Notes under the pieces: model-generated
The model's database searches: none
The model's input: only the letters and a program-made list of their open reading frames with translations
What the model was told of the DNA's origin: nothing
Position numbers and translations under genes: made by a program
DNA from: an uncultured virus (IMG/VR IMGVR_UViG_3300022929_002303)
Lineage: Duplodnaviria > Heunggongvirae > Uroviricota > Caudoviricetes
Reading direction: 5' to 3' (one strand)
DNA length: 64,000 bases
IMG/VR virus record: IMGVR_UViG_3300022929_002303
Shown here: in pieces, positions 1 to 64,000 of the stretch
How positions within the stretch are numbered: the stretch's first letter is position 1
How the letters are laid out: every line of letters begins with the position of its first letter

Positions 1-997
1 CGATATTTTTTTACTAAGGTCCGAAGGAACAGAAGAAAGAAGTTATGGATTAGATAATAACAATAGTTGGTTAGATACTTTTCAGAATAAAGATCGTAAA
101 GCACTTTGGTTAATTGGAGACATTTCAGGTAGACCCCACAAACTACCTTTGTTGTATAAATTTTTAAAAGAAAATACACTTGAACATTTAGATTATTCTT
201 TAACAAATACACTAAACAATTATGAAAACCCTTTTAAAGATTTCGATACACAAGATTATCAACCAATATTAGATGCTATCGATGAAAATTTAACATTAGA
301 CGACTTAGTAAAAATTTATAATCAACTTAAAAAAACATTGCCCGGAGATAGATTCACTGAAGTGACAGAAAAAGGTTTAGTAAATAGTTTTGACCTTGCT
401 AACTATCTTTTTCCCGATGAATGGAATGATGCATCATTAATTGTTATGCCTGAGACATGGTTTGATAATCCTAATCCTCCTCACTGGCAATATTATACTG
501 AAGAAGTAAATGAAGAAATGGAAGTTCGTCCTTTTTGGGAACATAACATTTATGCTACTACAGAAAAAACTTGGAAACCTATTGTAACTAAGAAACCTTT
601 TATAGGAATTAGTAAAAATGATTTACAAGAAAAAACATTAGAAGGGTTAGGGTTTAAAACATTTAGAAAATATACATCTGAACCTGATCTAATAGTAGAC
701 CGTGGTTATGGAGAGCCTTCATTAGAAACAAAAACATATATTGACATTGCACATAAAAGAATAATTTCTTTTTTAGAATATATGGAAGGCTATAAGTACG
801 GTATAATGGAAGATATCGAATATAATTACAAACATTGGAAATATGTGTTAGACCAAGAATGGCAATTATTATACCGATTTTGTCCTCCATTAAAACATGT
901 CCCCAAACAGAAAATCTTACGAATGTTTATAACACCCTATGACCACAACATATACACAAACACGATTGACAAATATTCTGGGAAAATTGTTCAATAA
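1..997 (+). CDS. Hypothetical phage protein, 5'-truncated by the window edge (possibly glycosyltransferase-like)
   Basis: The frame is open from position 2 (DIFLLRSEG...), so the TTG at 149 is probably not the real start. Contains a 'PETWF...TEKTWKPI..KPFI...LGFKTF' block of a type common in large aquatic phages. Confidence 0.6.
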   Translation, partial: DIFLLRSEGTEERSYGLDNNNSWLDTFQNKDRKALWLIGDISGRPHKLPLLYKFLKENTLEHLDYSLTNTLNNYENPFKDFDTQDYQPILDAIDENLTLDDLVKIYNQLKKTLPGDRFTEVTEKGLVNSFDLANYLFPDEWNDASLIVMPETWFDNPNPPHWQYYTEEVNEEMEVRPFWEHNIYATTEKTWKPIVTKKPFIGISKNDLQEKTLEGLGFKTFRKYTSEPDLIVDRGYGEPSLETKTYIDIAHKRIISFLEYMEGYKYGIMEDIEYNYKHWKYVLDQEWQLLYRFCPPLKHVPKQKILRMFITPYDHNIYTNTIDKYSGKIVQ

Positions 998-1002
998 AAT
1001 AC

Positions 1003-1031
1003 TTGACACTCTTTTATAAATCCTGTATAAT
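1003..1031 (+). promoter_or_regulatory. Sigma70-type early promoter
   Basis: TTGACA (1003-1008), 17-nt spacer, TATAAT (1026-1031): perfect consensus upstream of the dNMP kinase. Confidence 0.85.
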
Positions 1032-1060
1032 ATTATTACTTTACTACAGGACTATCCAAT

Positions 1061-1681
1061 ATGATTATAGGTATTACAGGACTTATCGGCAGTGGCAAAG
1101 ACACTGCGGCTGACTATCTTATCAGATTTCATGGTTTTAGAAAACTCAGTTATGCAGGTCCTCTAAAAGATTGCGTATCTGCTATCTTTGGCTGGGACAG
1201 AGAAATGCTAGAAGGTACAACTCAATCTAGTAGAGAGTGGCGAGAAGAAGTTGACGAGTGGTGGGCAAACCGATTAGACATGCCTCATTTAACTCCTCGT
1301 TGGGTATTACAGTATTGGGGAACTGAAGTAGGTAGACGATCATTTCATAATGATATTTGGGTATCGTCTATCGAAAATCAATTACGTAAAATAGAAGATA
1401 ACGTAGTTATTACTGATTGTAGATTTAAAAATGAGGTACAAGCAATTAAAAATGCAGGTGGAACTACAGTCAGAGTCAATCGAGGCGAACAACCTACATG
1501 GTTAAATGATGCAGTCGATTATAATTATTACGAAAACCCTCAAGCACTAGCAAGGTTAGTTGATTTAGGAGTTCATGCTAGTGAGTATAGTAGTGTCGGA
1601 TTAGATTATGATTATCAAGTTGACAATAATGGTACAATCGATGAATTGCACAAACATATGGAGTTAATAGTCAACAGTTAA
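1061..1681 (+). CDS. Deoxynucleoside monophosphate kinase (T4 gp1-like)
   Basis: N-terminal P-loop GLIGSGKDT, 'TPRWVLQYWGTEVGR', 'ITDCRFKNE', 'HASE'. Confidence 0.9.
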   Translation: MIIGITGLIGSGKDTAADYLIRFHGFRKLSYAGPLKDCVSAIFGWDREMLEGTTQSSREWREEVDEWWANRLDMPHLTPRWVLQYWGTEVGRRSFHNDIWVSSIENQLRKIEDNVVITDCRFKNEVQAIKNAGGTTVRVNRGEQPTWLNDAVDYNYYENPQALARLVDLGVHASEYSSVGLDYDYQVDNNGTIDELHKHMELIVNS

Positions 1682-2014
1682 ATCTCCCCTGTGCCACATT
1701 ACATGTTTTCTTTTTACAACTTCAATACAATTTAAACATATCGTTCTTAAATTTGTAAAATCTGTATTTTGAGGTCTTCCGTCTATATGATACACTACCA
1801 TTTGTGTAGAATATAAACTTTTAAATCCACATAAAAAACAATTATCTTGTTTTTCATATCCTGCTCTTTGCCAAAGATATATGGGCTTTCTTGTTTTGTT
1901 TACTTTACCGCATTGATTGCACATACTTCTATAATGTCGTTTGCCGTTCTTAATATAGTTTACGGCACAAACTTTTCTGTTGCAAATCTTACATATTGGT
2001 CTAGGTAAACTCAT
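1664..2014 (-). CDS. Zn-finger/HNH endonuclease-like protein
   Basis: Several CxxC pairs, then CxxC...HIDG..N....N...CxNC (HNH pattern); has its own late-type promoter on the minus strand. Confidence 0.7.
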   Translation of the reverse strand: MSLPRPICKICNRKVCAVNYIKNGKRHYRSMCNQCGKVNKTRKPIYLWQRAGYEKQDNCFLCGFKSLYSTQMVVYHIDGRPQNTDFTNLRTICLNCIEVVKRKHVMWHRGDLTVDY

Positions 2015-2019
2015 AACTG

Positions 2020-2027
2020 TATTTATA
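2020..2027 (-). promoter_or_regulatory. T4-late-like promoter TATAAATA for the HNH gene
   Basis: Plus-strand TATTTATA at 2020-2027; a 5-nt spacer separates it from the ATG at 2014. Confidence 0.7.
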
Positions 2028-2073
2028 AAAATGCCTTCGAAGGTATGTTAAACCATAAATTTTTGTGCAACAA

Positions 2074-2081
2074 GATAAATA
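2074..2081 (+). promoter_or_regulatory. Late promoter GATAAATA upstream of the tail sheath
   Basis: Matches the octamer found before most structural genes in the window. Confidence 0.75.
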
Positions 2082-2139
2082 ATAGTATGAAAAAACAATC
2101 AGGGTGTAACCCTCAAAATCATACAAAAGGAATATTATT

Positions 2140-5100
2140 ATGGCACTAACATCACCAGGCGTAGAAGTAAGCATCATTGATGAAAGTCAATACTTGCCAG
2201 GCGCAACAGCATCGATTCCCTTCTTCTTGTTAGCAACAGCACAAGATAAAGCGGATCCAACATCAACAGCAACTGCGGCAGCCACAACAGCCGCAAACGC
2301 AGGTAAATTATACAGAGTAACTTCTCAACGTGATCTAGTTACTTTATATGGTAACCCATTCTTTTACACAGCATCAAACGGTACTCCGTTGCAAGGCTAT
2401 GAGTTAAATGAATATGGACTATTAGCGGCTTACTCAGCACTTGGTATTTCAAATCAAGTATTTGTATTAAGAGCAGACGTTGATCTAGCAAGTTTAGTAG
2501 GATCAACAGGTCGTCCAACAGGGGCACCACAAAACGGTTCGTTTTGGTTAAACACAACTTCTTCTACATGGGGAATCAATGAGTTTAATTCAACAACAGG
2601 AGCATTTACAGCAAAAGCACCAATCGTTATCTCTGACTCTACTTTAGTGTCAATAGGTACACCTCTACAATCAGTAGGAAATATCGGTGACTATGCAGTA
2701 GTTGCTATACCTAATTATAGAAACCCTAACAATGACAATGCACCTACATATTGGTACAAGAATCGTCAGAATACATGGGTTGGTTTAGATTCAGTAGACT
2801 GGTTCAAGGCATGGCCTTCAATCACTTGTCCTACTTCTAATCCTACATTAACACAAGGCGATACAATCGACTTGATCGTTAACGGTACAAACTTAGCACA
2901 ACTTACTGTATCAGCGGCTCCTAACAACACTATTTCTCAGTTAGCGGCAGACATTAACTCATTAGGTTGGGAATATGTTTCAGCGGCAGTAGTTGATAAC
3001 AAACTTGAAGTTTATTCTTCACAGACAGGTGGAGATCAAGGTAGTTCAAACGTACCATTCTACATTAGATTTGCTAACGCAACAGGTACTATCTTTACAG
3101 ACTTAGGATTTACAGGTACTAACGTAACTGGCTTCCAACCAAGAGCATTATATGGTACATCTGCTCAACAGCCATTATGGCAATCAGGACAGGCTCAGCC
3201 TGCTCCGACTGGCTCTGTATGGATTAAGGTTGACGGAACAGGATTACAACCAGTAATTTCTGAATATGATTCTACATCATCTTCATATACTGCTAAAACA
3301 CCTACTTTTGCAGACTCTGATTGGGCACAAATCTATTCAGCAGACTCAACAGGTGGACAAGCAATTCCAGCAGGAAGTGTTTATGCACAATATGGATTTA
3401 ACGGTGAGTACACAGCGGCTCCAGTATACTACTTCTATAGAGTAGCAACAGGTGCAACAGTAATTAATGGTACAAACACTGCACCAGACTTTACTTCAGG
3501 ACCATATGTAGCAAGAGTTCAGATTTCAACTCCAGGTTCACAAACATTAAGTACCCCTTATACATTTAACTTGGGTGATGCAACTGATGCATCTGACTTT
3601 GTAACTGCATGGTCAGCGGCGAACATTCCTTACACTTCAGCAAGTGTAAACGATGATGGTTCAATTCAAATTCAACACACTTCAGGTGGTGTTATTATCT
3701 TAGATGATTATGACAACGTAACAGGTGTATCTTCTGGTTTATTCTCAGAAGCCGGCTTTACAACTGCAACAGCAGGTTGTAAGACAGGACCATTCAGAGA
3801 TGATATCTCATTTACTCCTACTCAGAGTTCTACATCAGGGTCAGGTACTGCATTATCAATCGCAGTAACTAATGACTATGGTTATTATGACTTTGATCCG
3901 GATGCAGTAGTAAACGGCGGTACAGGTCATGCTGTAGGTGACGTAGTTACTTTCTCAGGTGCAGACTTGGGCGGTGCTTCACCAGCAAATGACTTACAAG
4001 TAAAAGTTACAAGTGTTACAGCAGGCGTTGTTACATCTTATACTTTAAGTACAGGTACAGGCGCAGATGCGTTCACAACTCAGTTGTCTAACTGGAGAGA
4101 GTTCTCATTAACAACTTCAGGTGCTGATTCATTAACAGCAAACGAAGGTGCTCCGACTGCAATACCTAGCAACTTTACTAACTGGTACTATTCAACAACT
4201 GATCAAGTAGATATTATGATCAACTATGACGGTAATTGGAAGGGTTATAGCCAACAAGGTTATGATGGTAATGGTTTACCTAGCCCATCAGTCGTAAATG
4301 CAACTGATCCTAATGGACCTATCGTAACTGCTAGTGAGCCTACTACTCAAAGTGACGGCACACCATTAGTATACGGTGATCTTTGGTTAGATACTTCTGA
4401 CTTAGAAAACTATCCGTTACTTTACAGATGGCAGTCAGTACAAGCAACAGGTGGCGGTAGTGCTACTGATAAGTGGGTCTTAATTGACAACTCAGATCAA
4501 ACTACACCACAAGGTATCTTGTTTAAAGATGCACGTTGGGCAACTAACGGAACAACTAACCCAGCAAATGATCCGATGCCGACCATCAAATCATTGCTAG
4601 GAAGTGATTACTTAGATGTTGATGCTCCGTTATCATCAAATTACCCACAAGGTATGTTGCTTTGGAACACAAGACGTTCTTCATACAACGTGAAGCAATA
4701 TCGTGTAAACTACTTTAACAACGACAGATTCCCGAATGACACTTTACCAACACAGAAAGATGCATGGGTATCTGCTTCAGGTGATGCATCTAACGGTGCA
4801 ATGAATGCAGGTCGTAAGGCACAAAGAGCAATGGTAACACAAGCATTACGTTCAGCAATTGACTCTAACGTTGCAATTAGAGACGAAGATAACTACTTCA
4901 ACTTACAAGCAACACCGGGTTATCCTGAACTACAACCTAACATGATCGCATTGAACTCTGATAGAGGTGAGACTTCTTACATTGTTGGTGATACACCAAT
5001 GAGACTGAAAGATGATGCAACTGAAATTCAGGCTTGGGCAACTAACGCCGCAGGTGCAACAACTACAGGTGAAGATGGACTTGTAAGTAGAAATACTTAT

Positions 5101-5748
5101 ATGGGTCTATTCTACCCATCAGGTATCACTAGTGATCTATCAGGTAACTTAGTTGCTGTTCCTTCATCACACATGATGGTCAGAACTATGTTGCGTAATG
5201 ACAATATTGCTTATCCTTGGTTAGCACCAGCAGGTACTAGACGTGGTATAATCGATAATGCTACAAGCATCGGATACATCGATGACGAAGGCGAGTTTAA
5301 CTCAATCAGAACACGTATTGGAATTAGAGATGTGTTATACACTAACTTTATTAACCCAATGGTATTCTTTACAGGTAATGGATTATTGAACTATGGTAAC
5401 AAAACTTCATTTGATTCATCATCTGCATTAGACAGAGTAAACGTAGCAAGATTAGTTGCTTACATACGTAGACAATTAATATTAGCCGCGAGACCATTTG
5501 TCTTTGAACCTAATGACCCTCAAACAAGAAAATCTATTAAAGCAGTAGTAGAATCATTGTTCCAGGATCTAGTTTCAAAACGAGGATTATATGACTACTC
5601 AGTAGTTTGTGATGATTCTAACAACACTCCAGCAAGAATTGATCGAAATGAACTTTGGATTGACATAGCAGTAGAGCCCGTGAAAGCCGCTGAGTTTATC
5701 TACGTTCCGGTCAGAATATTCAACACTGGTGAGTTATCAGGATCTTAA
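2140..5748 (+). CDS. Contractile tail sheath protein (gp18-like) with a large internal insertion
   Basis: N-terminus 'MALTSPGVEVSIIDES'; C-terminus 'PWLAPAGTRRG...INP...GNKT...SALDRVNVARL...FVFEPND...NNTPARIDRNEL...AAEFIY'. Confidence 0.95.
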   Translation: MALTSPGVEVSIIDESQYLPGATASIPFFLLATAQDKADPTSTATAAATTAANAGKLYRVTSQRDLVTLYGNPFFYTASNGTPLQGYELNEYGLLAAYSALGISNQVFVLRADVDLASLVGSTGRPTGAPQNGSFWLNTTSSTWGINEFNSTTGAFTAKAPIVISDSTLVSIGTPLQSVGNIGDYAVVAIPNYRNPNNDNAPTYWYKNRQNTWVGLDSVDWFKAWPSITCPTSNPTLTQGDTIDLIVNGTNLAQLTVSAAPNNTISQLAADINSLGWEYVSAAVVDNKLEVYSSQTGGDQGSSNVPFYIRFANATGTIFTDLGFTGTNVTGFQPRALYGTSAQQPLWQSGQAQPAPTGSVWIKVDGTGLQPVISEYDSTSSSYTAKTPTFADSDWAQIYSADSTGGQAIPAGSVYAQYGFNGEYTAAPVYYFYRVATGATVINGTNTAPDFTSGPYVARVQISTPGSQTLSTPYTFNLGDATDASDFVTAWSAANIPYTSASVNDDGSIQIQHTSGGVIILDDYDNVTGVSSGLFSEAGFTTATAGCKTGPFRDDISFTPTQSSTSGSGTALSIAVTNDYGYYDFDPDAVVNGGTGHAVGDVVTFSGADLGGASPANDLQVKVTSVTAGVVTSYTLSTGTGADAFTTQLSNWREFSLTTSGADSLTANEGAPTAIPSNFTNWYYSTTDQVDIMINYDGNWKGYSQQGYDGNGLPSPSVVNATDPNGPIVTASEPTTQSDGTPLVYGDLWLDTSDLENYPLLYRWQSVQATGGGSATDKWVLIDNSDQTTPQGILFKDARWATNGTTNPANDPMPTIKSLLGSDYLDVDAPLSSNYPQGMLLWNTRRSSYNVKQYRVNYFNNDRFPNDTLPTQKDAWVSASGDASNGAMNAGRKAQRAMVTQALRSAIDSNVAIRDEDNYFNLQATPGYPELQPNMIALNSDRGETSYIVGDTPMRLKDDATEIQAWATNAAGATTTGEDGLVSRNTYMGLFYPSGITSDLSGNLVAVPSSHMMVRTMLRNDNIAYPWLAPAGTRRGIIDNATSIGYIDDEGEFNSIRTRIGIRDVLYTNFINPMVFFTGNGLLNYGNKTSFDSSSALDRVNVARLVAYIRRQLILAARPFVFEPNDPQTRKSIKAVVESLFQDLVSKRGLYDYSVVCDDSNNTPARIDRNELWIDIAVEPVKAAEFIYVPVRIFNTGELSGS

Positions 5749-5761
5749 TAAAAAAGATATA

Positions 5762-5783
5762 CAGAGAGGCTTCGGCCTCTCTG
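5762..5783 (+). terminator. Stem-loop after the sheath gene (terminator or RNA-stability hairpin)
   Basis: CAGAGAGGC-TTCG-GCCTCTCTG with a cUUCGg tetraloop; weak U-tract. Confidence 0.65.
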
Positions 5784-5792
5784 AATTAAAAA

Positions 5793-5800
5793 GATAAATA
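5793..5800 (+). promoter_or_regulatory. Late promoter GATAAATA
   Basis: Upstream of the tail tube gene; SD AGGAG follows. Confidence 0.75.
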
Positions 5801-5833
5801 TATATTAAGATATATTAAAACAGGAGATTAACA

Positions 5834-6481
5834 ATGGCAACAGCCTCAGATACATTAGCAAAACTTTCGGTACAACCTGAGGGAGGCGCTAACCAAAACT
5901 TGTTGATGCCAAAACTTCAATATAGATTCCGTGTGAACTTTATTAATTTTGGTTTTGACGATGATTCTTCACTTATTCTTACTAGACAAGTAGTAGACTG
6001 TGCGAGACCACAAGTTCAGTTTGACGAAATCACTATGAACGTGTATAACTCACGTGTCTATCTTGCTGGTAAACACACATGGCAAACACTTGCTATCAAC
6101 GTCAGAGACGATGCTTCTGGTAATGTATCAAAAGCAGTTGGTGCTCAGTTACAACGTCAATTAGATTTCTATGAGCAGTCTTCAGCGGCAGCAGGTGGAG
6201 ATTATAAATTTGAAACTGAAATTCAAATCTTAGACGGTGGTAACGGTATCAATACACCAACAGTATTAGAAAACTGGTCATTAGCAGGTTGTTTCTTACA
6301 ACAAGCAAACTATCAGACTCTAAACTATGGTACATCTGATGCAGTGACTATTGCTATGACTCTACGTTACGATAACGCAGTCCAGACAAATGCTGGCGGC
6401 GATCTAAACGGCGTACCGGGTGCTGGTGTTGGACAGTCTGGTCTACAGACATTCCCAAGTCAGATTGGTACTGCTACGTAA
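5834..6481 (+). CDS. Tail tube protein (gp19-like)
   Basis: Directly follows the sheath; 'LLMPKLQYRFRV...RPQVQFDEI...YLAGKHTWQ...GCF...L.Y...I..TLRYDNA'. Confidence 0.9.
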   Translation: MATASDTLAKLSVQPEGGANQNLLMPKLQYRFRVNFINFGFDDDSSLILTRQVVDCARPQVQFDEITMNVYNSRVYLAGKHTWQTLAINVRDDASGNVSKAVGAQLQRQLDFYEQSSAAAGGDYKFETEIQILDGGNGINTPTVLENWSLAGCFLQQANYQTLNYGTSDAVTIAMTLRYDNAVQTNAGGDLNGVPGAGVGQSGLQTFPSQIGTAT

Positions 6482-6503
6482 GTATTAGAATTATTTTAAA
6501 TAG

Positions 6504-6529
6504 AAAAACCGGTTTCGACCGGTTTTTTT
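6504..6529 (+). terminator. Rho-independent terminator
   Basis: AAAAACCGGT-TTCG-ACCGGTTTTTTT. Confidence 0.85.
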
Positions 6530-6545
6530 ATGGGTTTATTGTTTA

Positions 6546-6553
6546 GATAAATA
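6546..6553 (+). promoter_or_regulatory. Late promoter GATAAATA
   Basis: Between the terminator and SD AGGAG of the next gene. Confidence 0.75.
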
Positions 6554-6573
6554 CTCTTATAGGAGAATAATAT

Positions 6574-7755
6574 ATGTCGCAATGGCCTTTTACAACGTTA
6601 CCGGACGATATACTTAACGCATTTGCAGGTAGAGTATATGTACGTGACTGGACACATGCCGCTAAAAACTTTTTGCCCGGAGGCATGGCCAATGCAGGTA
6701 AGGTTAAATTTACTTTCCATACTTGGTTTGAAATTAATCCTACAGCATATCAACCCCCAACAGGACAAAACTACGGATTACTTGTTAAATCAATTAAACT
6801 CCCCACATTTAATATGGATGTAACAGAAATGAATCAATACAATAGAAAACGTTTGATTCAATCAAAAATTAAATATCAACCGATAGAAGTAACATTCCAT
6901 GATGATAATGCATCGCAAGTTACTGCAATGTGGGACGCATATTATAGATATAACTATGCAGATGCATGGAATCCTATTGTTACACCTTTCAGTACAGCGC
7001 CTGCTATAAAAGATTATAATAGACGTAACATATATGATCCATCAATATCAGGTGATACTGAATATGGTTATAGAGGAGATGCCCGAGGCGAAGGTGGAAA
7101 TAGAGCAGACGGCGGAGAAAAAGTTCCTTTCTTTAATAACATTACTGTATATGGTATGTGGGCAGGAAACTTTATAGCCTATACTTTAATTAATCCTATA
7201 ATTACACAATTTGACCACGACACTTATGATTATTCAGACGGTGGCGGAACAATGCAAAATAGAATGACTATCGACTATGAAACAGTAATATATAATTCAG
7301 GTAAGATAGGAGAAGATATAGAAGACGGTACAGGACTACCCCGACGTGAACTTAATGGAGATTTAGTAGCAGGATTCGGTGGACCGGATAGTTATGATTC
7401 AACTGAAAGTCCACTGGAACAGGGCGGTAATAATTTAATAGGTGATTTTCCACCTGCATTCTTAGGAGACGATGCTTCAGCAGAAGATTATATACGATTC
7501 TTAAAAGAAACATATATAACTCAAGGATCAGGTTTAATTGAAACTGCAAAAGATCAAATACAAAACGGAATTAGAGATGCAGTTTTTAATGCTTTAGGTA
7601 TAGGTGGAGATACCGATACTCCAACAAACGGAGCAACACCGAGTATTGTAAACATTGCTAACCAAGGCACAGTTACAGGTGCTAATAATAATAATACACA
7701 AGAAAGTCCACCGGCGGCAGGCTCACAAAATAGCGGCGGCACGGGAGGGGCATAA
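6574..7755 (+). CDS. Tail tube-like protein / baseplate tube initiator (gp54/gp48-like)
   Basis: Tube-family pattern 'LVKSIKLP.F...NQYNRKR..Q.KI.Y.P..VTFHDDN...L.NP.IT.F.HD..DY...M.I.YE'; adjacent to the tube gene. Confidence 0.7.
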   Translation: MSQWPFTTLPDDILNAFAGRVYVRDWTHAAKNFLPGGMANAGKVKFTFHTWFEINPTAYQPPTGQNYGLLVKSIKLPTFNMDVTEMNQYNRKRLIQSKIKYQPIEVTFHDDNASQVTAMWDAYYRYNYADAWNPIVTPFSTAPAIKDYNRRNIYDPSISGDTEYGYRGDARGEGGNRADGGEKVPFFNNITVYGMWAGNFIAYTLINPIITQFDHDTYDYSDGGGTMQNRMTIDYETVIYNSGKIGEDIEDGTGLPRRELNGDLVAGFGGPDSYDSTESPLEQGGNNLIGDFPPAFLGDDASAEDYIRFLKETYITQGSGLIETAKDQIQNGIRDAVFNALGIGGDTDTPTNGATPSIVNIANQGTVTGANNNNTQESPPAAGSQNSGGTGGA

Positions 7756-8132
7756 TGCCAATAGAAATAACATATAGAGAAAACACATTAGAAATTTTTG
7801 ACACATATTACAGTGTGCCATTAAAAGTTAATGCCGCTGATTGGGATTCAGTATATTCATATTTCTTAGGTGTTTTAAAAGGTAATCCCGAATCTGAAAG
7901 AACTAAACAAACAGCATCACAATTTGCAACTACATTATTTAGAATAGCACAAGAAACAGGCACAAACATTCAAATCTTTATGGATTACTTTAAGGCTAAT
8001 GTACAAACAAAAGTTCAAGTAAACACAGAAATGGCTTTTTATCTCAATTTATTAAAGTCAAAAACAGCATTGTATGGAGTATCAAAAGTGCCTACTCCTA
8101 ATCAAGCAGTACAACGCAACGTATTGCCGTAG
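7755..8132 (+). CDS. Hypothetical protein (tail module)
   Basis: Translationally coupled (TAATG) to the upstream gene; 125 aa. Confidence 0.7.
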   Translation: MPIEITYRENTLEIFDTYYSVPLKVNAADWDSVYSYFLGVLKGNPESERTKQTASQFATTLFRIAQETGTNIQIFMDYFKANVQTKVQVNTEMAFYLNLLKSKTALYGVSKVPTPNQAVQRNVLP

Positions 8133-8141
8133 GGGTAACAA

Positions 8142-8588
8142 GTGCCTCGCAGAAAAAAATACGCACAAGGTATCTATACTGTAAAAAATCCACACAAATA
8201 TGTAGGGAAAGGTAAACCTAAATACAGATCAGGTTGGGAACTTACATTTATGATTTTTTGTGATACTAATGACAAAGTAATCAAGTGGGCGAGTGAGTCA
8301 ATTGTTATTCCTTATTTACATCCTTTTAAAGGTAGAAGAACTAATTATGTTCCAGACTTTTTTATTGTTTACCAAGACAAATATGGAAGAACAAACGCAG
8401 AGTTAATAGAAATAAAACCCAAAGCAGAAAGTATTATAACAGAAAAAGTTAAAAATGCAAAGCAACGAGCAACAATTGCTATCAATCATGCCAAATGGAA
8501 ATCAGCACAAGCATTCTGCAAAGCACAGGGTATTAAATTTAGAGTAGTTACAGAAGATGACCTTTTCTACAATGGGCGTGGAAAGTAA
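8142..8588 (+). CDS. Head completion nuclease (T4 gp4-like, TnsA-N PD-(D/E)xK fold)
   Basis: 'NP.KY.G...YRS.WE..FM..CD.N..V..WASE..IPY...Y.PDF...E.KP...N.AKW..A...F...TE'. Confidence 0.85.
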   Translation: MPRRKKYAQGIYTVKNPHKYVGKGKPKYRSGWELTFMIFCDTNDKVIKWASESIVIPYLHPFKGRRTNYVPDFFIVYQDKYGRTNAELIEIKPKAESIITEKVKNAKQRATIAINHAKWKSAQAFCKAQGIKFRVVTEDDLFYNGRGK

Positions 8589-8595
8589 CTAAATA
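8588..8595 (+). promoter_or_regulatory. Late promoter ACTAAATA
   Basis: 5-nt spacer to the ATG at 8601; no SD present. Confidence 0.6.
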
Positions 8596-8600
8596 GATAT

Positions 8601-9086
8601 ATGACAAAGAAACTTGAAGAATTATTTGATATTGCATCCAGTGAAGAAAATGAACTGAATGAACCTATTCCAGGGGTAGCAGAAGAAGTTACTAAAGAAG
8701 CATTGACTAATTTAGAAAAGATTGAAACTGCTTTACCTACAGTAAGAGGACTAGAAGCATCAGACAGAGAAATGGATGAACTGAGTAAGAAAGCAGAAAC
8801 TAGTTTCCAAGACTTAATGGACTTAGGAATGCAAGTTGATTCACGTTTTAGCGGAGACATTTTTAGTGTTGCTAGTAATATGTTAAATCATGCTATAACC
8901 GCTAAAACTGCTAAGTTAAACAAGAAGTTAAAGATGATTGATCTACAATTAAAGAAAGCAACATTAGATCAACGTCAAGCAAAAATGGAAGAAAAAATAG
9001 ATAATATACCTTTAGGGGACGGTGCTCAAAATTTAGACCGCAATGAATTACTACGAGTATTAACGTCAAAAAACACAGAGGAATGA
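8601..9086 (+). CDS. Helical protein, possibly small terminase subunit-like
   Basis: 161 aa with a coiled-coil middle and C-terminal 'DRNELL'; position in the head module. The function call is tentative. Confidence 0.4.
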   Translation: MTKKLEELFDIASSEENELNEPIPGVAEEVTKEALTNLEKIETALPTVRGLEASDREMDELSKKAETSFQDLMDLGMQVDSRFSGDIFSVASNMLNHAITAKTAKLNKKLKMIDLQLKKATLDQRQAKMEEKIDNIPLGDGAQNLDRNELLRVLTSKNTEE

Positions 9087-9092
9087 TAAATA
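9085..9092 (+). promoter_or_regulatory. Late promoter GATAAATA
   Basis: Overlaps the stop codon of the previous gene. Confidence 0.7.
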
Positions 9093-9114
9093 TATTATAC
9101 GGGAACTATACAAT

Positions 9115-9741
9115 ATGAAAAGTTTAAAACATTACATTGCAGAGTCAGTCCACACTTATGATTGCACAATCAAACTTGCTGGTGACTGTAGTAAAAATTT
9201 CTTAGAGTTATTTAAACATAACTTAAATAAGTTTGAGCCTAAATCAATTAAAGGGCCAACTTCAACTCCTATTATGAAATCACCATATGGTTTTCCTAAT
9301 TTATCAAACGAACCAGTACACATCTTTAAGTGTGAGTTTGCATATCCCGTAACAGAACCAATGGTACAACAATTAGCACAATTGTTAGGTCACAATATTA
9401 ATTACGTAAGAATGGTCAATACAGCATTTGATGATAGCATCGATAAAGAACTTGTCGGCTACGAAAATGAAATGAAAGACACACCTCTCTTACAAAATGA
9501 AGAAATGAATGACAATGGAAAAGAAGCCAGTGAAGAATATGGTGATAAGTACTTAGACAGCATTCATAAACATGCAGAACATAAAAACGTAGGTAAAGTA
9601 GGTTTGCCTGCTGATCAAAAGAACACTAAAGATGCTTTTGATCCTTGGAAGCCATGGTCAGATGATTCAATTAAAGGTCAAAAGAGTCCGATGACTGACG
9701 TTAAAAGAGGACCCAAGCCTGAAACATCAGCAGGGTACTAA
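9115..9741 (+). CDS. Putative head/internal protein with a capsid-targeting-like leader
   Basis: Starts MKSLKHYIAE|S, resembling T4 internal-protein leaders. Confidence 0.6.
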   Translation: MKSLKHYIAESVHTYDCTIKLAGDCSKNFLELFKHNLNKFEPKSIKGPTSTPIMKSPYGFPNLSNEPVHIFKCEFAYPVTEPMVQQLAQLLGHNINYVRMVNTAFDDSIDKELVGYENEMKDTPLLQNEEMNDNGKEASEEYGDKYLDSIHKHAEHKNVGKVGLPADQKNTKDAFDPWKPWSDDSIKGQKSPMTDVKRGPKPETSAGY

Positions 9742-9751
9742 GGAAGACATT

Positions 9752-12700
9752 ATGGATTTTAAAGACATCTTAAACAAATTCGACAAAGCATCAAAAGAAG
9801 AATCTATTGTCGAAACTACTCCTAAAAGACCAGCAAACATGTTGACTGAATCAACAGAGTCTGGTGAAGTTGTAGAAGTTGTTGAAGGAGTTCAAGTACC
9901 TTCATTAAAAAATATGTTTGAAGAACTTTCACTAGAACCAGCAAAGCCTGGTGCACAAACAATTCATAAAGACGGTGAAGTAATCGGAACTGTTTCTAAT
10001 CCAGCAGTTGCTAATCAAATGTCACAAGCAATCGACAAAGGCGAATTACAAATCGGTCAAGAAATGCAAGAAGCAGAACAACTTGACGAACTTGCTCCTT
10101 TAGCGGCATTAGGGCCAGCACTTATGACTGGTGCTAGAGTGGCAGGTCCTTGGTTAGCAAAACGTGGCGCTCAAATGATTAGTGGAGTCGCCAGAGGCGC
10201 AGGTAACTATGCTAAAAAGAACCCAATCAAAACTGCTGTAGGTACAGGGGTAGCCGGCACAGAGCAAGGTAGAGAACTTGCAGGCAACGTCAAAGACGGC
10301 GCTGTCGGAATGTATAACTTAACCAACACAACATTTGAAAAAATGAATGATATGATCGATTCAGGTAAACACACGTTTGACCAAGCCTCTCAAAAAATTG
10401 CAGACTTAGGTGACGGCGCAGGTGGTATGATTAGAGGCGCAATCGGTGATGCCGCATTTGATACAGTTAAAAGAACAGCATCAACATATGGTCTTCCTTT
10501 ACTAGCCGCAGTAGCATTACTATACGGCGGAAAGAAAGTTTTAGATAAAGTAATGGACAAAGACGAAGATACTGTTAGAGAAGCAAAAGATTGGATCTCG
10601 GGTGCTATCAAAGACCCAGGTGCATTCTCAGCAAAAGCAAAAAGACATGGAATGACAACTAAAGCATTTGCTAATCACGTATTAGCAAACAAAGATGATT
10701 TCCCTGCAAAAACAGAAAAACAAGCAAATCTTGCTAAAACATTAGGCAAGATGAAAGAGGGCGAAATGCCCCCACAAGGTCCAGGACAAGCATCTCCTTT
10801 AACATTTGAAGGTGCTCAAAATCCACCGGATGACGGTTCACATAATTCATCTAACGATGAAAAAGGCAACGCCGCGGCAAACGCCGCATTGGCAGCCAAC
10901 GATGCTGATACACCGCAACTTGTAAAAGAAAAAGCAAAAGGTAAAGTAAGCAAGTCGAGTAAATTACCTAGTATTTCAAAAGTGAAATCTATGTGTAACG
11001 AAGGGCTGTCTACTAAAGAAATACAACAACTGCACCCTAAGTGCAACCAACAAGAACTTAATATTATGATTAAAAATACTAAAACAAACTTAAAAGAAGG
11101 CGCAGATCACATTCTGAAGGCCGCAAAGCACATGGGTCATGCTCATGGTTTATGTAAAGGATCTTATGCATGTCCACATGATGCAGGTTCTGAAGGTGCA
11201 AGAGCATACCACGAAGGCTACAAAAAAGGTCTTGACGAAGCATGTGGCATGGGAATCAAAAACGAACCAATCGCAGGTATGGAAGAAGGCGTACTCGGTG
11301 GAGTAGGCGGTGCTATTGCAGGATCTAAATTAGGTGGCATGGCAGGCACAGCAATCGGTGGTTCAATCGGTGGCGTTCCTGGAGCAACTATAGGTAAGGC
11401 AGCAGGCGCGGCACTAGGTGGAATCGCAGGTGATAAATTAACAGGCGACGGCATCTTTGAAGAACCAGCAGATGAAGTTGTAGATACTATGGCATCTTAC
11501 GGTGCAATGGGCGAAGCAGAATCTTCACCAGACGGAGACGTTGGTGCTGATGATGACGGTGCATATGACAAATATGACTGGGACGCACAAACTGTAGCAC
11601 GTAAAGGCATTGACGAAGATGAAATGGAAGAAGGTAACGCATTTACAGGCGCAATGGCAGGAAAAGAAAAAGGTGAAAAGTTTACAGTAGGCGACAAAAC
11701 ATTTACAAAAACATCAGAAGCCGCTACATTAGAAGAAGATGAGTGGACTTTTGAGTCTTTAGAAAAAGAATTAAACTCACACTTAGTCGAAAGCACAGAA
11801 GAATCAAAAGAACAACTTGACGAAGGCTATACAATGTCTATTACTCAAGGCGAAGAAAATCAGCCAGACAGAGTAAGTGTTAATGCCACAGATGCAGAAG
11901 CAGACAAGTTAATCAAGTTTGTTAAAGACGTAGGCTTAGGTAACTATGGTGATGCAGAAGTATTAGATGCACCAGGTGAAGTTGCAGACGTATCATTTTA
12001 TGGTAGCCCTGAAGTAGAAGTAGAGCCTCAAAGTTCACACGATGACATGCTCAAGTTAATGGGTATTGTAGACGTAGACGGTGACTATGAAGATGAAGTA
12101 GAAGCACCCGGCGTAACAGACGTTGACGTACAAGTAGATGAAAAGTCATGTGACGAATGTGGTGGCGGACATAGCATGGAAGAAGGCTGTGGAGACAAAG
12201 CATACGAAGATCAAGGTTATGATGACAAAGAAGATGAGTCATTAGGTATGAGAACTGGTAAAGAATCAGGTAAAAAACAGTCTATGAAAGACCGTAGAGA
12301 TGATTCTTATGGTAAGTTCGGTAAACGTGACTCTGAACATAGAGATGTTTCATTAGAAGAACAAGAAAAAGATGCAGGATTATACGACAAGTATGATTGG
12401 GACGCATCTACAGTTGCTAAAAAAGGCATTGACGAAGAATCTGATGCTGAAAGAGACGATCATGCAGAACGTGCAGGTAAAGAAGTTGCACGACACGCAA
12501 AGTACGACGGTCGTAAGCACCCAGGAAGAGATGGTGAAGACATCGTTAAAGATTTAGAATACGATGACTGGAAAGATAAGCATCATATGGAAGAAGATCA
12601 AGGCTATGATGACAAAGAAGATGAGTCATTAGGTATGAGAACTGGTAAAGAGTCTGATAAGAAGCAAAGTATGAAAGATCGTAGAGATGATTCATATGGT

Positions 12701-13495
12701 AAGTTTGGTAAGAGAGATGAAGAACATAGAGAAAAATCTTTAGAAGAAACTCTTGCTCAGTTAGATGAACTTGCTCAGTTAGATGAAAAGCAAGGTTATG
12801 ATGACAGAGAAGACGAACAACTAGGTATGAAAGACGGCAAAGAATCTGATAAGAAACAATCAATGAAAGATCGCCGTGATGATTCACGTGGTAAGTTTGG
12901 TAAAAGAGATAAAGAAGATGACAATAAACCTCGTTCTTTAGAAGAAAATCTTAGAACTTTAGACTTATTAGCAGAAGTAGGCGCAGAAACTTCAGAAGAA
13001 CCTACTCAACCATTATCACAACATGATGATGAGAGACTTTTAACTAAAGAAGGCGCAGAGGATGCCCCTAAGGACTCTATAAACGATGGTGAGAACGAAG
13101 AAATCACTGAGATGGAAACTGATGCTCAAAGAGAATTCAAAGTAGCAGAAGGTGAAGATAAGCCAGACTTTGCTGACATCGATGATGATGGCGACAAAGA
13201 TGAGTCTATGAAAAAAGCCGCTAAAGATAAGAAAGAAAAAGTTGATGAATGGGCAAATGATGCAGGTAAGAAAGGTACTGATACAGCATTTGAACAAGAC
13301 ATTGAGTTTATGACTAAAGTTATCTCTGGTGGTCTTAACAAGCAGAAGTCAACAGGTCAAACAACTATCCCAGTTATTGCTGGTCAAGAAGACAGAATGG
13401 GATATAATGGTGCTGACGTTGTTAAAGAGGGTTCTGTTGTTTCATCTAATGGATTCGCAACTATTTTAAACAAGTTAGATAGTATCAAAGAATAA
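9752..13495 (+). CDS. Large acidic modular internal-head/scaffold-like polyprotein
   Basis: 1247 aa, E/D/K/G-rich; short modules bounded by LDE/MEE/LKE/IDE; internal repeats, glycine-zipper and hydrophobic segments. Confidence 0.6.
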   Translation: MDFKDILNKFDKASKEESIVETTPKRPANMLTESTESGEVVEVVEGVQVPSLKNMFEELSLEPAKPGAQTIHKDGEVIGTVSNPAVANQMSQAIDKGELQIGQEMQEAEQLDELAPLAALGPALMTGARVAGPWLAKRGAQMISGVARGAGNYAKKNPIKTAVGTGVAGTEQGRELAGNVKDGAVGMYNLTNTTFEKMNDMIDSGKHTFDQASQKIADLGDGAGGMIRGAIGDAAFDTVKRTASTYGLPLLAAVALLYGGKKVLDKVMDKDEDTVREAKDWISGAIKDPGAFSAKAKRHGMTTKAFANHVLANKDDFPAKTEKQANLAKTLGKMKEGEMPPQGPGQASPLTFEGAQNPPDDGSHNSSNDEKGNAAANAALAANDADTPQLVKEKAKGKVSKSSKLPSISKVKSMCNEGLSTKEIQQLHPKCNQQELNIMIKNTKTNLKEGADHILKAAKHMGHAHGLCKGSYACPHDAGSEGARAYHEGYKKGLDEACGMGIKNEPIAGMEEGVLGGVGGAIAGSKLGGMAGTAIGGSIGGVPGATIGKAAGAALGGIAGDKLTGDGIFEEPADEVVDTMASYGAMGEAESSPDGDVGADDDGAYDKYDWDAQTVARKGIDEDEMEEGNAFTGAMAGKEKGEKFTVGDKTFTKTSEAATLEEDEWTFESLEKELNSHLVESTEESKEQLDEGYTMSITQGEENQPDRVSVNATDAEADKLIKFVKDVGLGNYGDAEVLDAPGEVADVSFYGSPEVEVEPQSSHDDMLKLMGIVDVDGDYEDEVEAPGVTDVDVQVDEKSCDECGGGHSMEEGCGDKAYEDQGYDDKEDESLGMRTGKESGKKQSMKDRRDDSYGKFGKRDSEHRDVSLEEQEKDAGLYDKYDWDASTVAKKGIDEESDAERDDHAERAGKEVARHAKYDGRKHPGRDGEDIVKDLEYDDWKDKHHMEEDQGYDDKEDESLGMRTGKESDKKQSMKDRRDDSYGKFGKRDEEHREKSLEETLAQLDELAQLDEKQGYDDREDEQLGMKDGKESDKKQSMKDRRDDSRGKFGKRDKEDDNKPRSLEENLRTLDLLAEVGAETSEEPTQPLSQHDDERLLTKEGAEDAPKDSINDGENEEITEMETDAQREFKVAEGEDKPDFADIDDDGDKDESMKKAAKDKKEKVDEWANDAGKKGTDTAFEQDIEFMTKVISGGLNKQKSTGQTTIPVIAGQEDRMGYNGADVVKEGSVVSSNGFATILNKLDSIKE
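12206..12915 (+). repeat. Three copies of a ~42-aa coding repeat (EDQGYDDKEDESLGMRTGKES.KKQSMKDRRDDSYGKFGKRD)
   Basis: Copies start near 12206, 12593 and 12785; there is also an exact 18-nt tandem CTTGCTCAGTTAGATGAA x2 at 12752-12787. Confidence 0.9.
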
Positions 13496-13518
13496 AAATA
13501 AAACGTTGTACCCCGTTT

Positions 13519-13547
13519 AAATACCCGGCTCTGTCGGGTATTTTTTT
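13519..13547 (+). terminator. Rho-independent terminator
   Basis: AAATACCCGGC-TCT-GTCGGGTATTTTTTT. Confidence 0.85.
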
Positions 13548-13571
13548 ATCTAAGTAATAAGAACTAAGATT

Positions 13572-13579
13572 GATAAATA
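13572..13579 (+). promoter_or_regulatory. Late promoter GATAAATA
   Basis: Upstream of the fibre gene. Confidence 0.75.
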
Positions 13580-13601
13580 CTAATATTAGGATAGAATTAC
13601 T

Positions 13602-16600
13602 ATGGCACAAAGAAATATTGACTTCGGAGCATTCCCTGACGATCCAGATGCAGATGCAATACGATCGGCGTTTGAAAAAGTTCAGTTAAATTTTACAGAA
13701 GTATTTGCAGGACTAGGTGATCAAGCAGTTGTCTCAGTCAATAAAACTGCAGGACCTGGCATATATTTAGTTAATGGTTCTCCAGTAGGTAATGTTGTAT
13801 TAGGTGCAAACATTGCTTGTGTACAGTTTTCTTCAACAACATTATCAGTAGGTCGTTCACCGGGTACAGGTCCAGGTTCTGCGACTATTACTGATTCTAC
13901 TCAAACATTATATATTGATTTACCTAACACAATAGCAAACGTTACTGACGTTGTAGTATCAAATAGTGTACAAGGCAACGCAATTATAGGTAATCTATCA
14001 GGTGATTTTGGATACGTATTAGCAAATGCATCATCTGGAAATGGTAATATAGATGCTAACAATATAACATTGACAGGTGCTGTTGTAGCATCTAATGTTA
14101 GTGGTAATGGTGCTGGGTTATCAGCACTCACAGGTTCAAATGTAACTGGACAAGTAGGGAACGCATTAGTTGCAGGTACAGTGTACACTGCGGCGCAACC
14201 TAACATTACTTCAGTAGGAACTTTAACAACACTAGATGTAATGTCAACAGTAACTGCAACAGCATTTACTGCAAATACAGGTTTATTTACTGGCGACGGC
14301 GGTGGTTTATCAAACATCGTTGGTGCAAATGTAACAGGAGAAGTTACTAACTCTGCGACAGCAAACGCAGTAGCAGGCGCAAACGTAAGTGGAGAAGTAG
14401 CATTCTCCGCAGTAGCAAATTCAGTAGCAGGATCAAATGTATCTGGTGCAGTCTCATTCGCAACAACTGCTAATGCAGTCGCCGGAGCAAATGTCTCTGG
14501 TGAAGTCGCATTTGCCGCTACAGCAAATAGTGTTGCTGGCGCAAACATATCAGGCGAAGTTGCATTCGCCGCTACTGCTAATTCAGTTGCAGGTTCTAAT
14601 GTCAGCGGCGAAGTATCATTTGCACAAGTAGCAAATTCAGTCGCAGGTGCAAACGTAACAGGTGAAGTAAGTTTTGCAAGTACTGCAAATAGTGTTGCAG
14701 GAGCAAATGTCTCAGGCGCAGTAGCCAATGCTACACATGCATTATCAGCAGACTCAGCAAATGCAGTAGCAGGTGCTAACGTAACTGGTGAAGTAGGTTT
14801 TGCGGCTGTTTCAAATTCAGTAGCAGGATCAAATGTTTCAGGTGAAGTCGGATTTGCCGCAGTTGCTAATAGTGTTGCTGGTGCAAATGTAACTGGTGAA
14901 GTATCAAATGCCGCAACTGCAAATGCAGTCGATGGCGCCAACGTATCGGGTACGGTTGCAAATGCTACACATGCAACCACAGCAAATACGGTAGTTGATG
15001 CGGTACAATCAAATATTACAACTGTAGGTACATTAAGTTCATTAGATGTATCAGGCAATCTTAGTGCTGGCAATGTAACAACAACTGGTACATTTACTGG
15101 TGATGGTGGTGGTTTATCAAACATCTCTGTATCAACAGGATCTTATATCGAAAACGGTACAAGTGAAGCAAGACTTGACACTGACGGTCCTTTCAGAGTT
15201 ACAGTTGGTGGAACTGCAAACGTATTACAAGTTAACAATACAGGTACAGAAGTAGCAGTAACAGGCTCAATGTCTGTATCAGGTGGATTTGATAACAACA
15301 TAGACTTTAACAGCACATCTAATTTAGGGCCAGTAGGCAACGTAACAATTACAGGTGGTGCTACTGGAGCATTCTTAATGACAGATGGCTCTGGTACTTT
15401 AACATGGGACACAGCAACTTTAGTTCCAGCACAAGGCGCAGATACACAAATTATATTCAATGACGGTGGAAGTACATATGCCGGTAACACTGGACTAACG
15501 TTCAATAAAACATCAGGTAATGTGGCAATACCAGGCAACTTAGCAGTAACAAGTGCTGTATCTGGTACAACACTTGAAGGAAGTTTATTAACAAATGCAC
15601 AACCAAACATTACAAGCCTTGGTACATTAACAAGTTTAATTTTAAGTGGTAATCTCAATACTAACAGTGATCTTATCACTAACGCAGGTAACATTACAAT
15701 TGCTAGTGGTACAGGATCATTTATAGGAAATGGTGCAGGATTAACAAATATTACAGGAGCAAACGTAAGTGAAGTTCCTTTAGCAACATTAGCAACTACT
15801 GCTACAACAGCAAACGCAGTTGCAGGTGCTAATGTATCAGGAGAAGTTCCCTTTGCACAAGTAGCCAATTCAGTTGCTGGTGCAAATGTTTCAGGCGAAG
15901 TTGCATTCGCCGCTACTGCTAACTCAGTAGCAGGTGCTAACGTTTCTGGAGCAGTTGCAAGTGCTACTACAGCAACAACTGCCACAACAGCAGATACCGT
16001 AACAACAGCATCACAACCCAACATCACTAGTGTTGGAACGTTATCGTCATTATCTGTTACAGGTAATGTGTCTGCAGGAAATGTATCGGGCACTGGTGGT
16101 GTCTTTACATACGTATCAGGAGATGGCGCTAACTTAACAGCAATAGACGGACAACAAGTTACAGGTGAAGTAGACTTTGCACAAGTAGCAAATAGTGTCG
16201 CAGGTGCTAATGTATCAGGGACTGTCGCATTAGCAACAACCGCAGGAACTGTGTCTACATCAGCACAGCCAAACATCACATCTGTTGGAACTTTAACAGT
16301 ATTAGGTGTAAATGGTATTGTAACAGCACAATCGTTTACAGCAAATACAGGGTTATTTAACGGTGATGGTGGTGGACTATCTAATGTGGCGGCAGCCAAT
16401 ATTAGTGGTATAGTAGCAAACGCAACATATGCAACATCAGCAGGTAGTGCGGCATTAGCATTAGATATTACAGGAGCAACACAACCTAATATTACTAGTG
16501 TAGGCACACTAACAAGTTTAACAGTGTCTGGTAACATAACTAACCAGACTCACATTATTAAAGATGTAACAACCGCAACAGCAGGTGGCACCGATCAATC

Positions 16601-16871
16601 AGGAGCAACAGCATTAAGTGGAGCAGATATATTCTCAGTTACTACACCTAGCAATAACAACGGTGTTAGATTGATGGCTGCTACTCCTGGCTTATGTATA
16701 TACATCAAAAATTTAGATCCAACAGATACATTAAAAGTATATCCAGCATCTAATGATGCGATTGACGGTAACGGAACTAATGGAGCAATGTCAATAGGTC
16801 CTTTAGGACAAATTCAATTTGTAGCCCACAGTTCATCACAATGGTATACTGTCGGCGCAACATATGCATAA
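13602..16871 (+). CDS. Long repetitive tail fibre / virion fibre protein
   Basis: N-terminal 'NID.G..PDD..AD.IR.AF.K...NF.E' fibre-anchor motif; A/G/S/T/N/V-rich repeats. Confidence 0.8.
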   Translation: MAQRNIDFGAFPDDPDADAIRSAFEKVQLNFTEVFAGLGDQAVVSVNKTAGPGIYLVNGSPVGNVVLGANIACVQFSSTTLSVGRSPGTGPGSATITDSTQTLYIDLPNTIANVTDVVVSNSVQGNAIIGNLSGDFGYVLANASSGNGNIDANNITLTGAVVASNVSGNGAGLSALTGSNVTGQVGNALVAGTVYTAAQPNITSVGTLTTLDVMSTVTATAFTANTGLFTGDGGGLSNIVGANVTGEVTNSATANAVAGANVSGEVAFSAVANSVAGSNVSGAVSFATTANAVAGANVSGEVAFAATANSVAGANISGEVAFAATANSVAGSNVSGEVSFAQVANSVAGANVTGEVSFASTANSVAGANVSGAVANATHALSADSANAVAGANVTGEVGFAAVSNSVAGSNVSGEVGFAAVANSVAGANVTGEVSNAATANAVDGANVSGTVANATHATTANTVVDAVQSNITTVGTLSSLDVSGNLSAGNVTTTGTFTGDGGGLSNISVSTGSYIENGTSEARLDTDGPFRVTVGGTANVLQVNNTGTEVAVTGSMSVSGGFDNNIDFNSTSNLGPVGNVTITGGATGAFLMTDGSGTLTWDTATLVPAQGADTQIIFNDGGSTYAGNTGLTFNKTSGNVAIPGNLAVTSAVSGTTLEGSLLTNAQPNITSLGTLTSLILSGNLNTNSDLITNAGNITIASGTGSFIGNGAGLTNITGANVSEVPLATLATTATTANAVAGANVSGEVPFAQVANSVAGANVSGEVAFAATANSVAGANVSGAVASATTATTATTADTVTTASQPNITSVGTLSSLSVTGNVSAGNVSGTGGVFTYVSGDGANLTAIDGQQVTGEVDFAQVANSVAGANVSGTVALATTAGTVSTSAQPNITSVGTLTVLGVNGIVTAQSFTANTGLFNGDGGGLSNVAAANISGIVANATYATSAGSAALALDITGATQPNITSVGTLTSLTVSGNITNQTHIIKDVTTATAGGTDQSGATALSGADIFSVTTPSNNNGVRLMAATPGLCIYIKNLDPTDTLKVYPASNDAIDGNGTNGAMSIGPLGQIQFVAHSSSQWYTVGATYA
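14320..16230 (+). repeat. 18-aa coding repeats (ANSVAGANVSGEVAFAAT) and QPNITSVGTL repeats in the fibre
   Basis: About 12 near-tandem copies at ~14320-14960 and more at ~15810-15960 and ~16190; synonymous codons have diverged between copies. Confidence 0.9.
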
Positions 16872-16903
16872 TGTTTTGCATCTTTAGAAAGGATAAAAAA
16901 CAA

Positions 16904-17365
16904 ATGAAATTATCAAAGAATTTTACACTCACAGAGTTTGAAAAAAGTCAAACTGCTATACGTCAGGGTTTAGATAACACTATGCCTGAAGAACATTTAG
17001 AAAATGCAAAAGCATTATGTGAAAACGTATTACAAAAAGTAAGAGATCATTTTGGACCTGTAATTATTAATAGTGGATATCGTGGATCTGCTCTTAATAA
17101 AGCAGTAGGTGGAAGTGCAAAATCACAACACTGTAAGGGTCAAGCCGCAGACATAGAAATACATGGAGTATCTAATTACGATCTTGCTAAATGGATTGAA
17201 AAAAATACAGATTTTGATCAAGTAATTTTAGAATTCTACACTCCGGGTATACCTGATTCAGGTTGGGTGCATGTTACTTACAATACTGCAGGTAATAGAG
17301 GCAAGTCTTTAACTGCATCTAAAGTCGATGGCAGAACACATTATTCTTTAGGTCTCACTAAATGA
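16904..17365 (+). CDS. Peptidase M15A family peptidoglycan hydrolase (endolysin or virion-associated)
   Basis: 'MKLSKNFTL.EF.KS...SGYR...LN.AVGG...SQH..G.AADI...W.H'. Start re-called to ATG 16904 (SD AAGGA). Confidence 0.88.
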   Translation: MKLSKNFTLTEFEKSQTAIRQGLDNTMPEEHLENAKALCENVLQKVRDHFGPVIINSGYRGSALNKAVGGSAKSQHCKGQAADIEIHGVSNYDLAKWIEKNTDFDQVILEFYTPGIPDSGWVHVTYNTAGNRGKSLTASKVDGRTHYSLGLTK

Positions 17366-19986
17366 GTAATCATCCTGAGTGGGTAACACCAGCCGGAAGT
17401 ATAGGCGCATTCCCGTCTCAAGTTCCTATGACATTTACGTTTGTAGCAACCCCAGAACTTCCTGCAACAGCAATTACTTACGCAGTATTGAGCGGAAGCA
17501 TACCCTCAGGATTATCATTAGATAGTGAAACTGGAATATTATCAGGTACACCTGCAACTGTGGGTGCAGACACTACTTACAATTTTTCTATTAGAGCAAC
17601 AGACGATTATCTAGGTGATACACAACGTATTATGGATAGAACATTTAGTATGATTATTAGTGGTGTTGCAACACCTGAATTTACTACTCCTGCAGGTACT
17701 ATTTTAAATTCAAACGACAGTGTATGGAGAGAATTGCAGATAGAATATACAAATCCAGTAACGACTAATCCAATATCTATTAGGAAAATTCAAGGAACAT
17801 TGCCTCCTGGATTAGAAATTAATGAATCAGGATTAATTAGAGGTTATCCTGAACCACCCGTCATTAGTGTTAATTATAGTACTGTTAATACATCAGTATT
17901 AGCCATATCATCAAACGTTTTGACAGTATTGAGTACAACAGGATTTATTAAAGAAAGGCCTATTATATTTAATGGTGCAGTTTATGGGGACATTGTAGCA
18001 AATAGAGTATATTATGTCAAAGATATTTTAAGTGCAACTACATTTACAATATCATCAGCACGTGGCGGAGCAGAAGAAATTTTATCAGATGGCGTAGGAA
18101 CATTTGGAGCATTATTACCACAAATACAAACAGGTGAGCCTACTGTACAAACATATTCATTTACATTAGAATTAGTATCACCATTAGGAAATGCATTAGA
18201 ATCATATAATATTATTATTGCAAATCAAAATGCGCCGATAAGTGCAGGAGGTCCTGGCCTTCCACCAAACAGCAGAATACCTAGTGTCTTAAATACAAGA
18301 CCACAAACATTTGATGTTGCAACCAATGATCCAACTAACTATGGTTATTATGTATTTCCTAATGATGATCCAAATACTACGTATTCACCAAGTGAAGAAG
18401 CAAATATAGGAACCTTTCAAAGTGGAGAATATTTTGCATGGAGAATGTTAGGAAAAGATTTTGATGGCAATGCTTTAGAATATCGATACACTGATCTACC
18501 TTTAGGATTAGTAGGAGATTCAGTGACTGGATGGATAACAGGAACGCCTGTAATTGCTGATAATAGTATTTCAAATTATACATTTAGTGTTAATGTAAGA
18601 AAAGCAAGTTTTACATCTATACAAAGTTCCACATTTAAATTTAAAATGACTGTTACAAATGATATATTAGGAGTAATCAATTGGACAACACCTAATGATC
18701 TTGGTAAAATGAATAACAGTGAAACATCTATTTTAGCGGTTAATGCAACAAGTGATGTAGAACTTGAATATAGAGTTACGAGCGGCACATTACCTCCCAA
18801 CTTACAATTGTTAAGCAATGGTGAAATATCAGGTAAAGTAGCATATCAACCCAATGATACATTTACAGAACCAAACGCAGAAACACCGTTTACATTTACA
18901 ATCGAAGCATATTCGCCTTTTTATCCTGTGATTAATTCTACAAGAACGTTTACATTAACTATCGTACAAGAATTTATTCAACCCACAGATACTTTATATA
19001 TTAAATGTGTACCAAATGTTGCAGATAGGAATATTATTAATTCATTACTTAACAATACAATGATTTTCCCTGAACAAGATTTGTATAGGCCAGAAGACGT
19101 AAACTTTGGTAAAGCAACTAATATTACATATGAACATGCGTATGGTATATATGCAAGTGATTTTGAAGAATATGTAGCCGCTATTGACAAGAATCATTAT
19201 TGGAGATATATTACATTAGGTGAATTAAAAACAGCAGTTGCAAAAAATTCTGCTGGAGAAATAGTTTATGAAGTAGTTTATTCTCAAATACAAGATGATC
19301 TAATAAACCCAAAAGGCAAAAGCATCAGTGAAGAAATTTTATGGCCTAGAAGTATACCACTTAATAAAGGACCATGGTACACAAGTGTAACAGATATCTA
19401 CACAAGTTATATAGATACAACCCCCGACGGACAACAAATACAAACAGAAGAAACGTTTGAAGAACAATTAATCGTTTCAGAAACTGAATTACCTTTGTTA
19501 ACAGAAACAAGTCAACCAGCATATTATACAAGTTTAACTCCTGAATTTGCAAGAGCATTGTATCCTAATTCATTGCCAAACATGAGAGACAGAGCAGGAC
19601 AGAACTTAGGACAAGAATTTGACTTTAGACTTCTTCCTGAATGGATGACTAGTCAACAAGCAAACGGTTCGACTTTAGGATATACTCCCGCTTGGGTTCT
19701 TGCTTATTGTAAGCCGGGTACCGCTGATACAATTAAAAACAATATTGAAACTTTATGGGTAGATCCTTTAGGTAAACCATACACATTGAACACAATTAAC
19801 TTCCAGTTAGACAGAATTACAGTTAATAAATCTACTACGTTTGACTATGATAATAACACTAGTCCGCCCGCATGGACAGGATTACCTAGTGCATCTCCAG
19901 AACCTAATCCTATTGATTCTGAAGACTTTCATGTTTTATTTCCTAGAAGAACTGTTTTACCAGACGAAGGAAATGTATCTGGATAA
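17362..19986 (+). CDS. Baseplate wedge-like virion protein with putative Ig (He_PIG-like) domains
   Basis: Repeated 'SG.LP.GL.L...G.I.G.P' Ig-like motifs; ATGA overlap with the peptidase gene. Confidence 0.7.
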   Translation: MSNHPEWVTPAGSIGAFPSQVPMTFTFVATPELPATAITYAVLSGSIPSGLSLDSETGILSGTPATVGADTTYNFSIRATDDYLGDTQRIMDRTFSMIISGVATPEFTTPAGTILNSNDSVWRELQIEYTNPVTTNPISIRKIQGTLPPGLEINESGLIRGYPEPPVISVNYSTVNTSVLAISSNVLTVLSTTGFIKERPIIFNGAVYGDIVANRVYYVKDILSATTFTISSARGGAEEILSDGVGTFGALLPQIQTGEPTVQTYSFTLELVSPLGNALESYNIIIANQNAPISAGGPGLPPNSRIPSVLNTRPQTFDVATNDPTNYGYYVFPNDDPNTTYSPSEEANIGTFQSGEYFAWRMLGKDFDGNALEYRYTDLPLGLVGDSVTGWITGTPVIADNSISNYTFSVNVRKASFTSIQSSTFKFKMTVTNDILGVINWTTPNDLGKMNNSETSILAVNATSDVELEYRVTSGTLPPNLQLLSNGEISGKVAYQPNDTFTEPNAETPFTFTIEAYSPFYPVINSTRTFTLTIVQEFIQPTDTLYIKCVPNVADRNIINSLLNNTMIFPEQDLYRPEDVNFGKATNITYEHAYGIYASDFEEYVAAIDKNHYWRYITLGELKTAVAKNSAGEIVYEVVYSQIQDDLINPKGKSISEEILWPRSIPLNKGPWYTSVTDIYTSYIDTTPDGQQIQTEETFEEQLIVSETELPLLTETSQPAYYTSLTPEFARALYPNSLPNMRDRAGQNLGQEFDFRLLPEWMTSQQANGSTLGYTPAWVLAYCKPGTADTIKNNIETLWVDPLGKPYTLNTINFQLDRITVNKSTTFDYDNNTSPPAWTGLPSASPEPNPIDSEDFHVLFPRRTVLPDEGNVSG

Positions 19987-19994
19987 TTTGTGTT

Positions 19995-20002
19995 GATAAA
20001 TA
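19995..20002 (+). promoter_or_regulatory. Late promoter GATAAATA
   Basis: Upstream of the gene at 20027. Confidence 0.7.
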
Positions 20003-20026
20003 GTATATTGAGAGATTATATAAATT

Positions 20027-21499
20027 ATGACTAGTACAATTAATACAAACGGAATAGACGGAAACTATCCTGTCCCGGGACAGAATAACAATTCTCAGGG
20101 TTTCAGAGATAATTTTACGGCTATCAAAAATAATTTAAATACAGCCGAAACAGAAATTTCAGACTTACAAAGTAATGCTGTACTTAAAGCGCCTTTAACT
20201 GGTATTCCGTTAGACAATAACATGGCCAATACTTTGATTAGTAATGCCGCTGTTAGAACGTTTCGTAATACTACATATAATTTAGGTAATAACGTATCAG
20301 GAACAGTCGTAGTCGATTGTACATTAGGTGATGTACAATTTGCAACTATTACAGGAAACACTACGTTTCAATTTGCAGGTTGGGCACCTACTTCAACAAA
20401 ACACACAATCACGTTAGACTTAACTGTTGCAAACACTGATGCATTTTTAATGTTCCCTGCTGAAGTTGTTGGTAGTGGTGACATTTTAGAAAACAACATA
20501 ACGGTTAGTGGCAACTTAGCAATTGCTAAAGCACCTTATGATGTAACTAATCTCGTATATGATTTTTCTACTATTGATTGTGGTAATACAATTTTAGTAG
20601 AACCAGTCAACAGAAGTTATCAAATCTCACAAATCGAACAAAGAGAAGCAATTATTCCTACAGGATATGTAGGTGACAGAAACGGTGATGTTGCATTCTC
20701 TACAGTTATCGAACCACAAACAATAACTGATACAGGTAACGTTTTTACTGCCGGAACATTTGTAGTTGGTAGAGAATATATTATTGTTTCTACAGGAGAC
20801 ACTGATTTTACTTTAATTGGAGCCGCAGATAGCAACCCGGGAACTGCATTCGTAGCAACTGGTGTTGGTACAGGAACTGGAACAGCCAGTGACAATACTT
20901 TAATTACAGACAACACTACTGGTTTTTATGTAGGCATGCCAGTAGAGTTTACAGGACAAAATGGCAACACAGTATTTGGAGGAGTCTCTGCGGGTACAGA
21001 TTATTATGTAACATTTGTCGAAGATGATACTAGTTTTGCAGTAAGTACTACGTTGGGCGGTAGCAATATAGCACTGACTACTGGCAACAGTACAATGCAA
21101 GTATCACCTATTAAACATGTTTATTATGCTACAGGAACATTTGACAGCACAGTGAATTCTGTTAATTTGCATGAAACTACTGCATCAACAGACTTAATAG
21201 AATTGGCAGCCACTGTTCCAAATGTTGCATCATATGGATTAAATCAACCTATCGTATTTTCAGGCAGTGAGATAGAATTAGACGATGCAGGTCTTTTAGC
21301 AAATACTACATATTATATTGCTTCTATCGATACAGGTGGTGCAAACACAGCAATATCAATAAGCCGATCACGTACAAATGGCGTAGCAGACGGCAACGTA
21401 TCATTATCTGATCATACATTTACTTCAAACATAGCATTAGGTAATGTGTATACACAGGGCCACGACATTTGGAAAAGAATTAGGCTAGACTCGTTTTAA
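20027..21499 (+). CDS. Virion structural / short fibre-like protein
   Basis: N-terminus 'ID..YPV.GQ.N.SQGFRDNF..IK', T/G-rich beta segments, C-terminal 'IWKRI'. Confidence 0.65.
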   Translation: MTSTINTNGIDGNYPVPGQNNNSQGFRDNFTAIKNNLNTAETEISDLQSNAVLKAPLTGIPLDNNMANTLISNAAVRTFRNTTYNLGNNVSGTVVVDCTLGDVQFATITGNTTFQFAGWAPTSTKHTITLDLTVANTDAFLMFPAEVVGSGDILENNITVSGNLAIAKAPYDVTNLVYDFSTIDCGNTILVEPVNRSYQISQIEQREAIIPTGYVGDRNGDVAFSTVIEPQTITDTGNVFTAGTFVVGREYIIVSTGDTDFTLIGAADSNPGTAFVATGVGTGTGTASDNTLITDNTTGFYVGMPVEFTGQNGNTVFGGVSAGTDYYVTFVEDDTSFAVSTTLGGSNIALTTGNSTMQVSPIKHVYYATGTFDSTVNSVNLHETTASTDLIELAATVPNVASYGLNQPIVFSGSEIELDDAGLLANTTYYIASIDTGGANTAISISRSRTNGVADGNVSLSDHTFTSNIALGNVYTQGHDIWKRIRLDSF

Positions 21500-21509
21500 A
21501 GGATAGGCT

Positions 21510-21749
21510 ATGTCAGGCATGCATCATCCATTTATCAACGATCTTTCTGATAAAAGTATAGAAGAATTACAAGAAGCAATTTCTGATCTTACTACTAAAA
21601 TTACATTTGCACATCGCATACAAAATCAACCTATGATTAATCAATTAGATATGATTCTTAATAGTTACAAATCTGAACAAAAGAAAAAATTAGATAAATT
21701 GTTTGCTGAAAAAGAGATAGGTGATAACATTAAAGTAGATAGAAAATGA
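21510..21749 (+). CDS. Small hypothetical coiled-coil protein
   Basis: SD AAGGA; ATGA-coupled to the next gene. Confidence 0.65.
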   Translation: MSGMHHPFINDLSDKSIEELQEAISDLTTKITFAHRIQNQPMINQLDMILNSYKSEQKKKLDKLFAEKEIGDNIKVDRK

Positions 21750-22315
21750 GTACCAGAATAGAAAAAGATTTAGGTTTTTCTACAGCAATACATTTTGCTG
21801 ATACATTCATGTTAAATGAATATTTAATGACTTTATCTATGTTAGTAGAAACAGAGGACATTGCAGAACAAAATATTGCTTTAGAACGTTTACTGCATTT
21901 TGTTATAAACGTATTAAACAATTGTATTTTTATCAACGAAAACAACACCAAAGAAATTAAAAAATATAAAGAAGCAGGTATTAGAGTTTGTGAACTGCCC
22001 GATGATCCTTTTGATCAAATTATTTCTATGGCACTTTTGCAAAAGTTTAATTCTATTACTGAAGGACGAATTAAAGTTACAGACTGCTCACTAAGTTCTC
22101 ATTTAAGTGACGGTGTTCGTTTCTGTACAGTTTCAGAAATAGTAGAGAGTAACATAGATCAAGGAAACCATAAATGGTGGAATTGCAGTACACTCTGCAT
22201 TGAACATTCTAAACCAGATGATAACAATGATAATATTGTTAAACTTTTTTCTAATGATGAATGGGAAAAACTATCACTCAACTTTAAAAAGGGTAAAAAA
22301 TCTTCCAAAAGTTAG
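21746..22315 (+). CDS. Hypothetical protein
   Basis: 189-aa ORF in an operon; no motif recognised. Confidence 0.65.
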   Translation: MSTRIEKDLGFSTAIHFADTFMLNEYLMTLSMLVETEDIAEQNIALERLLHFVINVLNNCIFINENNTKEIKKYKEAGIRVCELPDDPFDQIISMALLQKFNSITEGRIKVTDCSLSSHLSDGVRFCTVSEIVESNIDQGNHKWWNCSTLCIEHSKPDDNNDNIVKLFSNDEWEKLSLNFKKGKKSSKS

Positions 22316-22360
22316 ACCTTTTTGCTTGTAAATCAACAATAATAGTGTATAATATATCAT

Positions 22361-22867
22361 ATGATTAACGATTATTACGGACGCCCTATATATACTGAAC
22401 GAGATTTAGTAGATATCTACATGACAAATCCAAATCAGAAATTAAAAGGTGTTCTTACTAATAACAAAATAGAAATTGATCCAAGCCTAGAAATAGAAAA
22501 TGTTCCTGAGTTAATAGAACACACATTAGCACAAGTTTCTGTTGCAGATTTTGATGAAGAAATGCGAAGCAAATGGCATATGCCTACAAAATACAGAGAA
22601 CTAGACATTGCTAAATGGTTACTAGAACAATGTAAACACGAAGAAGAAATACAACGTGTAGGAAAAGAATTGTTATTGTATCAAAAACGCGGACAATTTC
22701 AACTATTGCAGTATATGAAATATCTTGTTGATTTAATGAGAGAACATAATATCGTATGGGGAGTAGGTAGAGGGTCTAGTGTATCAAGTTTTGTTTTATT
22801 TTTGATAGGAATTCACCGTATAAATAGTATATACTACGGTTTAGACGTTGAAGAATTTTTAAAATAG
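22361..22867 (+). CDS. DNA polymerase III alpha (DnaE)-like fragment lacking the catalytic DxD
   Basis: 'RV..EL..Y...L.Y.KYLVD.MR...I.WGVGRGSSVSS.VL.LIGI..I....Y.L...EFLK' corresponds to the DnaE GxGRGS region; TATAAT at 22348-22353 upstream. Confidence 0.8.
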   Translation: MINDYYGRPIYTERDLVDIYMTNPNQKLKGVLTNNKIEIDPSLEIENVPELIEHTLAQVSVADFDEEMRSKWHMPTKYRELDIAKWLLEQCKHEEEIQRVGKELLLYQKRGQFQLLQYMKYLVDLMREHNIVWGVGRGSSVSSFVLFLIGIHRINSIYYGLDVEEFLK

Positions 22868-22875
22868 GAAGCAAT

Positions 22876-23565
22876 ATGGGAAGAATATATAAAACGGCAA
22901 GGGGAAGATCACTAGACATGGCGTCTTTGATTGCGAAACAAGAAAAAACACGTGCTGTTAGTAATATTAATGCAATTAATTCACGTGGTGATGAAATCGA
23001 TCAAGCAGGAAATGTAGTAAGACCTAATACTCAACGAGTTGCAGATTCATACGCATCACAGGTAGGAACTCAAGGTGCAGTAAGTTTACAAGAACGCCCT
23101 GAAAATCCTAATATTAGTAAAAGTGCTAATCCAAACGCTCCATTATCTCCCAAACAAAAAAGAGAACTTGAAGCATTAGAAAAAGTAGAGTCAGGTGCAG
23201 TGGAAGAAAAGGCGCCTACTGAGACTCCTATGCTAGATAAGTTAGTAGAAGAATCAAAACCTAACGTGCAAGAAAGTGTGCAACCTGTAGCAGAAGTGGC
23301 GCAAGAAAGTGTAGAAGAATACGTAGCACCCATTGAAGCAGAGATTGCTCCTATTCCCCCTGCAGAACCTGAAGAATTTGTAATGAAATCAGCAGACGAA
23401 GCACCAGATAGTTTCCCTGCAGAAGGAGAAATAGAATTACATCCTGAAGAGGCTGAATTAGCAGAACTTGAAGAAGACTTTGATATCGAAGCAATTAAGA
23501 AAGCGGCTTTAGAAAACATTGTAACAGAACAACCAAAAGCAAAATCTAAAAAGAAGGGTAAGTAA
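22876..23565 (+). CDS. Hypothetical acidic, low-complexity protein
   Basis: N-terminal 'YKTARG...DM..L...EKTRAV.N...N.RGDEI', then an E/P/A-rich tail. Confidence 0.65.
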   Translation: MGRIYKTARGRSLDMASLIAKQEKTRAVSNINAINSRGDEIDQAGNVVRPNTQRVADSYASQVGTQGAVSLQERPENPNISKSANPNAPLSPKQKRELEALEKVESGAVEEKAPTETPMLDKLVEESKPNVQESVQPVAEVAQESVEEYVAPIEAEIAPIPPAEPEEFVMKSADEAPDSFPAEGEIELHPEEAELAELEEDFDIEAIKKAALENIVTEQPKAKSKKKGK

Positions 23566-23568
23566 TAA

Positions 23569-23946
23569 ATGGCAATAGGACTTAAATCTAATATCAATCG
23601 TATACATTGTAAATCATTGAGAGCAATCAGTGATAAAATTATTGTACATGGCATGGAGTTCGGTGAACAGAAACTTGCATCTGGTATCGTGCTAGTAGAC
23701 GATGATAAAAAGTCTACAGGAATCAAGCCTAGATGGGCACAAGTATACTCTATCGGTCCACAGGCAAATACTGAACTTAAAGAAGGACAATATGTAATGG
23801 TAGCACATGGTCGTTGGACACGTGGTATTAACATTACAGACGAAGAAGGGGACAAGACAATTCGTTGTGTTGACCCAAAAGATTGCTTGTTAGTAAGTGA
23901 TGAACCACAGACTAACATGGCATATGGAGATAAAGAAGGAGCATAG
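23569..23946 (+). CDS. groES: Co-chaperonin GroES-like protein
   Basis: 'LRAI.D.IIV......E....SGIVL........PRW..V...GP......G..V.V..G.W'. Confidence 0.8.
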   Translation: MAIGLKSNINRIHCKSLRAISDKIIVHGMEFGEQKLASGIVLVDDDKKSTGIKPRWAQVYSIGPQANTELKEGQYVMVAHGRWTRGINITDEEGDKTIRCVDPKDCLLVSDEPQTNMAYGDKEGA

Positions 23947-24010
23947 TGTTCGGATTTTTTACTTATGTGTTCATGTGAATACATATAATGAAAAATTTAA
24001 AGGAGACTAT

Positions 24011-24391
24011 ATGAAATTTTTTATTTTCATTCTGGCACTAGTTTCATTCGGTGCTACAGCCCAAACGGTTATCAACTATGACGATGGTTCTACATTGACC
24101 CTTGAAGAAGGTGAAATGATTCACGTTACTAAAGGTAAATTGTATCAACAACGCACTTATAATAGCGGTAGAACTATTCAGTTCAAAGAGTTTCCGGAAA
24201 CTGCTCGGCGTGATTATGTTGAAGTAGATAACGGAACTGATGACGACATGGCAATGGGATCACACGCCTGGTGTGATGCATATGTTCCATGGTCAGAAGG
24301 TTTGACCTTCACTATGGTTGCATGGCAACGTTATTGTGATACAAATAATGACGGTGTGTATGACGAAAACGATGACGGTTGGGAAGGCTAA
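24011..24391 (+). CDS. Secreted/periplasmic hypothetical protein
   Basis: Start re-called to ATG 24011 (SD AGGAG); signal peptide MKFFIFILALVSFGATA|Q. Confidence 0.7.
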   Translation: MKFFIFILALVSFGATAQTVINYDDGSTLTLEEGEMIHVTKGKLYQQRTYNSGRTIQFKEFPETARRDYVEVDNGTDDDMAMGSHAWCDAYVPWSEGLTFTMVAWQRYCDTNNDGVYDENDDGWEG

Positions 24392-24394
24392 AAT

Positions 24395-24418
24395 AAAGGG
24401 CACATTGTTGCCCTTTTT
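24395..24418 (+). terminator. Rho-independent terminator
   Basis: AAAGGGCA-CATTGT-TGCCCTTTTT. Confidence 0.8.
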
Positions 24419-24431
24419 CTTTAATTAATGA

Positions 24432-24460
24432 TTGACATCTATTCATTAATCCTATATAAT
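24432..24460 (+). promoter_or_regulatory. Sigma70-type promoter
   Basis: TTGACA (24432-24437), 17 nt, TATAAT (24455-24460). Confidence 0.85.
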
Positions 24461-24492
24461 AACAGTATTAAATTAAACTCAATGAGGTATCA

Positions 24493-25416
24493 ATGAAGAA
24501 TCAGTTGTGGGTAGAAAAGTATCGTCCGTTATCTGTAGATGATTATGTGTTTACAGATCCAATTCAAAAAGAACAAGTTCAAAACTGGATAGCAGAAGAT
24601 AGTTTCCCTCATTTATTGATGTCTGGTGACCCCGGTACAGGTAAAACTACACTGGCAAAAGTGTTGATTAACGAATTAGGTATCGAAGAATATGACGTAT
24701 TGACTATTAATGCATCACGTGAAAATGGTATTGACATGTTGCGTGAAAAGATTAATGGCTTTGTGCAGACTATGCCGTTCGGCAAGTTCAAGGTGGTGCT
24801 GTTAGACGAGGCAGATTATTTAACTCAGCCCTCGCAGGCAGCCTTAAGAAATGATATGGAAGCATACCATGAGACTGTAAGATACATTCTCACTTGTAAC
24901 TATGCCCATAAGATCATTCCTGCACTAAAGTCTCGTTGTCATCAATATCATATTGCTAAGCCTGATATGACAGAGTTTACAGCAAGAGCGGCAACTGTGC
25001 TAGTTACAGAAAAAGTTGAGTTTGAATTAGATGTATTAGATACATATGTTCGTGCAACTTATCCTGACTTACGTAAGTGTCTCAATCAATTGCAAGTAAA
25101 CAGCGGCTCTGGCGCTCTCAGGCCCCCTCAGAGTGAAGGCCAGAGTGAAGATGAACTCTTAGTCGAAGCAACAAACTTGTTTAAAAGCGGTAATTTAATC
25201 GAAGCAAGACAACAATTGATGCAATATATCGCATTGTATCCTACTAGAATCGAAGATACATATCGTTGGATGTATGATAACTTAGACTTGTTTGGGGCAA
25301 GTAATGAAGAACGTGATGCAAATATCATTGTTATCAGAAATGGTCTAGCAAATCTGCCGTTAGTAGGTATCCCTGAGATATCACTCGCCGCAACTTTAGT
25401 TGAGTTGACTTCTTAA
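24493..25416 (+). CDS. Sliding-clamp loader ATPase subunit (gp44/RFC small subunit-like)
   Basis: 'LWVEKYRP', Walker A GDPGTGKT, 'INAS', Walker B LLDEAD, and the SRC motif. Confidence 0.95.
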   Translation: MKNQLWVEKYRPLSVDDYVFTDPIQKEQVQNWIAEDSFPHLLMSGDPGTGKTTLAKVLINELGIEEYDVLTINASRENGIDMLREKINGFVQTMPFGKFKVVLLDEADYLTQPSQAALRNDMEAYHETVRYILTCNYAHKIIPALKSRCHQYHIAKPDMTEFTARAATVLVTEKVEFELDVLDTYVRATYPDLRKCLNQLQVNSGSGALRPPQSEGQSEDELLVEATNLFKSGNLIEARQQLMQYIALYPTRIEDTYRWMYDNLDLFGASNEERDANIIVIRNGLANLPLVGIPEISLAATLVELTS

Positions 25417-25433
25417 CCATATAAATAAATGAT

Positions 25434-25712
25434 ATGAGATATTTACTAATACAATACATTCGCAAACCAAATGGTCAAATAGATGAATTGGTTCAAGTTT
25501 CACGCAAATTAAAAAAATCAGACATGAACACAAAAAATGTGATTATGGACTACTCTGATAATTCAGTTCAAAAATGTGTTATTGAAGGTAATAACCACGA
25601 TACAACATTTGAAAAAATGAGTTCTTATTACAAGAGAATTTACCCTAAACTGATTGAGCAACTTGAAAAAGAAGGACCAATCGAAAAGAAAGATAAAAGG
25701 AATAAAAAATGA
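25434..25712 (+). CDS. Hypothetical protein
   Basis: 92 aa; TATAAATA at 25420-25427 just upstream. Confidence 0.65.
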   Translation: MRYLLIQYIRKPNGQIDELVQVSRKLKKSDMNTKNVIMDYSDNSVQKCVIEGNNHDTTFEKMSSYYKRIYPKLIEQLEKEGPIEKKDKRNKK

Positions 25713-25927
25713 GAAATAAATTTAAAGAAGTTTTGTTAGATTTTGGACAAGGAGCATACATATTTGCATGGATTTTTGTTATTATGTTTACTTATATTTG
25801 GACATTGTCTCTTTTTAACTTCTCAGAAACAATTGAAGAATTATTAATATTTGCACCTTTATTCATTTATGCCGCTTATATGATGGGCGGATTAAGAAGG
25901 CTGAATAGAAAATCAAAGACCTTGTAG
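25709..25927 (+). CDS. Small two-TM membrane protein
   Basis: Two hydrophobic segments and a basic C-terminus; ATGA coupling. Confidence 0.6.
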   Translation: MRNKFKEVLLDFGQGAYIFAWIFVIMFTYIWTLSLFNFSETIEELLIFAPLFIYAAYMMGGLRRLNRKSKTL

Positions 25928-25944
25928 GGGCAAAATCTTCAGTC

Positions 25945-25973
25945 GAAAGGGCCTAGAACGGCCCTTTCTTTTT
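25945..25973 (+). terminator. Terminator between convergent genes
   Basis: GAAAGGGCC-TAGAAC-GGCCCTTTC-TTTTT. Confidence 0.8.
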
Positions 25974-25994
25974 GGTTTATATGGACCTATGAAA

Positions 25995-26780
25995 TTATTG
26001 ATACATCTTTAGTACGTGTTCAATAATCTTGTGTCTCCGTATGTCTTTGTGATCAAAAGTACAAGCAGTCATGCCTGGCACTTTATGTAGATCAATTCTT
26101 TCTTTTAAATCAAGGAGCCCGTTATTGTGTGTTAGTCGGTCAGTCTGTTCAACGTCACCATTGATTACGATTTTGCTACCCTCAGCAATCCTTGTCATTA
26201 ACATTTTTATTTGTGACGGTGTTGCGTTTTGAGCCTCATCTAATATAATCCATGAATGCTTGAAGTTTCTGCCTCGGCAAAATGCTAAAGGTGTGATTTC
26301 TATGATTTGTTCCTTTAACATATATTCGATTTCATTCTGTGAGTAATATTCTCTCACCACATCGAATAAGGGTCTTACCCATGGTTCCATTTTTGAGTTT
26401 AAGTCGCCTGGGAGAAAGCCATGTTTTTCATCATCCACTGCTACAGCAGGGCGTGTGAGTAATATTTTATCGCATTGACCTGATCTTAATGCTCTCATTG
26501 CCGCTAACATTGCTAAGTAGGTTTTACCTGTTCCAGCGGGGCCACTAGCCATAACGATATCTGTTTCAGGGTCATTTAATGCTATAATATATTTTTCCTG
26601 ATTTATACTCTGAGGTACTAATTCGATTGGTCTACGTGACTTCTGCTTTTTGCTATACTTGCTAAAGTCAATGGTCTTTGAGGTGTTCATATAGAATGTG
26701 TCCTCTGCGTTGTATTGTGTTTCCCTGTGTCTGTATGGTTCATGTTTTTTCCTTAGTGCGCCTGTTTTTCGTTTACTCAT
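25995..26780 (-). CDS. phoH: PhoH family ATPase
   Basis: 'GPAGTGKT', 'LTRPAV', 'GFLPGDL..K..PW', 'RGR.F', 'LDEAQN', 'GD..Q.D', 'DI.RH'. Confidence 0.95.
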   Translation of the reverse strand: MSKRKTGALRKKHEPYRHRETQYNAEDTFYMNTSKTIDFSKYSKKQKSRRPIELVPQSINQEKYIIALNDPETDIVMASGPAGTGKTYLAMLAAMRALRSGQCDKILLTRPAVAVDDEKHGFLPGDLNSKMEPWVRPLFDVVREYYSQNEIEYMLKEQIIEITPLAFCRGRNFKHSWIILDEAQNATPSQIKMLMTRIAEGSKIVINGDVEQTDRLTHNNGLLDLKERIDLHKVPGMTACTFDHKDIRRHKIIEHVLKMYQ

Positions 26781-26885
26781 ATATAATTCCTATATTTTAA
26801 AATGAAATGAGAAATTGTTTTCTCATTAAATACTTACCTGGTTTAGGTATGTAAAGAATCAGTGGATGAGGAAATGTCGTTTTGT

Positions 26886-26952
26886 GATAAATACTAGCAC
26901 CAGAAGAACATGTTGTAAAATTCTTTTGCAGTCCCAATGAGATAAATACTAG
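26886..26952 (+). promoter_or_regulatory. Tandem late promoters GATAAATACTAG x2
   Basis: Identical 12-mers at 26886 and 26941; the second has a 5-nt spacer from its octamer to ATG 26954. Confidence 0.7.
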
Positions 26953-26953
26953 T

Positions 26954-27586
26954 ATGACTAAAGCAATTACAGGCGATAATCTTGCTAGGAAACAAGCAGA
27001 TTCATTTTTCAAAGACATTGACTTTGTTAGTATTGTAGATACAATAAAAAATATCTATATGTCTGACGGTGCAATGAATACTTTGCTGGACTTTGAAAGA
27101 GTCTTAGACGAAGCAGACATATATGCATATAGAAATTGGATCAACGGAGAATTAGTACAAGGTCCTGATGTAGGAAGATATTCATGTACATGTACATTTA
27201 TGTGGCCTTATAAATTAATGCCTGATCCTAGAGCAACATTAAGACTTGCAACAATTGGTTGCAATATTAAAATGATGAAGTCTAAGATTGAAGTTCCTGT
27301 AGCAGTCACATCATACGAAGACTTTCAATCAGGAAGTCGTTACCCTAAAATGAAAGAAAATAAAGTTTGGTTTATGCAAATTGAAATACCTTTTGAATTA
27401 ATGGATGATATTAAAGAAGGTAGTGTTGACATTGCAGAAGACACAATTGACTTATCAGAAATCGAAGATGCATATGACAATGATTTAGAACAAACAAAAT
27501 CAGAAGAAGATACAGGCAACGATATGGAAGCAGTTGATGACGTTACTCAAGGCGCACCAAATGATGGCGGAGCATTTCAAATCTAA
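26954..27586 (+). CDS. Conserved-looking hypothetical phage protein
   Basis: 'LLDFERVLDE.D.Y...NW..GELV.GP...RY...C.FMWP...MPDP'; acidic tail. Confidence 0.7.
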   Translation: MTKAITGDNLARKQADSFFKDIDFVSIVDTIKNIYMSDGAMNTLLDFERVLDEADIYAYRNWINGELVQGPDVGRYSCTCTFMWPYKLMPDPRATLRLATIGCNIKMMKSKIEVPVAVTSYEDFQSGSRYPKMKENKVWFMQIEIPFELMDDIKEGSVDIAEDTIDLSEIEDAYDNDLEQTKSEEDTGNDMEAVDDVTQGAPNDGGAFQI

Positions 27587-28134
27587 TGACTATTCTATCT
27601 GAAAGTTTAAACTACATGGACATGGAAAATCAAGTTGTTCCTCTTGTATCTATAGATGAATATGCCGCTAAGATGGGAGAAGACAAAGATATTGTCACAG
27701 TAACTTTTATGGTTAAATCAAAATTAGTTGCTGAAGATTTAGTAACATGGTTTGAAAGAGGCTATGATTTTATTTTAGATGCTAGTATATCAGACGGTGA
27801 ACTCTCACCTAACAAATGGTTAGTCTTTGTAGAAATGGAAAGACGTTCATGGGTAGCACGTAGAGTATTAGGTTTATTAAAAGATTTAGAAACACTAACA
27901 GGCATGCCTGTCGAAGAATATACTCTTAACATTGACGGTGATGAATATCCAATGGAACTAGAGATTATGAAACAAAAAATTATTTTAAACCCAACCAAAT
28001 ACGAGATTGAAAAAGAAGAACCCATCAATGATGAACTCAATGAAATGAGACTCAAAGCAGGTTTAGAATACAAAGAATCTGACACTCCCAAAGACGAATA
28101 CATCAAATCACTTCAAGCAACTGCCGGGATTTAA
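27586..28134 (+). CDS. Hypothetical putative head protein
   Basis: Starts MTILSE|S; C-terminal 'ELNEMRLKAGL...LQATAGI' motif is shared with other proteins in the window. Confidence 0.65.
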   Translation: MTILSESLNYMDMENQVVPLVSIDEYAAKMGEDKDIVTVTFMVKSKLVAEDLVTWFERGYDFILDASISDGELSPNKWLVFVEMERRSWVARRVLGLLKDLETLTGMPVEEYTLNIDGDEYPMELEIMKQKIILNPTKYEIEKEEPINDELNEMRLKAGLEYKESDTPKDEYIKSLQATAGI

Positions 28135-28148
28135 CGGGCAAATTACTG

Positions 28149-28177
28149 TTGACTTCTATATACATGGCTGTTATAAT
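28149..28177 (+). promoter_or_regulatory. Sigma70-type promoter for dnaJ
   Basis: TTGACT, 17 nt, TATAAT; the ATG follows after 5 nt. Confidence 0.8.
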
Positions 28178-28182
28178 ATAGC

Positions 28183-29019
28183 ATGGACCATTATCAAACA
28201 TTAGGTGTATCACCTCAAGCCGATCAAAAGGAAATTAAAAGAGCCTATCGAAAACTTGCAGGTAAACATCACCCTGATAAAGGCGGAGATGCTGAAAAAT
28301 TTAAAGAATTACAAAAAGCATATGATACTCTAAGTGACCCACAGAAACGAGCAGAGTATGATAATCCTAATCCATTCACACAATTTCAGCAAGGAGGCAA
28401 TCCGTTTGGTGCAGATAGTCCGTTTGGTGATATCTTTGGTGATATTTTTGGTCAACGTCCTAGAGGAACTAGGCGTCCGCAACCTCAACCAATGTATAGA
28501 ACACAGTTAAATGTTACTTTACGTCAATCATACACAGGTGATATACAAACACTAGAATTAAATACTCCACAAGGTAAAAAAGTCGTGCAAGTTACTGTGC
28601 CACAAGGTGTACAGACCGGGCAACAGACACGTTATGATAATGTAGTTCAAAACGGAACATCTTTAATTATTGATTTTCATGTAATGCAAGATTCATGGTT
28701 TGAAAGACACGGAAACAATTTGTTATGTACACATAACATTTCAGTATTAGATTTAATTGTGGGAACACATTTTAATTTTACTACGATATCTGGAAAGGTC
28801 TTAAAAGTTACAGTAAAACCCAACACACAACCAGGTACACAAATTAAATTAGCAGGACATGGAATGCCAATTGCTGATCGAAGAGGTCCTAATTACACTT
28901 CTGGAAACAACGGTGACCAAATTATATTGCTTAATGGTATTATACCAGATACAATAGAGCAAGGTGTCATAGACTCAATTAAAAAATATAAAGATATCCA
29001 AGACTTAAAGCAAAACTAA
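28183..29019 (+). CDS. dnaJ: DnaJ/CbpA-type co-chaperone (class II, no Zn finger)
   Basis: J-domain with HPD, G/F-rich region and DnaJ C-terminal domain ('G.GMP...GD'). Confidence 0.92.
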
Positions 29020-29044
29020 ATAATATTATACAGAGGAAAAACAT

Positions 29045-31327
29045 TTGAACACATCACCAGAAATTGAAAATATTATCTCTAGGGCAATCGAAACTGCAAA
29101 GTCCTATAATCATCAGTATGTTACTATTGAGCATTTGCTTCACGCATTAGTAACACATCAACCGTTTAAAAAAGTATTAAATCAATTTAATGTTGATACT
29201 GATTTAATGATTGGTGAAATAGAAGCATACTTGAATGGATTACATGCTATCGAATCTAAAGACCCTGAGTGTGTTCCTAAGAAAACTAATTCACTAGAAC
29301 GTGTAATGAATAGAGGTGTTACACAAGTTCTATTTACAGGTCGTAGACAAGTCACTACTATGGATCTGTATCTATCGATTGCAACTGAAGGAAACACCCA
29401 TGCACATTATTTCTTATTAAAGTATGGTGTAAACAAAACTCAGTTTATTGAATTTTGGCAAAAGAATTATAGACATCAGGATAGTCAAAACATCAGTCAA
29501 GACCAAGCAGATGATATTTTAGAAGAATACACAACTAATTTAACTAAATTGGCTAGAGACGATAAACTAGAACCTGTCATAGGACGTGTGTCTGAAATTG
29601 ATGACATTATTAATGTTCTAGCAAAACGTTTTAAAGCAAACGTATTAATGGTAGGTGATCCGGGTGTAGGTAAAACAGCAATTGCAGAAGGTATTGCACA
29701 AGCAGTTGTTAACAAAGAAGTACCCGAGTTCTTAGACGGACATGAAGTCTATTCATTAGAGATTGGTAACTTACTTGCTGGATCAAAATATCGCGGTGAG
29801 TTTGAAGAAAAAGTTAAAGAAGTCATTATGGCTTTAGAAGTTAAAAAGAATTGTATCTTATTCATTGACGAAGCCCACACTATGGGAGGCGCTGGATCAA
29901 CATCGAATGGCTCAGTTGATTTTGCAAACATGATTAAGCCTGCTATTACTAAAGGAACTCTCAAAGTAATCGCATCTACTACATGGGAAGAATACTATGA
30001 ATCGTTTGAAAAAGACAGAGCCCTCATGCGTAGATTCTATCGTGTTTCAATTGATGAACCTTCACATGATACTACAATTAGAATTTTACGTGGTTTATCC
30101 GATAGATTAAATGACTTCCACGATGTCAACATTACAGAAGATGCAATCGAAGCCGCAGTTGAAATGGCTGACAGATACATACACGAAAGAAAGAATCCAG
30201 ATAAGTCTATTGACTTACTTGATGCCGCTTGTGCAAAGCAACGTGTAGCAGAAAACAAAGGTGTTGATATCACTAAGACATTGATTTTTGATCAAGTAGA
30301 GAAGTTCACAGGCGTTCCTGCTGACAAACTTAAAGGTGATAATGTAGATCGTATTACTAACTTAGACGTTAATGTTAAAAGTAAGTTGTATGGTCAAGAT
30401 GATGTAGTTGATAATGTAATCGAAAGAGTTTATGTATCGTTTGCAGGAATCGGCAACGAAACTAAACCTATCGCAAGTTTCTTATTTTTAGGACCAACAG
30501 GCACGGGAAAAACAGAATTGGCTAAACTGCTGTCTAGTAACTTAGATATGCCACTGCTCAAATACGATATGTCCGAGTATTCTGAGAAACACAGTGTAAG
30601 CAGTTTGATAGGACCTCCCCCGGGTTATGTAGGTTTTAGTGATTCACAAGTACAAGGCGGACGTTTGATATCAGACTTAAGTAAACAACCTCATTCAATC
30701 ATGTTGTTTGATGAAGTTGAGAAAGCACACCCTGATATCTTTAATATTTTCTTACAGATGTTAGACGAAGGTACGATCACTGGGTCTAATGGTAAGCAAG
30801 TATCATGTAAGAACTGTTTAATCATTCTCACATCTAACTTAGGTAGTGCAGACGGAGAACGTTCAAACATCGGATTCGGTGATACGGACAAAGTAGGCGA
30901 AGATGAAAAAGCAATGAAAAACTTCTTTAAGCCAGAGTTTAGAAATAGACTTGACATGGTTTGTAAGTTTGGTAAACTTGATAAACTATCTATTAAAAAG
31001 ATTGTTGTTAAATTTGTTGCTGACCTACAAAAAGCACTGCTTGATAAACATAATATCACTCTTAACTTTAGTGAAGATGCAGTTGATTACTTAGCAGACG
31101 TAGGTTATGATAGCAAGTTGGGAGCAAGACCATTAGCAAGAAAAATTGATGAACTTGTAAGAGTCCCATTGAGTAAAAAGATTTTATTTGAGAAAATCAA
31201 AGATGCTAATGTCATGTGTGTTATTGATCCAGACACTGGAGAGATTGATTTTGCTTCAACGAAAAAACAGGTTGCTCAAGTAGGTGACGATGGTATCATT
31301 GAAGTAGAAGATTCAGACAACATATAA
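29045..31327 (+). CDS. clpA: ClpA-type AAA+ chaperone / protease ATPase subunit
   Basis: Clp N domain, two AAA modules (GDPGVGKT/FIDE; GPTGTGKT/FDEVEKAH), GYVG pore loop, IGF ClpP-docking loop, no ClpB middle domain. TTG start with SD GAGGA. Confidence 0.9.
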   Translation: MNTSPEIENIISRAIETAKSYNHQYVTIEHLLHALVTHQPFKKVLNQFNVDTDLMIGEIEAYLNGLHAIESKDPECVPKKTNSLERVMNRGVTQVLFTGRRQVTTMDLYLSIATEGNTHAHYFLLKYGVNKTQFIEFWQKNYRHQDSQNISQDQADDILEEYTTNLTKLARDDKLEPVIGRVSEIDDIINVLAKRFKANVLMVGDPGVGKTAIAEGIAQAVVNKEVPEFLDGHEVYSLEIGNLLAGSKYRGEFEEKVKEVIMALEVKKNCILFIDEAHTMGGAGSTSNGSVDFANMIKPAITKGTLKVIASTTWEEYYESFEKDRALMRRFYRVSIDEPSHDTTIRILRGLSDRLNDFHDVNITEDAIEAAVEMADRYIHERKNPDKSIDLLDAACAKQRVAENKGVDITKTLIFDQVEKFTGVPADKLKGDNVDRITNLDVNVKSKLYGQDDVVDNVIERVYVSFAGIGNETKPIASFLFLGPTGTGKTELAKLLSSNLDMPLLKYDMSEYSEKHSVSSLIGPPPGYVGFSDSQVQGGRLISDLSKQPHSIMLFDEVEKAHPDIFNIFLQMLDEGTITGSNGKQVSCKNCLIILTSNLGSADGERSNIGFGDTDKVGEDEKAMKNFFKPEFRNRLDMVCKFGKLDKLSIKKIVVKFVADLQKALLDKHNITLNFSEDAVDYLADVGYDSKLGARPLARKIDELVRVPLSKKILFEKIKDANVMCVIDPDTGEIDFASTKKQVAQVGDDGIIEVEDSDNI

Positions 31328-31349
31328 TCTCACCTACAGACTATATAAG

Positions 31350-31357
31350 CATAAATA
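31350..31357 (+). promoter_or_regulatory. Late promoter CATAAATA
   Basis: Upstream of the small ORF at 31380. Confidence 0.65.
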
Positions 31358-31379
31358 CTCTTATAACACGGAGATAATT

Positions 31380-31547
31380 ATGGCTAAAATAGTCGAAGAT
31401 ATGGTAGCAATCAAATTAAGCAAAATTGCAAAAGATGATGCTCCAGACGGTCAATCAATCATAACTGACGAAATTGCCTCTCAAATAGAAGCAGTGGCGC
31501 AAGAGTTAGTTGGTGAATCAGTTATAGTAGAAATAGTGAGGGGATAG
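31380..31547 (+). CDS. Small hypothetical protein (55 aa, not in the ORF track)
   Basis: SD GGAG, ATG; MAKIVEDMVAIKLSKIAKDD...VIVEIVRG*; fills the gap between the promoter and the next gene. Confidence 0.75.
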   Translation: MAKIVEDMVAIKLSKIAKDDAPDGQSIITDEIASQIEAVAQELVGESVIVEIVRG

Positions 31548-31548
31548 A

Positions 31549-31917
31549 ATGTCTCAATCAACAATCCTTACATTATTACCACAAACTACATATGACAATG
31601 ATGGCACGGCTCAGCCTTACGATGTAACAGGTAATGCTGTACAGGGCGCCGCATATTATTTAGGAAATCAAGACCTACAAACATTATCATATAATTTTTC
31701 AGAAGTCACAGGGAATTTAGTAATTGAAGCCGCACTTTCTAATCCTCCCGGAGACAATGACTGGTTCAAAATTTTTGAAACAGAAGCAAACAATGCCGCT
31801 AATCTTAATGCAAACACTAGTTCTTATACAAACTTATCAGGTAACTTTGTTTATTTGAGAGCAAAAATAGAAGATTTTGCAAATGGTGTTGTTCAATACG
31901 TAAAAGTAAGTTACTAA
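31549..31917 (+). CDS. Hypothetical beta-rich protein (possibly virion surface)
   Basis: 'G.L.IEA.L...P...DWF.I...N..GNFV.LRA' jelly-roll-like pattern. Confidence 0.6.
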   Translation: MSQSTILTLLPQTTYDNDGTAQPYDVTGNAVQGAAYYLGNQDLQTLSYNFSEVTGNLVIEAALSNPPGDNDWFKIFETEANNAANLNANTSSYTNLSGNFVYLRAKIEDFANGVVQYVKVSY

Positions 31918-31918
31918 C

Positions 31919-34075
31919 ATGGCAAATATTGTTATTATGCCAGGTGGATTTCACCCATTTCATGCAGGGCATGCCGCACTTTACAACTCTATAAAAGAGA
32001 AGTATGGTAAAGGCTCTGACATCTATGTGGCCGCTAGTAACAATCAAAAAGAACGACCCTTCCCATTTGAAATTAAAGAAAAATTAGCACAACTTTCAGG
32101 TGTACAACCAGGTGAGTTTGTGCAAGTTAAATCTCCGTTTGTACCAACAGAAATCACAAACAAGTATGATCCAGACAAAGACACGATTGTTTTTGTACGA
32201 AGTGAAAAAGATAAAAATGAATACCCAAAGCCCGGGGCAGTTAAGAAAGACGGATCACCGGGATACTTTCAACATATAGATACAGCAAAAAGAGGTGCAC
32301 AACCTTTTAGTAAAGTAGGCTATATGGATTACTTACCAGTTAAAGAATTTGCAGGTATTACTAGTGCTACACAAATCAGAGATACGTGGCCTAGTCTTAA
32401 TGATGATCAACGTGAAGAATTTGTAACACACATTTATCCTAATATAAAAGGCAACGACAAACTAATTAAGAATGTAGTTAAGTTATTAAGTAAAGGAATG
32501 TCCTTAAATGAAGGACTAGCATATATTGATAAAGATGGTAACAGAGTTGATTATACAAGACCTGACTTACCCACAGACATTGAAAATTTAGTCATTGATT
32601 GGTTTAATGACAGAGACAAATACACTAAGGCAACTTTACAATCTAAAGGATATAAAGTAGACGTTGATGATAAGTTCAACAACATTGATATTACAGACAA
32701 AAGAGGTAGAAAATATACTGTGTCTACAGACGATGCAATGTCTAAACTTATACAACAAGCATATGCAGAACCAATGACTGAAGACAAGAACGATACATTA
32801 CTTGATACAAAACGTGCAAGAGCAATACTTCAACTTTATACAAGAACAAACGGGTTTGATTTAAGAAAAATCATATCAAGCCGTAAACGTGGCGGCGGCA
32901 CTAACGAAAGAATAATGACAGTAATGCTTAGACCGGACTCTAAGACTTTCAGTAGAGACGATATAGATAATCTTTCCGATGAACTTCAAAGAAGATTTAG
33001 TGTTACAGTTCCTAGAATGACTATTACAGGTAACGGTAGTTATCTTAATCTAAATCCTGTTGTAGTTACAAAAGTAAATGAAGCATTTGTTGACCCAGAT
33101 CAATCAAAGCAATATTGGAACCACGATGCACAAAAAGTAGGCGTCGGTGGACAAATAGAGTTTCCACTTACTGACACACCAAACTTAAATGGCAGAAGAC
33201 AAGGCTTCAATGAAGGTGAAGAAAGAAGTGATATCGAAACTGCCGCTTATGAATGGTTGCTAGATTATAAAAGTAAAAATCCTGAAGCAGACTATGAAAA
33301 ACTGTATTCAGTATTAAAAAATGTTAGCCACGATGATCTTGGTACACAAGAATTAGATTATTTTATAGGAGAACCATTAGGCTTGAACATGGACAACAAG
33401 AATTTAATTGTTGATGCTGTTCTTGCTCAAATGACAGAAGGCGTGCGTAGATACAGATACGAAGAAAGCATAGAAAAGATTCGTAACATGATTAAAGAGT
33501 CAAGTGACGAACAGAAATCTAAGTCCACAGATTTACATCGCAAACTGTTTGAACTTATGGAAGAAGAAAAAAACAACGTTGTTAAACTCCGAGGTTTTGG
33601 TAGAGAACAAGATAAAAAAGTACCTGATTTAAACATAGTTAGAAAAGAAAAAGAAAAAGAACAACAAAGAAATCAAGGCGAGTACGATAAGAAAAGACAA
33701 CAGCAACTTGCATACTTAAGAAAGATACAAGAAGTCTTATTTGAATTGCATGAAGAATTTGCACAGATGGAACAGTTAGGTCTTTTACCTATCGAAATGA
33801 AACAAAACTTTGAAAACGTAAAAGAACTAATTAACTTTGTAGAGAACTATAGTGCTGATGATTTCCCCTTCACTGATGATGACGGGAACTTACTTGAATC
33901 ATTGCATGTGAAGACTCTGCAACTTAAAGAATATTTTGGTGGTTGGAGAGACAGACAAGCACCTAGAACATTAAGAAACGATAAGCCAAAACTATCCCCA
34001 TTAACAAACGTAAATAATGCATTTTGGAACACGATTGATTTGTCCGAAACCGCTGATTATATCGAAGAAAAATAA
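31919..34075 (+). CDS. HxGH nucleotidyltransferase (cytidylyltransferase-like) domain fused to a modular C-terminal region
   Basis: 'PGGFHPFHAGH' and 'SATQIR' (HIGH/KMSKS-type NTase) within the first ~200 aa. Confidence 0.8.
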   Translation: MANIVIMPGGFHPFHAGHAALYNSIKEKYGKGSDIYVAASNNQKERPFPFEIKEKLAQLSGVQPGEFVQVKSPFVPTEITNKYDPDKDTIVFVRSEKDKNEYPKPGAVKKDGSPGYFQHIDTAKRGAQPFSKVGYMDYLPVKEFAGITSATQIRDTWPSLNDDQREEFVTHIYPNIKGNDKLIKNVVKLLSKGMSLNEGLAYIDKDGNRVDYTRPDLPTDIENLVIDWFNDRDKYTKATLQSKGYKVDVDDKFNNIDITDKRGRKYTVSTDDAMSKLIQQAYAEPMTEDKNDTLLDTKRARAILQLYTRTNGFDLRKIISSRKRGGGTNERIMTVMLRPDSKTFSRDDIDNLSDELQRRFSVTVPRMTITGNGSYLNLNPVVVTKVNEAFVDPDQSKQYWNHDAQKVGVGGQIEFPLTDTPNLNGRRQGFNEGEERSDIETAAYEWLLDYKSKNPEADYEKLYSVLKNVSHDDLGTQELDYFIGEPLGLNMDNKNLIVDAVLAQMTEGVRRYRYEESIEKIRNMIKESSDEQKSKSTDLHRKLFELMEEEKNNVVKLRGFGREQDKKVPDLNIVRKEKEKEQQRNQGEYDKKRQQQLAYLRKIQEVLFELHEEFAQMEQLGLLPIEMKQNFENVKELINFVENYSADDFPFTDDDGNLLESLHVKTLQLKEYFGGWRDRQAPRTLRNDKPKLSPLTNVNNAFWNTIDLSETADYIEEK

Positions 34076-34151
34076 TTCGAGCAGGCATTCCTACAGTAAA
34101 TAATAGTAGTTATATACAAGCAACTACATTTATTATTAGGAGTTATTAACA

Positions 34152-35105
34152 ATGGCAAGTCGCAAAAAACCCGCCCCTAAGAAGGCAACAAAAGCAACAA
34201 CAAAGAAAAAAGAAGAGGCTAATATTCCATTAGAAAAACTGGAAGAAGCCGTTGAAGAAATTAATGATAGTCCGCCTCCGGCGCCACAAGACGGACAAGT
34301 TCAAGTAAACGTAGACTTTTTGCGTACAACAAAAGTTCATATTGCAATGCCATGTTATGGTGGTATGTTGACTGAATCTACATTTATGTCATTTATCAAG
34401 TGGGCAAACACTGCTCGTCAGTTAAACATTGACTGGACACTTGAAACAATGGTTAATGAGTCGTTGATTAGTAGAGCAAGAAACACACTAACAGCAAAAT
34501 TTTTACATATGCCTGATGCTACTCACTTGATGTTTGTTGACGCAGACATTGGTTGGGAGCCATGGCACTTACTAGTATTACTCAATAGAGACGTTGATGT
34601 CATCGGTGGATTATATCCAATGAAAACTATGCCGATCAAGTGGGTAGTAAACGGATTCGAAGGTGCTGAAGAAGGACCAGACGGATTCCAAGAAGTATCT
34701 AAAGCAGGTACAGGTTTCTTATTGATTAAGAAAGGTGTGTTTGAGCAAATGAACAGTCATCCTGCTGTGAAGCAATACAAAAATGATATTGGCTTAGACC
34801 CTGTTTACGATCAATATCTAAAAACTTATTTTGACACTGCTGTCAGACAAAATCGTTACTATTCAGAAGATTGGACTTTCTGTGAAAACTGGCGTGACAT
34901 CGGTGGAAAAATATATGTCGATAAAAGAGTCTTGTTAAGACATTCAGGATCATATGTATTCTGCATGGAAAATCAACAATTCTTACTTGACAACATCGGA
35001 CCTATGTATGTTCAACAAGAAGAACAAAAGAAAGCCGCAGGTCTGAATTCAGATTTAACTCCTAATGAAGACGGTAACGTCACATTAGATGTTAATGCTC
35101 CGTAA
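34152..35105 (+). CDS. GT-A fold glycosyltransferase-like protein
   Basis: 'IAMPCYGG...NESLISRARN...THLMFVDADI...GG.YP.K...GTGF.LIK...SEDW.FC..WR..GG..Y.D...L.H.G'. Confidence 0.8.
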   Translation: MASRKKPAPKKATKATTKKKEEANIPLEKLEEAVEEINDSPPPAPQDGQVQVNVDFLRTTKVHIAMPCYGGMLTESTFMSFIKWANTARQLNIDWTLETMVNESLISRARNTLTAKFLHMPDATHLMFVDADIGWEPWHLLVLLNRDVDVIGGLYPMKTMPIKWVVNGFEGAEEGPDGFQEVSKAGTGFLLIKKGVFEQMNSHPAVKQYKNDIGLDPVYDQYLKTYFDTAVRQNRYYSEDWTFCENWRDIGGKIYVDKRVLLRHSGSYVFCMENQQFLLDNIGPMYVQQEEQKKAAGLNSDLTPNEDGNVTLDVNAP

Positions 35106-35132
35106 ATATAGATCCTAACTATATAACTAAGT

Positions 35133-35160
35133 AAATGCCCCTCTCCCAAGGGGCATTTTT
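35133..35160 (+). terminator. Rho-independent terminator
   Basis: AAATGCCCCT-CTCCCA-AGGGGCATTTTT. Confidence 0.85.
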
Positions 35161-35181
35161 CCTTGTGTATTCCTCTTTATT

Positions 35182-35189
35182 GATAAATA
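35182..35189 (+). promoter_or_regulatory. Late promoter GATAAATA
   Basis: Lies after the terminator and before ATG 35216. Confidence 0.75.
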
Positions 35190-35215
35190 CTTATATTAAC
35201 AAAGGATTGATATCA

Positions 35216-35872
35216 ATGAAGTTTAACGAAATAACCGAAAATGCATCCGCAGGCGCAACAGGCGCTGGATCAGTTTCATCCGTATCATCGCCGATGGGCA
35301 CACAATCACGCAATCCTAGCATTTACGGCGGTAAAAAAGCAGGAAACTTATTGACAGGTAAACGTTCAAAGGGCAAATATGCTAATTCTGTTGATGCACG
35401 TAAACAAACCAATAAAGTTAATGAAGCAAAAGTTGATGAAGCGGAAGTTTCAGAAGCAGAAGTTCTTGTAGTTAAAGGCGCAAAGCCACGTGATCGCAAA
35501 TCGGGATTTGTTAAACATGGTGAAAGCAGAGTAGACCACGAAGTCAAAATGGCTAAGGCTGATTTATTTGCAACTGCTAAAAACGCACAAGAAATTATGA
35601 TGTATCTTAAAGATAGATCAGAAGAAGAAGGTATTAAGGGTTGGATGCAGTCTTACATTACACTAGCAAACGACTATCTCAATTCAGTCAAAGAATCAAT
35701 TCAATATGAAATGCAAATGCATGAAGATCAAGTTGCCGCATATGGCAACGGAGAAGATGATCGTTATCATGTAAATAAATTAGACATGGAGCCATATGGT
35801 GAACCTAGTTCAAGTTACCCAGGTGGAACATTGACAGGTACGAACTTGGCAGAAGACGGGGACAAACAATGA
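35216..35872 (+). CDS. Putative internal head protein with a leader
   Basis: Start re-called to MKFNEITE|N; contains a 'DHEV.MA...L...A..I......GW.QS.ITLA.DYL.SV' module. Confidence 0.65.
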   Translation: MKFNEITENASAGATGAGSVSSVSSPMGTQSRNPSIYGGKKAGNLLTGKRSKGKYANSVDARKQTNKVNEAKVDEAEVSEAEVLVVKGAKPRDRKSGFVKHGESRVDHEVKMAKADLFATAKNAQEIMMYLKDRSEEEGIKGWMQSYITLANDYLNSVKESIQYEMQMHEDQVAAYGNGEDDRYHVNKLDMEPYGEPSSSYPGGTLTGTNLAEDGDKQ

Positions 35873-37989
35873 GTTCGATATTACGTGGACTAAATGAAAA
35901 CAATGAACTGTTAAGTGAAGATAAAGTAGCATTAGCCGAATTAGACAAGGCGGCATTTGAAGCAGAACAAGCACTTAAGAGTGTAGATCAAGTAACTAAA
36001 AACATCAAGTATGGCACTGACACTACAGAAATTATTGTAGGTGTACAGAGTATTGCAGATACTTTAAAAGGCTTTGATCATAAAGAACTTAACTATTACG
36101 AAGATAAAGTTAGAGAAGCAAACAACAATTTAGAATCTGCTGTATACGGTTTAAGAGAACCTTTCAATGACCTTGCACGTGATTTACGTTTAAAACATGA
36201 TGAACTTGAAATGGATTTAGAAGACATAGACGAAGGTCAACGTTGCTGGAAAGGCTACAAAAAGCAAGGCACTAAAAAGATGTTTGGCAAGACTGTTAAC
36301 AATTGTGTCAAAGCAGATGAATCTACAGACAAAGATTTAGCAGATAGAGTAAGGGACAGGCAACAACAATTTAAAAGGGATTCCACAGGCGACTTCTGGG
36401 ACCACGTGGTAGTGAGGAAAGGTTTTTCTGGATTAGATAAAGAAAAAGAAGAACGACCTCTTACTTGGCAGCAAAGGCAGGAGCTGAAACAACTGTTCCC
36501 AACAGAATCCGAAGATGCGACTCGACAGGGTAAACTATTCGCCCGAGGATCCGCAGGCGAGGGAAACATCAGTAACAGACCAACCCCACCAGAATATACA
36601 ACAATGGTACCTAAAAAGATAAGAACTCCCGGCATTTATGGCAAATCTTATGATGGACAGATGAAAGGACATGCTCTGCTAAAATCTTTTATCGAAGACG
36701 GTTTAACTGATGAGGAAATTATAAGTCTTATAAGTGATATCGAACCTGGCGAAAATAAATCGAAACTTGCCTACAGGCGGGCGGGATCGTACATGTGGCC
36801 GTCACGGCGACCAGAGGGGTATGACCCGGAGGAAGAAACAACAACAACTAACACCCTTCACGGTGCTCGACTAGCAGATCAAGTAAGAGAAATACTACCA
36901 TTAATGAGGAAAAAACTAGATCCACTTCAAGCCTGGCCAATGGGACCCATTACCCAAGAATCAGAAGAAGTAGACGAAGGAATGTATGACCAAGATGCAT
37001 TTGATGCAATCTTTAAAGACAGAAAACAACCAAAAAAATCAAAAACTACTCCTCAAGATATAGGAATGTATAATCAACCTAGGCAGGATGACAAAAAATC
37101 AAACAAAGATAAAAAATTAGATGAGTTTCAAAGAGGTTCATTTGATGATGACAAACCTAAAAGACCTAGCAAAGGTAAACTTGTAACTAAAGATGGTATG
37201 CCAGTTACTCTGCCTTTAAGAACACAAGATTTCAGAGGTGACCCAATTGTAATTGTAGATTACATTCCACCTCATAAGCCAAGTTCAACAGGTAGAATTG
37301 TTACTGATGATGGCATGACCTATTTTCCCGGTGTTGCAGATTTAAAAATTATCGGACATCAATTTGATGTTGATGAAGGACTTGCAGGTGCAGCCTCAGG
37401 TGCATACTTAGGTAGCAAAATAGCCGGGATTCCCGGAGCAGTAGCAGGCGGCGTCTTAGGACATCAAGCAACTAAAGAAGGCAAAAAGTCACGTATTGGT
37501 TCAGTAATGGAAATGTATGATGACTATCTCTTTTTAATTTACATTAATGGTAAATTAGCGGCAGAGACGCCAATCGAAAAGAAGCAAAAGAATCAATATG
37601 AAAGAGTTATTAAACAAGCATTACCAGATGCAGAAGTTACATTCAAACCAACTCCAAGACATTACTATAGTGCAGAACAACTTTCGGAAGGATCAGGAAA
37701 GATTCGTGCAGGTATAGCAGGCATATTATTATTAGCCGGTTTGTTAGGTATAAACAATCATCAAGCACAAAAAGTATATGAAAAGTCACATCAGTTACAG
37801 CAATTAACACAAGTTTATATGGTTGCAAAAGAAAGAGGTGACGAAGCAAAAATGAAAGAGGTCAAGAGACGAATAGGTAATCACAAAATGAGACTTGACT
37901 TAGGTAAAGGCGATGTTGATTTTGACGGCCTGCCAGGAAAAGATGATATTAAAGACATCGATTATATTAATACCCCCGGAGAAAAATAA
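35869..37989 (+). CDS. Modular putative internal polyprotein
   Basis: MSSILRGLNE| leader; modules include CWKGYKKQGTKKMFGKTVNNCVK, a glycine zipper and a TM-like segment, separated by xDE/xSE. Confidence 0.65.
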   Translation: MSSILRGLNENNELLSEDKVALAELDKAAFEAEQALKSVDQVTKNIKYGTDTTEIIVGVQSIADTLKGFDHKELNYYEDKVREANNNLESAVYGLREPFNDLARDLRLKHDELEMDLEDIDEGQRCWKGYKKQGTKKMFGKTVNNCVKADESTDKDLADRVRDRQQQFKRDSTGDFWDHVVVRKGFSGLDKEKEERPLTWQQRQELKQLFPTESEDATRQGKLFARGSAGEGNISNRPTPPEYTTMVPKKIRTPGIYGKSYDGQMKGHALLKSFIEDGLTDEEIISLISDIEPGENKSKLAYRRAGSYMWPSRRPEGYDPEEETTTTNTLHGARLADQVREILPLMRKKLDPLQAWPMGPITQESEEVDEGMYDQDAFDAIFKDRKQPKKSKTTPQDIGMYNQPRQDDKKSNKDKKLDEFQRGSFDDDKPKRPSKGKLVTKDGMPVTLPLRTQDFRGDPIVIVDYIPPHKPSSTGRIVTDDGMTYFPGVADLKIIGHQFDVDEGLAGAASGAYLGSKIAGIPGAVAGGVLGHQATKEGKKSRIGSVMEMYDDYLFLIYINGKLAAETPIEKKQKNQYERVIKQALPDAEVTFKPTPRHYYSAEQLSEGSGKIRAGIAGILLLAGLLGINNHQAQKVYEKSHQLQQLTQVYMVAKERGDEAKMKEVKRRIGNHKMRLDLGKGDVDFDGLPGKDDIKDIDYINTPGEK

Positions 37990-38399
37990 TGGAAGTAAAT
38001 ATTGAAACACTTGACGATCTTTTAAAAAATGCTATCGAATCTGACGATGCATCCGAACACGTAGTTCCGCTCAATGAAGAATGTGTGTTTTCTAATGGTG
38101 TGTACTTTGAAGACTTTATTACAAAAGCATCAGTTAACGTAACTGTATTAGAACATTATCCTTTAGATGAAGAAGTTGCAATCGATAAATGGTTTATTGA
38201 ATTACATTGTGATGATGCAGTATTTTCTAAAGAAGTATCTACTGGAGAAGAAGCATCTTTGGTATATGACGCAACACCTCCCGCAGTTGAAGAAGGTGTC
38301 GAACCTATTATTTCAACAGGCGCCGGCATGTTTACTCTTAACATTGTTGGTTACGGTGAACAACACAAAAATACTAGTTTAAAAATTAGGCTATCATAA
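37989..38399 (+). CDS. Hypothetical acidic protein
   Basis: TAATG-coupled ORF, 136 aa. Confidence 0.6.
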   Translation: MEVNIETLDDLLKNAIESDDASEHVVPLNEECVFSNGVYFEDFITKASVNVTVLEHYPLDEEVAIDKWFIELHCDDAVFSKEVSTGEEASLVYDATPPAVEEGVEPIISTGAGMFTLNIVGYGEQHKNTSLKIRLS

Positions 38400-38411
38400 C
38401 CCTGTTATCTT

Positions 38412-39416
38412 ATGCGATTACGTGAATTGCAAGAAGGTATGGGAGCATCAGCAGGCGGAGGAACACCCGGATCTGCTGGAGCAGGTGGTTCATCATTAGG
38501 TCTCCCCTATCCATCAACATACGAAGAAGAAAACGATAAGTTCAAATATCGTGGTCCCCAAAAAACTGTGGCTATGACAACCGAAGAACAAGGGGAAATG
38601 TTTACGGATCATCAAAAGATGCAAGAGATGATGAACGACAAAGATTGGCCAGCAGACTTGCAAGAAGAAGTTCTAAAAAAATATGTCAATAACCCTGAAG
38701 AGGGAGAAAACTTCATTGCAGATATGGAGTATAAAGGTATAAGACGATTAAGTAATTACGGTCTTTTACAAAATACAGAAAACTTAGAGTTATTAACAAG
38801 ACTACCGCAAAACGTTATAGATAAAATTAACGAGACATGGCAAATGTCTATTCCTAAAACAAAAGCAACTTCAGTATCTGATTTAGGATACGAAAAATAT
38901 ATTATGCAATATGGTTTTCTTACAAAACCAGCAGTAGCAATGGATGCAGATATAATAATGGGTTCAGAAAAATGGGTTGCCAGTGTCATTAACGGTGAGA
39001 AAGCAAAAGCCTGTCATATTATAACACCTATAGGACCAGGTGTCAAGTCTAATACACCTGATAATAGTTTAGCACCCGCGAGACAAAAAGAACTAGCATT
39101 CGTTGAAGGCAAGCATTGGGCTAGAAATGATCTGCCACAACTCAATATTGATGATCTTAAAGACGAAGATATTGAAGAAAAACATGTACGATTTGAAAGG
39201 CTAAAACCTGTACAGACAGAACGTGTAAAAGGTCTTGTAAAAAAGACTCTTAAGATGTTAAAGAAAGGTAAACATAAACCTATAGTCATTGATAAACTTG
39301 GTTATATTGTAAATGGTCATCATAGATATGATGCGTATCAAAAATTAGGGGCATCATACGTTCCTGTTATTAAGGTAAATGCAACCATCGAAGAACTAAT
39401 CGATAAATACATGTAA
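38412..39416 (+). CDS. Leader-bearing protein with a C-terminal ParB/Srx-like domain
   Basis: MRLRELQE|G; C-terminal 'LKPVQ...KPIVID...IVNGHHRY.A...LG...VPV'. Confidence 0.75.
   Translation: MRLRELQEGMGASAGGGTPGSAGAGGSSLGLPYPSTYEEENDKFKYRGPQKTVAMTTEEQGEMFTDHQKMQEMMNDKDWPADLQEEVLKKYVNNPEEGENFIADMEYKGIRRLSNYGLLQNTENLELLTRLPQNVIDKINETWQMSIPKTKATSVSDLGYEKYIMQYGFLTKPAVAMDADIIMGSEKWVASVINGEKAKACHIITPIGPGVKSNTPDNSLAPARQKELAFVEGKHWARNDLPQLNIDDLKDEDIEEKHVRFERLKPVQTERVKGLVKKTLKMLKKGKHKPIVIDKLGYIVNGHHRYDAYQKLGASYVPVIKVNATIEELIDKYM
39402..39409 (+). promoter_or_regulatory. Late promoter GATAAATA upstream of dps
   Basis: Embedded in the end of the previous CDS. Confidence 0.6.
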
Positions 39417-39430
39417 CAGGAACAATTATA

Positions 39431-39874
39431 ATGCTCTCAGAGAACCTTAAAATACTATTAGCAACTTCTTATGCTTTTGTCATTAAAGCACAAAACTTTC
39501 ATTGGAATATCGAAGGTTCTAACTTTCCACAATATCACAAATTTTTTGATGATTTAAATAACGAAGTCTATGAAAACGCAATCGATAGAACTGCGGAATA
39601 CATTCGTACATTAGAAGCATATACTCCTGGTTCTATTGGACGTTATGCAGAACTGTCATTAATACCTGATCAAGTAAAAATACCTAGAGCAGAATTAATG
39701 TTTGCAGAACTGTATAGAGACAATGAAATCATCCTCGAACACTTAAACACTTGCTACGATTCAGCAGAAGCAGAAAAACAATATGGTATTTCTAACTTTG
39801 TTGCTGAACGTTTAGATGCTCACAATAAACATCAATGGATGATAAGAAGTACACTTAAGACTAACAGGGAGTAA
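39431..39874 (+). CDS. dps: Dps family ferritin-like DNA-protection protein
   Basis: 'KAQNFHWNIEG.NF..YH.FF....E....D..AE.IR.L...H.K..WM.RS'. Confidence 0.92.
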   Translation: MLSENLKILLATSYAFVIKAQNFHWNIEGSNFPQYHKFFDDLNNEVYENAIDRTAEYIRTLEAYTPGSIGRYAELSLIPDQVKIPRAELMFAELYRDNEIILEHLNTCYDSAEAEKQYGISNFVAERLDAHNKHQWMIRSTLKTNRE

Positions 39875-39876
39875 TC

Positions 39877-42800
39877 ATGCTCTCTAGTCATTTTGAAAGC
39901 ATACTACTAGAATACAAACAAAGCATCACTGCTAAAAAGATGGGTGAAGGCCTTGTCGGCCGTTTTAATTTAGATATAATAGATTTTCCTAGTCTGTTGA
40001 CTCCTAAACTTACAAAAGCATTTGAAACAATGGAGCAACTTGACGTTCAAATAACTGATTTTGAGAATAAAAAAGAACAGAACGAAATCAAACCCGAAGA
40101 ACTAGCCAAGTTACAACCTAAAATACAAAAAGCACAAGAACAATATAACATTTTAGAAAATCAAATAGCCGTTCATATCTTAGAAAAGTTAGAAGCCGCA
40201 GACCCTACAAACAATAAAGGTTATGTACAGTGGTTAGCACGATTGTATATCAATGGTGAAACAAGTTTAGAAGATGTAGAATCTACTATTGCTGATTACT
40301 TAGATAAGTTTCATAAATTAAAAATTAAACGTCATTTGTCTAATGCAGACATAGGACAATATAAAGATTTTGATGCGTTTATGAATGATATGGATCAATA
40401 TCCTAATGACGTTTTAGATGATGATGAAGCAAAAAACAAAACATATAAAGCAGACAAAATATATGATGAAAATGGCGTCTTAATTATTCATCCAAAAGAC
40501 AAAGAAGCGGCATGTCGATATGGTCGCGGAACTCGTTGGTGTACAGCCTCAACACGAGGACACAATTATTTTGCTTCATACAATCGTAGAGGACCTCTCT
40601 ATATATTTGTCCCACGCAAACCAGATCATCCAGGAGAAAAATATCAGTTTCATTTTGAAGACAACGTAGTTGCAGACGAAACAGATGCTTATTTGGATCA
40701 GGATCAATTAATTCGTTTAGTAAATAGATACCCAGCACTTAAAGATGCCTTTCAACCACAAGCAGAAAAGTACGGTCTTATATATCTACAAAAACCGAAA
40801 AGAGTTATGAAAGGTTCTAACTTTACAGTAGAAGAATACAGAAAAAATGATAAGCCTTTATATTTGATGTTAGGAGAAATGGATGTAGATGGTGAATATG
40901 GCAAACAAGACATATACATGCTATGGAAAAAAGATCCCAATGATGATAACTACCAAATTAAAAAAATCGGTAATAGTAGATATAGAGATGATACAACATT
41001 AAACGTATTAGAACAGCACAAATTAGTTAATAAATATCCTGAACTAATTAGTAAATTTGGATTAAAAACAAAACACCTTAAAAAAGATCCTACTCGGAGC
41101 CAAACAAAATCGGGTGCTGATATAGAGATGCATGGGACGACCGCTGTTCTTAAAGACAAGCAAGGTCATAGCACATCAATAGAACTAAGAGATCCAGACA
41201 AGAGCCGGATTGGAGATGATAAACTATTAGTACATACACAGAAAACAAATCCTTTTACATCAAAGGATAAAAAAGAGATTAGAGATCAGATTAATCCTTT
41301 TGAAGTAACGTTAGAACATCCTGAACTTATTGATTTGTATTCTCCTCTATTAGATAAAAAAATTAAACATGAGGTCCGTCAACATCATGGTGATGCCAAA
41401 GATAAAAGAAAATTTAAAGAAGACTTATATCAAAAATATGCACCTTTAATGCCTTACAAACTATATGACAAAGGTGATGTAATAATTAAAAGTCACGTAA
41501 CTCCAGACGGAAAACCTATCTTAGACTATATAATTACAAAAGATAATGATAAAGAAACAAATGCAATAACAGTAGTTTATCGTAATCAACGAGATGGCAA
41601 TGTTGATAAAATTATACAAGCAGAGCCTAGACCATTATATGATTTAGCAGATGAAGAAGACTATAATCTGAGAACTCCAGCCGGAGATATCTATGGTAAT
41701 GCAGAAGAAGAATCTAAATATCAACGTTATTATCAAAGGATGAATGATTCCTTTCGATCATCAAACGCATTACCCTTTTTACCTTCAATTTCTATTATAG
41801 AAAAATATCCTGGTTTAAAAGAATTATACAAGGACACTTCTTTAGCATCACCTAAAACAAAAGAAGTATCAAATGCCAACGTAAAAGATTTTGGAAAAAC
41901 AAAACGTGAATCAAACAAACGATCATATTATAGAAATGACTGGCATGATACCACAGCAGAAACAATGCGTAACTTTATTGTTCAACCCAAAGATGCAGAA
42001 GAAGGTGAATCATATGCCATTAGTTGGAGTCCAGAAATTCCTCAATTAAGTGAAATTTATCATTCTGCTTCAGACGGTACTCAGACAAAGATAGGGGACA
42101 AGCAAACTAAAAGACATGTTTTAAAAAGTTTTCCTGAAATCAGAGCATTACAAATAAAAGACTGGGATAAATTTATTAAAAATAATCCTGAGTATGATGT
42201 TAAAGAACATGGCGCAGGTGACAGCAGTTATAATGATGATATATTACAAGATTGGAGTTTTTCGCCCACAGAGGTTGTTGATAATGATCGTGTAATAGTA
42301 TCACAGTTCGGACCCAAACAAGGAGACCCCTTCCAACTACCTAGTTTTGAAGTTTTTCCTAAACAAAAAAATCCATTTGGTAAAGTAGGAGATACATTTT
42401 TTATTTACTTAAGTTTAAAAGATTATCGCGGCAAGTCAGGAAAAATTAGTGACATTAGAATAGAACGTATCGGGAAAAACACTCATCATTTTGTACCTGT
42501 TAATAAATATGGTAGGACTGAAAAACAGGGCAATGAAGATTTTGTACAAGCCGGAGTTCAATTAAGAGAAAATCAATATAGTTTAGACTCTAAAGAAATT
42601 ATCGATTTCTTTAAATACTATCCTGAATTAAGAGGAATGATTAAAGATGAAAATGTACATCCTAAAGTTCCGCATCCAGCACTTGCAAAACAACCAGAAG
42701 ATTCTTCAGAAAATGTTCAGCAAATGGACGGATTTAAATTAGAAAAACAAACAACAAATGATCCTAACTTAGACAAATACTTTATTGTACCAGATGAAGA

Positions 42801-45800
42801 AAAATACCCCGGTGAGTATTATACTATGTTTGAGTATCATCCTTTAAAAACAAATCCATTAGGAAAATCAACTAACGTATTTACAGATTACGGAAGACCT
42901 GTAGCATTTAATGAAAGGGGAATGATTCAATTAGGTGTTGGGGAACAAAAAAATAATAGTTATCATAGTAAAAACGATTCAATGTCAGACTTTGTAGATT
43001 CTGCTAGGGGAGGTGCAGGAAGTATTACACCTAACACACCTCTTTATAATGAACTAATGGAACGTTTTCCCGAGTTGGCAAATTATATTGCTGAAAAGAG
43101 TAAAGAGATTGGAGATGTTAGAACTCAAAATCTAACAGAAGAAGATATAATTGAAGTAGGACAAAACAGAGTTTATATATTTAAAAACCATGATGGCTCT
43201 GATTGTTATTATATTACCCCAATAGCAAATGAAATTAGACGAACCAATGGTGAAATTAGTGATAGACATATATCATCTGAAACTGAAAGAAGTATGTCGC
43301 AATATCAACGAACTGCCCACACATTAAACCCAAGAAAAATAGCAGGGCATGAAGAAGATTGGGAAGATGACGATCATTGGAACTCTGGTGAATCGTATGT
43401 GATTAACTTTGAAAGTACAGAAAGCAATCCTTTCTTACAAGTTCCTTTGTACATAGATCCTTTTAGAGGTGTTGCAGAATTACAAGTCAATGCAATCGAA
43501 TTCGATAATGATAATAAAAGATATACTGCTACTGAGGCTCCACAAAATAAACAATTTATTATTGATCAATTAAGTGCTGTACCACAGCCCAATGAAGAAA
43601 ATATGAACACGGCAAGTTTCACTGCTAGAAACTATCTTACAAGAGCAAAACAAAATCCAGAGTTAATGCGATGGTTAGAACAAAAGGCAGAAGAAGCAAA
43701 TGCAAAGACAAATGGCGTGGGGGCATTTATTAATTTTTTACCTATAACAACAGAACAAATGACAATAGACGTACCAAAAGTTCATGGTGTAGATGTAGTA
43801 GGTATTGCAAAAATAGGCATTTCAAATCCTTTATATATTTGGCAAGGAAGAAAGGCTATTTTTCAAAATATAGAAGACAGATTATTAGCAGGTTCAGAAA
43901 ATTATTATCAGCGGCAGGAGAGTGACAACCCCGACCCTTACACTCAATGGGCCAATGAATATGCTAATTCAAAAGATTTAGCACCAAAACAAGAAGGCGG
44001 CAGTATTAGAGGAATGTCAAGGTTTATATCTGAGACAGTATCAGAAGGTGTTGTCGGCATAAAGCCTGAATCCGGTGGCAAATTTTTAGATTATGACTAT
44101 CATCGTACTACTGGCAGAGGCATTACTTTAACTCAAGTACCAGATGCTAAATGGGTAACAACAGGCAATCAATTATTAAATTTAAATAAGATAGCCAAAC
44201 CCAAAGAACTAAAACAAATGGGTTTATCACCTACACAGGCATGGGGTCCTCGACAGGTTGCTCAATTACCTAATCCTCAAATAACAAATAAAGGTAAACC
44301 TTGGATTAATAACATTAAAGAATTTAAGTTTCCTGATGGCTTGGGTATTAATGCAAGTGGGTATGGTAACAGATTGCCGCAAAAAGTTTTAGGTCCGGGA
44401 ACAGGATATTTAATTACTTTAAATCCTATTAGTGATGAGCCTTATCGAAAACGTAAAGATGGTAAAATAGTAAACATGCAAAGTCCATGGCATACAGCAA
44501 CTAGGGCTGTTAGAGATTTAGATTTACCTTGGGATTTTACTCATGGTGTTTTAGATTATTCAAGAGGAGATTTTGAAAAGAAAAATACTATGATGATTTA
44601 TTTTTCTAATAATCGTGTTGCTTATTTCTTAGAGCCAACTTATCACGGTGATTATAGACAGTTTAATCTATCACAAGAACAAAAGAAAAAATTATTCTTT
44701 GATCCAGAAACAGGTCTTTTCCCTGAACTAAAACCTATATTTGATCAGTATGCAAAATCAAACAAATGGTTACGTGAAAATAAATGGCATTATATGCTGT
44801 CAAAAGTATTGTTTGAAAGTTTAGGAGATAAAGCATACTGGGAATTAAAAAAGAAAAAGCCAAAGCAAAATTATGGTCAACTAGTATTCTTAAATAACAT
44901 ACGATTGACAGGAAGTTATAGTAACGAACAATTAAAAGCAATGGGCTTCTTTATGAAGAACGGCTCTTGGGCAATACAAAAGCCTAAGTATGACAGACTT
45001 GTCAGTGACGGTAAGTTAAAAGAAATGATTAACAGACCATTAAAGACTGGTACAAATAGAATACCTAAAGTAGGTAAAAAGAAAGTACAAGAAAACGTTT
45101 GGGCATTTGATGCAGAAAAAGCATTAGAGTTATTGAAAGAACCTTTACTAAGAGGTGGAGATAATGATGATGTTGATTTAAGTTGTGAAGTGTGTCAAGG
45201 ACATGGCTGTGGGCCAGGCTATGACATCAAAGATGACTTGAGACGTTGGAAAGAAATGCTTATTCCAGATGCTGATTCAAAACCTGAACATCTTACAAAC
45301 GAATACATTGAAGCAAGAGTAAAGAAACTAGAAGCACTTGTCAATAAGTATCCAAACGGAATACCTGACAACATAGATTGCACTGCTGGCATGTCTAATA
45401 TGAAACACAGAGAATATCAAAAGATTAAAAGACATGATGCAGAAGATGTATTAGATGATGTTATCGGTGACGATGGGTTATTTGATGCTATGTCTGAATT
45501 AGATGAAGAAGATGATGTTAGACCACTAATAATGAATTGGCTTAATCCAGACTGGAGAGCAAAACAAAGACCAGGGTTACCTGAATATCCACTAGTAGCA
45601 GATGTTGACTTTGCAGACCTATACAAAAGAGCAAGAAAAATTTATAACCCTTTACGTGTAGTTAAAGAAGGTAAGAAGTTACCTAGAACTAGTGAGTTCT
45701 TACATGTAAAAGAATTAGAAGACATTAAACGATTGTCTGGCGTGTATGAACGTTATCAGATACCAGTACAAGTTGAAGGTGCAACATCAGCATATTCAGG

Positions 45801-45942
45801 TTCAAACATATCAAAGACTGCGGCAGAGATTGCAAAGATAATGAAAGAGAAAAACATTCAGCCCGGAACTCCTGAATGGTTTCAACTGTGGTTTTCACTA
45901 CCAAAAATGACTGGCGAAAAGCCAACCGGAGATATAAAATGA
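39877..45942 (+). CDS. Very large (2021 aa) modular protein; N-terminal 'YG.GT.WCT' domain followed by degenerate repeats
   Basis: Leader-like MLSSHFESILLE|Y; 'ADPT.NK.Y..W', 'AAC.YG.GT.WCTAS'; repeated (Y/F)PEL units; C-terminal EDIKRLSG and 'NI.PGTPEWF.LWF' modules. Confidence 0.65.
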   Translation: MLSSHFESILLEYKQSITAKKMGEGLVGRFNLDIIDFPSLLTPKLTKAFETMEQLDVQITDFENKKEQNEIKPEELAKLQPKIQKAQEQYNILENQIAVHILEKLEAADPTNNKGYVQWLARLYINGETSLEDVESTIADYLDKFHKLKIKRHLSNADIGQYKDFDAFMNDMDQYPNDVLDDDEAKNKTYKADKIYDENGVLIIHPKDKEAACRYGRGTRWCTASTRGHNYFASYNRRGPLYIFVPRKPDHPGEKYQFHFEDNVVADETDAYLDQDQLIRLVNRYPALKDAFQPQAEKYGLIYLQKPKRVMKGSNFTVEEYRKNDKPLYLMLGEMDVDGEYGKQDIYMLWKKDPNDDNYQIKKIGNSRYRDDTTLNVLEQHKLVNKYPELISKFGLKTKHLKKDPTRSQTKSGADIEMHGTTAVLKDKQGHSTSIELRDPDKSRIGDDKLLVHTQKTNPFTSKDKKEIRDQINPFEVTLEHPELIDLYSPLLDKKIKHEVRQHHGDAKDKRKFKEDLYQKYAPLMPYKLYDKGDVIIKSHVTPDGKPILDYIITKDNDKETNAITVVYRNQRDGNVDKIIQAEPRPLYDLADEEDYNLRTPAGDIYGNAEEESKYQRYYQRMNDSFRSSNALPFLPSISIIEKYPGLKELYKDTSLASPKTKEVSNANVKDFGKTKRESNKRSYYRNDWHDTTAETMRNFIVQPKDAEEGESYAISWSPEIPQLSEIYHSASDGTQTKIGDKQTKRHVLKSFPEIRALQIKDWDKFIKNNPEYDVKEHGAGDSSYNDDILQDWSFSPTEVVDNDRVIVSQFGPKQGDPFQLPSFEVFPKQKNPFGKVGDTFFIYLSLKDYRGKSGKISDIRIERIGKNTHHFVPVNKYGRTEKQGNEDFVQAGVQLRENQYSLDSKEIIDFFKYYPELRGMIKDENVHPKVPHPALAKQPEDSSENVQQMDGFKLEKQTTNDPNLDKYFIVPDEEKYPGEYYTMFEYHPLKTNPLGKSTNVFTDYGRPVAFNERGMIQLGVGEQKNNSYHSKNDSMSDFVDSARGGAGSITPNTPLYNELMERFPELANYIAEKSKEIGDVRTQNLTEEDIIEVGQNRVYIFKNHDGSDCYYITPIANEIRRTNGEISDRHISSETERSMSQYQRTAHTLNPRKIAGHEEDWEDDDHWNSGESYVINFESTESNPFLQVPLYIDPFRGVAELQVNAIEFDNDNKRYTATEAPQNKQFIIDQLSAVPQPNEENMNTASFTARNYLTRAKQNPELMRWLEQKAEEANAKTNGVGAFINFLPITTEQMTIDVPKVHGVDVVGIAKIGISNPLYIWQGRKAIFQNIEDRLLAGSENYYQRQESDNPDPYTQWANEYANSKDLAPKQEGGSIRGMSRFISETVSEGVVGIKPESGGKFLDYDYHRTTGRGITLTQVPDAKWVTTGNQLLNLNKIAKPKELKQMGLSPTQAWGPRQVAQLPNPQITNKGKPWINNIKEFKFPDGLGINASGYGNRLPQKVLGPGTGYLITLNPISDEPYRKRKDGKIVNMQSPWHTATRAVRDLDLPWDFTHGVLDYSRGDFEKKNTMMIYFSNNRVAYFLEPTYHGDYRQFNLSQEQKKKLFFDPETGLFPELKPIFDQYAKSNKWLRENKWHYMLSKVLFESLGDKAYWELKKKKPKQNYGQLVFLNNIRLTGSYSNEQLKAMGFFMKNGSWAIQKPKYDRLVSDGKLKEMINRPLKTGTNRIPKVGKKKVQENVWAFDAEKALELLKEPLLRGGDNDDVDLSCEVCQGHGCGPGYDIKDDLRRWKEMLIPDADSKPEHLTNEYIEARVKKLEALVNKYPNGIPDNIDCTAGMSNMKHREYQKIKRHDAEDVLDDVIGDDGLFDAMSELDEEDDVRPLIMNWLNPDWRAKQRPGLPEYPLVADVDFADLYKRARKIYNPLRVVKEGKKLPRTSEFLHVKELEDIKRLSGVYERYQIPVQVEGATSAYSGSNISKTAAEIAKIMKEKNIQPGTPEWFQLWFSLPKMTGEKPTGDIK

Positions 45943-46241
45943 AAGAAGTAAATTATGACGAATTAAATCGTATCAGAGAATTATCAGGTACGTTGCGTGA
46001 ATCATGGCAAGAGAAAATGAAAGATAGACCTATGCCATTTGATGCACAAATATTAGATGATGAACCTGCAACTGTAATGAATCCTATCAGTGGTGCTACT
46101 ATTAAACTTGACCCACAAGAAATTGCAGTATATGATGTTATCATGGGTGCGAACTTAACACAGCAATGGGACTTAGTAAGAAAAGGTTCTGACTGGTTTA
46201 GAAAACATAATCCAGAAGCATATATGGTTTTAATAGACTAA
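45939..46241 (+). CDS. Hypothetical protein with a DELNRIRELSG motif
   Basis: Start re-called to ATG 45939 (SD GGAG, ATGA overlap). Confidence 0.7.
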   Translation: MKEVNYDELNRIRELSGTLRESWQEKMKDRPMPFDAQILDDEPATVMNPISGATIKLDPQEIAVYDVIMGANLTQQWDLVRKGSDWFRKHNPEAYMVLID

Positions 46242-46408
46242 TGAAGATAAGAGAAGTTATTACAGAGGCTGACGTAGAATACAGTTCTACAAAGCCCGGG
46301 AAACGTATGCACAAGATTGGTGATATATATGGTAAAAAGAATACCGATCTGCCCACCGCTAAATATAAAGATAATAGAAACGATAAACAAAAAGGAATAT
46401 TTAAATGA
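46241..46408 (+). CDS. Small basic protein with a leader (55 aa, not in the ORF track)
   Basis: MKIREVITE|ADVEYSSTKPGKRMHK...GIFK*; coupled on both sides (TAATG, ATGA). Confidence 0.75.
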   Translation: MKIREVITEADVEYSSTKPGKRMHKIGDIYGKKNTDLPTAKYKDNRNDKQKGIFK

Positions 46409-46890
46409 AAAAAATAGTATTTGGAGTAGTCGCAGTTGTAGTAATTTTACTTGCATTTGCAGGCTGCCAAGAAAAAAGACTCGGTAGTGATCCAGTCACA
46501 TTAGCATTACAAGTTACTAATAAAGGAGATCAATCATTCCAATGTAAGCAAACTTGGGGTGTCGATAAAAAAGATGTTACTACTGATGTTGCTGTAGGAC
46601 AAACTGTAAACTTACAGTCTAATACACATTCACCATCAGGATCAGTACTTACATGTTACATTACTCCGCCGACATCAGTAAAAGACCCTAATCCAGGTAA
46701 TGGTAACTTTCAAATGAGTTATGGCTACTGGAGTGGCTCAGCACACGTAACATGTGATAACGATTGTAACAAAGGTTATCCTACTGCATCAGTTCATTAC
46801 ACAGGTAATAATTGGAAATATACAGCAACTTTTGCAAAACCACAATCAGAACCTTACAACTCTGTTGTAATCACTACCGGCGATCTCTAA
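46405..46890 (+). CDS. Putative lipoprotein
   Basis: MKK, hydrophobic stretch, lipobox FAG|C; Cys-containing beta-rich domain. Confidence 0.7.
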   Translation: MKKIVFGVVAVVVILLAFAGCQEKRLGSDPVTLALQVTNKGDQSFQCKQTWGVDKKDVTTDVAVGQTVNLQSNTHSPSGSVLTCYITPPTSVKDPNPGNGNFQMSYGYWSGSAHVTCDNDCNKGYPTASVHYTGNNWKYTATFAKPQSEPYNSVVITTGDL

Positions 46891-46891
46891 T

Positions 46892-47461
46892 ATGAAATCA
46901 AGGGACTTCAGAAAACTGAACGAGAGCATTGATTTTTCAGTGACGAAGTCCTATGTGGATGACAGAGGCAAAACCGTACATGATATGAGTCACTTTGGTG
47001 AACGCAAAGATGTAGATTGTTGGGTTTGTGATGGTACAGGTAAAGACAAATATTACGATGAAGCGGACTGTGATTATTGCGAGGGTAAAGGACAAAGACT
47101 TGAGTTTGTAAGTGATGCTCCTGAAATGAATGTCAGTAATTCTAATGCATTTAAAATCATTGATATGTTAGGATTAGAAAAAGTTGCAGGACATGTAGAT
47201 AATAAAGATTTGCCTGCTGTCATGCGTAGACTTATACAATTAAAAAATGCAGACACATCACAATATACTGAGCCAGGTTCAATGACAGGCGGTAAGATAG
47301 GTGCGTATAAAGACAAAGACGGTATGGATAGAATAGGAAAAACAGGTATAACTATGTACCACGGTGGCACTAGTGACAGACAAATAAATCAGTACATCGA
47401 TCAATTAATAAAAATAGTTAAATTTGCCCAAGACAATGACGCCGACTTCGGTTGGGGATAG
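46892..47461 (+). CDS. Leader-bearing protein with a DnaJ-type Zn finger
   Basis: MKSRDFRKLNE|S; CWVCDGTG...CDYCEGKG. Confidence 0.7.
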   Translation: MKSRDFRKLNESIDFSVTKSYVDDRGKTVHDMSHFGERKDVDCWVCDGTGKDKYYDEADCDYCEGKGQRLEFVSDAPEMNVSNSNAFKIIDMLGLEKVAGHVDNKDLPAVMRRLIQLKNADTSQYTEPGSMTGGKIGAYKDKDGMDRIGKTGITMYHGGTSDRQINQYIDQLIKIVKFAQDNDADFGWG

Positions 47462-47464
47462 TCA

Positions 47465-47935
47465 ATGAAAATAAAAATCGTACCAACTGAACCTCGTTGC
47501 GGTGATTGTACAATGTGTTGTCAAACTGTAGGGTTTACAGGAGATTGGAAGATTACTGATCTTTACAACGAAGCAGAAAAATTTGATATTGATTTCGGAC
47601 CCTGGGAAACTTGCAATAAACTATGCGACACCGGGTGTTCTATACAAGAAAATAAACCTAGAGTCTGTAAAGAATTCTTTTGTCAATTTATAGAACGCAA
47701 CCTTTCAGAAAAACACCATCCTAAAAATACAGGGTTTGTAACGTTTAGAGACGGTTTACCCTTAAACAGTCGAATTGTCATACACTCTAATGATAAAGAA
47801 TTACCGCCCGATATTCAATACAAAAACAATAAAGAATTACTCAACGACATGTTAGATGAAATGCAAGATAAATTAGGACAAGATTGGCTGTTTGCTCAAT
47901 TAAGTACTAAAAAAGGTAAGATAAGAATACGATGA
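47465..47935 (+). CDS. YkgJ/FliB-family cysteine-cluster (Fe-S) protein
   Basis: CGDCTMCC...C..L...GCSI...P.VC..F.C. Confidence 0.8.
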   Translation: MKIKIVPTEPRCGDCTMCCQTVGFTGDWKITDLYNEAEKFDIDFGPWETCNKLCDTGCSIQENKPRVCKEFFCQFIERNLSEKHHPKNTGFVTFRDGLPLNSRIVIHSNDKELPPDIQYKNNKELLNDMLDEMQDKLGQDWLFAQLSTKKGKIRIR

Positions 47936-49374
47936 GATTTTTTATCTGCAAGGAAAAATCTAAATTTACAAAAGACTGGAACATAGAAAATTTTGGTGAT
48001 TGGTATTTTATACGTGAAAATGATGTTGAATTATTTGAAGGAGAAAATTTTATTGTATTACATTCCGGTTATTTAATTGACGATGACATAGATGAAGTTT
48101 GTAAAAACTTTAGTTTTAAAAAAACCAATGGAAATTTCTTTGCAATAAAACTCACCAAAGACAATTATGAATTAGCATTAGATTATTTTCAAAACCATAA
48201 ATTGTTTATCGGTAACAAACACGGTATAGAAATTACTAACTATTTGCCCTACATGACAATTAAGCAAGAAGACATTGTTAGAACAAGTGTTAAACCAGAT
48301 CAATATGAACGTGAACTATCAGAAACAGAACGCACTACTTATTATGATAAGATATTTATTTTTGATCCAGGCTATGATTACATACAAGATGCAAAAGATG
48401 CATTTGCACAAGAAATTTGGCATGATCAAGCAGAATTAACCGACTATATACATGGGTGTATGCAACAACACGCAGATATTATTAAAGAAAAATATCCAGT
48501 TAGGATGTGTTCTTTGAGTGAAGGATTTGATTCAGCAGTACAAGGTCAATTTTTTAAAGATGACCGACAATTATTATATATTGTAGAGCCGTGCATTTCA
48601 GCAGAAAACCATAAAAAATTTATAAAATTAGCACAAGAACAGTTTCCTAATACGCATGTTATGGAATATGAAACACAATATAACAGACAGCATTGCCTAG
48701 ATCACTTGACGGATTCTTCATGTCGTTGGCAATCTGTACTGCCAACACTGATGCAAGTAAAAATGCAAGACATTAAACCTGATATTATCATGTACGGCAG
48801 TAATGGTAACGAGATGTTTTGTAGAGATTTAATACCTCATATGTTATTTTTGTGTTTACAGTATTATAACACTGATAAAATTAAAATGAAAGAAGATTTT
48901 TTAGCAGATATACGAAACAAAAATAATCTATATGGCTCTACATATTCAATATTAAATTCTGAAGAAGAACAGAACTCACACCACGGTTTTACTGCTATTG
49001 TTAATAAATTTGTTGACAAATGGTTTGACTCACCGAATACACACTATCTATCACATAAAAAATATGAAGAATTTGAAAATGAATTAATAAATCTTACAAC
49101 TCCTAAATTATATACACGTGTAATTACAGGTAATATAAACATTATGGCTTCATCATTATACAGTGATAGAAAGATATTTTATGAATTTTTAAAATCTGAT
49201 AACAATGTATTAAGTGGTACTGCAATGAACGCACCAACACAACGAGCATTGCTAGATAAATATAACTATAAGTTTGTAACACCACGCAATGATGTAGTTT
49301 TTGCAGACTACAATGAATTATATACTACATCTTATGAAGCCACTATTGACCACGATTTAGAGCAAAACATATGA
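47932..49374 (+). CDS. Divergent asparagine synthetase-like (PP-loop ATP pyrophosphatase) protein
   Basis: 'NGNFFAI...DYF...LF' degenerate Ntn region, PP-loop 'SLSEGFDS', 'YG.NG.E.F'; no N-terminal Cys. Confidence 0.6.
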   Translation: MRFFICKEKSKFTKDWNIENFGDWYFIRENDVELFEGENFIVLHSGYLIDDDIDEVCKNFSFKKTNGNFFAIKLTKDNYELALDYFQNHKLFIGNKHGIEITNYLPYMTIKQEDIVRTSVKPDQYERELSETERTTYYDKIFIFDPGYDYIQDAKDAFAQEIWHDQAELTDYIHGCMQQHADIIKEKYPVRMCSLSEGFDSAVQGQFFKDDRQLLYIVEPCISAENHKKFIKLAQEQFPNTHVMEYETQYNRQHCLDHLTDSSCRWQSVLPTLMQVKMQDIKPDIIMYGSNGNEMFCRDLIPHMLFLCLQYYNTDKIKMKEDFLADIRNKNNLYGSTYSILNSEEEQNSHHGFTAIVNKFVDKWFDSPNTHYLSHKKYEEFENELINLTTPKLYTRVITGNINIMASSLYSDRKIFYEFLKSDNNVLSGTAMNAPTQRALLDKYNYKFVTPRNDVVFADYNELYTTSYEATIDHDLEQNI

Positions 49375-49994
49375 GAGCAACAGAATTTATAAGTGAAGGA
49401 TTTGCAGGAATACCTGATTATAAAACAATGCCTGCTTACAAACTTAAAAAAGCATCTAAAGGTAAACACAAATTCTTTTTGCCTACAGACACTCCTGTCC
49501 CTGCAGGTGTATCTGCATTAGACGAATACAATTTAGATAATGAAAAAGGTTTGGGTGTCGTTCCTAATAATACAGGCGGTCAACCAGACTATTTCGGTAT
49601 TCGTGTTATGATGAAACCTTCTACATTTCATAAGTTAGCATTAAGTTTACCAAGAGATATGCGTAGTTCACAATATGAAGATTTAGTTGATAAAGTTCGT
49701 AAGGGCGTCCCTATTGCAAGTCCTTTCTTATCTATTGTAATACCCGATGAGTGGGAAGAAGGCGATCTATCACAGCCTGCGAAGGTCACAGGGCACGAAG
49801 GAAGACACAGAATGTATGCAGTCGATGAAGTAGACGGAGACGTTCCAGTTGAAGTACATATATGGGGAAGATTTAAATCTAGTGAAATGCGTAGGCGACA
49901 TCTCACCGATGAGATGATACAAGAACTAATAAATGGACTCGTTGACGAGACCGGAAATAATTACATTCCTAATATCGGCACACTAAAGAACTAA
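49371..49994 (+). CDS. Leader-bearing ParB/Srx-like protein
   Basis: MRATEFISE|G; 'M.P..F..LA...I..PFL.I...V.GHEGRHR..A....VPV'. Confidence 0.65.
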   Translation: MRATEFISEGFAGIPDYKTMPAYKLKKASKGKHKFFLPTDTPVPAGVSALDEYNLDNEKGLGVVPNNTGGQPDYFGIRVMMKPSTFHKLALSLPRDMRSSQYEDLVDKVRKGVPIASPFLSIVIPDEWEEGDLSQPAKVTGHEGRHRMYAVDEVDGDVPVEVHIWGRFKSSEMRRRHLTDEMIQELINGLVDETGNNYIPNIGTLKN

Positions 49995-49995
49995 T

Positions 49996-51639
49996 ATGTC
50001 TAAAGGTCACATGATAATCATGGGTGGGTTTATCGAACTGCATGACAATATGTTTGAACAAGCCGATGATCTTACAGAATATTGGTGGCCCAGTCTTAAA
50101 CGAAGTGCAGGTAGTCATCGCATTGCAACTGTACTTAGAGAAGAAGGTTATGATGTAGAAGTACTTGATTTTTGGCCTGCTTGGTCTCGTTTACAATTAA
50201 TACAATTTTTTCAAACACATGTAAGAGAAGATACATTGGCAATTGGACTTTCAGTAATGTTTCCGTTCGGAAACATAGCCCGCAAGGGTGTCGGCGCTAA
50301 AAAGAAAATCCTAGAAATGCTTCAAACGATAAAATTTTTAAAAGAACTATATCCACATGTTAAATTTGTAGGAGGATCGCAAAATTTAGTATCGTTGACA
50401 GATTGGGATTTAGATTATTATGTAACTGGGTATGCAGAACTTGCAATTAGTGAACTGCTTAAATATTTTAAACGTGAATTTAATACTTTAAAAATAACAG
50501 AACGTAAACTAGATCATAAAAAAATAAATGTTATAGATTCTTTGCATGATTATCCAGCATATCCTATGCCTACTGCTCATATAAAGTATGAAGAACGAGA
50601 TTATATAAAACCCACCGAAGTATTGTCTTTAGAACTTTCTCGAGGTTGTAAATTTGCTTGTAAGTTTTGTGCGTTTAGTTTATTGGGAGTAAGGGGAGAT
50701 TATTCTCGGTGTAAGGATAGCCTTAGAGAAGAATTGTTAGATAATTATAACAAATGGGGAGTTACAAATTATAATTGCACTGATGAAACAATCAATGATA
50801 AACCTGAAAAATTAGCCAAATATGCTGAAGTAATTAGAAGTTTACCGTTCCAACCCCATATGGGAGGATTTATGAGAGCGGACTTGTTAGTAGCCAAACC
50901 TAGTACATGGCAAGATTTATATGATATGGGTTTACGATCACACTATTATGGTTTAGAATCTTTCAATCATGAGGCGGCTAAGTATGTAGGTAAAGGCATG
51001 AACCCAGATAAACTAAAAAGTGGGTTACTTGAAGTACAAAAATGGTTTAAAGACAAAGAAGCAGGGAGAGGAGATTATAATGTCCATACATCAATAATTT
51101 TAGGATTACCGGGCGAGACAAAAGAGTCATTCCTTGAAGGTGCAGACTGGTTAAAGAATAACTTTGGTGGTCATTCATATGGGATATCTGTTTTGTATAT
51201 GGGAGATTCTACTATGGCTAACTTTCTTTCGCATCCTTCAGAGTTTGAGGTTACATGGAGAGAAGGAGATGTATTTAGACAATTATCATTAGAAGACCTA
51301 AAAGAATTAGATAAAGCAGATCCGATAAAAGATCCTGAAATTAGAACAGAAATATTTGAAAGAAATCAAGTTAAGTGGGAACATGATACTATGAACATTT
51401 GGGACGCATATAAAACATTTGACGAAATGATGGCTGATCCTAATTCATTAAAAAATCATGTCAGTGGACCCGGTCCTTTTTCTTATCACAGATTTCTTAC
51501 AACAGGTAAATATACAATGCAAGATATTTACGATAATACTTACGGAGAAAACGGTTTTGAACAAATAACTGATAGTGATATAAATAGTCATAGAGAATTT
51601 CTTAATGATTATATTAATAAAAAATTAGGCAAAGAGTGA
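49996..51639 (+). CDS. B12-binding-domain radical SAM enzyme
   Basis: 'IA.VLR..GY.V.V.D' N-terminal domain; 'E.SRGCKFACKFC'; 'DET.N'; 'G.ES'; 'I.GLPGET'. Confidence 0.88.
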   Translation: MSKGHMIIMGGFIELHDNMFEQADDLTEYWWPSLKRSAGSHRIATVLREEGYDVEVLDFWPAWSRLQLIQFFQTHVREDTLAIGLSVMFPFGNIARKGVGAKKKILEMLQTIKFLKELYPHVKFVGGSQNLVSLTDWDLDYYVTGYAELAISELLKYFKREFNTLKITERKLDHKKINVIDSLHDYPAYPMPTAHIKYEERDYIKPTEVLSLELSRGCKFACKFCAFSLLGVRGDYSRCKDSLREELLDNYNKWGVTNYNCTDETINDKPEKLAKYAEVIRSLPFQPHMGGFMRADLLVAKPSTWQDLYDMGLRSHYYGLESFNHEAAKYVGKGMNPDKLKSGLLEVQKWFKDKEAGRGDYNVHTSIILGLPGETKESFLEGADWLKNNFGGHSYGISVLYMGDSTMANFLSHPSEFEVTWREGDVFRQLSLEDLKELDKADPIKDPEIRTEIFERNQVKWEHDTMNIWDAYKTFDEMMADPNSLKNHVSGPGPFSYHRFLTTGKYTMQDIYDNTYGENGFEQITDSDINSHREFLNDYINKKLGKE

Positions 51640-51645
51640 TAAATA
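51638..51645 (+). promoter_or_regulatory. Late promoter GATAAATA
   Basis: 5-nt spacer to ATG 51651. Confidence 0.7.
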
Positions 51646-51650
51646 TTAAT

Positions 51651-52910
51651 ATGGACAAGTATAAAAAGACAGCAGGATTAAACTATTTGAGTGAAAACTC
51701 ATATAAGGGAGACGGTTCTCCTGGCATGGTAATGGGTATTGCTAGTGATGCTCGTAGTGATACTAACACATATGAAGGTAAAAAGCCTACGACTAACAGT
51801 AAACACAGTACTGAAAGAGAACTAAAGAAATATGATCCAGCACATGGTCATACAAAACCAGAAGGGGGAAATCCCCAAGTATGTCCTAGTTGTAAGGGAG
51901 AAGGTTGTACATCATGCGGAAACACAGGAGAAGTCATCAGCAAAAAACGCAATGACCCTAAAGTCGATGAATCATTAGAAGATATTAAAAGATTATCTGG
52001 ACTAACAGAGTCTGGTTTTACAGGGGTTGAGGAAATTGATTTATTAAATGACCCAAATGGTGATCGCACACAGAAAGCAATATTAAGGCATCAATTAATG
52101 ACAGATTATAATATTACTTTTTTACCTATACCTGGTGATATTGTTGATCATCCTGAGTTAGGCAAAGTAAAAGTTTTAAAAATTATAGGTCTTGATACTT
52201 ATGGTGGTCCAGCAGAATATGAAATAGAGAATAGAAACGGTAAATCTTTTCCTATAACTTTTGATGAGTTGACAGATATGATTGGCTTCGGAGAAATAAG
52301 TGATGTGCCACAATCAGAAATATCAGAAGATATTAAAAGATTATCTGGCTTATCAGAAGCATTTGCTTGGGACGAGATTGACGAAGCAAAACGAAAGGCA
52401 AGACATGATGATGACGATGATGAAGAAGAAGATGAAAAGCCAGAAGATCCTGAAAAAGATAAAGTCCCGCATATTTTAATGCAACTAAGAAAAGCCCAAG
52501 ACGTAGACGGCGATCACCCAATTAAGTTTTTAGACGGTTCAGAAGTTATTTTACCATTAAAAGATATCAATTTGTTTACAGAAATGTACATGAATGTCAA
52601 GCCACAAGACAGAGAAAGATTACAACAAGTGGCTATTATGAGTAAAGATAAGTTTGATAAACTATTGACGTTCTTCACACCGAAACACGGAAAATTAGAA
52701 AAGAGTATCTATGAAGATGAAGAAGCAGGAGATATGATTACAGAAGAACAGTTTGACGAAGCCGCAGGCAAAAAAGATGCTTGTTATCACAAAGTCAAAA
52801 GCAGATATAAAGTATGGCCTAGTGCATACGCATCTGGTGCTTTAGTTAAGTGTCGTAAAGTAGGTGCATCCAATTGGGGCACTGGCGGAAAGAAAAAGAA
52901 GAAAAAATAA
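51651..52910 (+). CDS. Modular putative internal polyprotein
   Basis: Start re-called to MDKYKKTAGL; CxxC.G.GC..C finger; EDIKRLSGL x2; C-terminal 'DACYHKVKSRYKVWPSAYASGALVKCRK' module. Confidence 0.7.
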   Translation: MDKYKKTAGLNYLSENSYKGDGSPGMVMGIASDARSDTNTYEGKKPTTNSKHSTERELKKYDPAHGHTKPEGGNPQVCPSCKGEGCTSCGNTGEVISKKRNDPKVDESLEDIKRLSGLTESGFTGVEEIDLLNDPNGDRTQKAILRHQLMTDYNITFLPIPGDIVDHPELGKVKVLKIIGLDTYGGPAEYEIENRNGKSFPITFDELTDMIGFGEISDVPQSEISEDIKRLSGLSEAFAWDEIDEAKRKARHDDDDDEEEDEKPEDPEKDKVPHILMQLRKAQDVDGDHPIKFLDGSEVILPLKDINLFTEMYMNVKPQDRERLQQVAIMSKDKFDKLLTFFTPKHGKLEKSIYEDEEAGDMITEEQFDEAAGKKDACYHKVKSRYKVWPSAYASGALVKCRKVGASNWGTGGKKKKKK

Positions 52911-53224
52911 TGCGTATTAATGAAATCTTAACTGAGTCAATTATCCAAGAAGATTTACGAGCCTGGTTCGGCAAAGGCAAAGACGGTGGTGCCGGAGGCG
53001 GTGGTTGGGATAGATACAATACCAAAGGCGAACGTGTAGGTAAATGCGGTGATGGTAAAGGCAAAGGCAAACCTAAGTGTTTATCTAAAAGTAAAGCCGC
53101 AAGTCTACGTAACTCTGGTGGCAAGAAAGCAATTGGAAACGCAGTCAAAAGAAAGAAAAAGAATGACCCTAATAAGAATCGCAGGGGTAAAGCAAAGAAC
53201 GTAAGCAACAAGCCGAAGAAGTAA
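52910..53224 (+). CDS. Small, highly basic leader-bearing protein
   Basis: Start re-called to MRINEILTE|S (TAATG coupling); 'EDLR.WF.....GGW.......CG......PKC....KA'. Confidence 0.75.
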   Translation: MRINEILTESIIQEDLRAWFGKGKDGGAGGGGWDRYNTKGERVGKCGDGKGKGKPKCLSKSKAASLRNSGGKKAIGNAVKRKKKNDPNKNRRGKAKNVSNKPKK

Positions 53225-53225
53225 G

Positions 53226-53420
53226 ATGAGAGCATCTGAAGTTGTCAAGCCATATCATCTTTATGCCGCAACTGTGTTTGTACAGCAACCGGGATACACA
53301 GGCAACATGGACTTCACTGTCTCTGCTCAAACACATTTTGAAGCAAGACAATTAATGAAAAAGATGTATAATATTCCTGACTATAGAATAGGAAGTTTAC
53401 GTTTAGTTAAACGAGGTTAA
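53226..53420 (+). CDS. Small hypothetical protein
   Basis: 64 aa, starts MRASEVVK. Confidence 0.6.
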   Translation: MRASEVVKPYHLYAATVFVQQPGYTGNMDFTVSAQTHFEARQLMKKMYNIPDYRIGSLRLVKRG

Positions 53421-54160
53421 GCAGGTTTACTGTAAACAAAATACTTTCTGTCATTAGCATCTTGTTTGAACGTCTCTAGTTCTAATCCAAACTCTTTAGC
53501 AAAGTTGTGAGCAACTTCAAAACTCCACTCAAATACTTCTACCCAAGGCCCGTTCTTATGTTGAATACCTGGATTGACTCTAAAGAACATCTTACCACCT
53601 TTAGCAAGTAACTTATTACAGTTTGCTAATCTCACTCTAATATCTTCAATACTATTAAAGTTAATAGATCCTAATGCTATAATTGCATCAAAGTGTTCAT
53701 CAACATTTGCATATTCTAAAACATCAACTTGATAGTCTGACATATTGTTATAAGGATCAATGCCGATCAAGTTTGGTATACGTTCTTTAAATTGATTGTA
53801 TCCGCAACCTACATCTAATACTGCTTTAGGATTAAGTTTTTTAACTTCATCAACTAACTGCCAGCCTGTATAACTATATATTTCTGTCTGTGGCTTCCAA
53901 ATTTCACCGAAAAACATACTAGAGTATTTGATGTCTAGTTGATCAACAACAGATTCGATAGTGCCTTCCCATCTAATTTTTGCATCTAAGTCCATTGTTG
54001 CTAAAATATCTTCTTTGAACTTATCAAACTTGACTGGAGTAATAGCCATTTCTTCAAACGTAGTTTTCTCATTGAGATTAGTTCTGATGTGATCGTATTT
54101 AGGTAAGTTCAGTGCCTCATCTAAATTTTCCATAACCAAGTTAAAAATTTTGCTATTCAT
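53417..54160 (-). CDS. Class I SAM-dependent methyltransferase
   Basis: 'VLDVGCG', 'GIDP', 'FD.IIALGS.NF', 'LL..GG..F'; SD AAGGA. Confidence 0.85.
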   Translation of the reverse strand: MNSKIFNLVMENLDEALNLPKYDHIRTNLNEKTTFEEMAITPVKFDKFKEDILATMDLDAKIRWEGTIESVVDQLDIKYSSMFFGEIWKPQTEIYSYTGWQLVDEVKKLNPKAVLDVGCGYNQFKERIPNLIGIDPYNNMSDYQVDVLEYANVDEHFDAIIALGSINFNSIEDIRVRLANCNKLLAKGGKMFFRVNPGIQHKNGPWVEVFEWSFEVAHNFAKEFGLELETFKQDANDRKYFVYSKPA

Positions 54161-54188
54161 CGAATTTTTTTGTCCTTACTGTAAATTG

Positions 54189-54204
54189 TATAAATATATT
54201 TATA
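54189..54204. promoter_or_regulatory. Palindromic bidirectional late promoter TATAAATA/TATTTATA
   Basis: Perfect 16-bp palindrome TATAAATATATTTATA between divergent genes. Confidence 0.6.
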
Positions 54205-54241
54205 ATTTTTATGAAGTGCGTATATTTTTCTCAATCCCAGA

Positions 54242-54249
54242 GATAAATA
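54242..54249 (+). promoter_or_regulatory. Late promoter GATAAATA(CTAG)
   Basis: Upstream of the enzyme operon. Confidence 0.7.
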
Positions 54250-54294
54250 CTAGTAGTGATTATTTTAATTACTACAACCCTTAAGGAGAATAAT

Positions 54295-54993
54295 ATGAAA
54301 TCAAACAAAGAATTTGTTGCTAGTATTGTCGAAGGCAATCAAGCATTATTCAAAGCAAGTCAACTTAACGTTGCAGAGTATTTCGACAACATGCCTGACG
54401 AGGATGCGTTGGTAGAACACTTTGTTGGACGTATGGTTAACGAAAGAATGAACATGGTAGAGATTAGTAATAATATTGCATCTATGCCTGCTGATGCAGA
54501 TCCTGTTGAACTTCAAAACTTAACTAAACAAGCAAACGATGAAGCAATTCATTTTCGTTTAGTAAAAGAAGTTATTGAACATATCAAAGGTGAAGAGATT
54601 GATGTTGCAGAAGCAATCGCCGCTGAAGAAGCAAAGCCTACTGCTAAAGGTGCAAGCCTTTTAGAAAAGTATGGTGCTGATTCTGATCCAGCCGCTCTTG
54701 CCGCATATCAATTAGTTGCAGAAGGTCGTGCAGAAGCCGTTTGGAACACAATGGCAGAAGTAATCGATGATGAGTTTATCTCAACTCGTTATGCTAAAAT
54801 TGCTAAAGACGAAGGTTTCCACAGCACAATCGGCGCAATGAAGTTAGAAACTTTAGTCGGTGATGCTGAAACTCAAGCACGTATCGAAGAACTTGTTTCA
54901 AACATGCGTAAAGACTTGTATGAAATTTCATGCAAAAACACTAGCCATAATGCAGAAGGACAAAAATTAGTATCAGAAGCATACGGTTGGTAA
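54295..54993 (+). CDS. Ferritin-like di-iron protein
   Basis: Two E...DExxH ligand sets (NERMN...DEAIH; AEGRA...DEGFH). Start re-called to ATG 54295 (SD AAGGAG). Confidence 0.8.
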   Translation: MKSNKEFVASIVEGNQALFKASQLNVAEYFDNMPDEDALVEHFVGRMVNERMNMVEISNNIASMPADADPVELQNLTKQANDEAIHFRLVKEVIEHIKGEEIDVAEAIAAEEAKPTAKGASLLEKYGADSDPAALAAYQLVAEGRAEAVWNTMAEVIDDEFISTRYAKIAKDEGFHSTIGAMKLETLVGDAETQARIEELVSNMRKDLYEISCKNTSHNAEGQKLVSEAYGW

Positions 54994-55006
54994 GCAGAAG
55001 TATGTA

Positions 55007-55558
55007 GTGAATATCGGTCTATCACAGAGGATATTACATTATAACAACGTGGCGTATGATTGCTTAGAACACGGTTGGTACAGCCTGTTAAGTGATCATA
55101 CGTTTTTTTATATCCCTAACATAATAGAACAAGACTATAAAAAATTAGTTAGAGATTTAGACTTAGTAATCTTAACAGGTGGAGACGCAAGTCCTCAAAG
55201 AATACTAGTCGAAACAAAAGTATTAACGCAATGTTATATACAAGACAAACCTGTATTAGGAGTTTGTCACGGTGCATTTCTTATTAACGAATTAGAGCAA
55301 GGAGTTAATAGCACAATAGAAAATCATTACGATACTACTCACGGGATTATTTTAGAAGGTGAGAAGTACGAAGTAAATAGTTTTCACATGAATCAGTTAA
55401 AGGAAGTTGGCGCAGATTTAAATGCTATTGCACACGCCGATGATGGAAGTATTGAAGCATTTAGACACAAAAACAGAAAACTTTGGGGACTAGTTTGGCA
55501 TCCTGAAAGAATGCAAGATCCTGTTTTACCTGACGACCTTAGGAGTTTTATACTATGA
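55007..55558 (+). CDS. Class I glutamine amidotransferase / peptidase C26-like (gamma-glutamyl hydrolase)
   Basis: 'LILTGG.D', nucleophile 'GVCHG', 'VNSFH', 'WHPE'. Confidence 0.88.
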   Translation: MNIGLSQRILHYNNVAYDCLEHGWYSLLSDHTFFYIPNIIEQDYKKLVRDLDLVILTGGDASPQRILVETKVLTQCYIQDKPVLGVCHGAFLINELEQGVNSTIENHYDTTHGIILEGEKYEVNSFHMNQLKEVGADLNAIAHADDGSIEAFRHKNRKLWGLVWHPERMQDPVLPDDLRSFIL

Positions 55559-56331
55559 GAGTATTAATATTTGGTCTACCCGGAAGTGGTAAGACATATC
55601 TAGCAAAACGACTAGTTGAATACTTAGGTGACAATGTTGCCTGGTTTAATGCTGATCAGGTTCGCAGTGATGTAAATGACTGGGACTTTTCAGAAGAAGG
55701 TAGATTAAGACAAAAACAAAGAATAGATAATCTTTGTAAAGAAGCCGAAGACAATGGTAAAATTGCAATCGCAGATTTTATTTGTCCTTTTAAAAAAGCA
55801 AGAAAAGAATTTAGTGCTGATTATGAAATCTTTGTCGATACAATTGAAGAAGGTATATTTGAAGACACAAATCAAATATTTGAAAGACCAATTGCTACAG
55901 ACTATAATATACATGAAAAACGAGGTGATATAGATGCAAAAATTATTGCATATGAAATAGGACAAAGATTTATATGGGATAATACAGCACCTACAACTCA
56001 AATGTTAGGTAGATGGCAACCATGGCATGGAGGACATCAAGCATTATTTGATAGAGCAATAGCAAAACACGGACAAGTTTTTTTAATGGTCAGAGATATG
56101 CCCATAGATATTAATAATCCTTTTCCGGCGTATGAAGTAGTAGAAAATTTACAACAAGTTTTATACAAACATGCAGGAAAAGTAAAAATACAAGTTGTGC
56201 CTAACTTATTAAACATCACATATGGTAGAGATGTAGGATACAAAATCGAACAAGAAACGTTTGAACGTGAAGTACATGATATAAGTGCAACTAAAATACG
56301 TGAACAAATGAGACAAGACGGAGTATTATAA
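55555..56331 (+). CDS. Adenylylsulfate (APS) kinase-like domain fused to an HxGH nucleotidyltransferase
   Basis: 'GLPGSGKT.LA...NAD.VR....DFS..GR...DFICP...R...FE.P' followed by 'LGRWQPWHGGH...I.YGRDVGY...ISATKIR'. Confidence 0.8.
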   Translation: MRVLIFGLPGSGKTYLAKRLVEYLGDNVAWFNADQVRSDVNDWDFSEEGRLRQKQRIDNLCKEAEDNGKIAIADFICPFKKARKEFSADYEIFVDTIEEGIFEDTNQIFERPIATDYNIHEKRGDIDAKIIAYEIGQRFIWDNTAPTTQMLGRWQPWHGGHQALFDRAIAKHGQVFLMVRDMPIDINNPFPAYEVVENLQQVLYKHAGKVKIQVVPNLLNITYGRDVGYKIEQETFEREVHDISATKIREQMRQDGVL

Positions 56332-57002
56332 TGAAAGGAATGGTAAACGTTTTTGGAACGTTAGACATAAAAGATCGTTACAACATGACGATTATCAAAT
56401 TAGAAGCCAATGAACTTAAGACTTATAAACCAATTGGTATGGCGTATGTTATGTTAAGAAATGCTAGTTTTGAAAGCAATAACATTACATTAACAAATAA
56501 AAATGCATGTGTCAATACAGGAGATAATTTTACAATATCTTGCGGAGAACAAGGCTCTGCATGTATCGTTGAGTTTCCAGGACTTAGTTTATTAGAAAGT
56601 CGCATTTTTATACAAGAATGTTTAGACATAGGTAACTTAAGTTATATGGACGGCGGCACAAATACTACAGCAATCAATCCAGGTAGATTAGGTGACCCTG
56701 TTATTAACTATGTGCATTTTCCTGCAGGTATGTATCAGACATTACACACGCACCCTTCTCACAGAGTTGGACTAGTCATCAAAGGCAATGGCAAGATAGA
56801 ATTAGACAACAAAGAATTTTATGATGTCAACGAAGGCGAAGTATTTTTCATGCGTAGAAATTGTTTACATAACTTTATCTGTGACAAAGACGAAGATGTA
56901 ATCGTGTTTGTATGGGCGCCAGACAGTGGTACAGGCCCTACAGATGAAATTAACCCATTAAAAATTAGAACATATGTTGGACAGCAAAGATATCACAAGT
57001 AA
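56331..57002 (+). CDS. Cupin-domain protein
   Basis: 'QTLHTHPSHR.G.V..G.G...GE.F......H.F' metal-binding cupin motifs. Confidence 0.8.
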   Translation: MKGMVNVFGTLDIKDRYNMTIIKLEANELKTYKPIGMAYVMLRNASFESNNITLTNKNACVNTGDNFTISCGEQGSACIVEFPGLSLLESRIFIQECLDIGNLSYMDGGTNTTAINPGRLGDPVINYVHFPAGMYQTLHTHPSHRVGLVIKGNGKIELDNKEFYDVNEGEVFFMRRNCLHNFICDKDEDVIVFVWAPDSGTGPTDEINPLKIRTYVGQQRYHK

Positions 57003-57639
57003 AAAAATCTTAATCATTACAGGTCCACAAGGGTCTGGTAATCATTTATTCAGTAGACTGTTTAGTTTACATGATGACGTAGGCGGCTGGGAAGAATTAA
57101 ATGAAAAGTATTGGGTACCCAGTGATGAAGAAACATTTGCTGAGTATTGGGTTTATCCTGAACGTCTAAAAGATTTTGATTTTAGTAAACATAATTACTG
57201 GGTAGCAAACGTCAGTTGTCCATTCATGTACGATGGCACACGTTATACACCTAAAATAAAAGAGTTTGCAGACGAATGTATTAAACTAGGCATTGATGTT
57301 ACAATAGGTATAATCGTAAGAGATAAAAACATAAACGTAGAACAACAGAAAAGAGTTAGAAAAGAAGTAACTCTGCCGATAGCACTTAACTATTACTATA
57401 CAAATCTATTAGATTATAATGTGCATTTCTTAGACCATGAAGCATTCTTTTTACATAAGGCTTATTATCTAAGATATGTAAGTAAAATTTTAGACTTTCC
57501 AGTTGCATATGATAATCCAGATATAATGAAATTTATTTGGGAAGATGCAAATCATAAGTATGTCAAATATGTAGACGAACATTGGCTTGACAAAGAGGTG
57601 TGGGACGGTATTAGAACTAAGGAAGAAAGAAACGTATGA
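56974..57639 (+). CDS. Sulfotransferase-like P-loop protein
   Basis: 'LIITGPQGSGNH...LFS.H..V' resembles the 5'-PAPS loop; 'IIVRD' resembles the 3'-phosphate motif. Confidence 0.6.
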   Translation: MLDSKDITSKKILIITGPQGSGNHLFSRLFSLHDDVGGWEELNEKYWVPSDEETFAEYWVYPERLKDFDFSKHNYWVANVSCPFMYDGTRYTPKIKEFADECIKLGIDVTIGIIVRDKNINVEQQKRVRKEVTLPIALNYYYTNLLDYNVHFLDHEAFFLHKAYYLRYVSKILDFPVAYDNPDIMKFIWEDANHKYVKYVDEHWLDKEVWDGIRTKEERNV

Positions 57640-58256
57640 AATATATTTTTGTAGCAGGGGCACCCGGATCTAAATGGAGTAGTGTATGTAAAAACATCTA
57701 CTACAGTGATTCTATAGATCAAAGTGATGCTAGTGAAGACAGAGAGTATTGGCATGATGCTAGTGGGCAACTAGACTTAATGCATATTGGTGCATACTTT
57801 GATCCAGGCATGGAGTTCGGAGATTTCTTTTTGTTTCTTAACAAGTATACAAAAGAAGAATGTGAAGCAGAGTTTGATAGACCTTTTTCAGGCGAAGGTG
57901 TGCGTATTATTAAGAGTCATGTGTTCGCACATCACATAGACTTTCTAAAAGATAACTGGCCAGACTGCCCTATTGTTTTAGTTCACAGAGATAATGATGC
58001 ATGTTTGGGTTGGTGGGTAAGATGTGGACACTTTGATATTACATACCCTCTCTATCATAAATATTATGTGAATTTAAGAGAAATGAGTAAGATTGTAGAC
58101 GATCAAAACAGAGATATCGTCAATGCATGGAAAAGATATGGTGGCATTAGCCCGAAAGATAATTTAGATTTAGCAGATATATTAAAAATCAATAGGCCAC
58201 CAGAAGAATATCAGCAAGACTACAATCTAAAAGATATTGGAATAAAAGTAATATGA
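57636..58256 (+). CDS. Sulfotransferase-like P-loop protein
   Basis: 'IFVAGAPGSKWS', 'IIKSH', 'P...IVLVHRD'. Confidence 0.6.
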   Translation: MKYIFVAGAPGSKWSSVCKNIYYSDSIDQSDASEDREYWHDASGQLDLMHIGAYFDPGMEFGDFFLFLNKYTKEECEAEFDRPFSGEGVRIIKSHVFAHHIDFLKDNWPDCPIVLVHRDNDACLGWWVRCGHFDITYPLYHKYYVNLREMSKIVDDQNRDIVNAWKRYGGISPKDNLDLADILKINRPPEEYQQDYNLKDIGIKVI

Positions 58257-58924
58257 CACAAAGCAGTTGGGAACAATTAAAACAAAGAAGCAATTATCAC
58301 TTTGACCCTGATTTGATGCATCCTCTCTATGATACAGTCGATAGAGTAGGCGTAATTGATTTGAGTAGCATCACACAAGAAGAATTAGACAAAGTTGTAG
58401 CAGAGTCTAAAGAAGCAACATGGCGTACGAGAGGCAACCCTAAAAAAGAATCTAAAGTCAGAGGAGAAGATGAATTTAAGACTGAAGACTATGACTTAGA
58501 AAAGACAGGTTATGGTATTGACTATGTTGTCAGTAATCTTAACTGGGAAGTGCCACCAAACATACAAGCAATTGCAGATCAGTTTGGTTTAGATGATATG
58601 ATGACTAGAATTCATGTACAAAATCCAGGTCAAGTATGGAACTTGCACATGGACAAATTAGAAAAATGGAACTTTGAAGACCCAAGTACTGTAGAAAGAT
58701 ACATGATTCAATTATCTGATTGGAGACCCGGTCAATGGTTTAGTTATGGTAACTATACTTTTGAGCATTGGAAAGCAGGAGATGTGACTACATTTAGATG
58801 GCAAGATGTTCCTCACTCAACTGCAAACGCAGGTCATCACCCTCGTATTACTTTACAAGTTACTGGAGTTCGTACTGATAAATCTAAAGAGTTTATACGA
58901 TTGTTACGAAAAGGAGAGTTATAA
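58253..58924 (+). CDS. 2-oxoglutarate/Fe(II)-dependent oxygenase-like protein
   Basis: 'Q.PGQ...LHMD...W.AGDV..F....PHSTANAG...R..LQ.TG' (HxD...H...R). Confidence 0.8.
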   Translation: MTQSSWEQLKQRSNYHFDPDLMHPLYDTVDRVGVIDLSSITQEELDKVVAESKEATWRTRGNPKKESKVRGEDEFKTEDYDLEKTGYGIDYVVSNLNWEVPPNIQAIADQFGLDDMMTRIHVQNPGQVWNLHMDKLEKWNFEDPSTVERYMIQLSDWRPGQWFSYGNYTFEHWKAGDVTTFRWQDVPHSTANAGHHPRITLQVTGVRTDKSKEFIRLLRKGEL

Positions 58925-59185
58925 CTCTCTTTTGTTGACATCCTTGCAGATTTCTTTTGCAAGATCACTACCAGTTGTCACAAACAAAAACGGAAAGAAC
59001 GCATGTATGATAACAGCAAGGCCTGTTAATAGCATACTTACACCATAGTACAATGCACAACTTAAATGTTCCGTGTATGTTTCACCCAAAGAGTGTGGAT
59101 GTTCTGTAAATTTGTTTCGGAGTTTATTGAAAAACGTGATTGTTTTGCTCTCCGTATATTTTAATATACTTGCCGGCAATTTCAT
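58919..59185 (-). CDS. Small membrane protein (DUF6356-like)
   Basis: 'F.EHP.S.GETY.EH...A.......G....IHA.FPFLF..T.S'. Confidence 0.7.
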   Translation of the reverse strand: MKLPASILKYTESKTITFFNKLRNKFTEHPHSLGETYTEHLSCALYYGVSMLLTGLAVIIHAFFPFLFVTTGSDLAKEICKDVNKREL

Positions 59186-59663
59186 CTGCTTCTGATTCTA
59201 TAGGAGACCCTGGATAACTTGAATTGGGTGTGATTAAACCTTTTTCTCCTTGTCTGATATGAACAAGTTCATGGAATACTGTTCTAAGAATATCAATTAG
59301 ATTTCTGTTGCCATAGACCCAAATCTCGTCAGAACCAAGTTCGTGTCTACCCGTATGATGACCGTCTTGTGCCTCTTGTGTATCATAACTTAACTTGACT
59401 TTAGGCATATTTTCAATTTTTAAAACATTACCCATCCAATGTGCGGCTTTTGTTACTTCATCCTCAATGTTTAAACCATCATCAAACATTTGATCAGAAG
59501 CAGTTAATTCTTGTCTTGCTTTGTGTGCTTGTTTGGCAGCCTGCTTGGCATTACGATAAATTTTACCTTTTTCGTCTACGTTATATTGATCACTCTTAAT
59601 CTTGGGAAGTCTGTTTTCCAAGTCTTTAAGCGGATCTTCATTGATAAATTGATAGGCTCTCAT
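59124..59663 (-). CDS. Leader-bearing zincin metallopeptidase-like protein
   Basis: Start re-called to MRAYQFINE|D; 'DILRT..HELVH..Q...E.EA...AG'. Confidence 0.75.
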   Translation of the reverse strand: MRAYQFINEDPLKDLENRLPKIKSDQYNVDEKGKIYRNAKQAAKQAHKARQELTASDQMFDDGLNIEDEVTKAAHWMGNVLKIENMPKVKLSYDTQEAQDGHHTGRHELGSDEIWVYGNRNLIDILRTVFHELVHIRQGEKGLITPNSSYPGSPIESEADEIAGKYIKIYGEQNNHVFQ

Positions 59664-59668
59664 ACTAT

Positions 59669-59676
59669 TATTTATC
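59669..59676 (-). promoter_or_regulatory. Late promoter GATAAATA (minus strand)
   Basis: Plus-strand TATTTATC; 5-nt spacer to the ATG at 59663. Confidence 0.7.
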
Positions 59677-59703
59677 AATAATTGCTTTTGGGAAATGTTT
59701 TGC

Positions 59704-59732
59704 TTGACTCTAACCGTATTAAATATTACAAT
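59704..59732 (+). promoter_or_regulatory. Sigma70-type promoter
   Basis: TTGACT, 17 nt, TACAAT; ATG at 59740. Confidence 0.75.
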
Positions 59733-59739
59733 AGAACAC

Positions 59740-59961
59740 ATGATATTACCTGAAGTTGAAAAAGCACTACATATCATTTGGGAACTAGAGTATGAAATGT
59801 TGAATGAAAGAAACTGTGGTTACACGGGTTCAGACATGAAAAAGAAACTCTGGCAGATCAAAATGAGAGTAGACAAAGCAATTGCAAAGGCCCCGGTCTA
59901 TCATGGTGACCCAAACTACGAACAAGAATATCTTGTAGCAAAAATTAAAGGCGAAGTATGA
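59740..59961 (+). CDS. Hypothetical protein
   Basis: Start re-called to MILPEVEK, just after the promoter. Confidence 0.65.
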   Translation: MILPEVEKALHIIWELEYEMLNERNCGYTGSDMKKKLWQIKMRVDKAIAKAPVYHGDPNYEQEYLVAKIKGEV

Positions 59962-60758
59962 AGTTAGGTATAATCGGTAAAGGGTTTGTTGGCTCCGCAG
60001 TCAGCAATGGTTTTACTAATGATACAGAACAATTTATCGTTGACCCAGCAATTAATTCTCACACAATCAAAGATTTAGTAGAATGGAATCCAGACATGAT
60101 ATTTGTCTGTGTGCCTACTCCACAACAAGAATCACATTTAGACGTAGATACTCACATAGTACGTGAAGTATTACTTAACATTGGACTTACAGACTATGCA
60201 AACGTTGTAGTAGTTAAATCTACTATTACTCCTAATCATCTAACGCAGTTTAAGAAACTTTTTAGTGGATTACGACTTGTATATAATCCTGAGTTCTTAA
60301 CTGAAGCAAACAGTTTAGAAGACTTTATCAATCCAAATATGCAAATACTAGGTGGAGAGTTACAAGACTGCATCGAAGTAGAACAAGCATACATTCATCA
60401 TAGTCAAGTCAAAATCGTACCCACATTCAAAACAGACTTCACAACAGCAAGTCTAATCAAATACACAATTAACAGTTGGTTAGCAACGAAAGTATCATTC
60501 TTTAATGAATTATTTCATTTGCACCAATCAAGCAATGCAGAGACTACATGGGAGCAGTTTACTGACATGGTAAAACGTGACCCAAGAATAGGAGACAGTC
60601 ATATGCAAGTCCCTGGACCAGATGGTAAGTTTGGTTTTGGTGGACACTGTTTTCCGAAAGATACAAAAGCATTGTTATATTATTCTAAACTAGAGGGGGC
60701 GCCGCTCACTCTATTAGAAAATGTCATCCAACAAAACGATGACGACAGAAACGGGTAA
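59958..60758 (+). CDS. ugd: UDP-glucose/GDP-mannose 6-dehydrogenase (short phage type)
   Basis: 'GKGFVG', 'CVPTP', 'KST', 'NPEFL.E', 'KY..N..LA.K..F.NE', 'DPRIG', 'GFGGHCFPKD'. Confidence 0.9.
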   Translation: MKLGIIGKGFVGSAVSNGFTNDTEQFIVDPAINSHTIKDLVEWNPDMIFVCVPTPQQESHLDVDTHIVREVLLNIGLTDYANVVVVKSTITPNHLTQFKKLFSGLRLVYNPEFLTEANSLEDFINPNMQILGGELQDCIEVEQAYIHHSQVKIVPTFKTDFTTASLIKYTINSWLATKVSFFNELFHLHQSSNAETTWEQFTDMVKRDPRIGDSHMQVPGPDGKFGFGGHCFPKDTKALLYYSKLEGAPLTLLENVIQQNDDDRNG

Positions 60759-60766
60759 ATATACCC

Positions 60767-60795
60767 TTGACAACATACAGACTATTCTGTATACT
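60767..60795 (+). promoter_or_regulatory. Sigma70-type promoter
   Basis: TTGACA, 17 nt, TATACT. Confidence 0.8.
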
Positions 60796-60830
60796 ATATG
60801 CATAGATTTACATAATCATAGGAGATAATA

Positions 60831-61091
60831 ATGGCAGGTAAATACTTTAATCCAGAGCAAGTTAATAAAATGAAGCAACTTGTTAATGAAGGCATGGCAG
60901 TAATGCAAGAAGTTGAGACACTTAACGGCGGACTCAATGATACTGTAAAAGCAATCGCAGAAGAACTTGAAATCAAGCCTTCTATTCTTAAGAAAGCAAT
61001 TAGAATTGCATACAAAAGCAATCTAATGGACACAAATGCTGACCACGAACAACTGAACGATATCTTGGAGACTGTTGGTCGAACTCTTTAA
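60831..61091 (+). CDS. Small dsDNA-binding protein (T4 DsbA/GapR-like)
   Basis: 86-aa helical protein 'E...L...L.DT.KAIAEEL.IKP.IL.KAI.IA.K'; SD AGGAG. Confidence 0.65.
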   Translation: MAGKYFNPEQVNKMKQLVNEGMAVMQEVETLNGGLNDTVKAIAEELEIKPSILKKAIRIAYKSNLMDTNADHEQLNDILETVGRTL

Positions 61092-61717
61092 TGCCAAGAC
61101 TTGTCACGTTTGGATGTTCATTTACATACGGCCACAGTTTACCTGACTGTTATATAGGAAATGGACGTCCAGGTGATTCTCCTAGTAAGTTTGCTTGGCC
61201 AAATCTACTAGCAGAAAAGTTAGATTACGAGTGTTTAAATTTATCTGCTTGTGGTTCGGGTAATTATCAAATTTTACTAGATATTTTACGGACAGATTTT
61301 AAACAGGATGATTTAGTTGTAATAGGATATTCGTATTTTGATAGATATGAAAATTACCTAATGACTGATAAAATTGACGCAGGCTTTCAAATAACTTCAG
61401 AGTCTAAAGAACTTCAACATAGAATAGAAATCAATAAAGTTATGTTAGGTGAGACAAGTGAAGAACAAAAGTTTTGGAATAATTGGTTATCCATACAACA
61501 TGCAGAAATGATATTAAACTCTAAAAATATAAAAAATTATTCGTTTCTCAATGTGCCAGAAATAGCACAAGAAACAAAACCTGACTTGATCGAAATGCAA
61601 AACTTTATCGATCATATCAAATTAACATTTAAGGATTATGCTTTGGACAAAGAACATCCAGGAATTGAGACTCATCAGTTGCAATCAGAACAACTTTATA
61701 GTACAATAGCACTATGA
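61091..61717 (+). CDS. SGNH/GDSL-like hydrolase or acyltransferase
   Basis: 'FGCSFTYG...WP..LA.....NL...G.GN...D..HPG...H'. Confidence 0.7.
   Translation: MPRLVTFGCSFTYGHSLPDCYIGNGRPGDSPSKFAWPNLLAEKLDYECLNLSACGSGNYQILLDILRTDFKQDDLVVIGYSYFDRYENYLMTDKIDAGFQITSESKELQHRIEINKVMLGETSEEQKFWNNWLSIQHAEMILNSKNIKNYSFLNVPEIAQETKPDLIEMQNFIDHIKLTFKDYALDKEHPGIETHQLQSEQLYSTIAL
61679..61707 (+). promoter_or_regulatory. Sigma70-type promoter for the DNA polymerase, inside the upstream CDS
   Basis: TTGCAA, 17 nt, TACAAT; ATG 61714 follows after 6 nt. Confidence 0.55.
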
Positions 61718-64000
61718 GTTATATCGACGCCATACATGATAAATCTGCGGAACGAATACATGTCGTAGAACGTACCCCTGAGGGTAACAGAGACTTTAAA
61801 GAGTATCCTACGAATTATGTTCTGTATTATGAAGATCCTAAGGGCAAACATCGATCACTTTATGGCACTCCTGTCAAAAAGTTTTCGTCACGTAAACAAG
61901 CAGAGTGGGAGAAAGAGAAACGCATCCACGGTAAGAAACGTCTGTTTGAAGCAGACATTCCGATCGTCTTCAGATGCCTTAGTGAAAACTATCTGAAGGT
62001 TGATGCCCCTAAACTGCATACGTGTTTTTTTGATATCGAGGTAGACTTTGATCCTAGTAGAGGATTCTCTCCTCCAAGTGATCCATTCAATCCTGTGACT
62101 GCTGTTAGTCTATACTTAGACTGGCTTGATCAGTTAGTATGTCTTGCAGTTCCCCCTAAGCATATGACGTATGAGACTGCACAAGAAGCAATCGCAGAGT
62201 TCCCTGATACTATGTTGTTCAGAACAGAGAAAGAATTGTTTGATGCATTCTTTTCTTTAATCGAAGATGCAGATGTGTTGTCAGGTTGGAACTCAGAAGG
62301 ATATGATATTCCGTATATGGTCAATCGTGTTACACGTGTGATGTCTAAAGATGATACACGTAGATTTTGTCTGTTAGGGCAGTATCCTAAGAAACGTAAG
62401 TATGAACGATTTGGTAAAGAAGAAGAAACGTTTGACTTAGTTGGTCGTATTCACTTAGACTATCTACAACTCTATAAAAAGTACAACTATGAATCTCGCC
62501 ATAGTTATAAACTAGATGCGATTGGTGAAATGGAAGTTGGTGAAAAGAAGACTGAGTATGAAGGGTCACTAGATCAACTGTACAACAAAGACTTTAAAAA
62601 GTTCATCGAATATAACAGACAGGATACATTACTGCTTAAGAAACTAGATGATAAGTTGCAGTTCTTAGAACTTGCTAATCAACTGGCGCATGAAAATACT
62701 GTGTTGCTTCCAACTGTTATGGGCTCAGTTGCTATGATTGAAATGGCAGTGATGAATGAAGCACATGAACGTGGCATGGTTGTACCCAATAAGATAAGAC
62801 AGAATATCAATACAATCAGTGAAGGACAAGCGGCAGGTGCTTATGTGATGAATCCTAAGAAAGGACTACATGAGTGGATAGGCTCTATTGATATTAACTC
62901 ACTTTATCCTTCAACTATTCGTGCATTGAACATGGCTCCAGAGACAATCGTCGGGCAAGTCAGACAGACTCTTACTGAACAATATATGCAAGAGAAAGGA
63001 CTGGAACTGGCTAAGAAGAAACCTAGATACAAAGAAGGTGATGCTCCAGTAGAAGGACCCGTACTATGGGAAGGTCTTTTCGGCTCACTAGAGTACACTG
63101 CCATTCAAAATCAGGAACGTGGCACTATGCTGACGATTGATTATGAAGATGGCAGAGAAGAACAGATGAGTGCCGCAGAAGCATGGAAGATGATTTACGA
63201 TTCTAATAATCCTTATATCCTTAGTGCAAATGGTACAATCTTTAGATCAGATACTGAAGGTGTGATTCCTGGACTGTTATCTAAATGGTATTCTGATCGT
63301 AAGATTATGCAAGGTAAACTCAGAGAAGCAACTACAAAAGAAGACATTGAGTATTGGGACAAACGTCAGTTAGTTCGTAAAATTTTGCTTAACTCTGCAT
63401 ATGGTGCACTTTTGAATGAGCATTGTCGATTCTATGATAAACGCATAGGACAAAGTACAACACTCACAGGTCGTTCTATCACTAAGCATATGTCAGCATT
63501 TGTTAATGAAATAATGACTGGTAAATATGATCACACAGGTGAATCAATGATTTATGGTGATACTGACTCATGTTACTTTAGTGCATGGCCCATGCTTAAA
63601 GATGATCTTCCAGCAGATATGTCATTAGAAGACAAAAAGCAGACATTTATTGACTTGTATGAAAGTATGTCTGACCAATGTAATGTATCGTTTCCTGGCT
63701 TTATGGAAAAAGCATTTCATTGTCCACGTGACAAAGGTATGATTATCAAAGGTGGCAGAGAAGTCTGTGGTGACAGAGGATTGTTTATTACTAAGAAAAG
63801 ATATGCAATCAATATCTATGATGCAGAAAATAAACGTACTGACAAAGATGGTGCGATGAAAGTTAAGGCAATGGGCTTAGACTTAAAGAGAGCAGATACT
63901 CCTGCATATGTACAAGACTTCTTAATGGAAGTTTTAGAAATGACACTATCAGGTAAACAACGTGATGATATTATCGAAAAGATTAAAGAGTTTAAAATAT
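61714..64000 (+). CDS. Family B DNA polymerase (T4 gp43-like), 3'-truncated; absent from the ORF track
   Basis: Translated by hand: MSYIDAIHDK...; exonuclease 'FFDIEVD', 'GWNSEGYD', 'YNRQD'; polymerase 'DINSLYPS', 'KILLNSAYG', 'YGDTDS', 'KKRY'. Confidence 0.95.
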   Translation, partial: MSYIDAIHDKSAERIHVVERTPEGNRDFKEYPTNYVLYYEDPKGKHRSLYGTPVKKFSSRKQAEWEKEKRIHGKKRLFEADIPIVFRCLSENYLKVDAPKLHTCFFDIEVDFDPSRGFSPPSDPFNPVTAVSLYLDWLDQLVCLAVPPKHMTYETAQEAIAEFPDTMLFRTEKELFDAFFSLIEDADVLSGWNSEGYDIPYMVNRVTRVMSKDDTRRFCLLGQYPKKRKYERFGKEEETFDLVGRIHLDYLQLYKKYNYESRHSYKLDAIGEMEVGEKKTEYEGSLDQLYNKDFKKFIEYNRQDTLLLKKLDDKLQFLELANQLAHENTVLLPTVMGSVAMIEMAVMNEAHERGMVVPNKIRQNINTISEGQAAGAYVMNPKKGLHEWIGSIDINSLYPSTIRALNMAPETIVGQVRQTLTEQYMQEKGLELAKKKPRYKEGDAPVEGPVLWEGLFGSLEYTAIQNQERGTMLTIDYEDGREEQMSAAEAWKMIYDSNNPYILSANGTIFRSDTEGVIPGLLSKWYSDRKIMQGKLREATTKEDIEYWDKRQLVRKILLNSAYGALLNEHCRFYDKRIGQSTTLTGRSITKHMSAFVNEIMTGKYDHTGESMIYGDTDSCYFSAWPMLKDDLPADMSLEDKKQTFIDLYESMSDQCNVSFPGFMEKAFHCPRDKGMIIKGGREVCGDRGLFITKKRYAINIYDAENKRTDKDGAMKVKAMGLDLKRADTPAYVQDFLMEVLEMTLSGKQRDDIIEKIKEFKI

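Follow-up and report, generated by a model that had tools for sequence, protein, structure and literature searches.

Exchangeable modules joined at T4-type head-protease motifs in candidate capsid-internal proteins of a T4-related jumbo phage

Several genes of a T4-related jumbo phage encode chains of exchangeable modules joined at the hydrophobic-x-Glu motif of T4-type head proteases, suggesting that their products probably enter the capsid and are then separated by cleavage. The window, the whole stretch of 64,000 nucleotides analysed here (uncultured virus, IMG/VR record IMGVR_UViG_3300022929_002303), derives from the genome of a jumbo T4-related myophage. Its tail sheath shares ~45% identity with those of Atu_ph07, PA5oct and SCTP-2, while a megablast comparison of 21 kb of the window against named phages returned zero matches. 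A preliminary description had read five open reading frames (P0001 to P0005; Table 1) as polyprotein-like strings of short blocks, and all five, with every junction it quoted, could be confirmed in the translations. What is observed directly comprises the modular structure, the exchange of cassettes, the statistics of the motif and the occurrence of the protease in related phages, and we consider it probable that the flagged genes encode capsid-internal precursor proteins. This reading applies best to P0001, P0003, P0005 and the stand-alone gene at 52910-53224. In P0002 it is restricted to the N-terminal half, and in P0004 to the last ~280 aa; the C-terminal half of P0002 and P0004 as a whole fit it poorly.

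Table 1. Coordinates of the modular genes, their blocks and adjacent genes in the window. A slash marks the putative cut after Glu.
Feature	Position	Strand	Description or basis
Gene directly 5' of P0001, 208 aa	9115..9741	+	Leader MKSLKHYIAE resembles T4 IPII/IPIII leader MKTYQEFIAE
P0001, modular acidic protein, 1247 aa	9752..13495	+	Translation
Gly/Ala-rich hydrophobic block, P0001 aa 113-277	10088..10582	+	Missing in 5/9 aligned orthologues
59-aa module, P0001 aa 278-336	10583..10759	+	Directly after VRE/A; phrog_20603 matches aa 280-335
Glycine-zipper-like block, P0001 aa 513-570	11288..11461	+	After MEE/G; 0, 1 or 2 copies in orthologues
Charged ~40-aa repeat x3, P0001 aa 821-1053	12212..12910	+	Alignment by eye
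P0002, 718 aa	31919..34075	+	Cytidylyltransferase-like N-terminal domain, aa 1-198 (PF01467, weak, E 2.7e-4)
P0002 cassettes	32783-33082 and 33215-33439	+	Orthologue alignment
Two genes between P0002 and P0003	34152..35872	+	Extended-motif ranks 5th and 4th of 60
P0003, 706 aa	35869..37989	+	Helical N-terminus, then M4, variable middle, glycine zipper, hydrophobic segment
M4, basic two-Cys module of P0003	36235-36321	+	
Glycine-zipper block of P0003	37378-37479	+	
Hydrophobic segment of P0003	from 37690	+	After LSE/G
P0004	39877-45942		
P0004 cassette near C-terminus, 192 aa, aa 1740-1931	45094..45669	+	Missing in orthologue L196
P0004 C-terminal end	45718..45939	+	Scaffold-tail motif copy (45718-45750), then ~55-aa module
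P0005, 419 aa	51651..52910	+	Two scaffold-tail motif copies and M3
Scaffold-tail motif copies of P0005	51978-52010 and 52326-52358		Both ending L-x-E
P0005 cassette	52011-52325		Bracketed by the two scaffold-tail copies
M3, basic two-Cys module of P0005	52761-52883	+	After FDE/A
Stand-alone M1 gene	52910..53224	+	ATG at 52910; 9-aa leader ending L-T-E

In P0001, a leader (aa 1-33) and a C-terminal domain (aa 1167-1247) are conserved, with swappable blocks in between. Orthologues of 1126-1306 aa (73-88% identity) differ by cassettes, and lengths across the family span 663 to 1306 aa. The Gly/Ala-rich block can be placed between LDE and VRE sites, although inspection by eye shows a second gap placement to be just as good. 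The VRE/A site that precedes the 59-aa module is retained in 8/8 orthologues with four different residues at P2, and the module itself was found by tblastn in ten Thermus phage records. An x-x-E site likewise precedes each unit of the charged repeat, the copy number of which varies among orthologues. The gene lies within a conserved tail/neck block, both in the window and in a complete relative (G006), with sheath, tube and head-completion genes before it and genes for a large structural protein and a cell-wall hydrolase after it. An orthologue of the gene directly upstream, with a similar leader, occurs in the same gene order in G006.

Cassettes were also apparent in P0002, where L158 lacks aa 289-388, with the gap between MTE and VNE sites, and about aa 433-507 are missing in L157 and L163, with the gap between FNE and MTE. 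The orthologue in L161 is split over two ORFs, and the sites after aa 507, 527 and 660 are kept in none of the three to five orthologues. The predicted nucleotidyltransferase domain is the only Pfam domain across the five proteins. Cytidylyltransferases have been reported in cyanophage virion proteomes by authors who, in the part of the source consulted, caution about carry-over during purification (PMC10665884). The P0002 domain, however, yielded tblastn matches in two phage records only, so that there is no sequence link to these enzymes and the apparent parallel is an analogy. In the second of the two genes that follow P0002, the match to phrog_17311 begins at residue 28; its start is probably the ATG at 35216, giving a short leader.

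A stretch of 244 aa in the variable middle is missing from P0003 orthologues that share 91-94% identity, while the LxE/G site at aa 607 is present in 4/4 orthologues, again with four different P2 residues. The P0004 cassette can be placed with its borders at VQE and VKE. It lies close to a copy of a motif that forms the C-terminal end of the scaffold protein in three related genomes (G004-G006; e.g. DIKRLAGL) and that occurs in a variant form in MIJ3, Atu_ph07, K64-1 and SCTP-2. All three occurrences of this scaffold-tail motif in the window fall within flagged genes. The last ~70 aa of P0004 recur in other phages as small stand-alone genes; the ~55-aa module ending the protein is a gene of its own in L109, L112, L121 and G006, with the same motif at its start. 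P0005, the true start of which is probably the ATG at 51651, has orthologues at 89-96% identity that lack both the cassette and one motif copy, the cassette bringing its own copy of the 11-aa junction; L153, P0048 and P0054 carry different cassettes in the same slot. An identical P0005 is encoded on a 335-kb contig in public data. The mean pLDDT of the AlphaFold2 models of P0005 and P0003 is 43.6 and 39.5, respectively, and the models were too poor for use as an independent source of module borders; all five P0005 sites lie outside the two confidently modelled segments, in a chain of which 70% is of low confidence in any case. A PDB sequence search with P0074 and P0001 gave 0 matches.

The preliminary description had further proposed that similar blocks recur in different genes or as stand-alone genes. 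This holds across phages: M1, M3 and M4 occur together in one protein in the cyanophages S-RIM8 and S-P4, as well as in P0100, an orthologue of P0003, and the M1 encoded separately in the window is part of larger proteins elsewhere (P0100, P0011 and P0013). M3 shares 80-88% identity with cyanophage proteins, and at least 8000 relatives of it were found in the database within the length band searched. Furthermore, three window genes match non-overlapping ranges of PHROG 727 (450 profile positions), namely the ORF at 52874-53224 (positions 108-193), P0005 (222-309) and P0003 (309-355). Within the window itself, an all-against-all BLASTP comparison of its 60 proteins revealed no block common to the flagged genes (E<=1e-3). 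As judged from these comparisons, the modules are real. A GC0119-type protein of a T4-like cyanophage carries M1, M3 and M4 along with DUF6321. T4-GC119 is named only as a 'hypothetical protein' in the part of PMC3037559 consulted, and literature searches returned nothing on 'DUF6321' and no proteomic or biochemical data for this phage or its module-bearing relatives.

With two to three sites per 100 aa in most of the window's 60 genes, the bare motif, [LIVMF]-x-E, marks nothing alone; at this density, blocks of 30-150 aa between sites are expected by chance. Compared with shuffled sequences, a modest excess was found in P0001 (37 vs 25.4; z 2.7) and P0002 (22 vs 14.5; z 2.3), and none in P0003, P0004 and P0005 (z 0.8, 0.7 and 1.8). 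The extended motif [LIVMF]-x-E-[GAS] is more informative, with 36 sites vs 19.5 expected in the six genes considered here and 55 vs 46.7 in the other 54, while a control with Asp in place of Glu gave a ratio of 0.93. The excess can be observed in P0001 (15 vs 6.8), P0002 (6 vs 2.2), P0005 (5 vs 1.7) and P0003 (5 vs 2.5), but not in P0004 (4 vs 6.1). Across 18 non-redundant members of the P0001 family, 211 sites are present vs 78.5 expected, each member exceeding its expectation. A hydrophobic P3 and Gly, Ala or Ser at P1' are, moreover, coupled around Glu in the flagged genes other than P0004 (odds ratio 2.63, p 7e-4), in contrast to the other 54 genes (1.26, p 0.13) and P0004 (0.5). Cyanophage-type module chains show no enrichment of the extended motif (P0007: 1 vs 1.3; P0013: 3 vs 2.7; P0016: 1 vs 1.5), and their P1' residue is often Lys.

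Module borders defined independently of the motif are linked to it, and this link is real but partial. A hydrophobic-x-E site precedes the M3 anchor by no more than 12 aa in 26/31 non-redundant contexts (null 0.24) and is found in the 18 aa following the anchor in 0/31 (null 0.32), while M4 has one within 6 aa on its upstream side in 15/24 contexts (null 0.14) and within 18 aa on its downstream side in 19/24 (null 0.34). These modules are thus flanked by the motif in about 60-85% of non-redundant contexts, vs 14-24% by chance. The conservation of sites exceeds that of their flanks only by a small margin (0.80 vs 0.75; 21/31, p 0.03). The earlier claim that block borders fall at hydrophobic-x-E holds in part, for the extended motif and for the flanks of M3 and M4, but not for the ubiquitous bare motif or for P0004. 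Cassette insertion between sites, also part of that claim, is apparent in several orthologue comparisons, but most indels lie off the exact motif. Among 37 clustered large indels, the motif is found at both borders in only three (null 0.17) and at one border in 21 (null 14.6). A first test of indel borders, with zero slack and redundant events, was not significant (11/131 vs 7.7), and the P0003 alignment showed no enrichment at indel borders.

A Glu-specific prohead protease had been postulated to cut these proteins. The T4 enzyme, gp21, follows the rule L/I-x-E and cuts after Glu (PMC9026906, consulted in part); the same source reports that the IPIII leader is no longer processed when Asp takes the place of this Glu. 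Genes for a Peptidase_S77 of the gp21 type lie beside those for the scaffold and a Gp23-type capsid protein in G004, G005 and G006, the near-complete genomes that constitute 3/3 of the larger related records also carrying a P0001 homologue. No S77 protease was found in the window or in its three nearest fragments (G001-G003, 0/3; 23-37% complete), and scaffold and capsid genes were likewise not seen in the window. When the 421 ORFs of G006 were ranked by the extended motif, the scaffold came 1st (14 vs 2.6), the P0001 homologue 2nd (14 vs 3.6), a protein of 504 aa with the scaffold-tail motif at its C-terminal end and a match to a PHROG named virion structural protein 5th, and the protease 6th, with the major capsid protein only 86th. 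With Asp replacing Glu, the scaffold fell to 133rd and the P0001 homologue to 180th. The positive controls, T4 gp22 (10 vs 2.9) and gp67 (3 vs 0.6), behaved similarly. Support for the postulated protease is indirect. By eye, T4-like leaders of ~10 residues ending in hydrophobic-x-Glu can be recognized in the genes at 9115 and 52910 and in the stand-alone genes of L120 and L146, and more weakly in the five flagged ORFs. About 16/60 window genes, also by eye, have such a motif ending at residues 4-12, which is near the frequency predicted from motif density, and most such 'leaders' are therefore no evidence alone.

The statement that no system like this had been described proves too strong, since the proposed processing is a variant of that known for T4 and phiKZ heads. 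In T4, the first ten residues of the internal proteins load them into the prohead core and are removed by gp21, which also cuts gp22, gp67 and gp68 at several L/I-x-E sites into small fragments (PMC9026906, consulted in part). IPI-IPIII and Alt resemble the window proteins in having a short leader ending in hydrophobic-x-Glu and in forming a variable, fast-changing cargo set. They differ in that many junctions of the window proteins are internal, so that one chain would give several products, and Pfam and PHROG revealed no homology of the window proteins to IPI, IPII, IPIII or Alt. Motif enrichment and acidic stretches are shared with gp22, gp67 and gp68, but these are conserved, single-purpose assembly proteins, whereas each of the window proteins is a mosaic whose modules can be exchanged and are conserved separately; gp22 also lacks the scaffold C-terminal tail motif copied by some of the window tags. 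In phiKZ, 201phi2-1 and SPN3US, a diverged gp21 homologue cleaves many of the head proteins after Glu, and the propeptides contain several sites (the same source); these phages belong to another lineage and use S/A-x-E, and the portion of the source consulted describes no cassette architecture of small shared modules. Polyvalent proteins, which comprise several domains, are predicted to be carried inside the capsid and to yield separate activities on release (Iyer et al. 2017, PMC5512222, consulted in part). Their domains are mainly enzymatic or anti-defence and are thought, according to the portion consulted, to be processed by embedded autopeptidases, in contrast to the small non-enzymatic module chains of the window, with junctions that fit a separate head protease; beyond the PF01467 match, Pfam identified no domain, and no peptidase domain, in the five proteins. 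Over-representation of sites, as in S77 substrates, is apparent in P0001, P0002, P0003 and P0005 and absent in P0004.

The flagged genes could alternatively encode ordinary multi-domain or partly disordered proteins in which the motif merely mirrors acidic linkers and the ends of helices; processing would then leave the internal junctions intact and remove no more than an N-terminal propeptide. The equal density of the bare motif in unrelated genes, its absence from most indel borders, the lack of signal in P0004 and the C-terminal half of P0002, and the mostly low-confidence AlphaFold2 models, as for disordered chains, all agree with this. We nevertheless regard it as unlikely, given the flat Asp control, the exclusion of the motif from within M3 and its concentration at the M3 edge, and the high ranks that this statistic gives in G006 to the scaffold and the protease, known kinds of substrate.

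Cutting might, on the other hand, occur without delivery, were these scaffold-like core or filler proteins that are processed in the prohead and mostly expelled. In its length, acidity and repetitiveness P0001 resembles the T4 core proteins, it has the motif density of scaffolds, and T4 core-protein fragments mostly exit the head (PMC9026906, consulted in part). However, M3 remains 80-88% identical between a jumbo phage and T4-like cyanophages and has very many relatives, which points to the peptide having a function of its own, and enzyme domains are carried on the same junctions (P0002, P0088); this explanation is accordingly given little weight. Less credible still is that P0001 is a tail tape-measure or a tail-lumen or ejection protein, with its Gly-rich segments forming a membrane channel, that never meets the head protease. 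Its conserved position after sheath, tube and head-completion genes, here and in G006, and its transmembrane-like glycine zippers would suit such a role. Against this stand the lack of a tape-measure match in PHROG or Pfam, a length that is not constant even among close orthologues, the scaffold-like motif enrichment and the T4-type head-targeting leader of the gene just upstream; a 950-aa virion protein encoded next to the baseplate hub in G006 is, furthermore, another tape-measure candidate.

From the arrangement of these sequences we infer loading, cutting, the fate of the pieces and the roles of the modules in capsid-internal precursors as follows. N-terminal leaders and internal scaffold-tail copies would bring the precursors into the assembling prohead, where a gp21-type S77 protease would cut after Glu at hydrophobic-x-Glu, often before Gly, Ala or Ser, stripping the tags and freeing at least some modules. 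The latter may include basic two-Cys peptides, glycine-zipper segments and a nucleotidyltransferase. Cassettes would be gained and lost between junctions, probably via recombination at the repeated junction-coding sequence. More tentatively, a capsid-cargo cassette system of this kind may be common to T4-related phages of marine and fresh waters, ranging from cyanophages to jumbo phages, a broader proposal that we hold to be possible but somewhat doubtful. Its junction peptides would serve three purposes, as a loading tag mimicking the scaffold C-terminal tail or a T4-type leader, as a head-protease cut site and as a recombination point, with basic two-Cys peptides, glycine-zipper segments and enzymes as modules.

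Should the cuts prove real, virion-delivered cargo could be recognized in a large class of proteins now called 'hypothetical', and the junction rule, if true, would make such cargo predictable from sequence. The leaders and scaffold-tail copies are candidate loading tags for phage engineering, a use to which the T4 capsid-targeting sequence is already put. Were the cassette system to hold, the capsid would deliver a fast-evolving set of proteins, with many peptides per gene, and the injected set would be renewed via cassette exchange rather than gene gain.

The window has a G+C content of 36%, with almost every gene on one strand, and encodes a tail sheath and tube, a gp4-like head-completion protein, a clamp loader, a B-family DNA polymerase, a PhoH-like protein and an AAA+ protease-like protein. 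Sinorhizobium phage Phosso, the PA5oct group and Atu_ph07 have sheaths with ~45% identity to that of the window, and the SCTP-2 sheath has 37%. A DNA-level comparison of 21 kb of the window with named phages gave no match. IMG/VR fragments are 100% identical to portions of the window. The 278-aa protein adjoining the AAA+ protein (Table) has an N-terminus that, judged by eye, resembles a J-domain (HPD-containing, DnaJ-type); the two may be a chaperone/unfoldase pair encoded by the phage, and two genes annotated as 'virion structural protein' lie next to them.

The five ORFs flagged in the preliminary description (P0001 to P0005) and every junction quoted from them were found in the sequence. 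The bare hydrophobic-x-E motif, [LIVMF]-x-E, is weak evidence for junctions: most of the 60 window genes, clamp loader included, have 2-3 copies per 100 aa, and its excess over shuffled sequences is variable among the flagged ORFs (Table). Since any protein cut at this motif yields blocks of 30-150 aa, module borders needed defining by other means.

Table. Window genes discussed in the text, with bare [LIVMF]-x-E counts against composition-preserving shuffles of each protein
Gene	Coordinates	Observed	Expected	z	Feature
Leader gene	9115-9741				Leader MKSLKHYIAE
P0001	9752-13495	37	25.4	2.7	
AAA+ pair	28183-31327				278-aa protein adjoining 760-aa AAA+ protein matching phrog_4871 ('ATP-dependent protease')
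P0002	31919-34075	22	14.5	2.3	
	34152-35105				
	35135-35872				
P0003	35869-37989	15	12.7	0.8	Module M4 (basic, two-Cys)
ParB-like gene	38412-39416				334 aa, between P0003 and P0004; C-terminal ParB-like nuclease region (phrog_620, phrog_8071); N-terminal L-Q-E then Gly, residues 6-9
P0004	39877-45942	40	36.3	0.7	
	45939-46241				Leader-like N-terminus; from internal Met, variant scaffold-tail motif, then R-E (by eye)
	46892-47461; 49371-49994				Leader-like N-termini; hydrophobic-x-E then Ser or Gly, residues 9-12 (by eye)
P0005	51651-52910	13	8.5	1.8	Module M3 (basic, two-Cys)
Solo gene	52910-53224				Module M1
Kinase-like gene	55555-56331				Second cytidylyltransferase-like region, 31% identical to P0002 N-terminus over 85 aa

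Three window genes match three non-overlapping ranges of the PHROG 727 profile. In cyanophages S-RIM8 and S-P4, M1, M3, M4 and DUF6321 all occur in a single protein (591 and 529 aa, respectively), encoded downstream of head-closure, sheath-stabiliser and small-terminase genes, while a database orthologue of P0003 (P0100) carries M4, M3 and M1 within one frame; the same modules are spread over three genes in the window. M3 of the window phage shares 80-88% identity with that of many cyanophages, and at least 8000 relatives were found within the length band searched. Three other contigs and G006, a complete related genome, furthermore encode the last ~70 aa of P0004 as a gene of its own. These comparisons show genuine modules that travel from gene to gene. 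BLASTP within the window revealed no block common to two flagged genes, and the recurrence of blocks proposed in the preliminary description therefore holds between genomes, not inside this one. Two database proteins show further combinations: P0088 comprises an HD-domain enzyme, a scaffold-tail-like motif and M3, and P0049 combines an N-terminus matching sigma-70-like Pfam families with the second half of a P0005 orthologue, perhaps as a chimera of assembly.

A modular, cassette-swapping architecture is established. Close orthologues of P0001 (73-88% identity) range from 1126 to 1306 aa and differ by a 165-aa hydrophobic block and zero to two glycine-zipper blocks; their charged repeats also vary in number, and a module containing Cys can follow an L-I-E site as an insertion. 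Orthologues of P0003 at 91-94% identity lack 244 aa, while others lack a glycine-zipper block between V-D-E and T-K-E. The P0005 cassette, with which an 11-aa junction comes to be present twice, is missing from orthologues at 89-96% identity, and other cassettes occupy its slot in contig L153 and the proteins P0048 and P0054. P0002 orthologues lack either an M-T-E/V-N-E block or an F-N-E/M-T-E block, and 192 aa between V-Q-E and V-K-E are absent from the P0004 orthologue in contig L196. The P0002 orthologue at L161:1501-4066 is divided between ORFs of 502 and 351 aa, and the latter has a short N-terminus of its own, which ends in V-S-E before a Gly.

As these border placements were chosen in part by eye, blind indel tests were also run. 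With indels of ≥8 aa and zero slack, 11 of 131 in the P0001 alignment fell at the motif (null 7.7; not significant), and motif enrichment was absent from the P0003 alignment. Among 37 clustered indels of ≥25 aa, partly nested still and allowed a common shift of ≤4 residues, hydrophobic-x-E was found at both borders in three (null 0.17; P 0.0005) and at one border in 21 (null 14.6; P 0.03), while any Glu stood at both borders in 11 (null 2.9). The proposed association of indel borders with hydrophobic-x-E is genuine, though it falls well short of a rule. The flanks of M3 and M4 in non-redundant contexts provide a test independent of gap placement. M3 has hydrophobic-x-E ≤12 aa upstream of its anchor in 26/31 contexts (null 0.24) and in the first 18 aa after it in 0/31 (null 0.32), although many copies share one conserved acidic leader and the independent junction types are nearer six than 31. 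A downstream site is present in 15 of these contexts, at 36-69 aa (mostly 36-48), and absent in the other 16. For M4, the motif lies ≤6 aa upstream in 15/24 contexts (null 0.14) and ≤18 aa downstream in 19/24 (null 0.34).

The extended motif [LIVMF]-x-E-[GAS] (P3 hydrophobic, P1 Glu, P1' small) occurs 36 times in the five flagged ORFs and the solo M1 gene against 19.5 expected, and 55 times in the other 54 window genes against 46.7; replacing Glu by Asp gives a ratio of 0.93. Coupling of P3 and P1' around Glu is evident in the flagged genes minus P0004 (odds ratio 2.63; p 7e-4) and absent in P0004 (0.5) and other genes (1.26; p 0.13). P0001, P0002, P0005, 35135-35872, 34152-35105 and P0003 head the 60 window genes, a ranking that is circular for the flagged genes, which were picked by motif. 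Across 18 non-redundant P0001-family proteins of other contigs, 211 motifs were counted against 78.5 expected, with all members above expectation. Orthologue alignments retain the motif in 136/174 site-by-orthologue comparisons, with P2 variable at several sites, and conservation is slightly higher for residues of the sites (0.80) than for flanking ones (0.75; 21/31 sites; p 0.03). Three P0002 sites are retained in none of 3-5 orthologues, and the motif is not enriched in cyanophage-type module chains.

A Peptidase_S77 protease is present in three of five related records, and in G004 the gene for an acidic core protein is followed by those for the protease, the scaffold and a Gp23-type capsid protein; neither protease nor scaffold was seen in the three fragments nearest the window (23-37% complete). 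All 421 ORFs called in G006 (359,563 bases) were ranked by extended-motif enrichment. The scaffold ranked first (14 vs 2.6), followed by the P0001 homologue (14 vs 3.6), with a 504-aa protein that has the scaffold-tail motif at its end fifth (7 vs 2.3), the protease sixth (4 vs 1.0), the acidic core protein 62nd and the capsid protein 86th. With Asp for Glu, the scaffold and P0001 homologue fell to 133rd and 180th. T4 gp22 (10 vs 2.9) and gp67 (3 vs 0.6) resemble the G006 scaffold, unlike gp68 (1 vs 0.6). This ranking and the T4 control are the strongest indirect support that the P0001 family would meet the same protease as the scaffold. G006 also contains an open frame of 5442 aa (L177:1576-17901), excluded from the family search for its length.

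The scaffold-tail motif, [DENQKS][ILVM].[RK][LIMV][AS]G[LIVM], forms the extreme C-terminus of the scaffold in G004 (DIKRLAGL), G005 and G006, with variants at the scaffold ends of MIJ3, Atu_ph07, K64-1 and SCTP-2, whereas T4 gp22 ends differently. Six-frame translation of the window yielded three occurrences, all within flagged genes (two in P0005, one near the P0004 end) and each followed two residues later by Glu. The motif also starts solo small genes, a variant ends the G006 P0001 homologue, and the 504-aa G006 protein, whose gene adjoins the large terminase, has a match to a PHROG annotated as virion structural protein. These putative tags would bind whatever the scaffold tail binds and then be clipped at the following Glu. 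The leader of 9115-9741 resembles that of T4 IPII/IPIII (MKTYQEFIAE), and a G006 orthologue with a similar leader likewise lies directly upstream of the P0001 homologue. The ParB-like protein (Table) may be packaged too. In Pseudomonas phage MIJ3, a 74-aa gene (L165:1156-1377) between the portal and core/protease genes, the position of T4 gene 67, begins with a leader closely resembling the one on the window's solo M1 gene, with I-T-E at its end and then Gly.

According to published accounts, T4 gp21 cleaves L/I-x-E after Glu and so breaks gp22, gp67 and gp68 each into several pieces; IPIII carries a capsid-targeting sequence, its first 10 residues; and in phiKZ and SPN3US many head proteins, whose propeptides hold several sites, are cleaved after Glu (PMC9026906; PMC3012670). 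'Polyvalent proteins' are described as packaged, multi-domain proteins with embedded autopeptidases (PMC5512222). Capsid cargo processed by the head protease is the best explanation for P0001, P0003, P0005 and the solo M1 gene, and a fairly probable one; it is weaker for P0002 and applies to P0004 at its C-terminal end only. The preliminary description knew of no such system at this scale, and searches of open-access text found no account of small, shared modules strung together at head-protease sites, or of these modules as such; the proposed system is a variation on T4-type head-protein processing, not a novel kind of system.

Follow-up and report, generated by a model that had tools for sequence, protein, structure and literature searches.

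A candidate minimal PAPS synthase, pairing a trimmed APS kinase with a small NMNAT-like nucleotidyltransferase, in a jumbo phage and in marine bacteria

A giant (jumbo) ocean phage carries a gene in which a trimmed APS kinase is joined to a small HxGH nucleotidyltransferase, and the relatives of this gene number in the thousands, in phages as well as in SAR11, SAR86 and SAR116. We propose, with a probability of roughly 0.6, that the encoded protein is a minimal bifunctional PAPS synthase, in which a non-orthologous mini ATP sulfurylase is fused to an APS kinase. A wider form of the proposal, on which we would place slightly better than even odds, is that the 119-aa domain represents a third class of ATP sulfurylase, unrecognised so far, which uses an NMNAT-like scaffold and is roughly a third as large as Sat. 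Fused or paired with the trimmed kinase, it would enable phages, SAR11, SAR86 and SAR116 to dispense with both Sat and CysDN in PAPS synthesis, and alone upstream of aprMBA, it would be the "missing" ATP sulfurylase of SAR11 in AMP-dependent sulfite oxidation.

According to this proposal, the C-terminal nucleotidyltransferase would transfer the adenylyl group of ATP to sulfate, producing APS and pyrophosphate (the chemistry of ATP sulfurylase), and the N-terminal kinase would phosphorylate the 3'-OH of APS to give PAPS, with the fusion of the two halves pulling the unfavourable first step forward. The PAPS would then be handed to the adjoining sulfotransferase-like enzymes in the sugar- and protein-tailoring island of the jumbo phage. 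In SAR11, the stand-alone nucleotidyltransferase upstream of aprMBA would run in reverse during sulfite oxidation, converting APS and pyrophosphate into ATP and sulfate. We infer sulfate as the acceptor, and likewise the direction in which the flux runs and what is sulfated.

If the proposal is correct, a reaction familiar from textbooks has a third kind of catalyst, very small and not orthologous to the others, and the long-noted gap in the sulfur metabolism of SAR11, which are among the most abundant bacteria of the ocean and have an APS reductase but, in most genomes, no ATP sulfurylase, can be tested directly with a single small protein. Many aquatic phages would supply their own activated sulfate, implying that sulfation of molecules of the host or the virion is widespread during infection and has so far gone unmeasured, and a PAPS synthase of 258 aa would make a handy tool for enzymatic PAPS supply. 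In the literature outside subscription journals, we found no description of an NMNAT-like ATP sulfurylase, of this fusion, or of the SAR11 gene before aprMBA.

The fusion gene and its surroundings

The window, that is, the whole stretch of 64,000 nucleotides analysed here, carries the fusion gene among a series of genes on the same strand (Table 1). At its start, the fusion ORF shares 4 nt (ATGA) with the end of the ORF before it, and its last base is also the first of the ORF that follows; the gene thus lies within a tightly packed row. The ORF, encoding 258 aa, and the three motifs on which the initial annotation was built are all present in the translation and the alignment, namely RWQPWHGGH at aa 153-161, YGRDVG at aa 223-228 and ISATKIR at aa 243-249. 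The PHROG family phrog_10255 ("kinase") spans aa 1-252 with an E-value of 1.6e-55, and the AlphaFold model of the full-length protein has a pLDDT of 89.4 and a pTM of 0.83.

Table 1. Features in and around the tight gene row of the window
Feature	Position	Strand	Remarks
Methyltransferase gene	53417-54160		near the fusion gene
Ferritin-like protein, first gene of the tight row	54256..54993	+	weak Pfam Ferritin_2 match, E 9.9e-3; kept in 4/82 viral loci
Class-I glutamine amidotransferase / gamma-glutamyl hydrolase	55007..55558	+	GxCxG and HPE motifs; translationally coupled to the fusion gene
Fusion gene (candidate mini PAPS synthase)	55555..56331	+	ATG start, 258 aa
N-terminal domain, trimmed APS kinase	55555..55968	+	aa 1-138; Pfam, PDB sequence matches, Foldseek
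C-terminal domain, shortened NadM/archaeal-NMNAT-like HxGH nucleotidyltransferase, proposed mini ATP sulfurylase	55972..56328	+	aa 140-258, 119 aa
Cupin-domain protein, next gene in the row	56331..57002	+	Pfam Cupin_2, 1.4e-10; kept in 4/82 viral loci
ST1, small P-loop-like protein, possibly of sulfotransferase fold	56974..57639	+	neighbours in viral sulfotransferase clusters (lead)
ST2, small sulfotransferase-like protein	57636..58256	+	Pfam Sulfotransfer_3, E 1.7e-3, below cut-off
223-aa protein without a family match	58253..58924	+	travels with ST2 and the fusion; homologues in L003-L006, L046, L128 and L139

The family recurs far more often than chance would allow. At E <= 1e-3, 5867 of 6163 candidate proteins of 141-452 aa match it, and a relative is encoded in 266 of 269 pattern-matched viral stretches and in 492 of 588 stretches from prokaryote genomes; across 32 aligned sequences (55-100% identity), invariant motifs are found in both halves. 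Beyond 452 aa, the 1181 candidates include one match, P0121 (456 aa), whose N-terminal extension of 200 aa belongs to no Pfam family. This extension resembles ST1 of the window at the P-loop-like motif only (BLAST E 0.14), and therefore we do not claim a triple fusion.

The sulfotransferases that the initial annotation placed next to the fusion are only weakly recognisable in the window. For ST1, Pfam yields nothing even at E <= 1, and its neighbours in a language-model atlas include viral clusters with Sulfotransfer_1/3/4 (scores 0.94-0.95), which we treat as a lead; its homologues occur near the fusion in loci L003-L006, L128 and L139. The Sulfotransfer_3 match of ST2 strengthens in its homologues, to 1.5e-4 in locus L128 and 7.2e-5 in record G006, its language-model neighbours are again viral sulfotransferase clusters (also a lead), and it is co-located with the fusion in L003-L006, L046, L128 and L139. 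All of these scores in the window lie below every curated threshold. The 223-aa protein that follows has no match in Pfam, NCBIfam or PHROG. Neither the cupin of the window and the "cysteine dioxygenase" of Xylella phage Sano nor ST1 and Sano gp33 show significant similarity to each other.

The two halves of the protein

Pfam, the fold and the substrate-binding residues all identify the N-terminal half as a trimmed APS kinase, in line with its initial description as CysC-like. Pfam APS_kinase (PF01583) matches aa 3-88 above its cut-off (E 2.6e-11; 44.2 bits versus 21.1), with an alignment that covers only positions 5-94 of the 152 in the profile. Sequence matches in the PDB are APS kinases (2yvu, E 1.6e-8; the kinase domains of PAPSS1/2, ~1e-4), with which the P-loop, xxD..R, DFS..GR and F[IV][CA]P motifs align, and ranks 1-47 of the Foldseek matches listed are all APS kinases or proteins containing one (E 5.9e-8 to 3.4e-6; target-normalised TM-scores 0.55-0.77). 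The P-loop reads GLPGSGKT; N32-A33-D34 retains the second Asp of the DGD motif, the first being replaced by Asn, and D74-F-I-C-P78 is the counterpart of the FISP motif when aligned to PAPSS2 and 2yvu. These motifs are invariant among the 32 sequences, as are R37, F45, R50 and R56. In PAPSS and CysC, the positions aligned with D34, R37, F45, R50, R56 and F75..P78 bind APS or serve catalysis, and the roles of these residues (APS binding, catalytic Asp) we take to be those assigned in APS kinase structures. At ~138 aa versus ~175-200 aa for an APS kinase domain with a full-length lid, the half has lost most of the canonical lid, and it misses the NCBIfam equivalog and subfamily cut-offs (e.g., TIGR00455, 37.4 versus 138.7 bits).

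For the C-terminal 119 aa, sequence profiles and structural models indicate a shortened HxGH nucleotidyltransferase of the NadM/archaeal-NMNAT/PPAT kind, not of the Sat type. A profile of the domain retrieved 2qjt (E 1.2e-7), 1f9a (3.7e-6), 2qjo (1.1e-5) and the archaeal PPAT 3do8 (0.021) from the PDB; the best Foldseek matches are PPAT and NMNAT (E 1.1e-3 to 2e-2, headed by PPAT 5o08_C at 1.1e-3), and the comparison with the NMNAT of M. thermautotrophicum gives a TMq of 0.72-0.73. Sat is absent from both the PDB profile matches and the Foldseek rows, PF01747 (Sat-type) finds nothing in the 258-aa protein at E <= 0.01, and hhalign against five canonical SAR11 Sat proteins returns a probability of 1.6% over 38 columns around HxxH only. 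The PDB profile search, Foldseek and hhalign thus lend no support to Sat homology, and the Sat-like identity first suggested for this domain has to be abandoned. The initial annotation had compared YGRD.G with the GRDHAG of Sat; G224 and R225 are indeed invariant, as are Y223, Y229 and E232, which together with R225 are candidates for the sulfate site, but position 226, the Asp of "GRD", is D, G, S, A or K across the 32 sequences, and VGY replaces the HAG of GRDHAG, a motif present in all five SAR11 Sat proteins. The other two motifs held up as signs of Sat, HxGH and ISATKIR, are superfamily-wide, and the structure comparison then suggested, of a predicted structure with Sat and NMNAT/cytidylyltransferases, places PPAT and NMNAT as the fold neighbours.

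The assignment to known nucleotidyltransferase families is itself below threshold: Pfam CTP_transf_like matches aa 152-205 with E 3.7e-3 (17.9 bits versus 21), and the NCBIfam cut-offs for NMNAT are missed widely (NF002243, 24.6 versus 127 bits; TIGR01527, 20.2 versus 181 bits). Thousands of sequences of this small domain are currently annotated as "kinase", "hypothetical" or "cytidyltransferase-like".

Since its closest relatives are NMNAT and PPAT, not Sat, the domain may use a different acceptor, a phosphate ester. On one such reading, the N-terminal half works as a genuine APS kinase on APS made by the host, and the small domain adenylylates NMN (NAD salvage, following a NadR-like logic) or some unspecified phosphate ester. 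The NadM/archaeal NMNAT and PPAT relatives in sequence and fold, weak PHROG matches to "cytidyltransferase" and NMNAT, and a NADAR domain protein (E 6.4e-26) encoded upstream in Xylella phage Sano all speak for NMN, and yet the alignment with NMNATs extends over the first 60-70 residues only (query positions 11-79 in the HMMER alignment), the NMNAT core has ~25 residues more between strand 3 and the SxTxxR motif than the small domain, and NAD is no obvious substrate for a fused 3'-kinase of the APS-kinase type. We consider this reading unlikely, also in view of the SAR11 data below.

Could the pair make some other 3'-phospho-ADP-X cofactor, such as CoA from 4'-phosphopantetheine, by a PPAT and a 3'-kinase as in the eukaryotic CoA synthase? 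The order of the chemistry would be the same, adenylyl transfer and then 3'-phosphorylation, and PPAT supplies both the top Foldseek match and an archaeal profile match. The kinase, however, is APS-kinase-like and not CoaE-like, and none of the contexts found contains genes for pantothenate or CoA synthesis, APS reductase and sulfotransferases being found instead, which makes this option highly improbable.

The small domain modelled separately has a pLDDT of 80.1, with three predicted strands and four helices. Residues ~216-242, where the acceptor would most probably bind, are of low confidence in both models, the mean pLDDT of ten-residue blocks being 55-68 in the full-length model and 54-66 in the domain model, where the value falls below 50 at residues 96-103 of the domain. 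Such partly poor modelling, and a length of 119 aa versus ~160-170 aa for the fold, would be compatible with a non-catalytic module for regulation or oligomerisation of the APS kinase, a mirror image of the APS-kinase-like allosteric domain in fungal ATP sulfurylase. We find this scarcely credible, given that phage and cellular members alike keep all residues of the superfamily's ATP site invariant (signature GRxQPxHxGH and ISATxIR) and that a separate, kinase-less gene exists next to aprMBA. In all 19 stand-alone and split homologues compared, 27 of the 33 family-invariant positions are unchanged.

Gene contexts in phages and bacteria

It is the gene context that supports the sulfurylase reading, through an APS kinase fused or adjacent to the small enzyme, clear sulfotransferases in many lineages, and a stand-alone copy before aprMBA in SAR11 devoid of Sat; the metabolite common to all of these contexts is APS. 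A clear sulfotransferase is encoded within 4 kb of the family gene in 43 of the 82 viral loci (representatives: Sulfotransfer_3, 4e-14; Sulfotransfer_2, 2.4e-8) and a weak one in 10 more, with 29 loci having no sulfotransferase-like gene within that distance. Among bacteria, a Sulfotransfer_3 protein (2e-42) is encoded directly upstream of the gene or gene pair in the SAR86 loci L146 and L148, and clear sulfotransferases stand alongside in the SAR11 loci L096 (Sulfotransfer_1, 5.6e-21), L105 (2.9e-22) and L129 (5e-40) and in the SAR116 locus L134 (2e-41). In 8 SAR86 loci, the split kinase is directly preceded by an ORF of 367 aa, which was rejected as a sulfotransferase, having neither a Pfam or NCBIfam match nor any similarity to the sulfotransferase of L146. 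The kinase and the nucleotidyltransferase form one gene in phages and many bacteria and two adjacent genes in 19 of the 80 genome loci, mostly of SAR86, with split adjacent pairs also in many SAR11 genomes (e.g., L172-L175). The coexistence of fused and split forms suggests that the two halves are two enzymes of one pathway.

In phages, the canonical sulfurylase was not encountered: in the five viral records searched, two of which are at least 97% complete, PF01747 never exceeded its cut-off and PF01507 had no match. The family also occurs in cultured phages, but there its neighbours are different, being NADAR and MazG (Xylella phage Sano) or DNA ligase, a 2OG oxygenase and a phosphatase (Stenotrophomonas phage DLP_6).

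The gene directly upstream of the fusion in the window brings in a further alternative, restricted to this phage lineage, whereby the hydrolase, the kinase and the nucleotidyltransferase copy the O-methyl-phosphoramidate route of Campylobacter (Cj1417, Cj1415 and Cj1416), as outlined in a review (PMC6429109), and make a 3'-phospho-nucleoside diphosphoramidate rather than PAPS. The hydrolase matches Pfam Peptidase_C26 (7.8e-17) and GATase (1.7e-10), and its best NCBIfam family, by 16 orders of magnitude, is NF045546, gamma-glutamyl-CDP-amidate hydrolase (E 9.4e-29); this likeness, the translational coupling to the fusion and the methyltransferase gene nearby speak in favour of such a route. The kinase of the Campylobacter pathway is presumably CysC-like as well, and we take Cj1416 to have a different fold. 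Three observations speak against the alternative, which we hold to be very unlikely. The NF045546 score of 100.9 bits is far under the cut-off of 250. PPDK_N and PEP-utilizers domains (glutamine kinase) were not found in the record nearest to the window phage (G001; 79 kb, 23% complete), nor PPDK_N in G130-G132 and G006, although all of these are fragments, 10-37% complete. Finally, few loci have the hydrolase beside the fusion (4 of 82 viral ones and 1 of 80 from genomes), the partners elsewhere being sulfotransferases and APS reductase.

In SAR11, the small enzyme also occurs alone. All 9 SAR11 loci with the stand-alone nucleotidyltransferase continue with an AprM-like membrane protein, AprB, AprA and TauE; the first four genes share this order and the same strand, the gaps being 49 and 63 nt, and aprB overlaps aprA. 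In sulfur-oxidising bacteria such as Allochromatium vinosum, the operon has the order sat-aprMBA, and the small gene of SAR11 thus stands in the place of sat. Among 121 genomes of the SAR11 family (>= 80% complete), the small nucleotidyltransferase is present in 71, AprB in 60 and Sat in 5. It accompanies AprB closely, being found in 59 of 60 AprB-positive but 12 of 61 AprB-negative genomes (Fisher p 4e-21, a value that ignores relatedness among genomes that are not independent), and in 25 of the 59 co-occurrences it lies within 4 kb of aprB, the two being non-adjacent in the other 34. Sat is missing from 57 of the 60 AprB-positive genomes; 56 of these 57 have the nucleotidyltransferase, and the 3 with Sat all retain the small enzyme too. 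Weak PF01747 matches in SAR11 genomes were discarded, as they correspond to ORFs resembling pantoate-beta-alanine ligase. Previous accounts agree with this distribution, one stating that most SAR11 are without ATP sulfurylase (PMC10356861) and another that sat is predicted in strain HTCC9565 only (PMC3448164).

These data bear on NMN as the acceptor. Canonical NadD is encoded in 111 of the 121 genomes and the small enzyme, missing from 50, tracks AprB; it is therefore not the NAD enzyme of the cell, and NMN adenylylation would leave its position before aprMBA and its near-constant presence with AprB unexplained. An ATP sulfurylase activity of the small enzyme would account for both, and we thus retain the stripped-down sulfate-to-PAPS enzyme feeding sulfotransferases, as first suggested for the window, as the best-supported reading and as a predicted activity, on grounds of comparative genomics and no longer on the Sat motifs from which it was originally argued.

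Comparison with known systems

The fusion resembles metazoan PAPSS1/2 (PDB 1x6v, 2ofx) in having an N-terminal APS kinase and a C-terminal adenylyltransferase, and in the two-step chemistry proposed for it, and the kinase domains are homologous. PAPSS, however, is ~620 aa long, with a Sat-type sulfurylase and a PUA-like domain, whereas the phage protein has a shortened kinase lid, a second domain of 119 aa whose homology to the Sat of PAPSS does not extend beyond the superfamily, and no extra domain. With Sat-type ATP sulfurylases (PF01747), the small domain shares membership of the HxxH superfamily, an HxxH that follows strand 1 and, close to the C-terminus, a motif resembling SxTxxR. Sat differs in its N-terminal PUA-like domain, its length of ~340 aa or more (~340-360 aa in SAR11) and its invariant GRDHAG, the Asp of which is variable in the small domain. 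The best relatives in sequence and fold, NadM and archaeal NMNAT (2qjt, 2qjo, 1f9a, 1ej2), have the motifs GRxQPxHxGH, NPF and SxTxIR in common with the small domain, but confident alignment is confined to its N-terminal 60-70 residues, and its genomic partners are APS enzymes and not NAD enzymes.

Cj1415, Cj1416 and Cj1417 of Campylobacter jejuni comprise a CysC-like 3'-kinase, a nucleotidyltransferase and a gamma-glutamyl hydrolase acting on a PAPS-like donor, and the window has genes of these three kinds in a row; the differences are that its hydrolase is under the family cut-off and that the association with the hydrolase is limited to close relatives of the phage. Finally, the sat-aprMBA operon has Sat in first place, and in SAR11 this position is taken by the NMNAT-like protein of 125-147 aa.

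The fusion protein and its two halves

The open reading frame proposed by the initial annotation stands, and its 258-aa product carries the three motifs reported there: RWQPWHGGH (residues 153–161), YGRDVG (223–228) and ISATKIR (243–249). The gene belongs to a tightly packed row (Table), its start overlapping the end of the upstream gene by four bases and its last base being the first base of the next. Sequence and model alike identify the N-terminal half as a trimmed APS kinase. Residues 3–88 match Pfam APS_kinase above the cut-off, and a sequence search of the PDB returned APS kinases and the kinase domains of PAPSS1/2, in alignments that cover the P-loop, xxD..R, DFS..GR and F-I-C-P motifs. 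The AlphaFold model of the fusion protein is confident (pLDDT 89.4, pTM 0.83), and all Foldseek matches listed for the kinase half (ranks 1–47) are APS kinases or APS-kinase-containing proteins. Across 32 family members (55–100% identity) there is no variation at the positions that align with the catalytic Asp and with the Arg and Phe residues binding APS. The half is short (~138 aa), with most of the lid absent, and did not reach the cut-offs of NCBIfam equivalog models. Kinase-only forms also occur: in three viral loci, the gene directly preceding the full-length fusion encodes a 154-aa paralogue with a P-loop and matches of AAA_18 and Zeta_toxin type, and in the Ralstonia jumbo phages phiRSL1 and RsoM2USA the kinase half stands alone, covering 43–45% of the query.

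The proposed likeness of the C-terminal half to canonical ATP sulfurylase (Sat) did not survive: PDB profile, Foldseek and profile-profile comparisons all lacked Sat homology. A profile built from 26 domains matched, in the PDB, NadM and archaeal NMNATs (2qjt, 1.2e-7; 1f9a, 3.7e-6; 2qjo, 1.1e-5) and an archaeal PPAT (0.021), and Sat accounted for 0 of the 20 sequences matched. Structure prediction, one of the checks suggested with the initial annotation, yielded a domain model (pLDDT 80.1) whose best neighbours are PPAT and NMNAT, all weak (none at E <= 1e-3), with no sulfurylase among the matches listed. Sat homology was rejected in the comparison with five canonical Sat proteins from SAR11 genomes, where profile-profile alignment spanned just 38 columns around HxxH at a probability of 1.6%. 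HxGH and ISxTxxR are common to the whole nucleotidyltransferase superfamily, to which Sat-type enzymes also belong, and the Asp of 'GRD', earlier taken as a Sat-like signature, is variable in the family, amid invariant Y223, G224, R225, V227, G228 and Y229 (32 aligned sequences). Compared with NMNATs, the core of the domain is short by ~25 residues from strand 3 to the last motif, a stretch that both models predict with low confidence.

Phage relatives and their gene neighbourhoods

The window is a portion of a jumbo myovirus encoding a tail sheath, PhoH, ClpB, DnaJ and a family-B polymerase, the last sharing 46–50% identity with its counterparts in Sinorhizobium phage Phosso and Agrobacterium phage Atu_ph07; the nearest available record, G001, is 79 kb long with a completeness estimate of 23%. 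A 278-aa DnaJ and a 760-aa double-AAA chaperone of ClpB type are encoded by adjoining genes, and such a pair is also found near the fusion gene in locus L025. A 718-aa protein begins with a second HxGH cytidylyltransferase-like domain (Pfam E 2.7e-4), followed by ~620 residues without a family match. A B12-binding radical SAM enzyme (547 aa), weakly matching P- and C-methyltransferase-type radical SAM families of NCBIfam, is a conserved neighbour of the fusion in 12 of the 82 viral loci surveyed. An acidic, low-complexity 424-aa candidate protein with a poly-Lys C-terminal tail is encoded in overlap, in a different frame, with a 116-aa Gly/Lys-rich basic candidate, and a 217-aa ORF on the strand opposite to the fusion has a zinc-metallopeptidase-like HELVH motif and no family match.

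The family is large, with 5867 of 6163 candidate proteins matching at E <= 1e-3. Full-length copies in cultured phages (Stenotrophomonas DLP_6 and the Sano-like phages of Xylella, Xanthomonas and Stenotrophomonas) are annotated 'kinase' or 'hypothetical', and the PHROGs entry, phrog_10255, reads 'kinase'. The sole form found above 452 aa, metagenomic protein P0121 (456 aa), places a 200-aa extension with a P-loop-like RCGSG motif and no family match ahead of kinase and transferase. In viral metagenome papers cysC is counted among the auxiliary genes, the fusion passing unremarked in the portions available (PMC8066274), and a full-text literature search, with subscription journals outside its scope, turned up neither the fusion nor any NMNAT-like sulfurylase.

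For the 82 viral loci, 80 of them metagenomic and the other two from Sano and DLP_6, ORFs lying up to 4 kb from the gene were clustered. The commonest neighbour, a 567-aa protein present in 38 loci by BLAST clustering and 39 by profile search, has a clear N-terminal sulfotransferase domain (Sulfotransfer_3, 4e-14); in a separate viral lineage the neighbour is a Sulfotransfer_2 protein (2.4e-8). In total, 43 of the 82 loci have a clear sulfotransferase; a further 10, among them the window's lineage, for which adjacent sulfotransferases were initially proposed, have only weak sulfotransferase-like genes, and 29 loci have no such gene within 4 kb. Glycosyltransferases, methyltransferases, UDP-galactopyranose mutase, RCC1/fn3 proteins and SAM synthetase are other frequent neighbours. 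Five long viral records, of which two are at least 97% complete, encode neither Sat above the cut-off nor a CysD-type protein; each matches Sulfotransfer_3 at least weakly, and one does so above the cut-off.

For the window's lineage only, the gene upstream of the fusion raises the alternative that a phosphoramidate donor is made instead. This class-I amidotransferase/gamma-glutamyl hydrolase gene, translationally coupled to the fusion, has as its best NCBIfam match the gamma-glutamyl-CDP-amidate hydrolase of Campylobacter (E 9.4e-29, short of the cut-off). However, it accompanies the fusion in the closest relatives only, and the phage-record fragments searched yielded no glutamine kinase domain; we regard such a product as very improbable.

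Table. Positions of the fusion gene, its relatives and neighbouring features
Feature	Record or locus	Position	Strand	Detail
Fusion gene	window	55555-56331	+
Packed row, seven genes including fusion	window	54256-58924	+
Amidotransferase-type gene	window	55007-55558
DnaJ and ClpB-type pair	window	28183-31327
718-aa protein	window	31919-34075
Radical SAM enzyme	window	49996-51639
Acidic 424-aa ORF	window	51636-53224
HELVH ORF	window	59124-59777	-
Kinase-only paralogue	L007; likewise L008, L009	9540-10001 (L007)
Kinase half only	phiRSL1, AB366653.2 (GenBank)	171139-171486
Kinase half only	RsoM2USA, MG752970.1 (GenBank)	159797-160144
Sulfotransferase	L146, L148 (SAR86)			directly upstream; 2e-42
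Sulfotransferase	L096 (SAR11)			beside fused gene or split pair; 5.6e-21
Sulfotransferase	L105			beside fused gene or split pair; 2.9e-22
Sulfotransferase	L129 (gammaproteobacterial MAG)			beside fused gene or split pair; 5e-40
Sulfotransferase	L134 (SAR116)			beside fused gene or split pair; 2e-41
367-aa protein	L144, L145, L149, L154, L158, L160, L163, L167 (SAR86)			directly upstream of split kinase
Inositol-monophosphatase-family gene	L151; also L112, L113, L150, L152, L153, L157, L162, L165, L168	1535-2308 (L151)
Stand-alone transferase, AprM-like/aprB/aprA/tauE	L156; also L150-L153, L157, L161, L165, L168	7977-13127 (L156)		transferase 125-147 aa, directly upstream
Split pair in Rieske ring-hydroxylating oxygenase operon	L172 (SAR11 genome G118); similar L173-L175	3197-7215 (L172)

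Cellular relatives and the SAR11 genomes

Relatives are encoded in 492 of 588 pattern-matched stretches of prokaryote genomes. The 80 loci retained, mostly from Pelagibacteraceae (SAR11), SAR86 and SAR116 with some MAGs of other phyla, comprise 52 fused genes, 19 adjacent kinase and transferase ORFs and 9 transferases alone. Stand-alone and split transferases preserve 27 of the 33 positions invariant in the fused family, and we therefore treat them as sharing its chemistry. In several cellular lineages the fused gene or split pair adjoins clear sulfotransferases; otherwise, SAR11 fused copies neighbour genes for epimerases, GT2 enzymes, an ABC exporter, NeuB, DegT and CMP-sugar synthetase, a surface-glycan setting. 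A conserved 367-aa protein without a family match precedes the split kinase in eight SAR86 loci, in a slot held by a clear sulfotransferase in two others, and 10 of the 80 loci have a gene of the inositol-monophosphatase family, a possible CysQ-type PAP phosphatase, no more than 6 kb from the transferase or fusion.

In all nine SAR11 loci with a stand-alone transferase, the next genes on the same strand encode an AprM-like protein (263 aa, multi-pass membrane, weakly similar to QmoC), AprB, AprA and the sulfite exporter TauE; in L156 this row has gaps of 49 and 63 nt, along with an overlap between aprB and aprA. Sat was not found in the genomes of these loci. Published accounts place Pelagibacter AprBA in sulfur-oxidiser lineage I (PMC2211403), describe ATP sulfurylase as absent from most SAR11 despite AprAB (PMC10356861) and predict sat in strain HTCC9565 only (PMC3448164).

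Among 121 SAR11-family genomes at least 80% complete (including G060, flagged as unpublished, with a NadD match only), 71 encode the small transferase, 60 AprB, 5 Sat and 111 NadD. AprB and the transferase occur together in 59 genomes and are both missing from 49 (Fisher p 4e-21, uncorrected for shared ancestry); the single AprB-only genome has aprB at a contig edge, and 9 of the 12 transferase-only genomes have fused or long forms. Sat is lacking from 57 of the 60 AprB-positive genomes, 56 of which have the small transferase. Of the 59 genomes with both, 25 have the transferase no more than 4 kb from aprB. In four non-adjacent cases examined it is encoded second in a split kinase–transferase pair, in an operon with a Rieske oxygenase, enoyl-CoA hydratase, CoA-binding protein and two YeeE/YedE-type sulfur-transport proteins, and in one genome (G018) a fused form lies 1.7 kb upstream of aprMBA. 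All three genomes with both AprB and Sat retain the small transferase, which counts against strict replacement of Sat.

Function of the fusion

APS is the only metabolite common to the three settings, in which an APS kinase is fused or paired, PAPS-using sulfotransferases lie alongside, or APS reductase follows downstream. Any HxGH adenylyltransferase whose reaction forms or splits APS qualifies by definition as an ATP sulfurylase, and we therefore favour, with a probability of roughly 0.6, reading the phage gene as a minimal PAPS synthase whose sulfurylase half is non-orthologous. Gene context favours the function first proposed, but the second half is not Sat-like in sequence or fold. The non-orthologous half would make or cleave APS and, with the paired APS kinase half, would constitute the minimal PAPS synthase. 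In sulfur oxidisers the operon order is sat-aprMBA, and the SAR11 stand-alone transferase occupies the place of sat.
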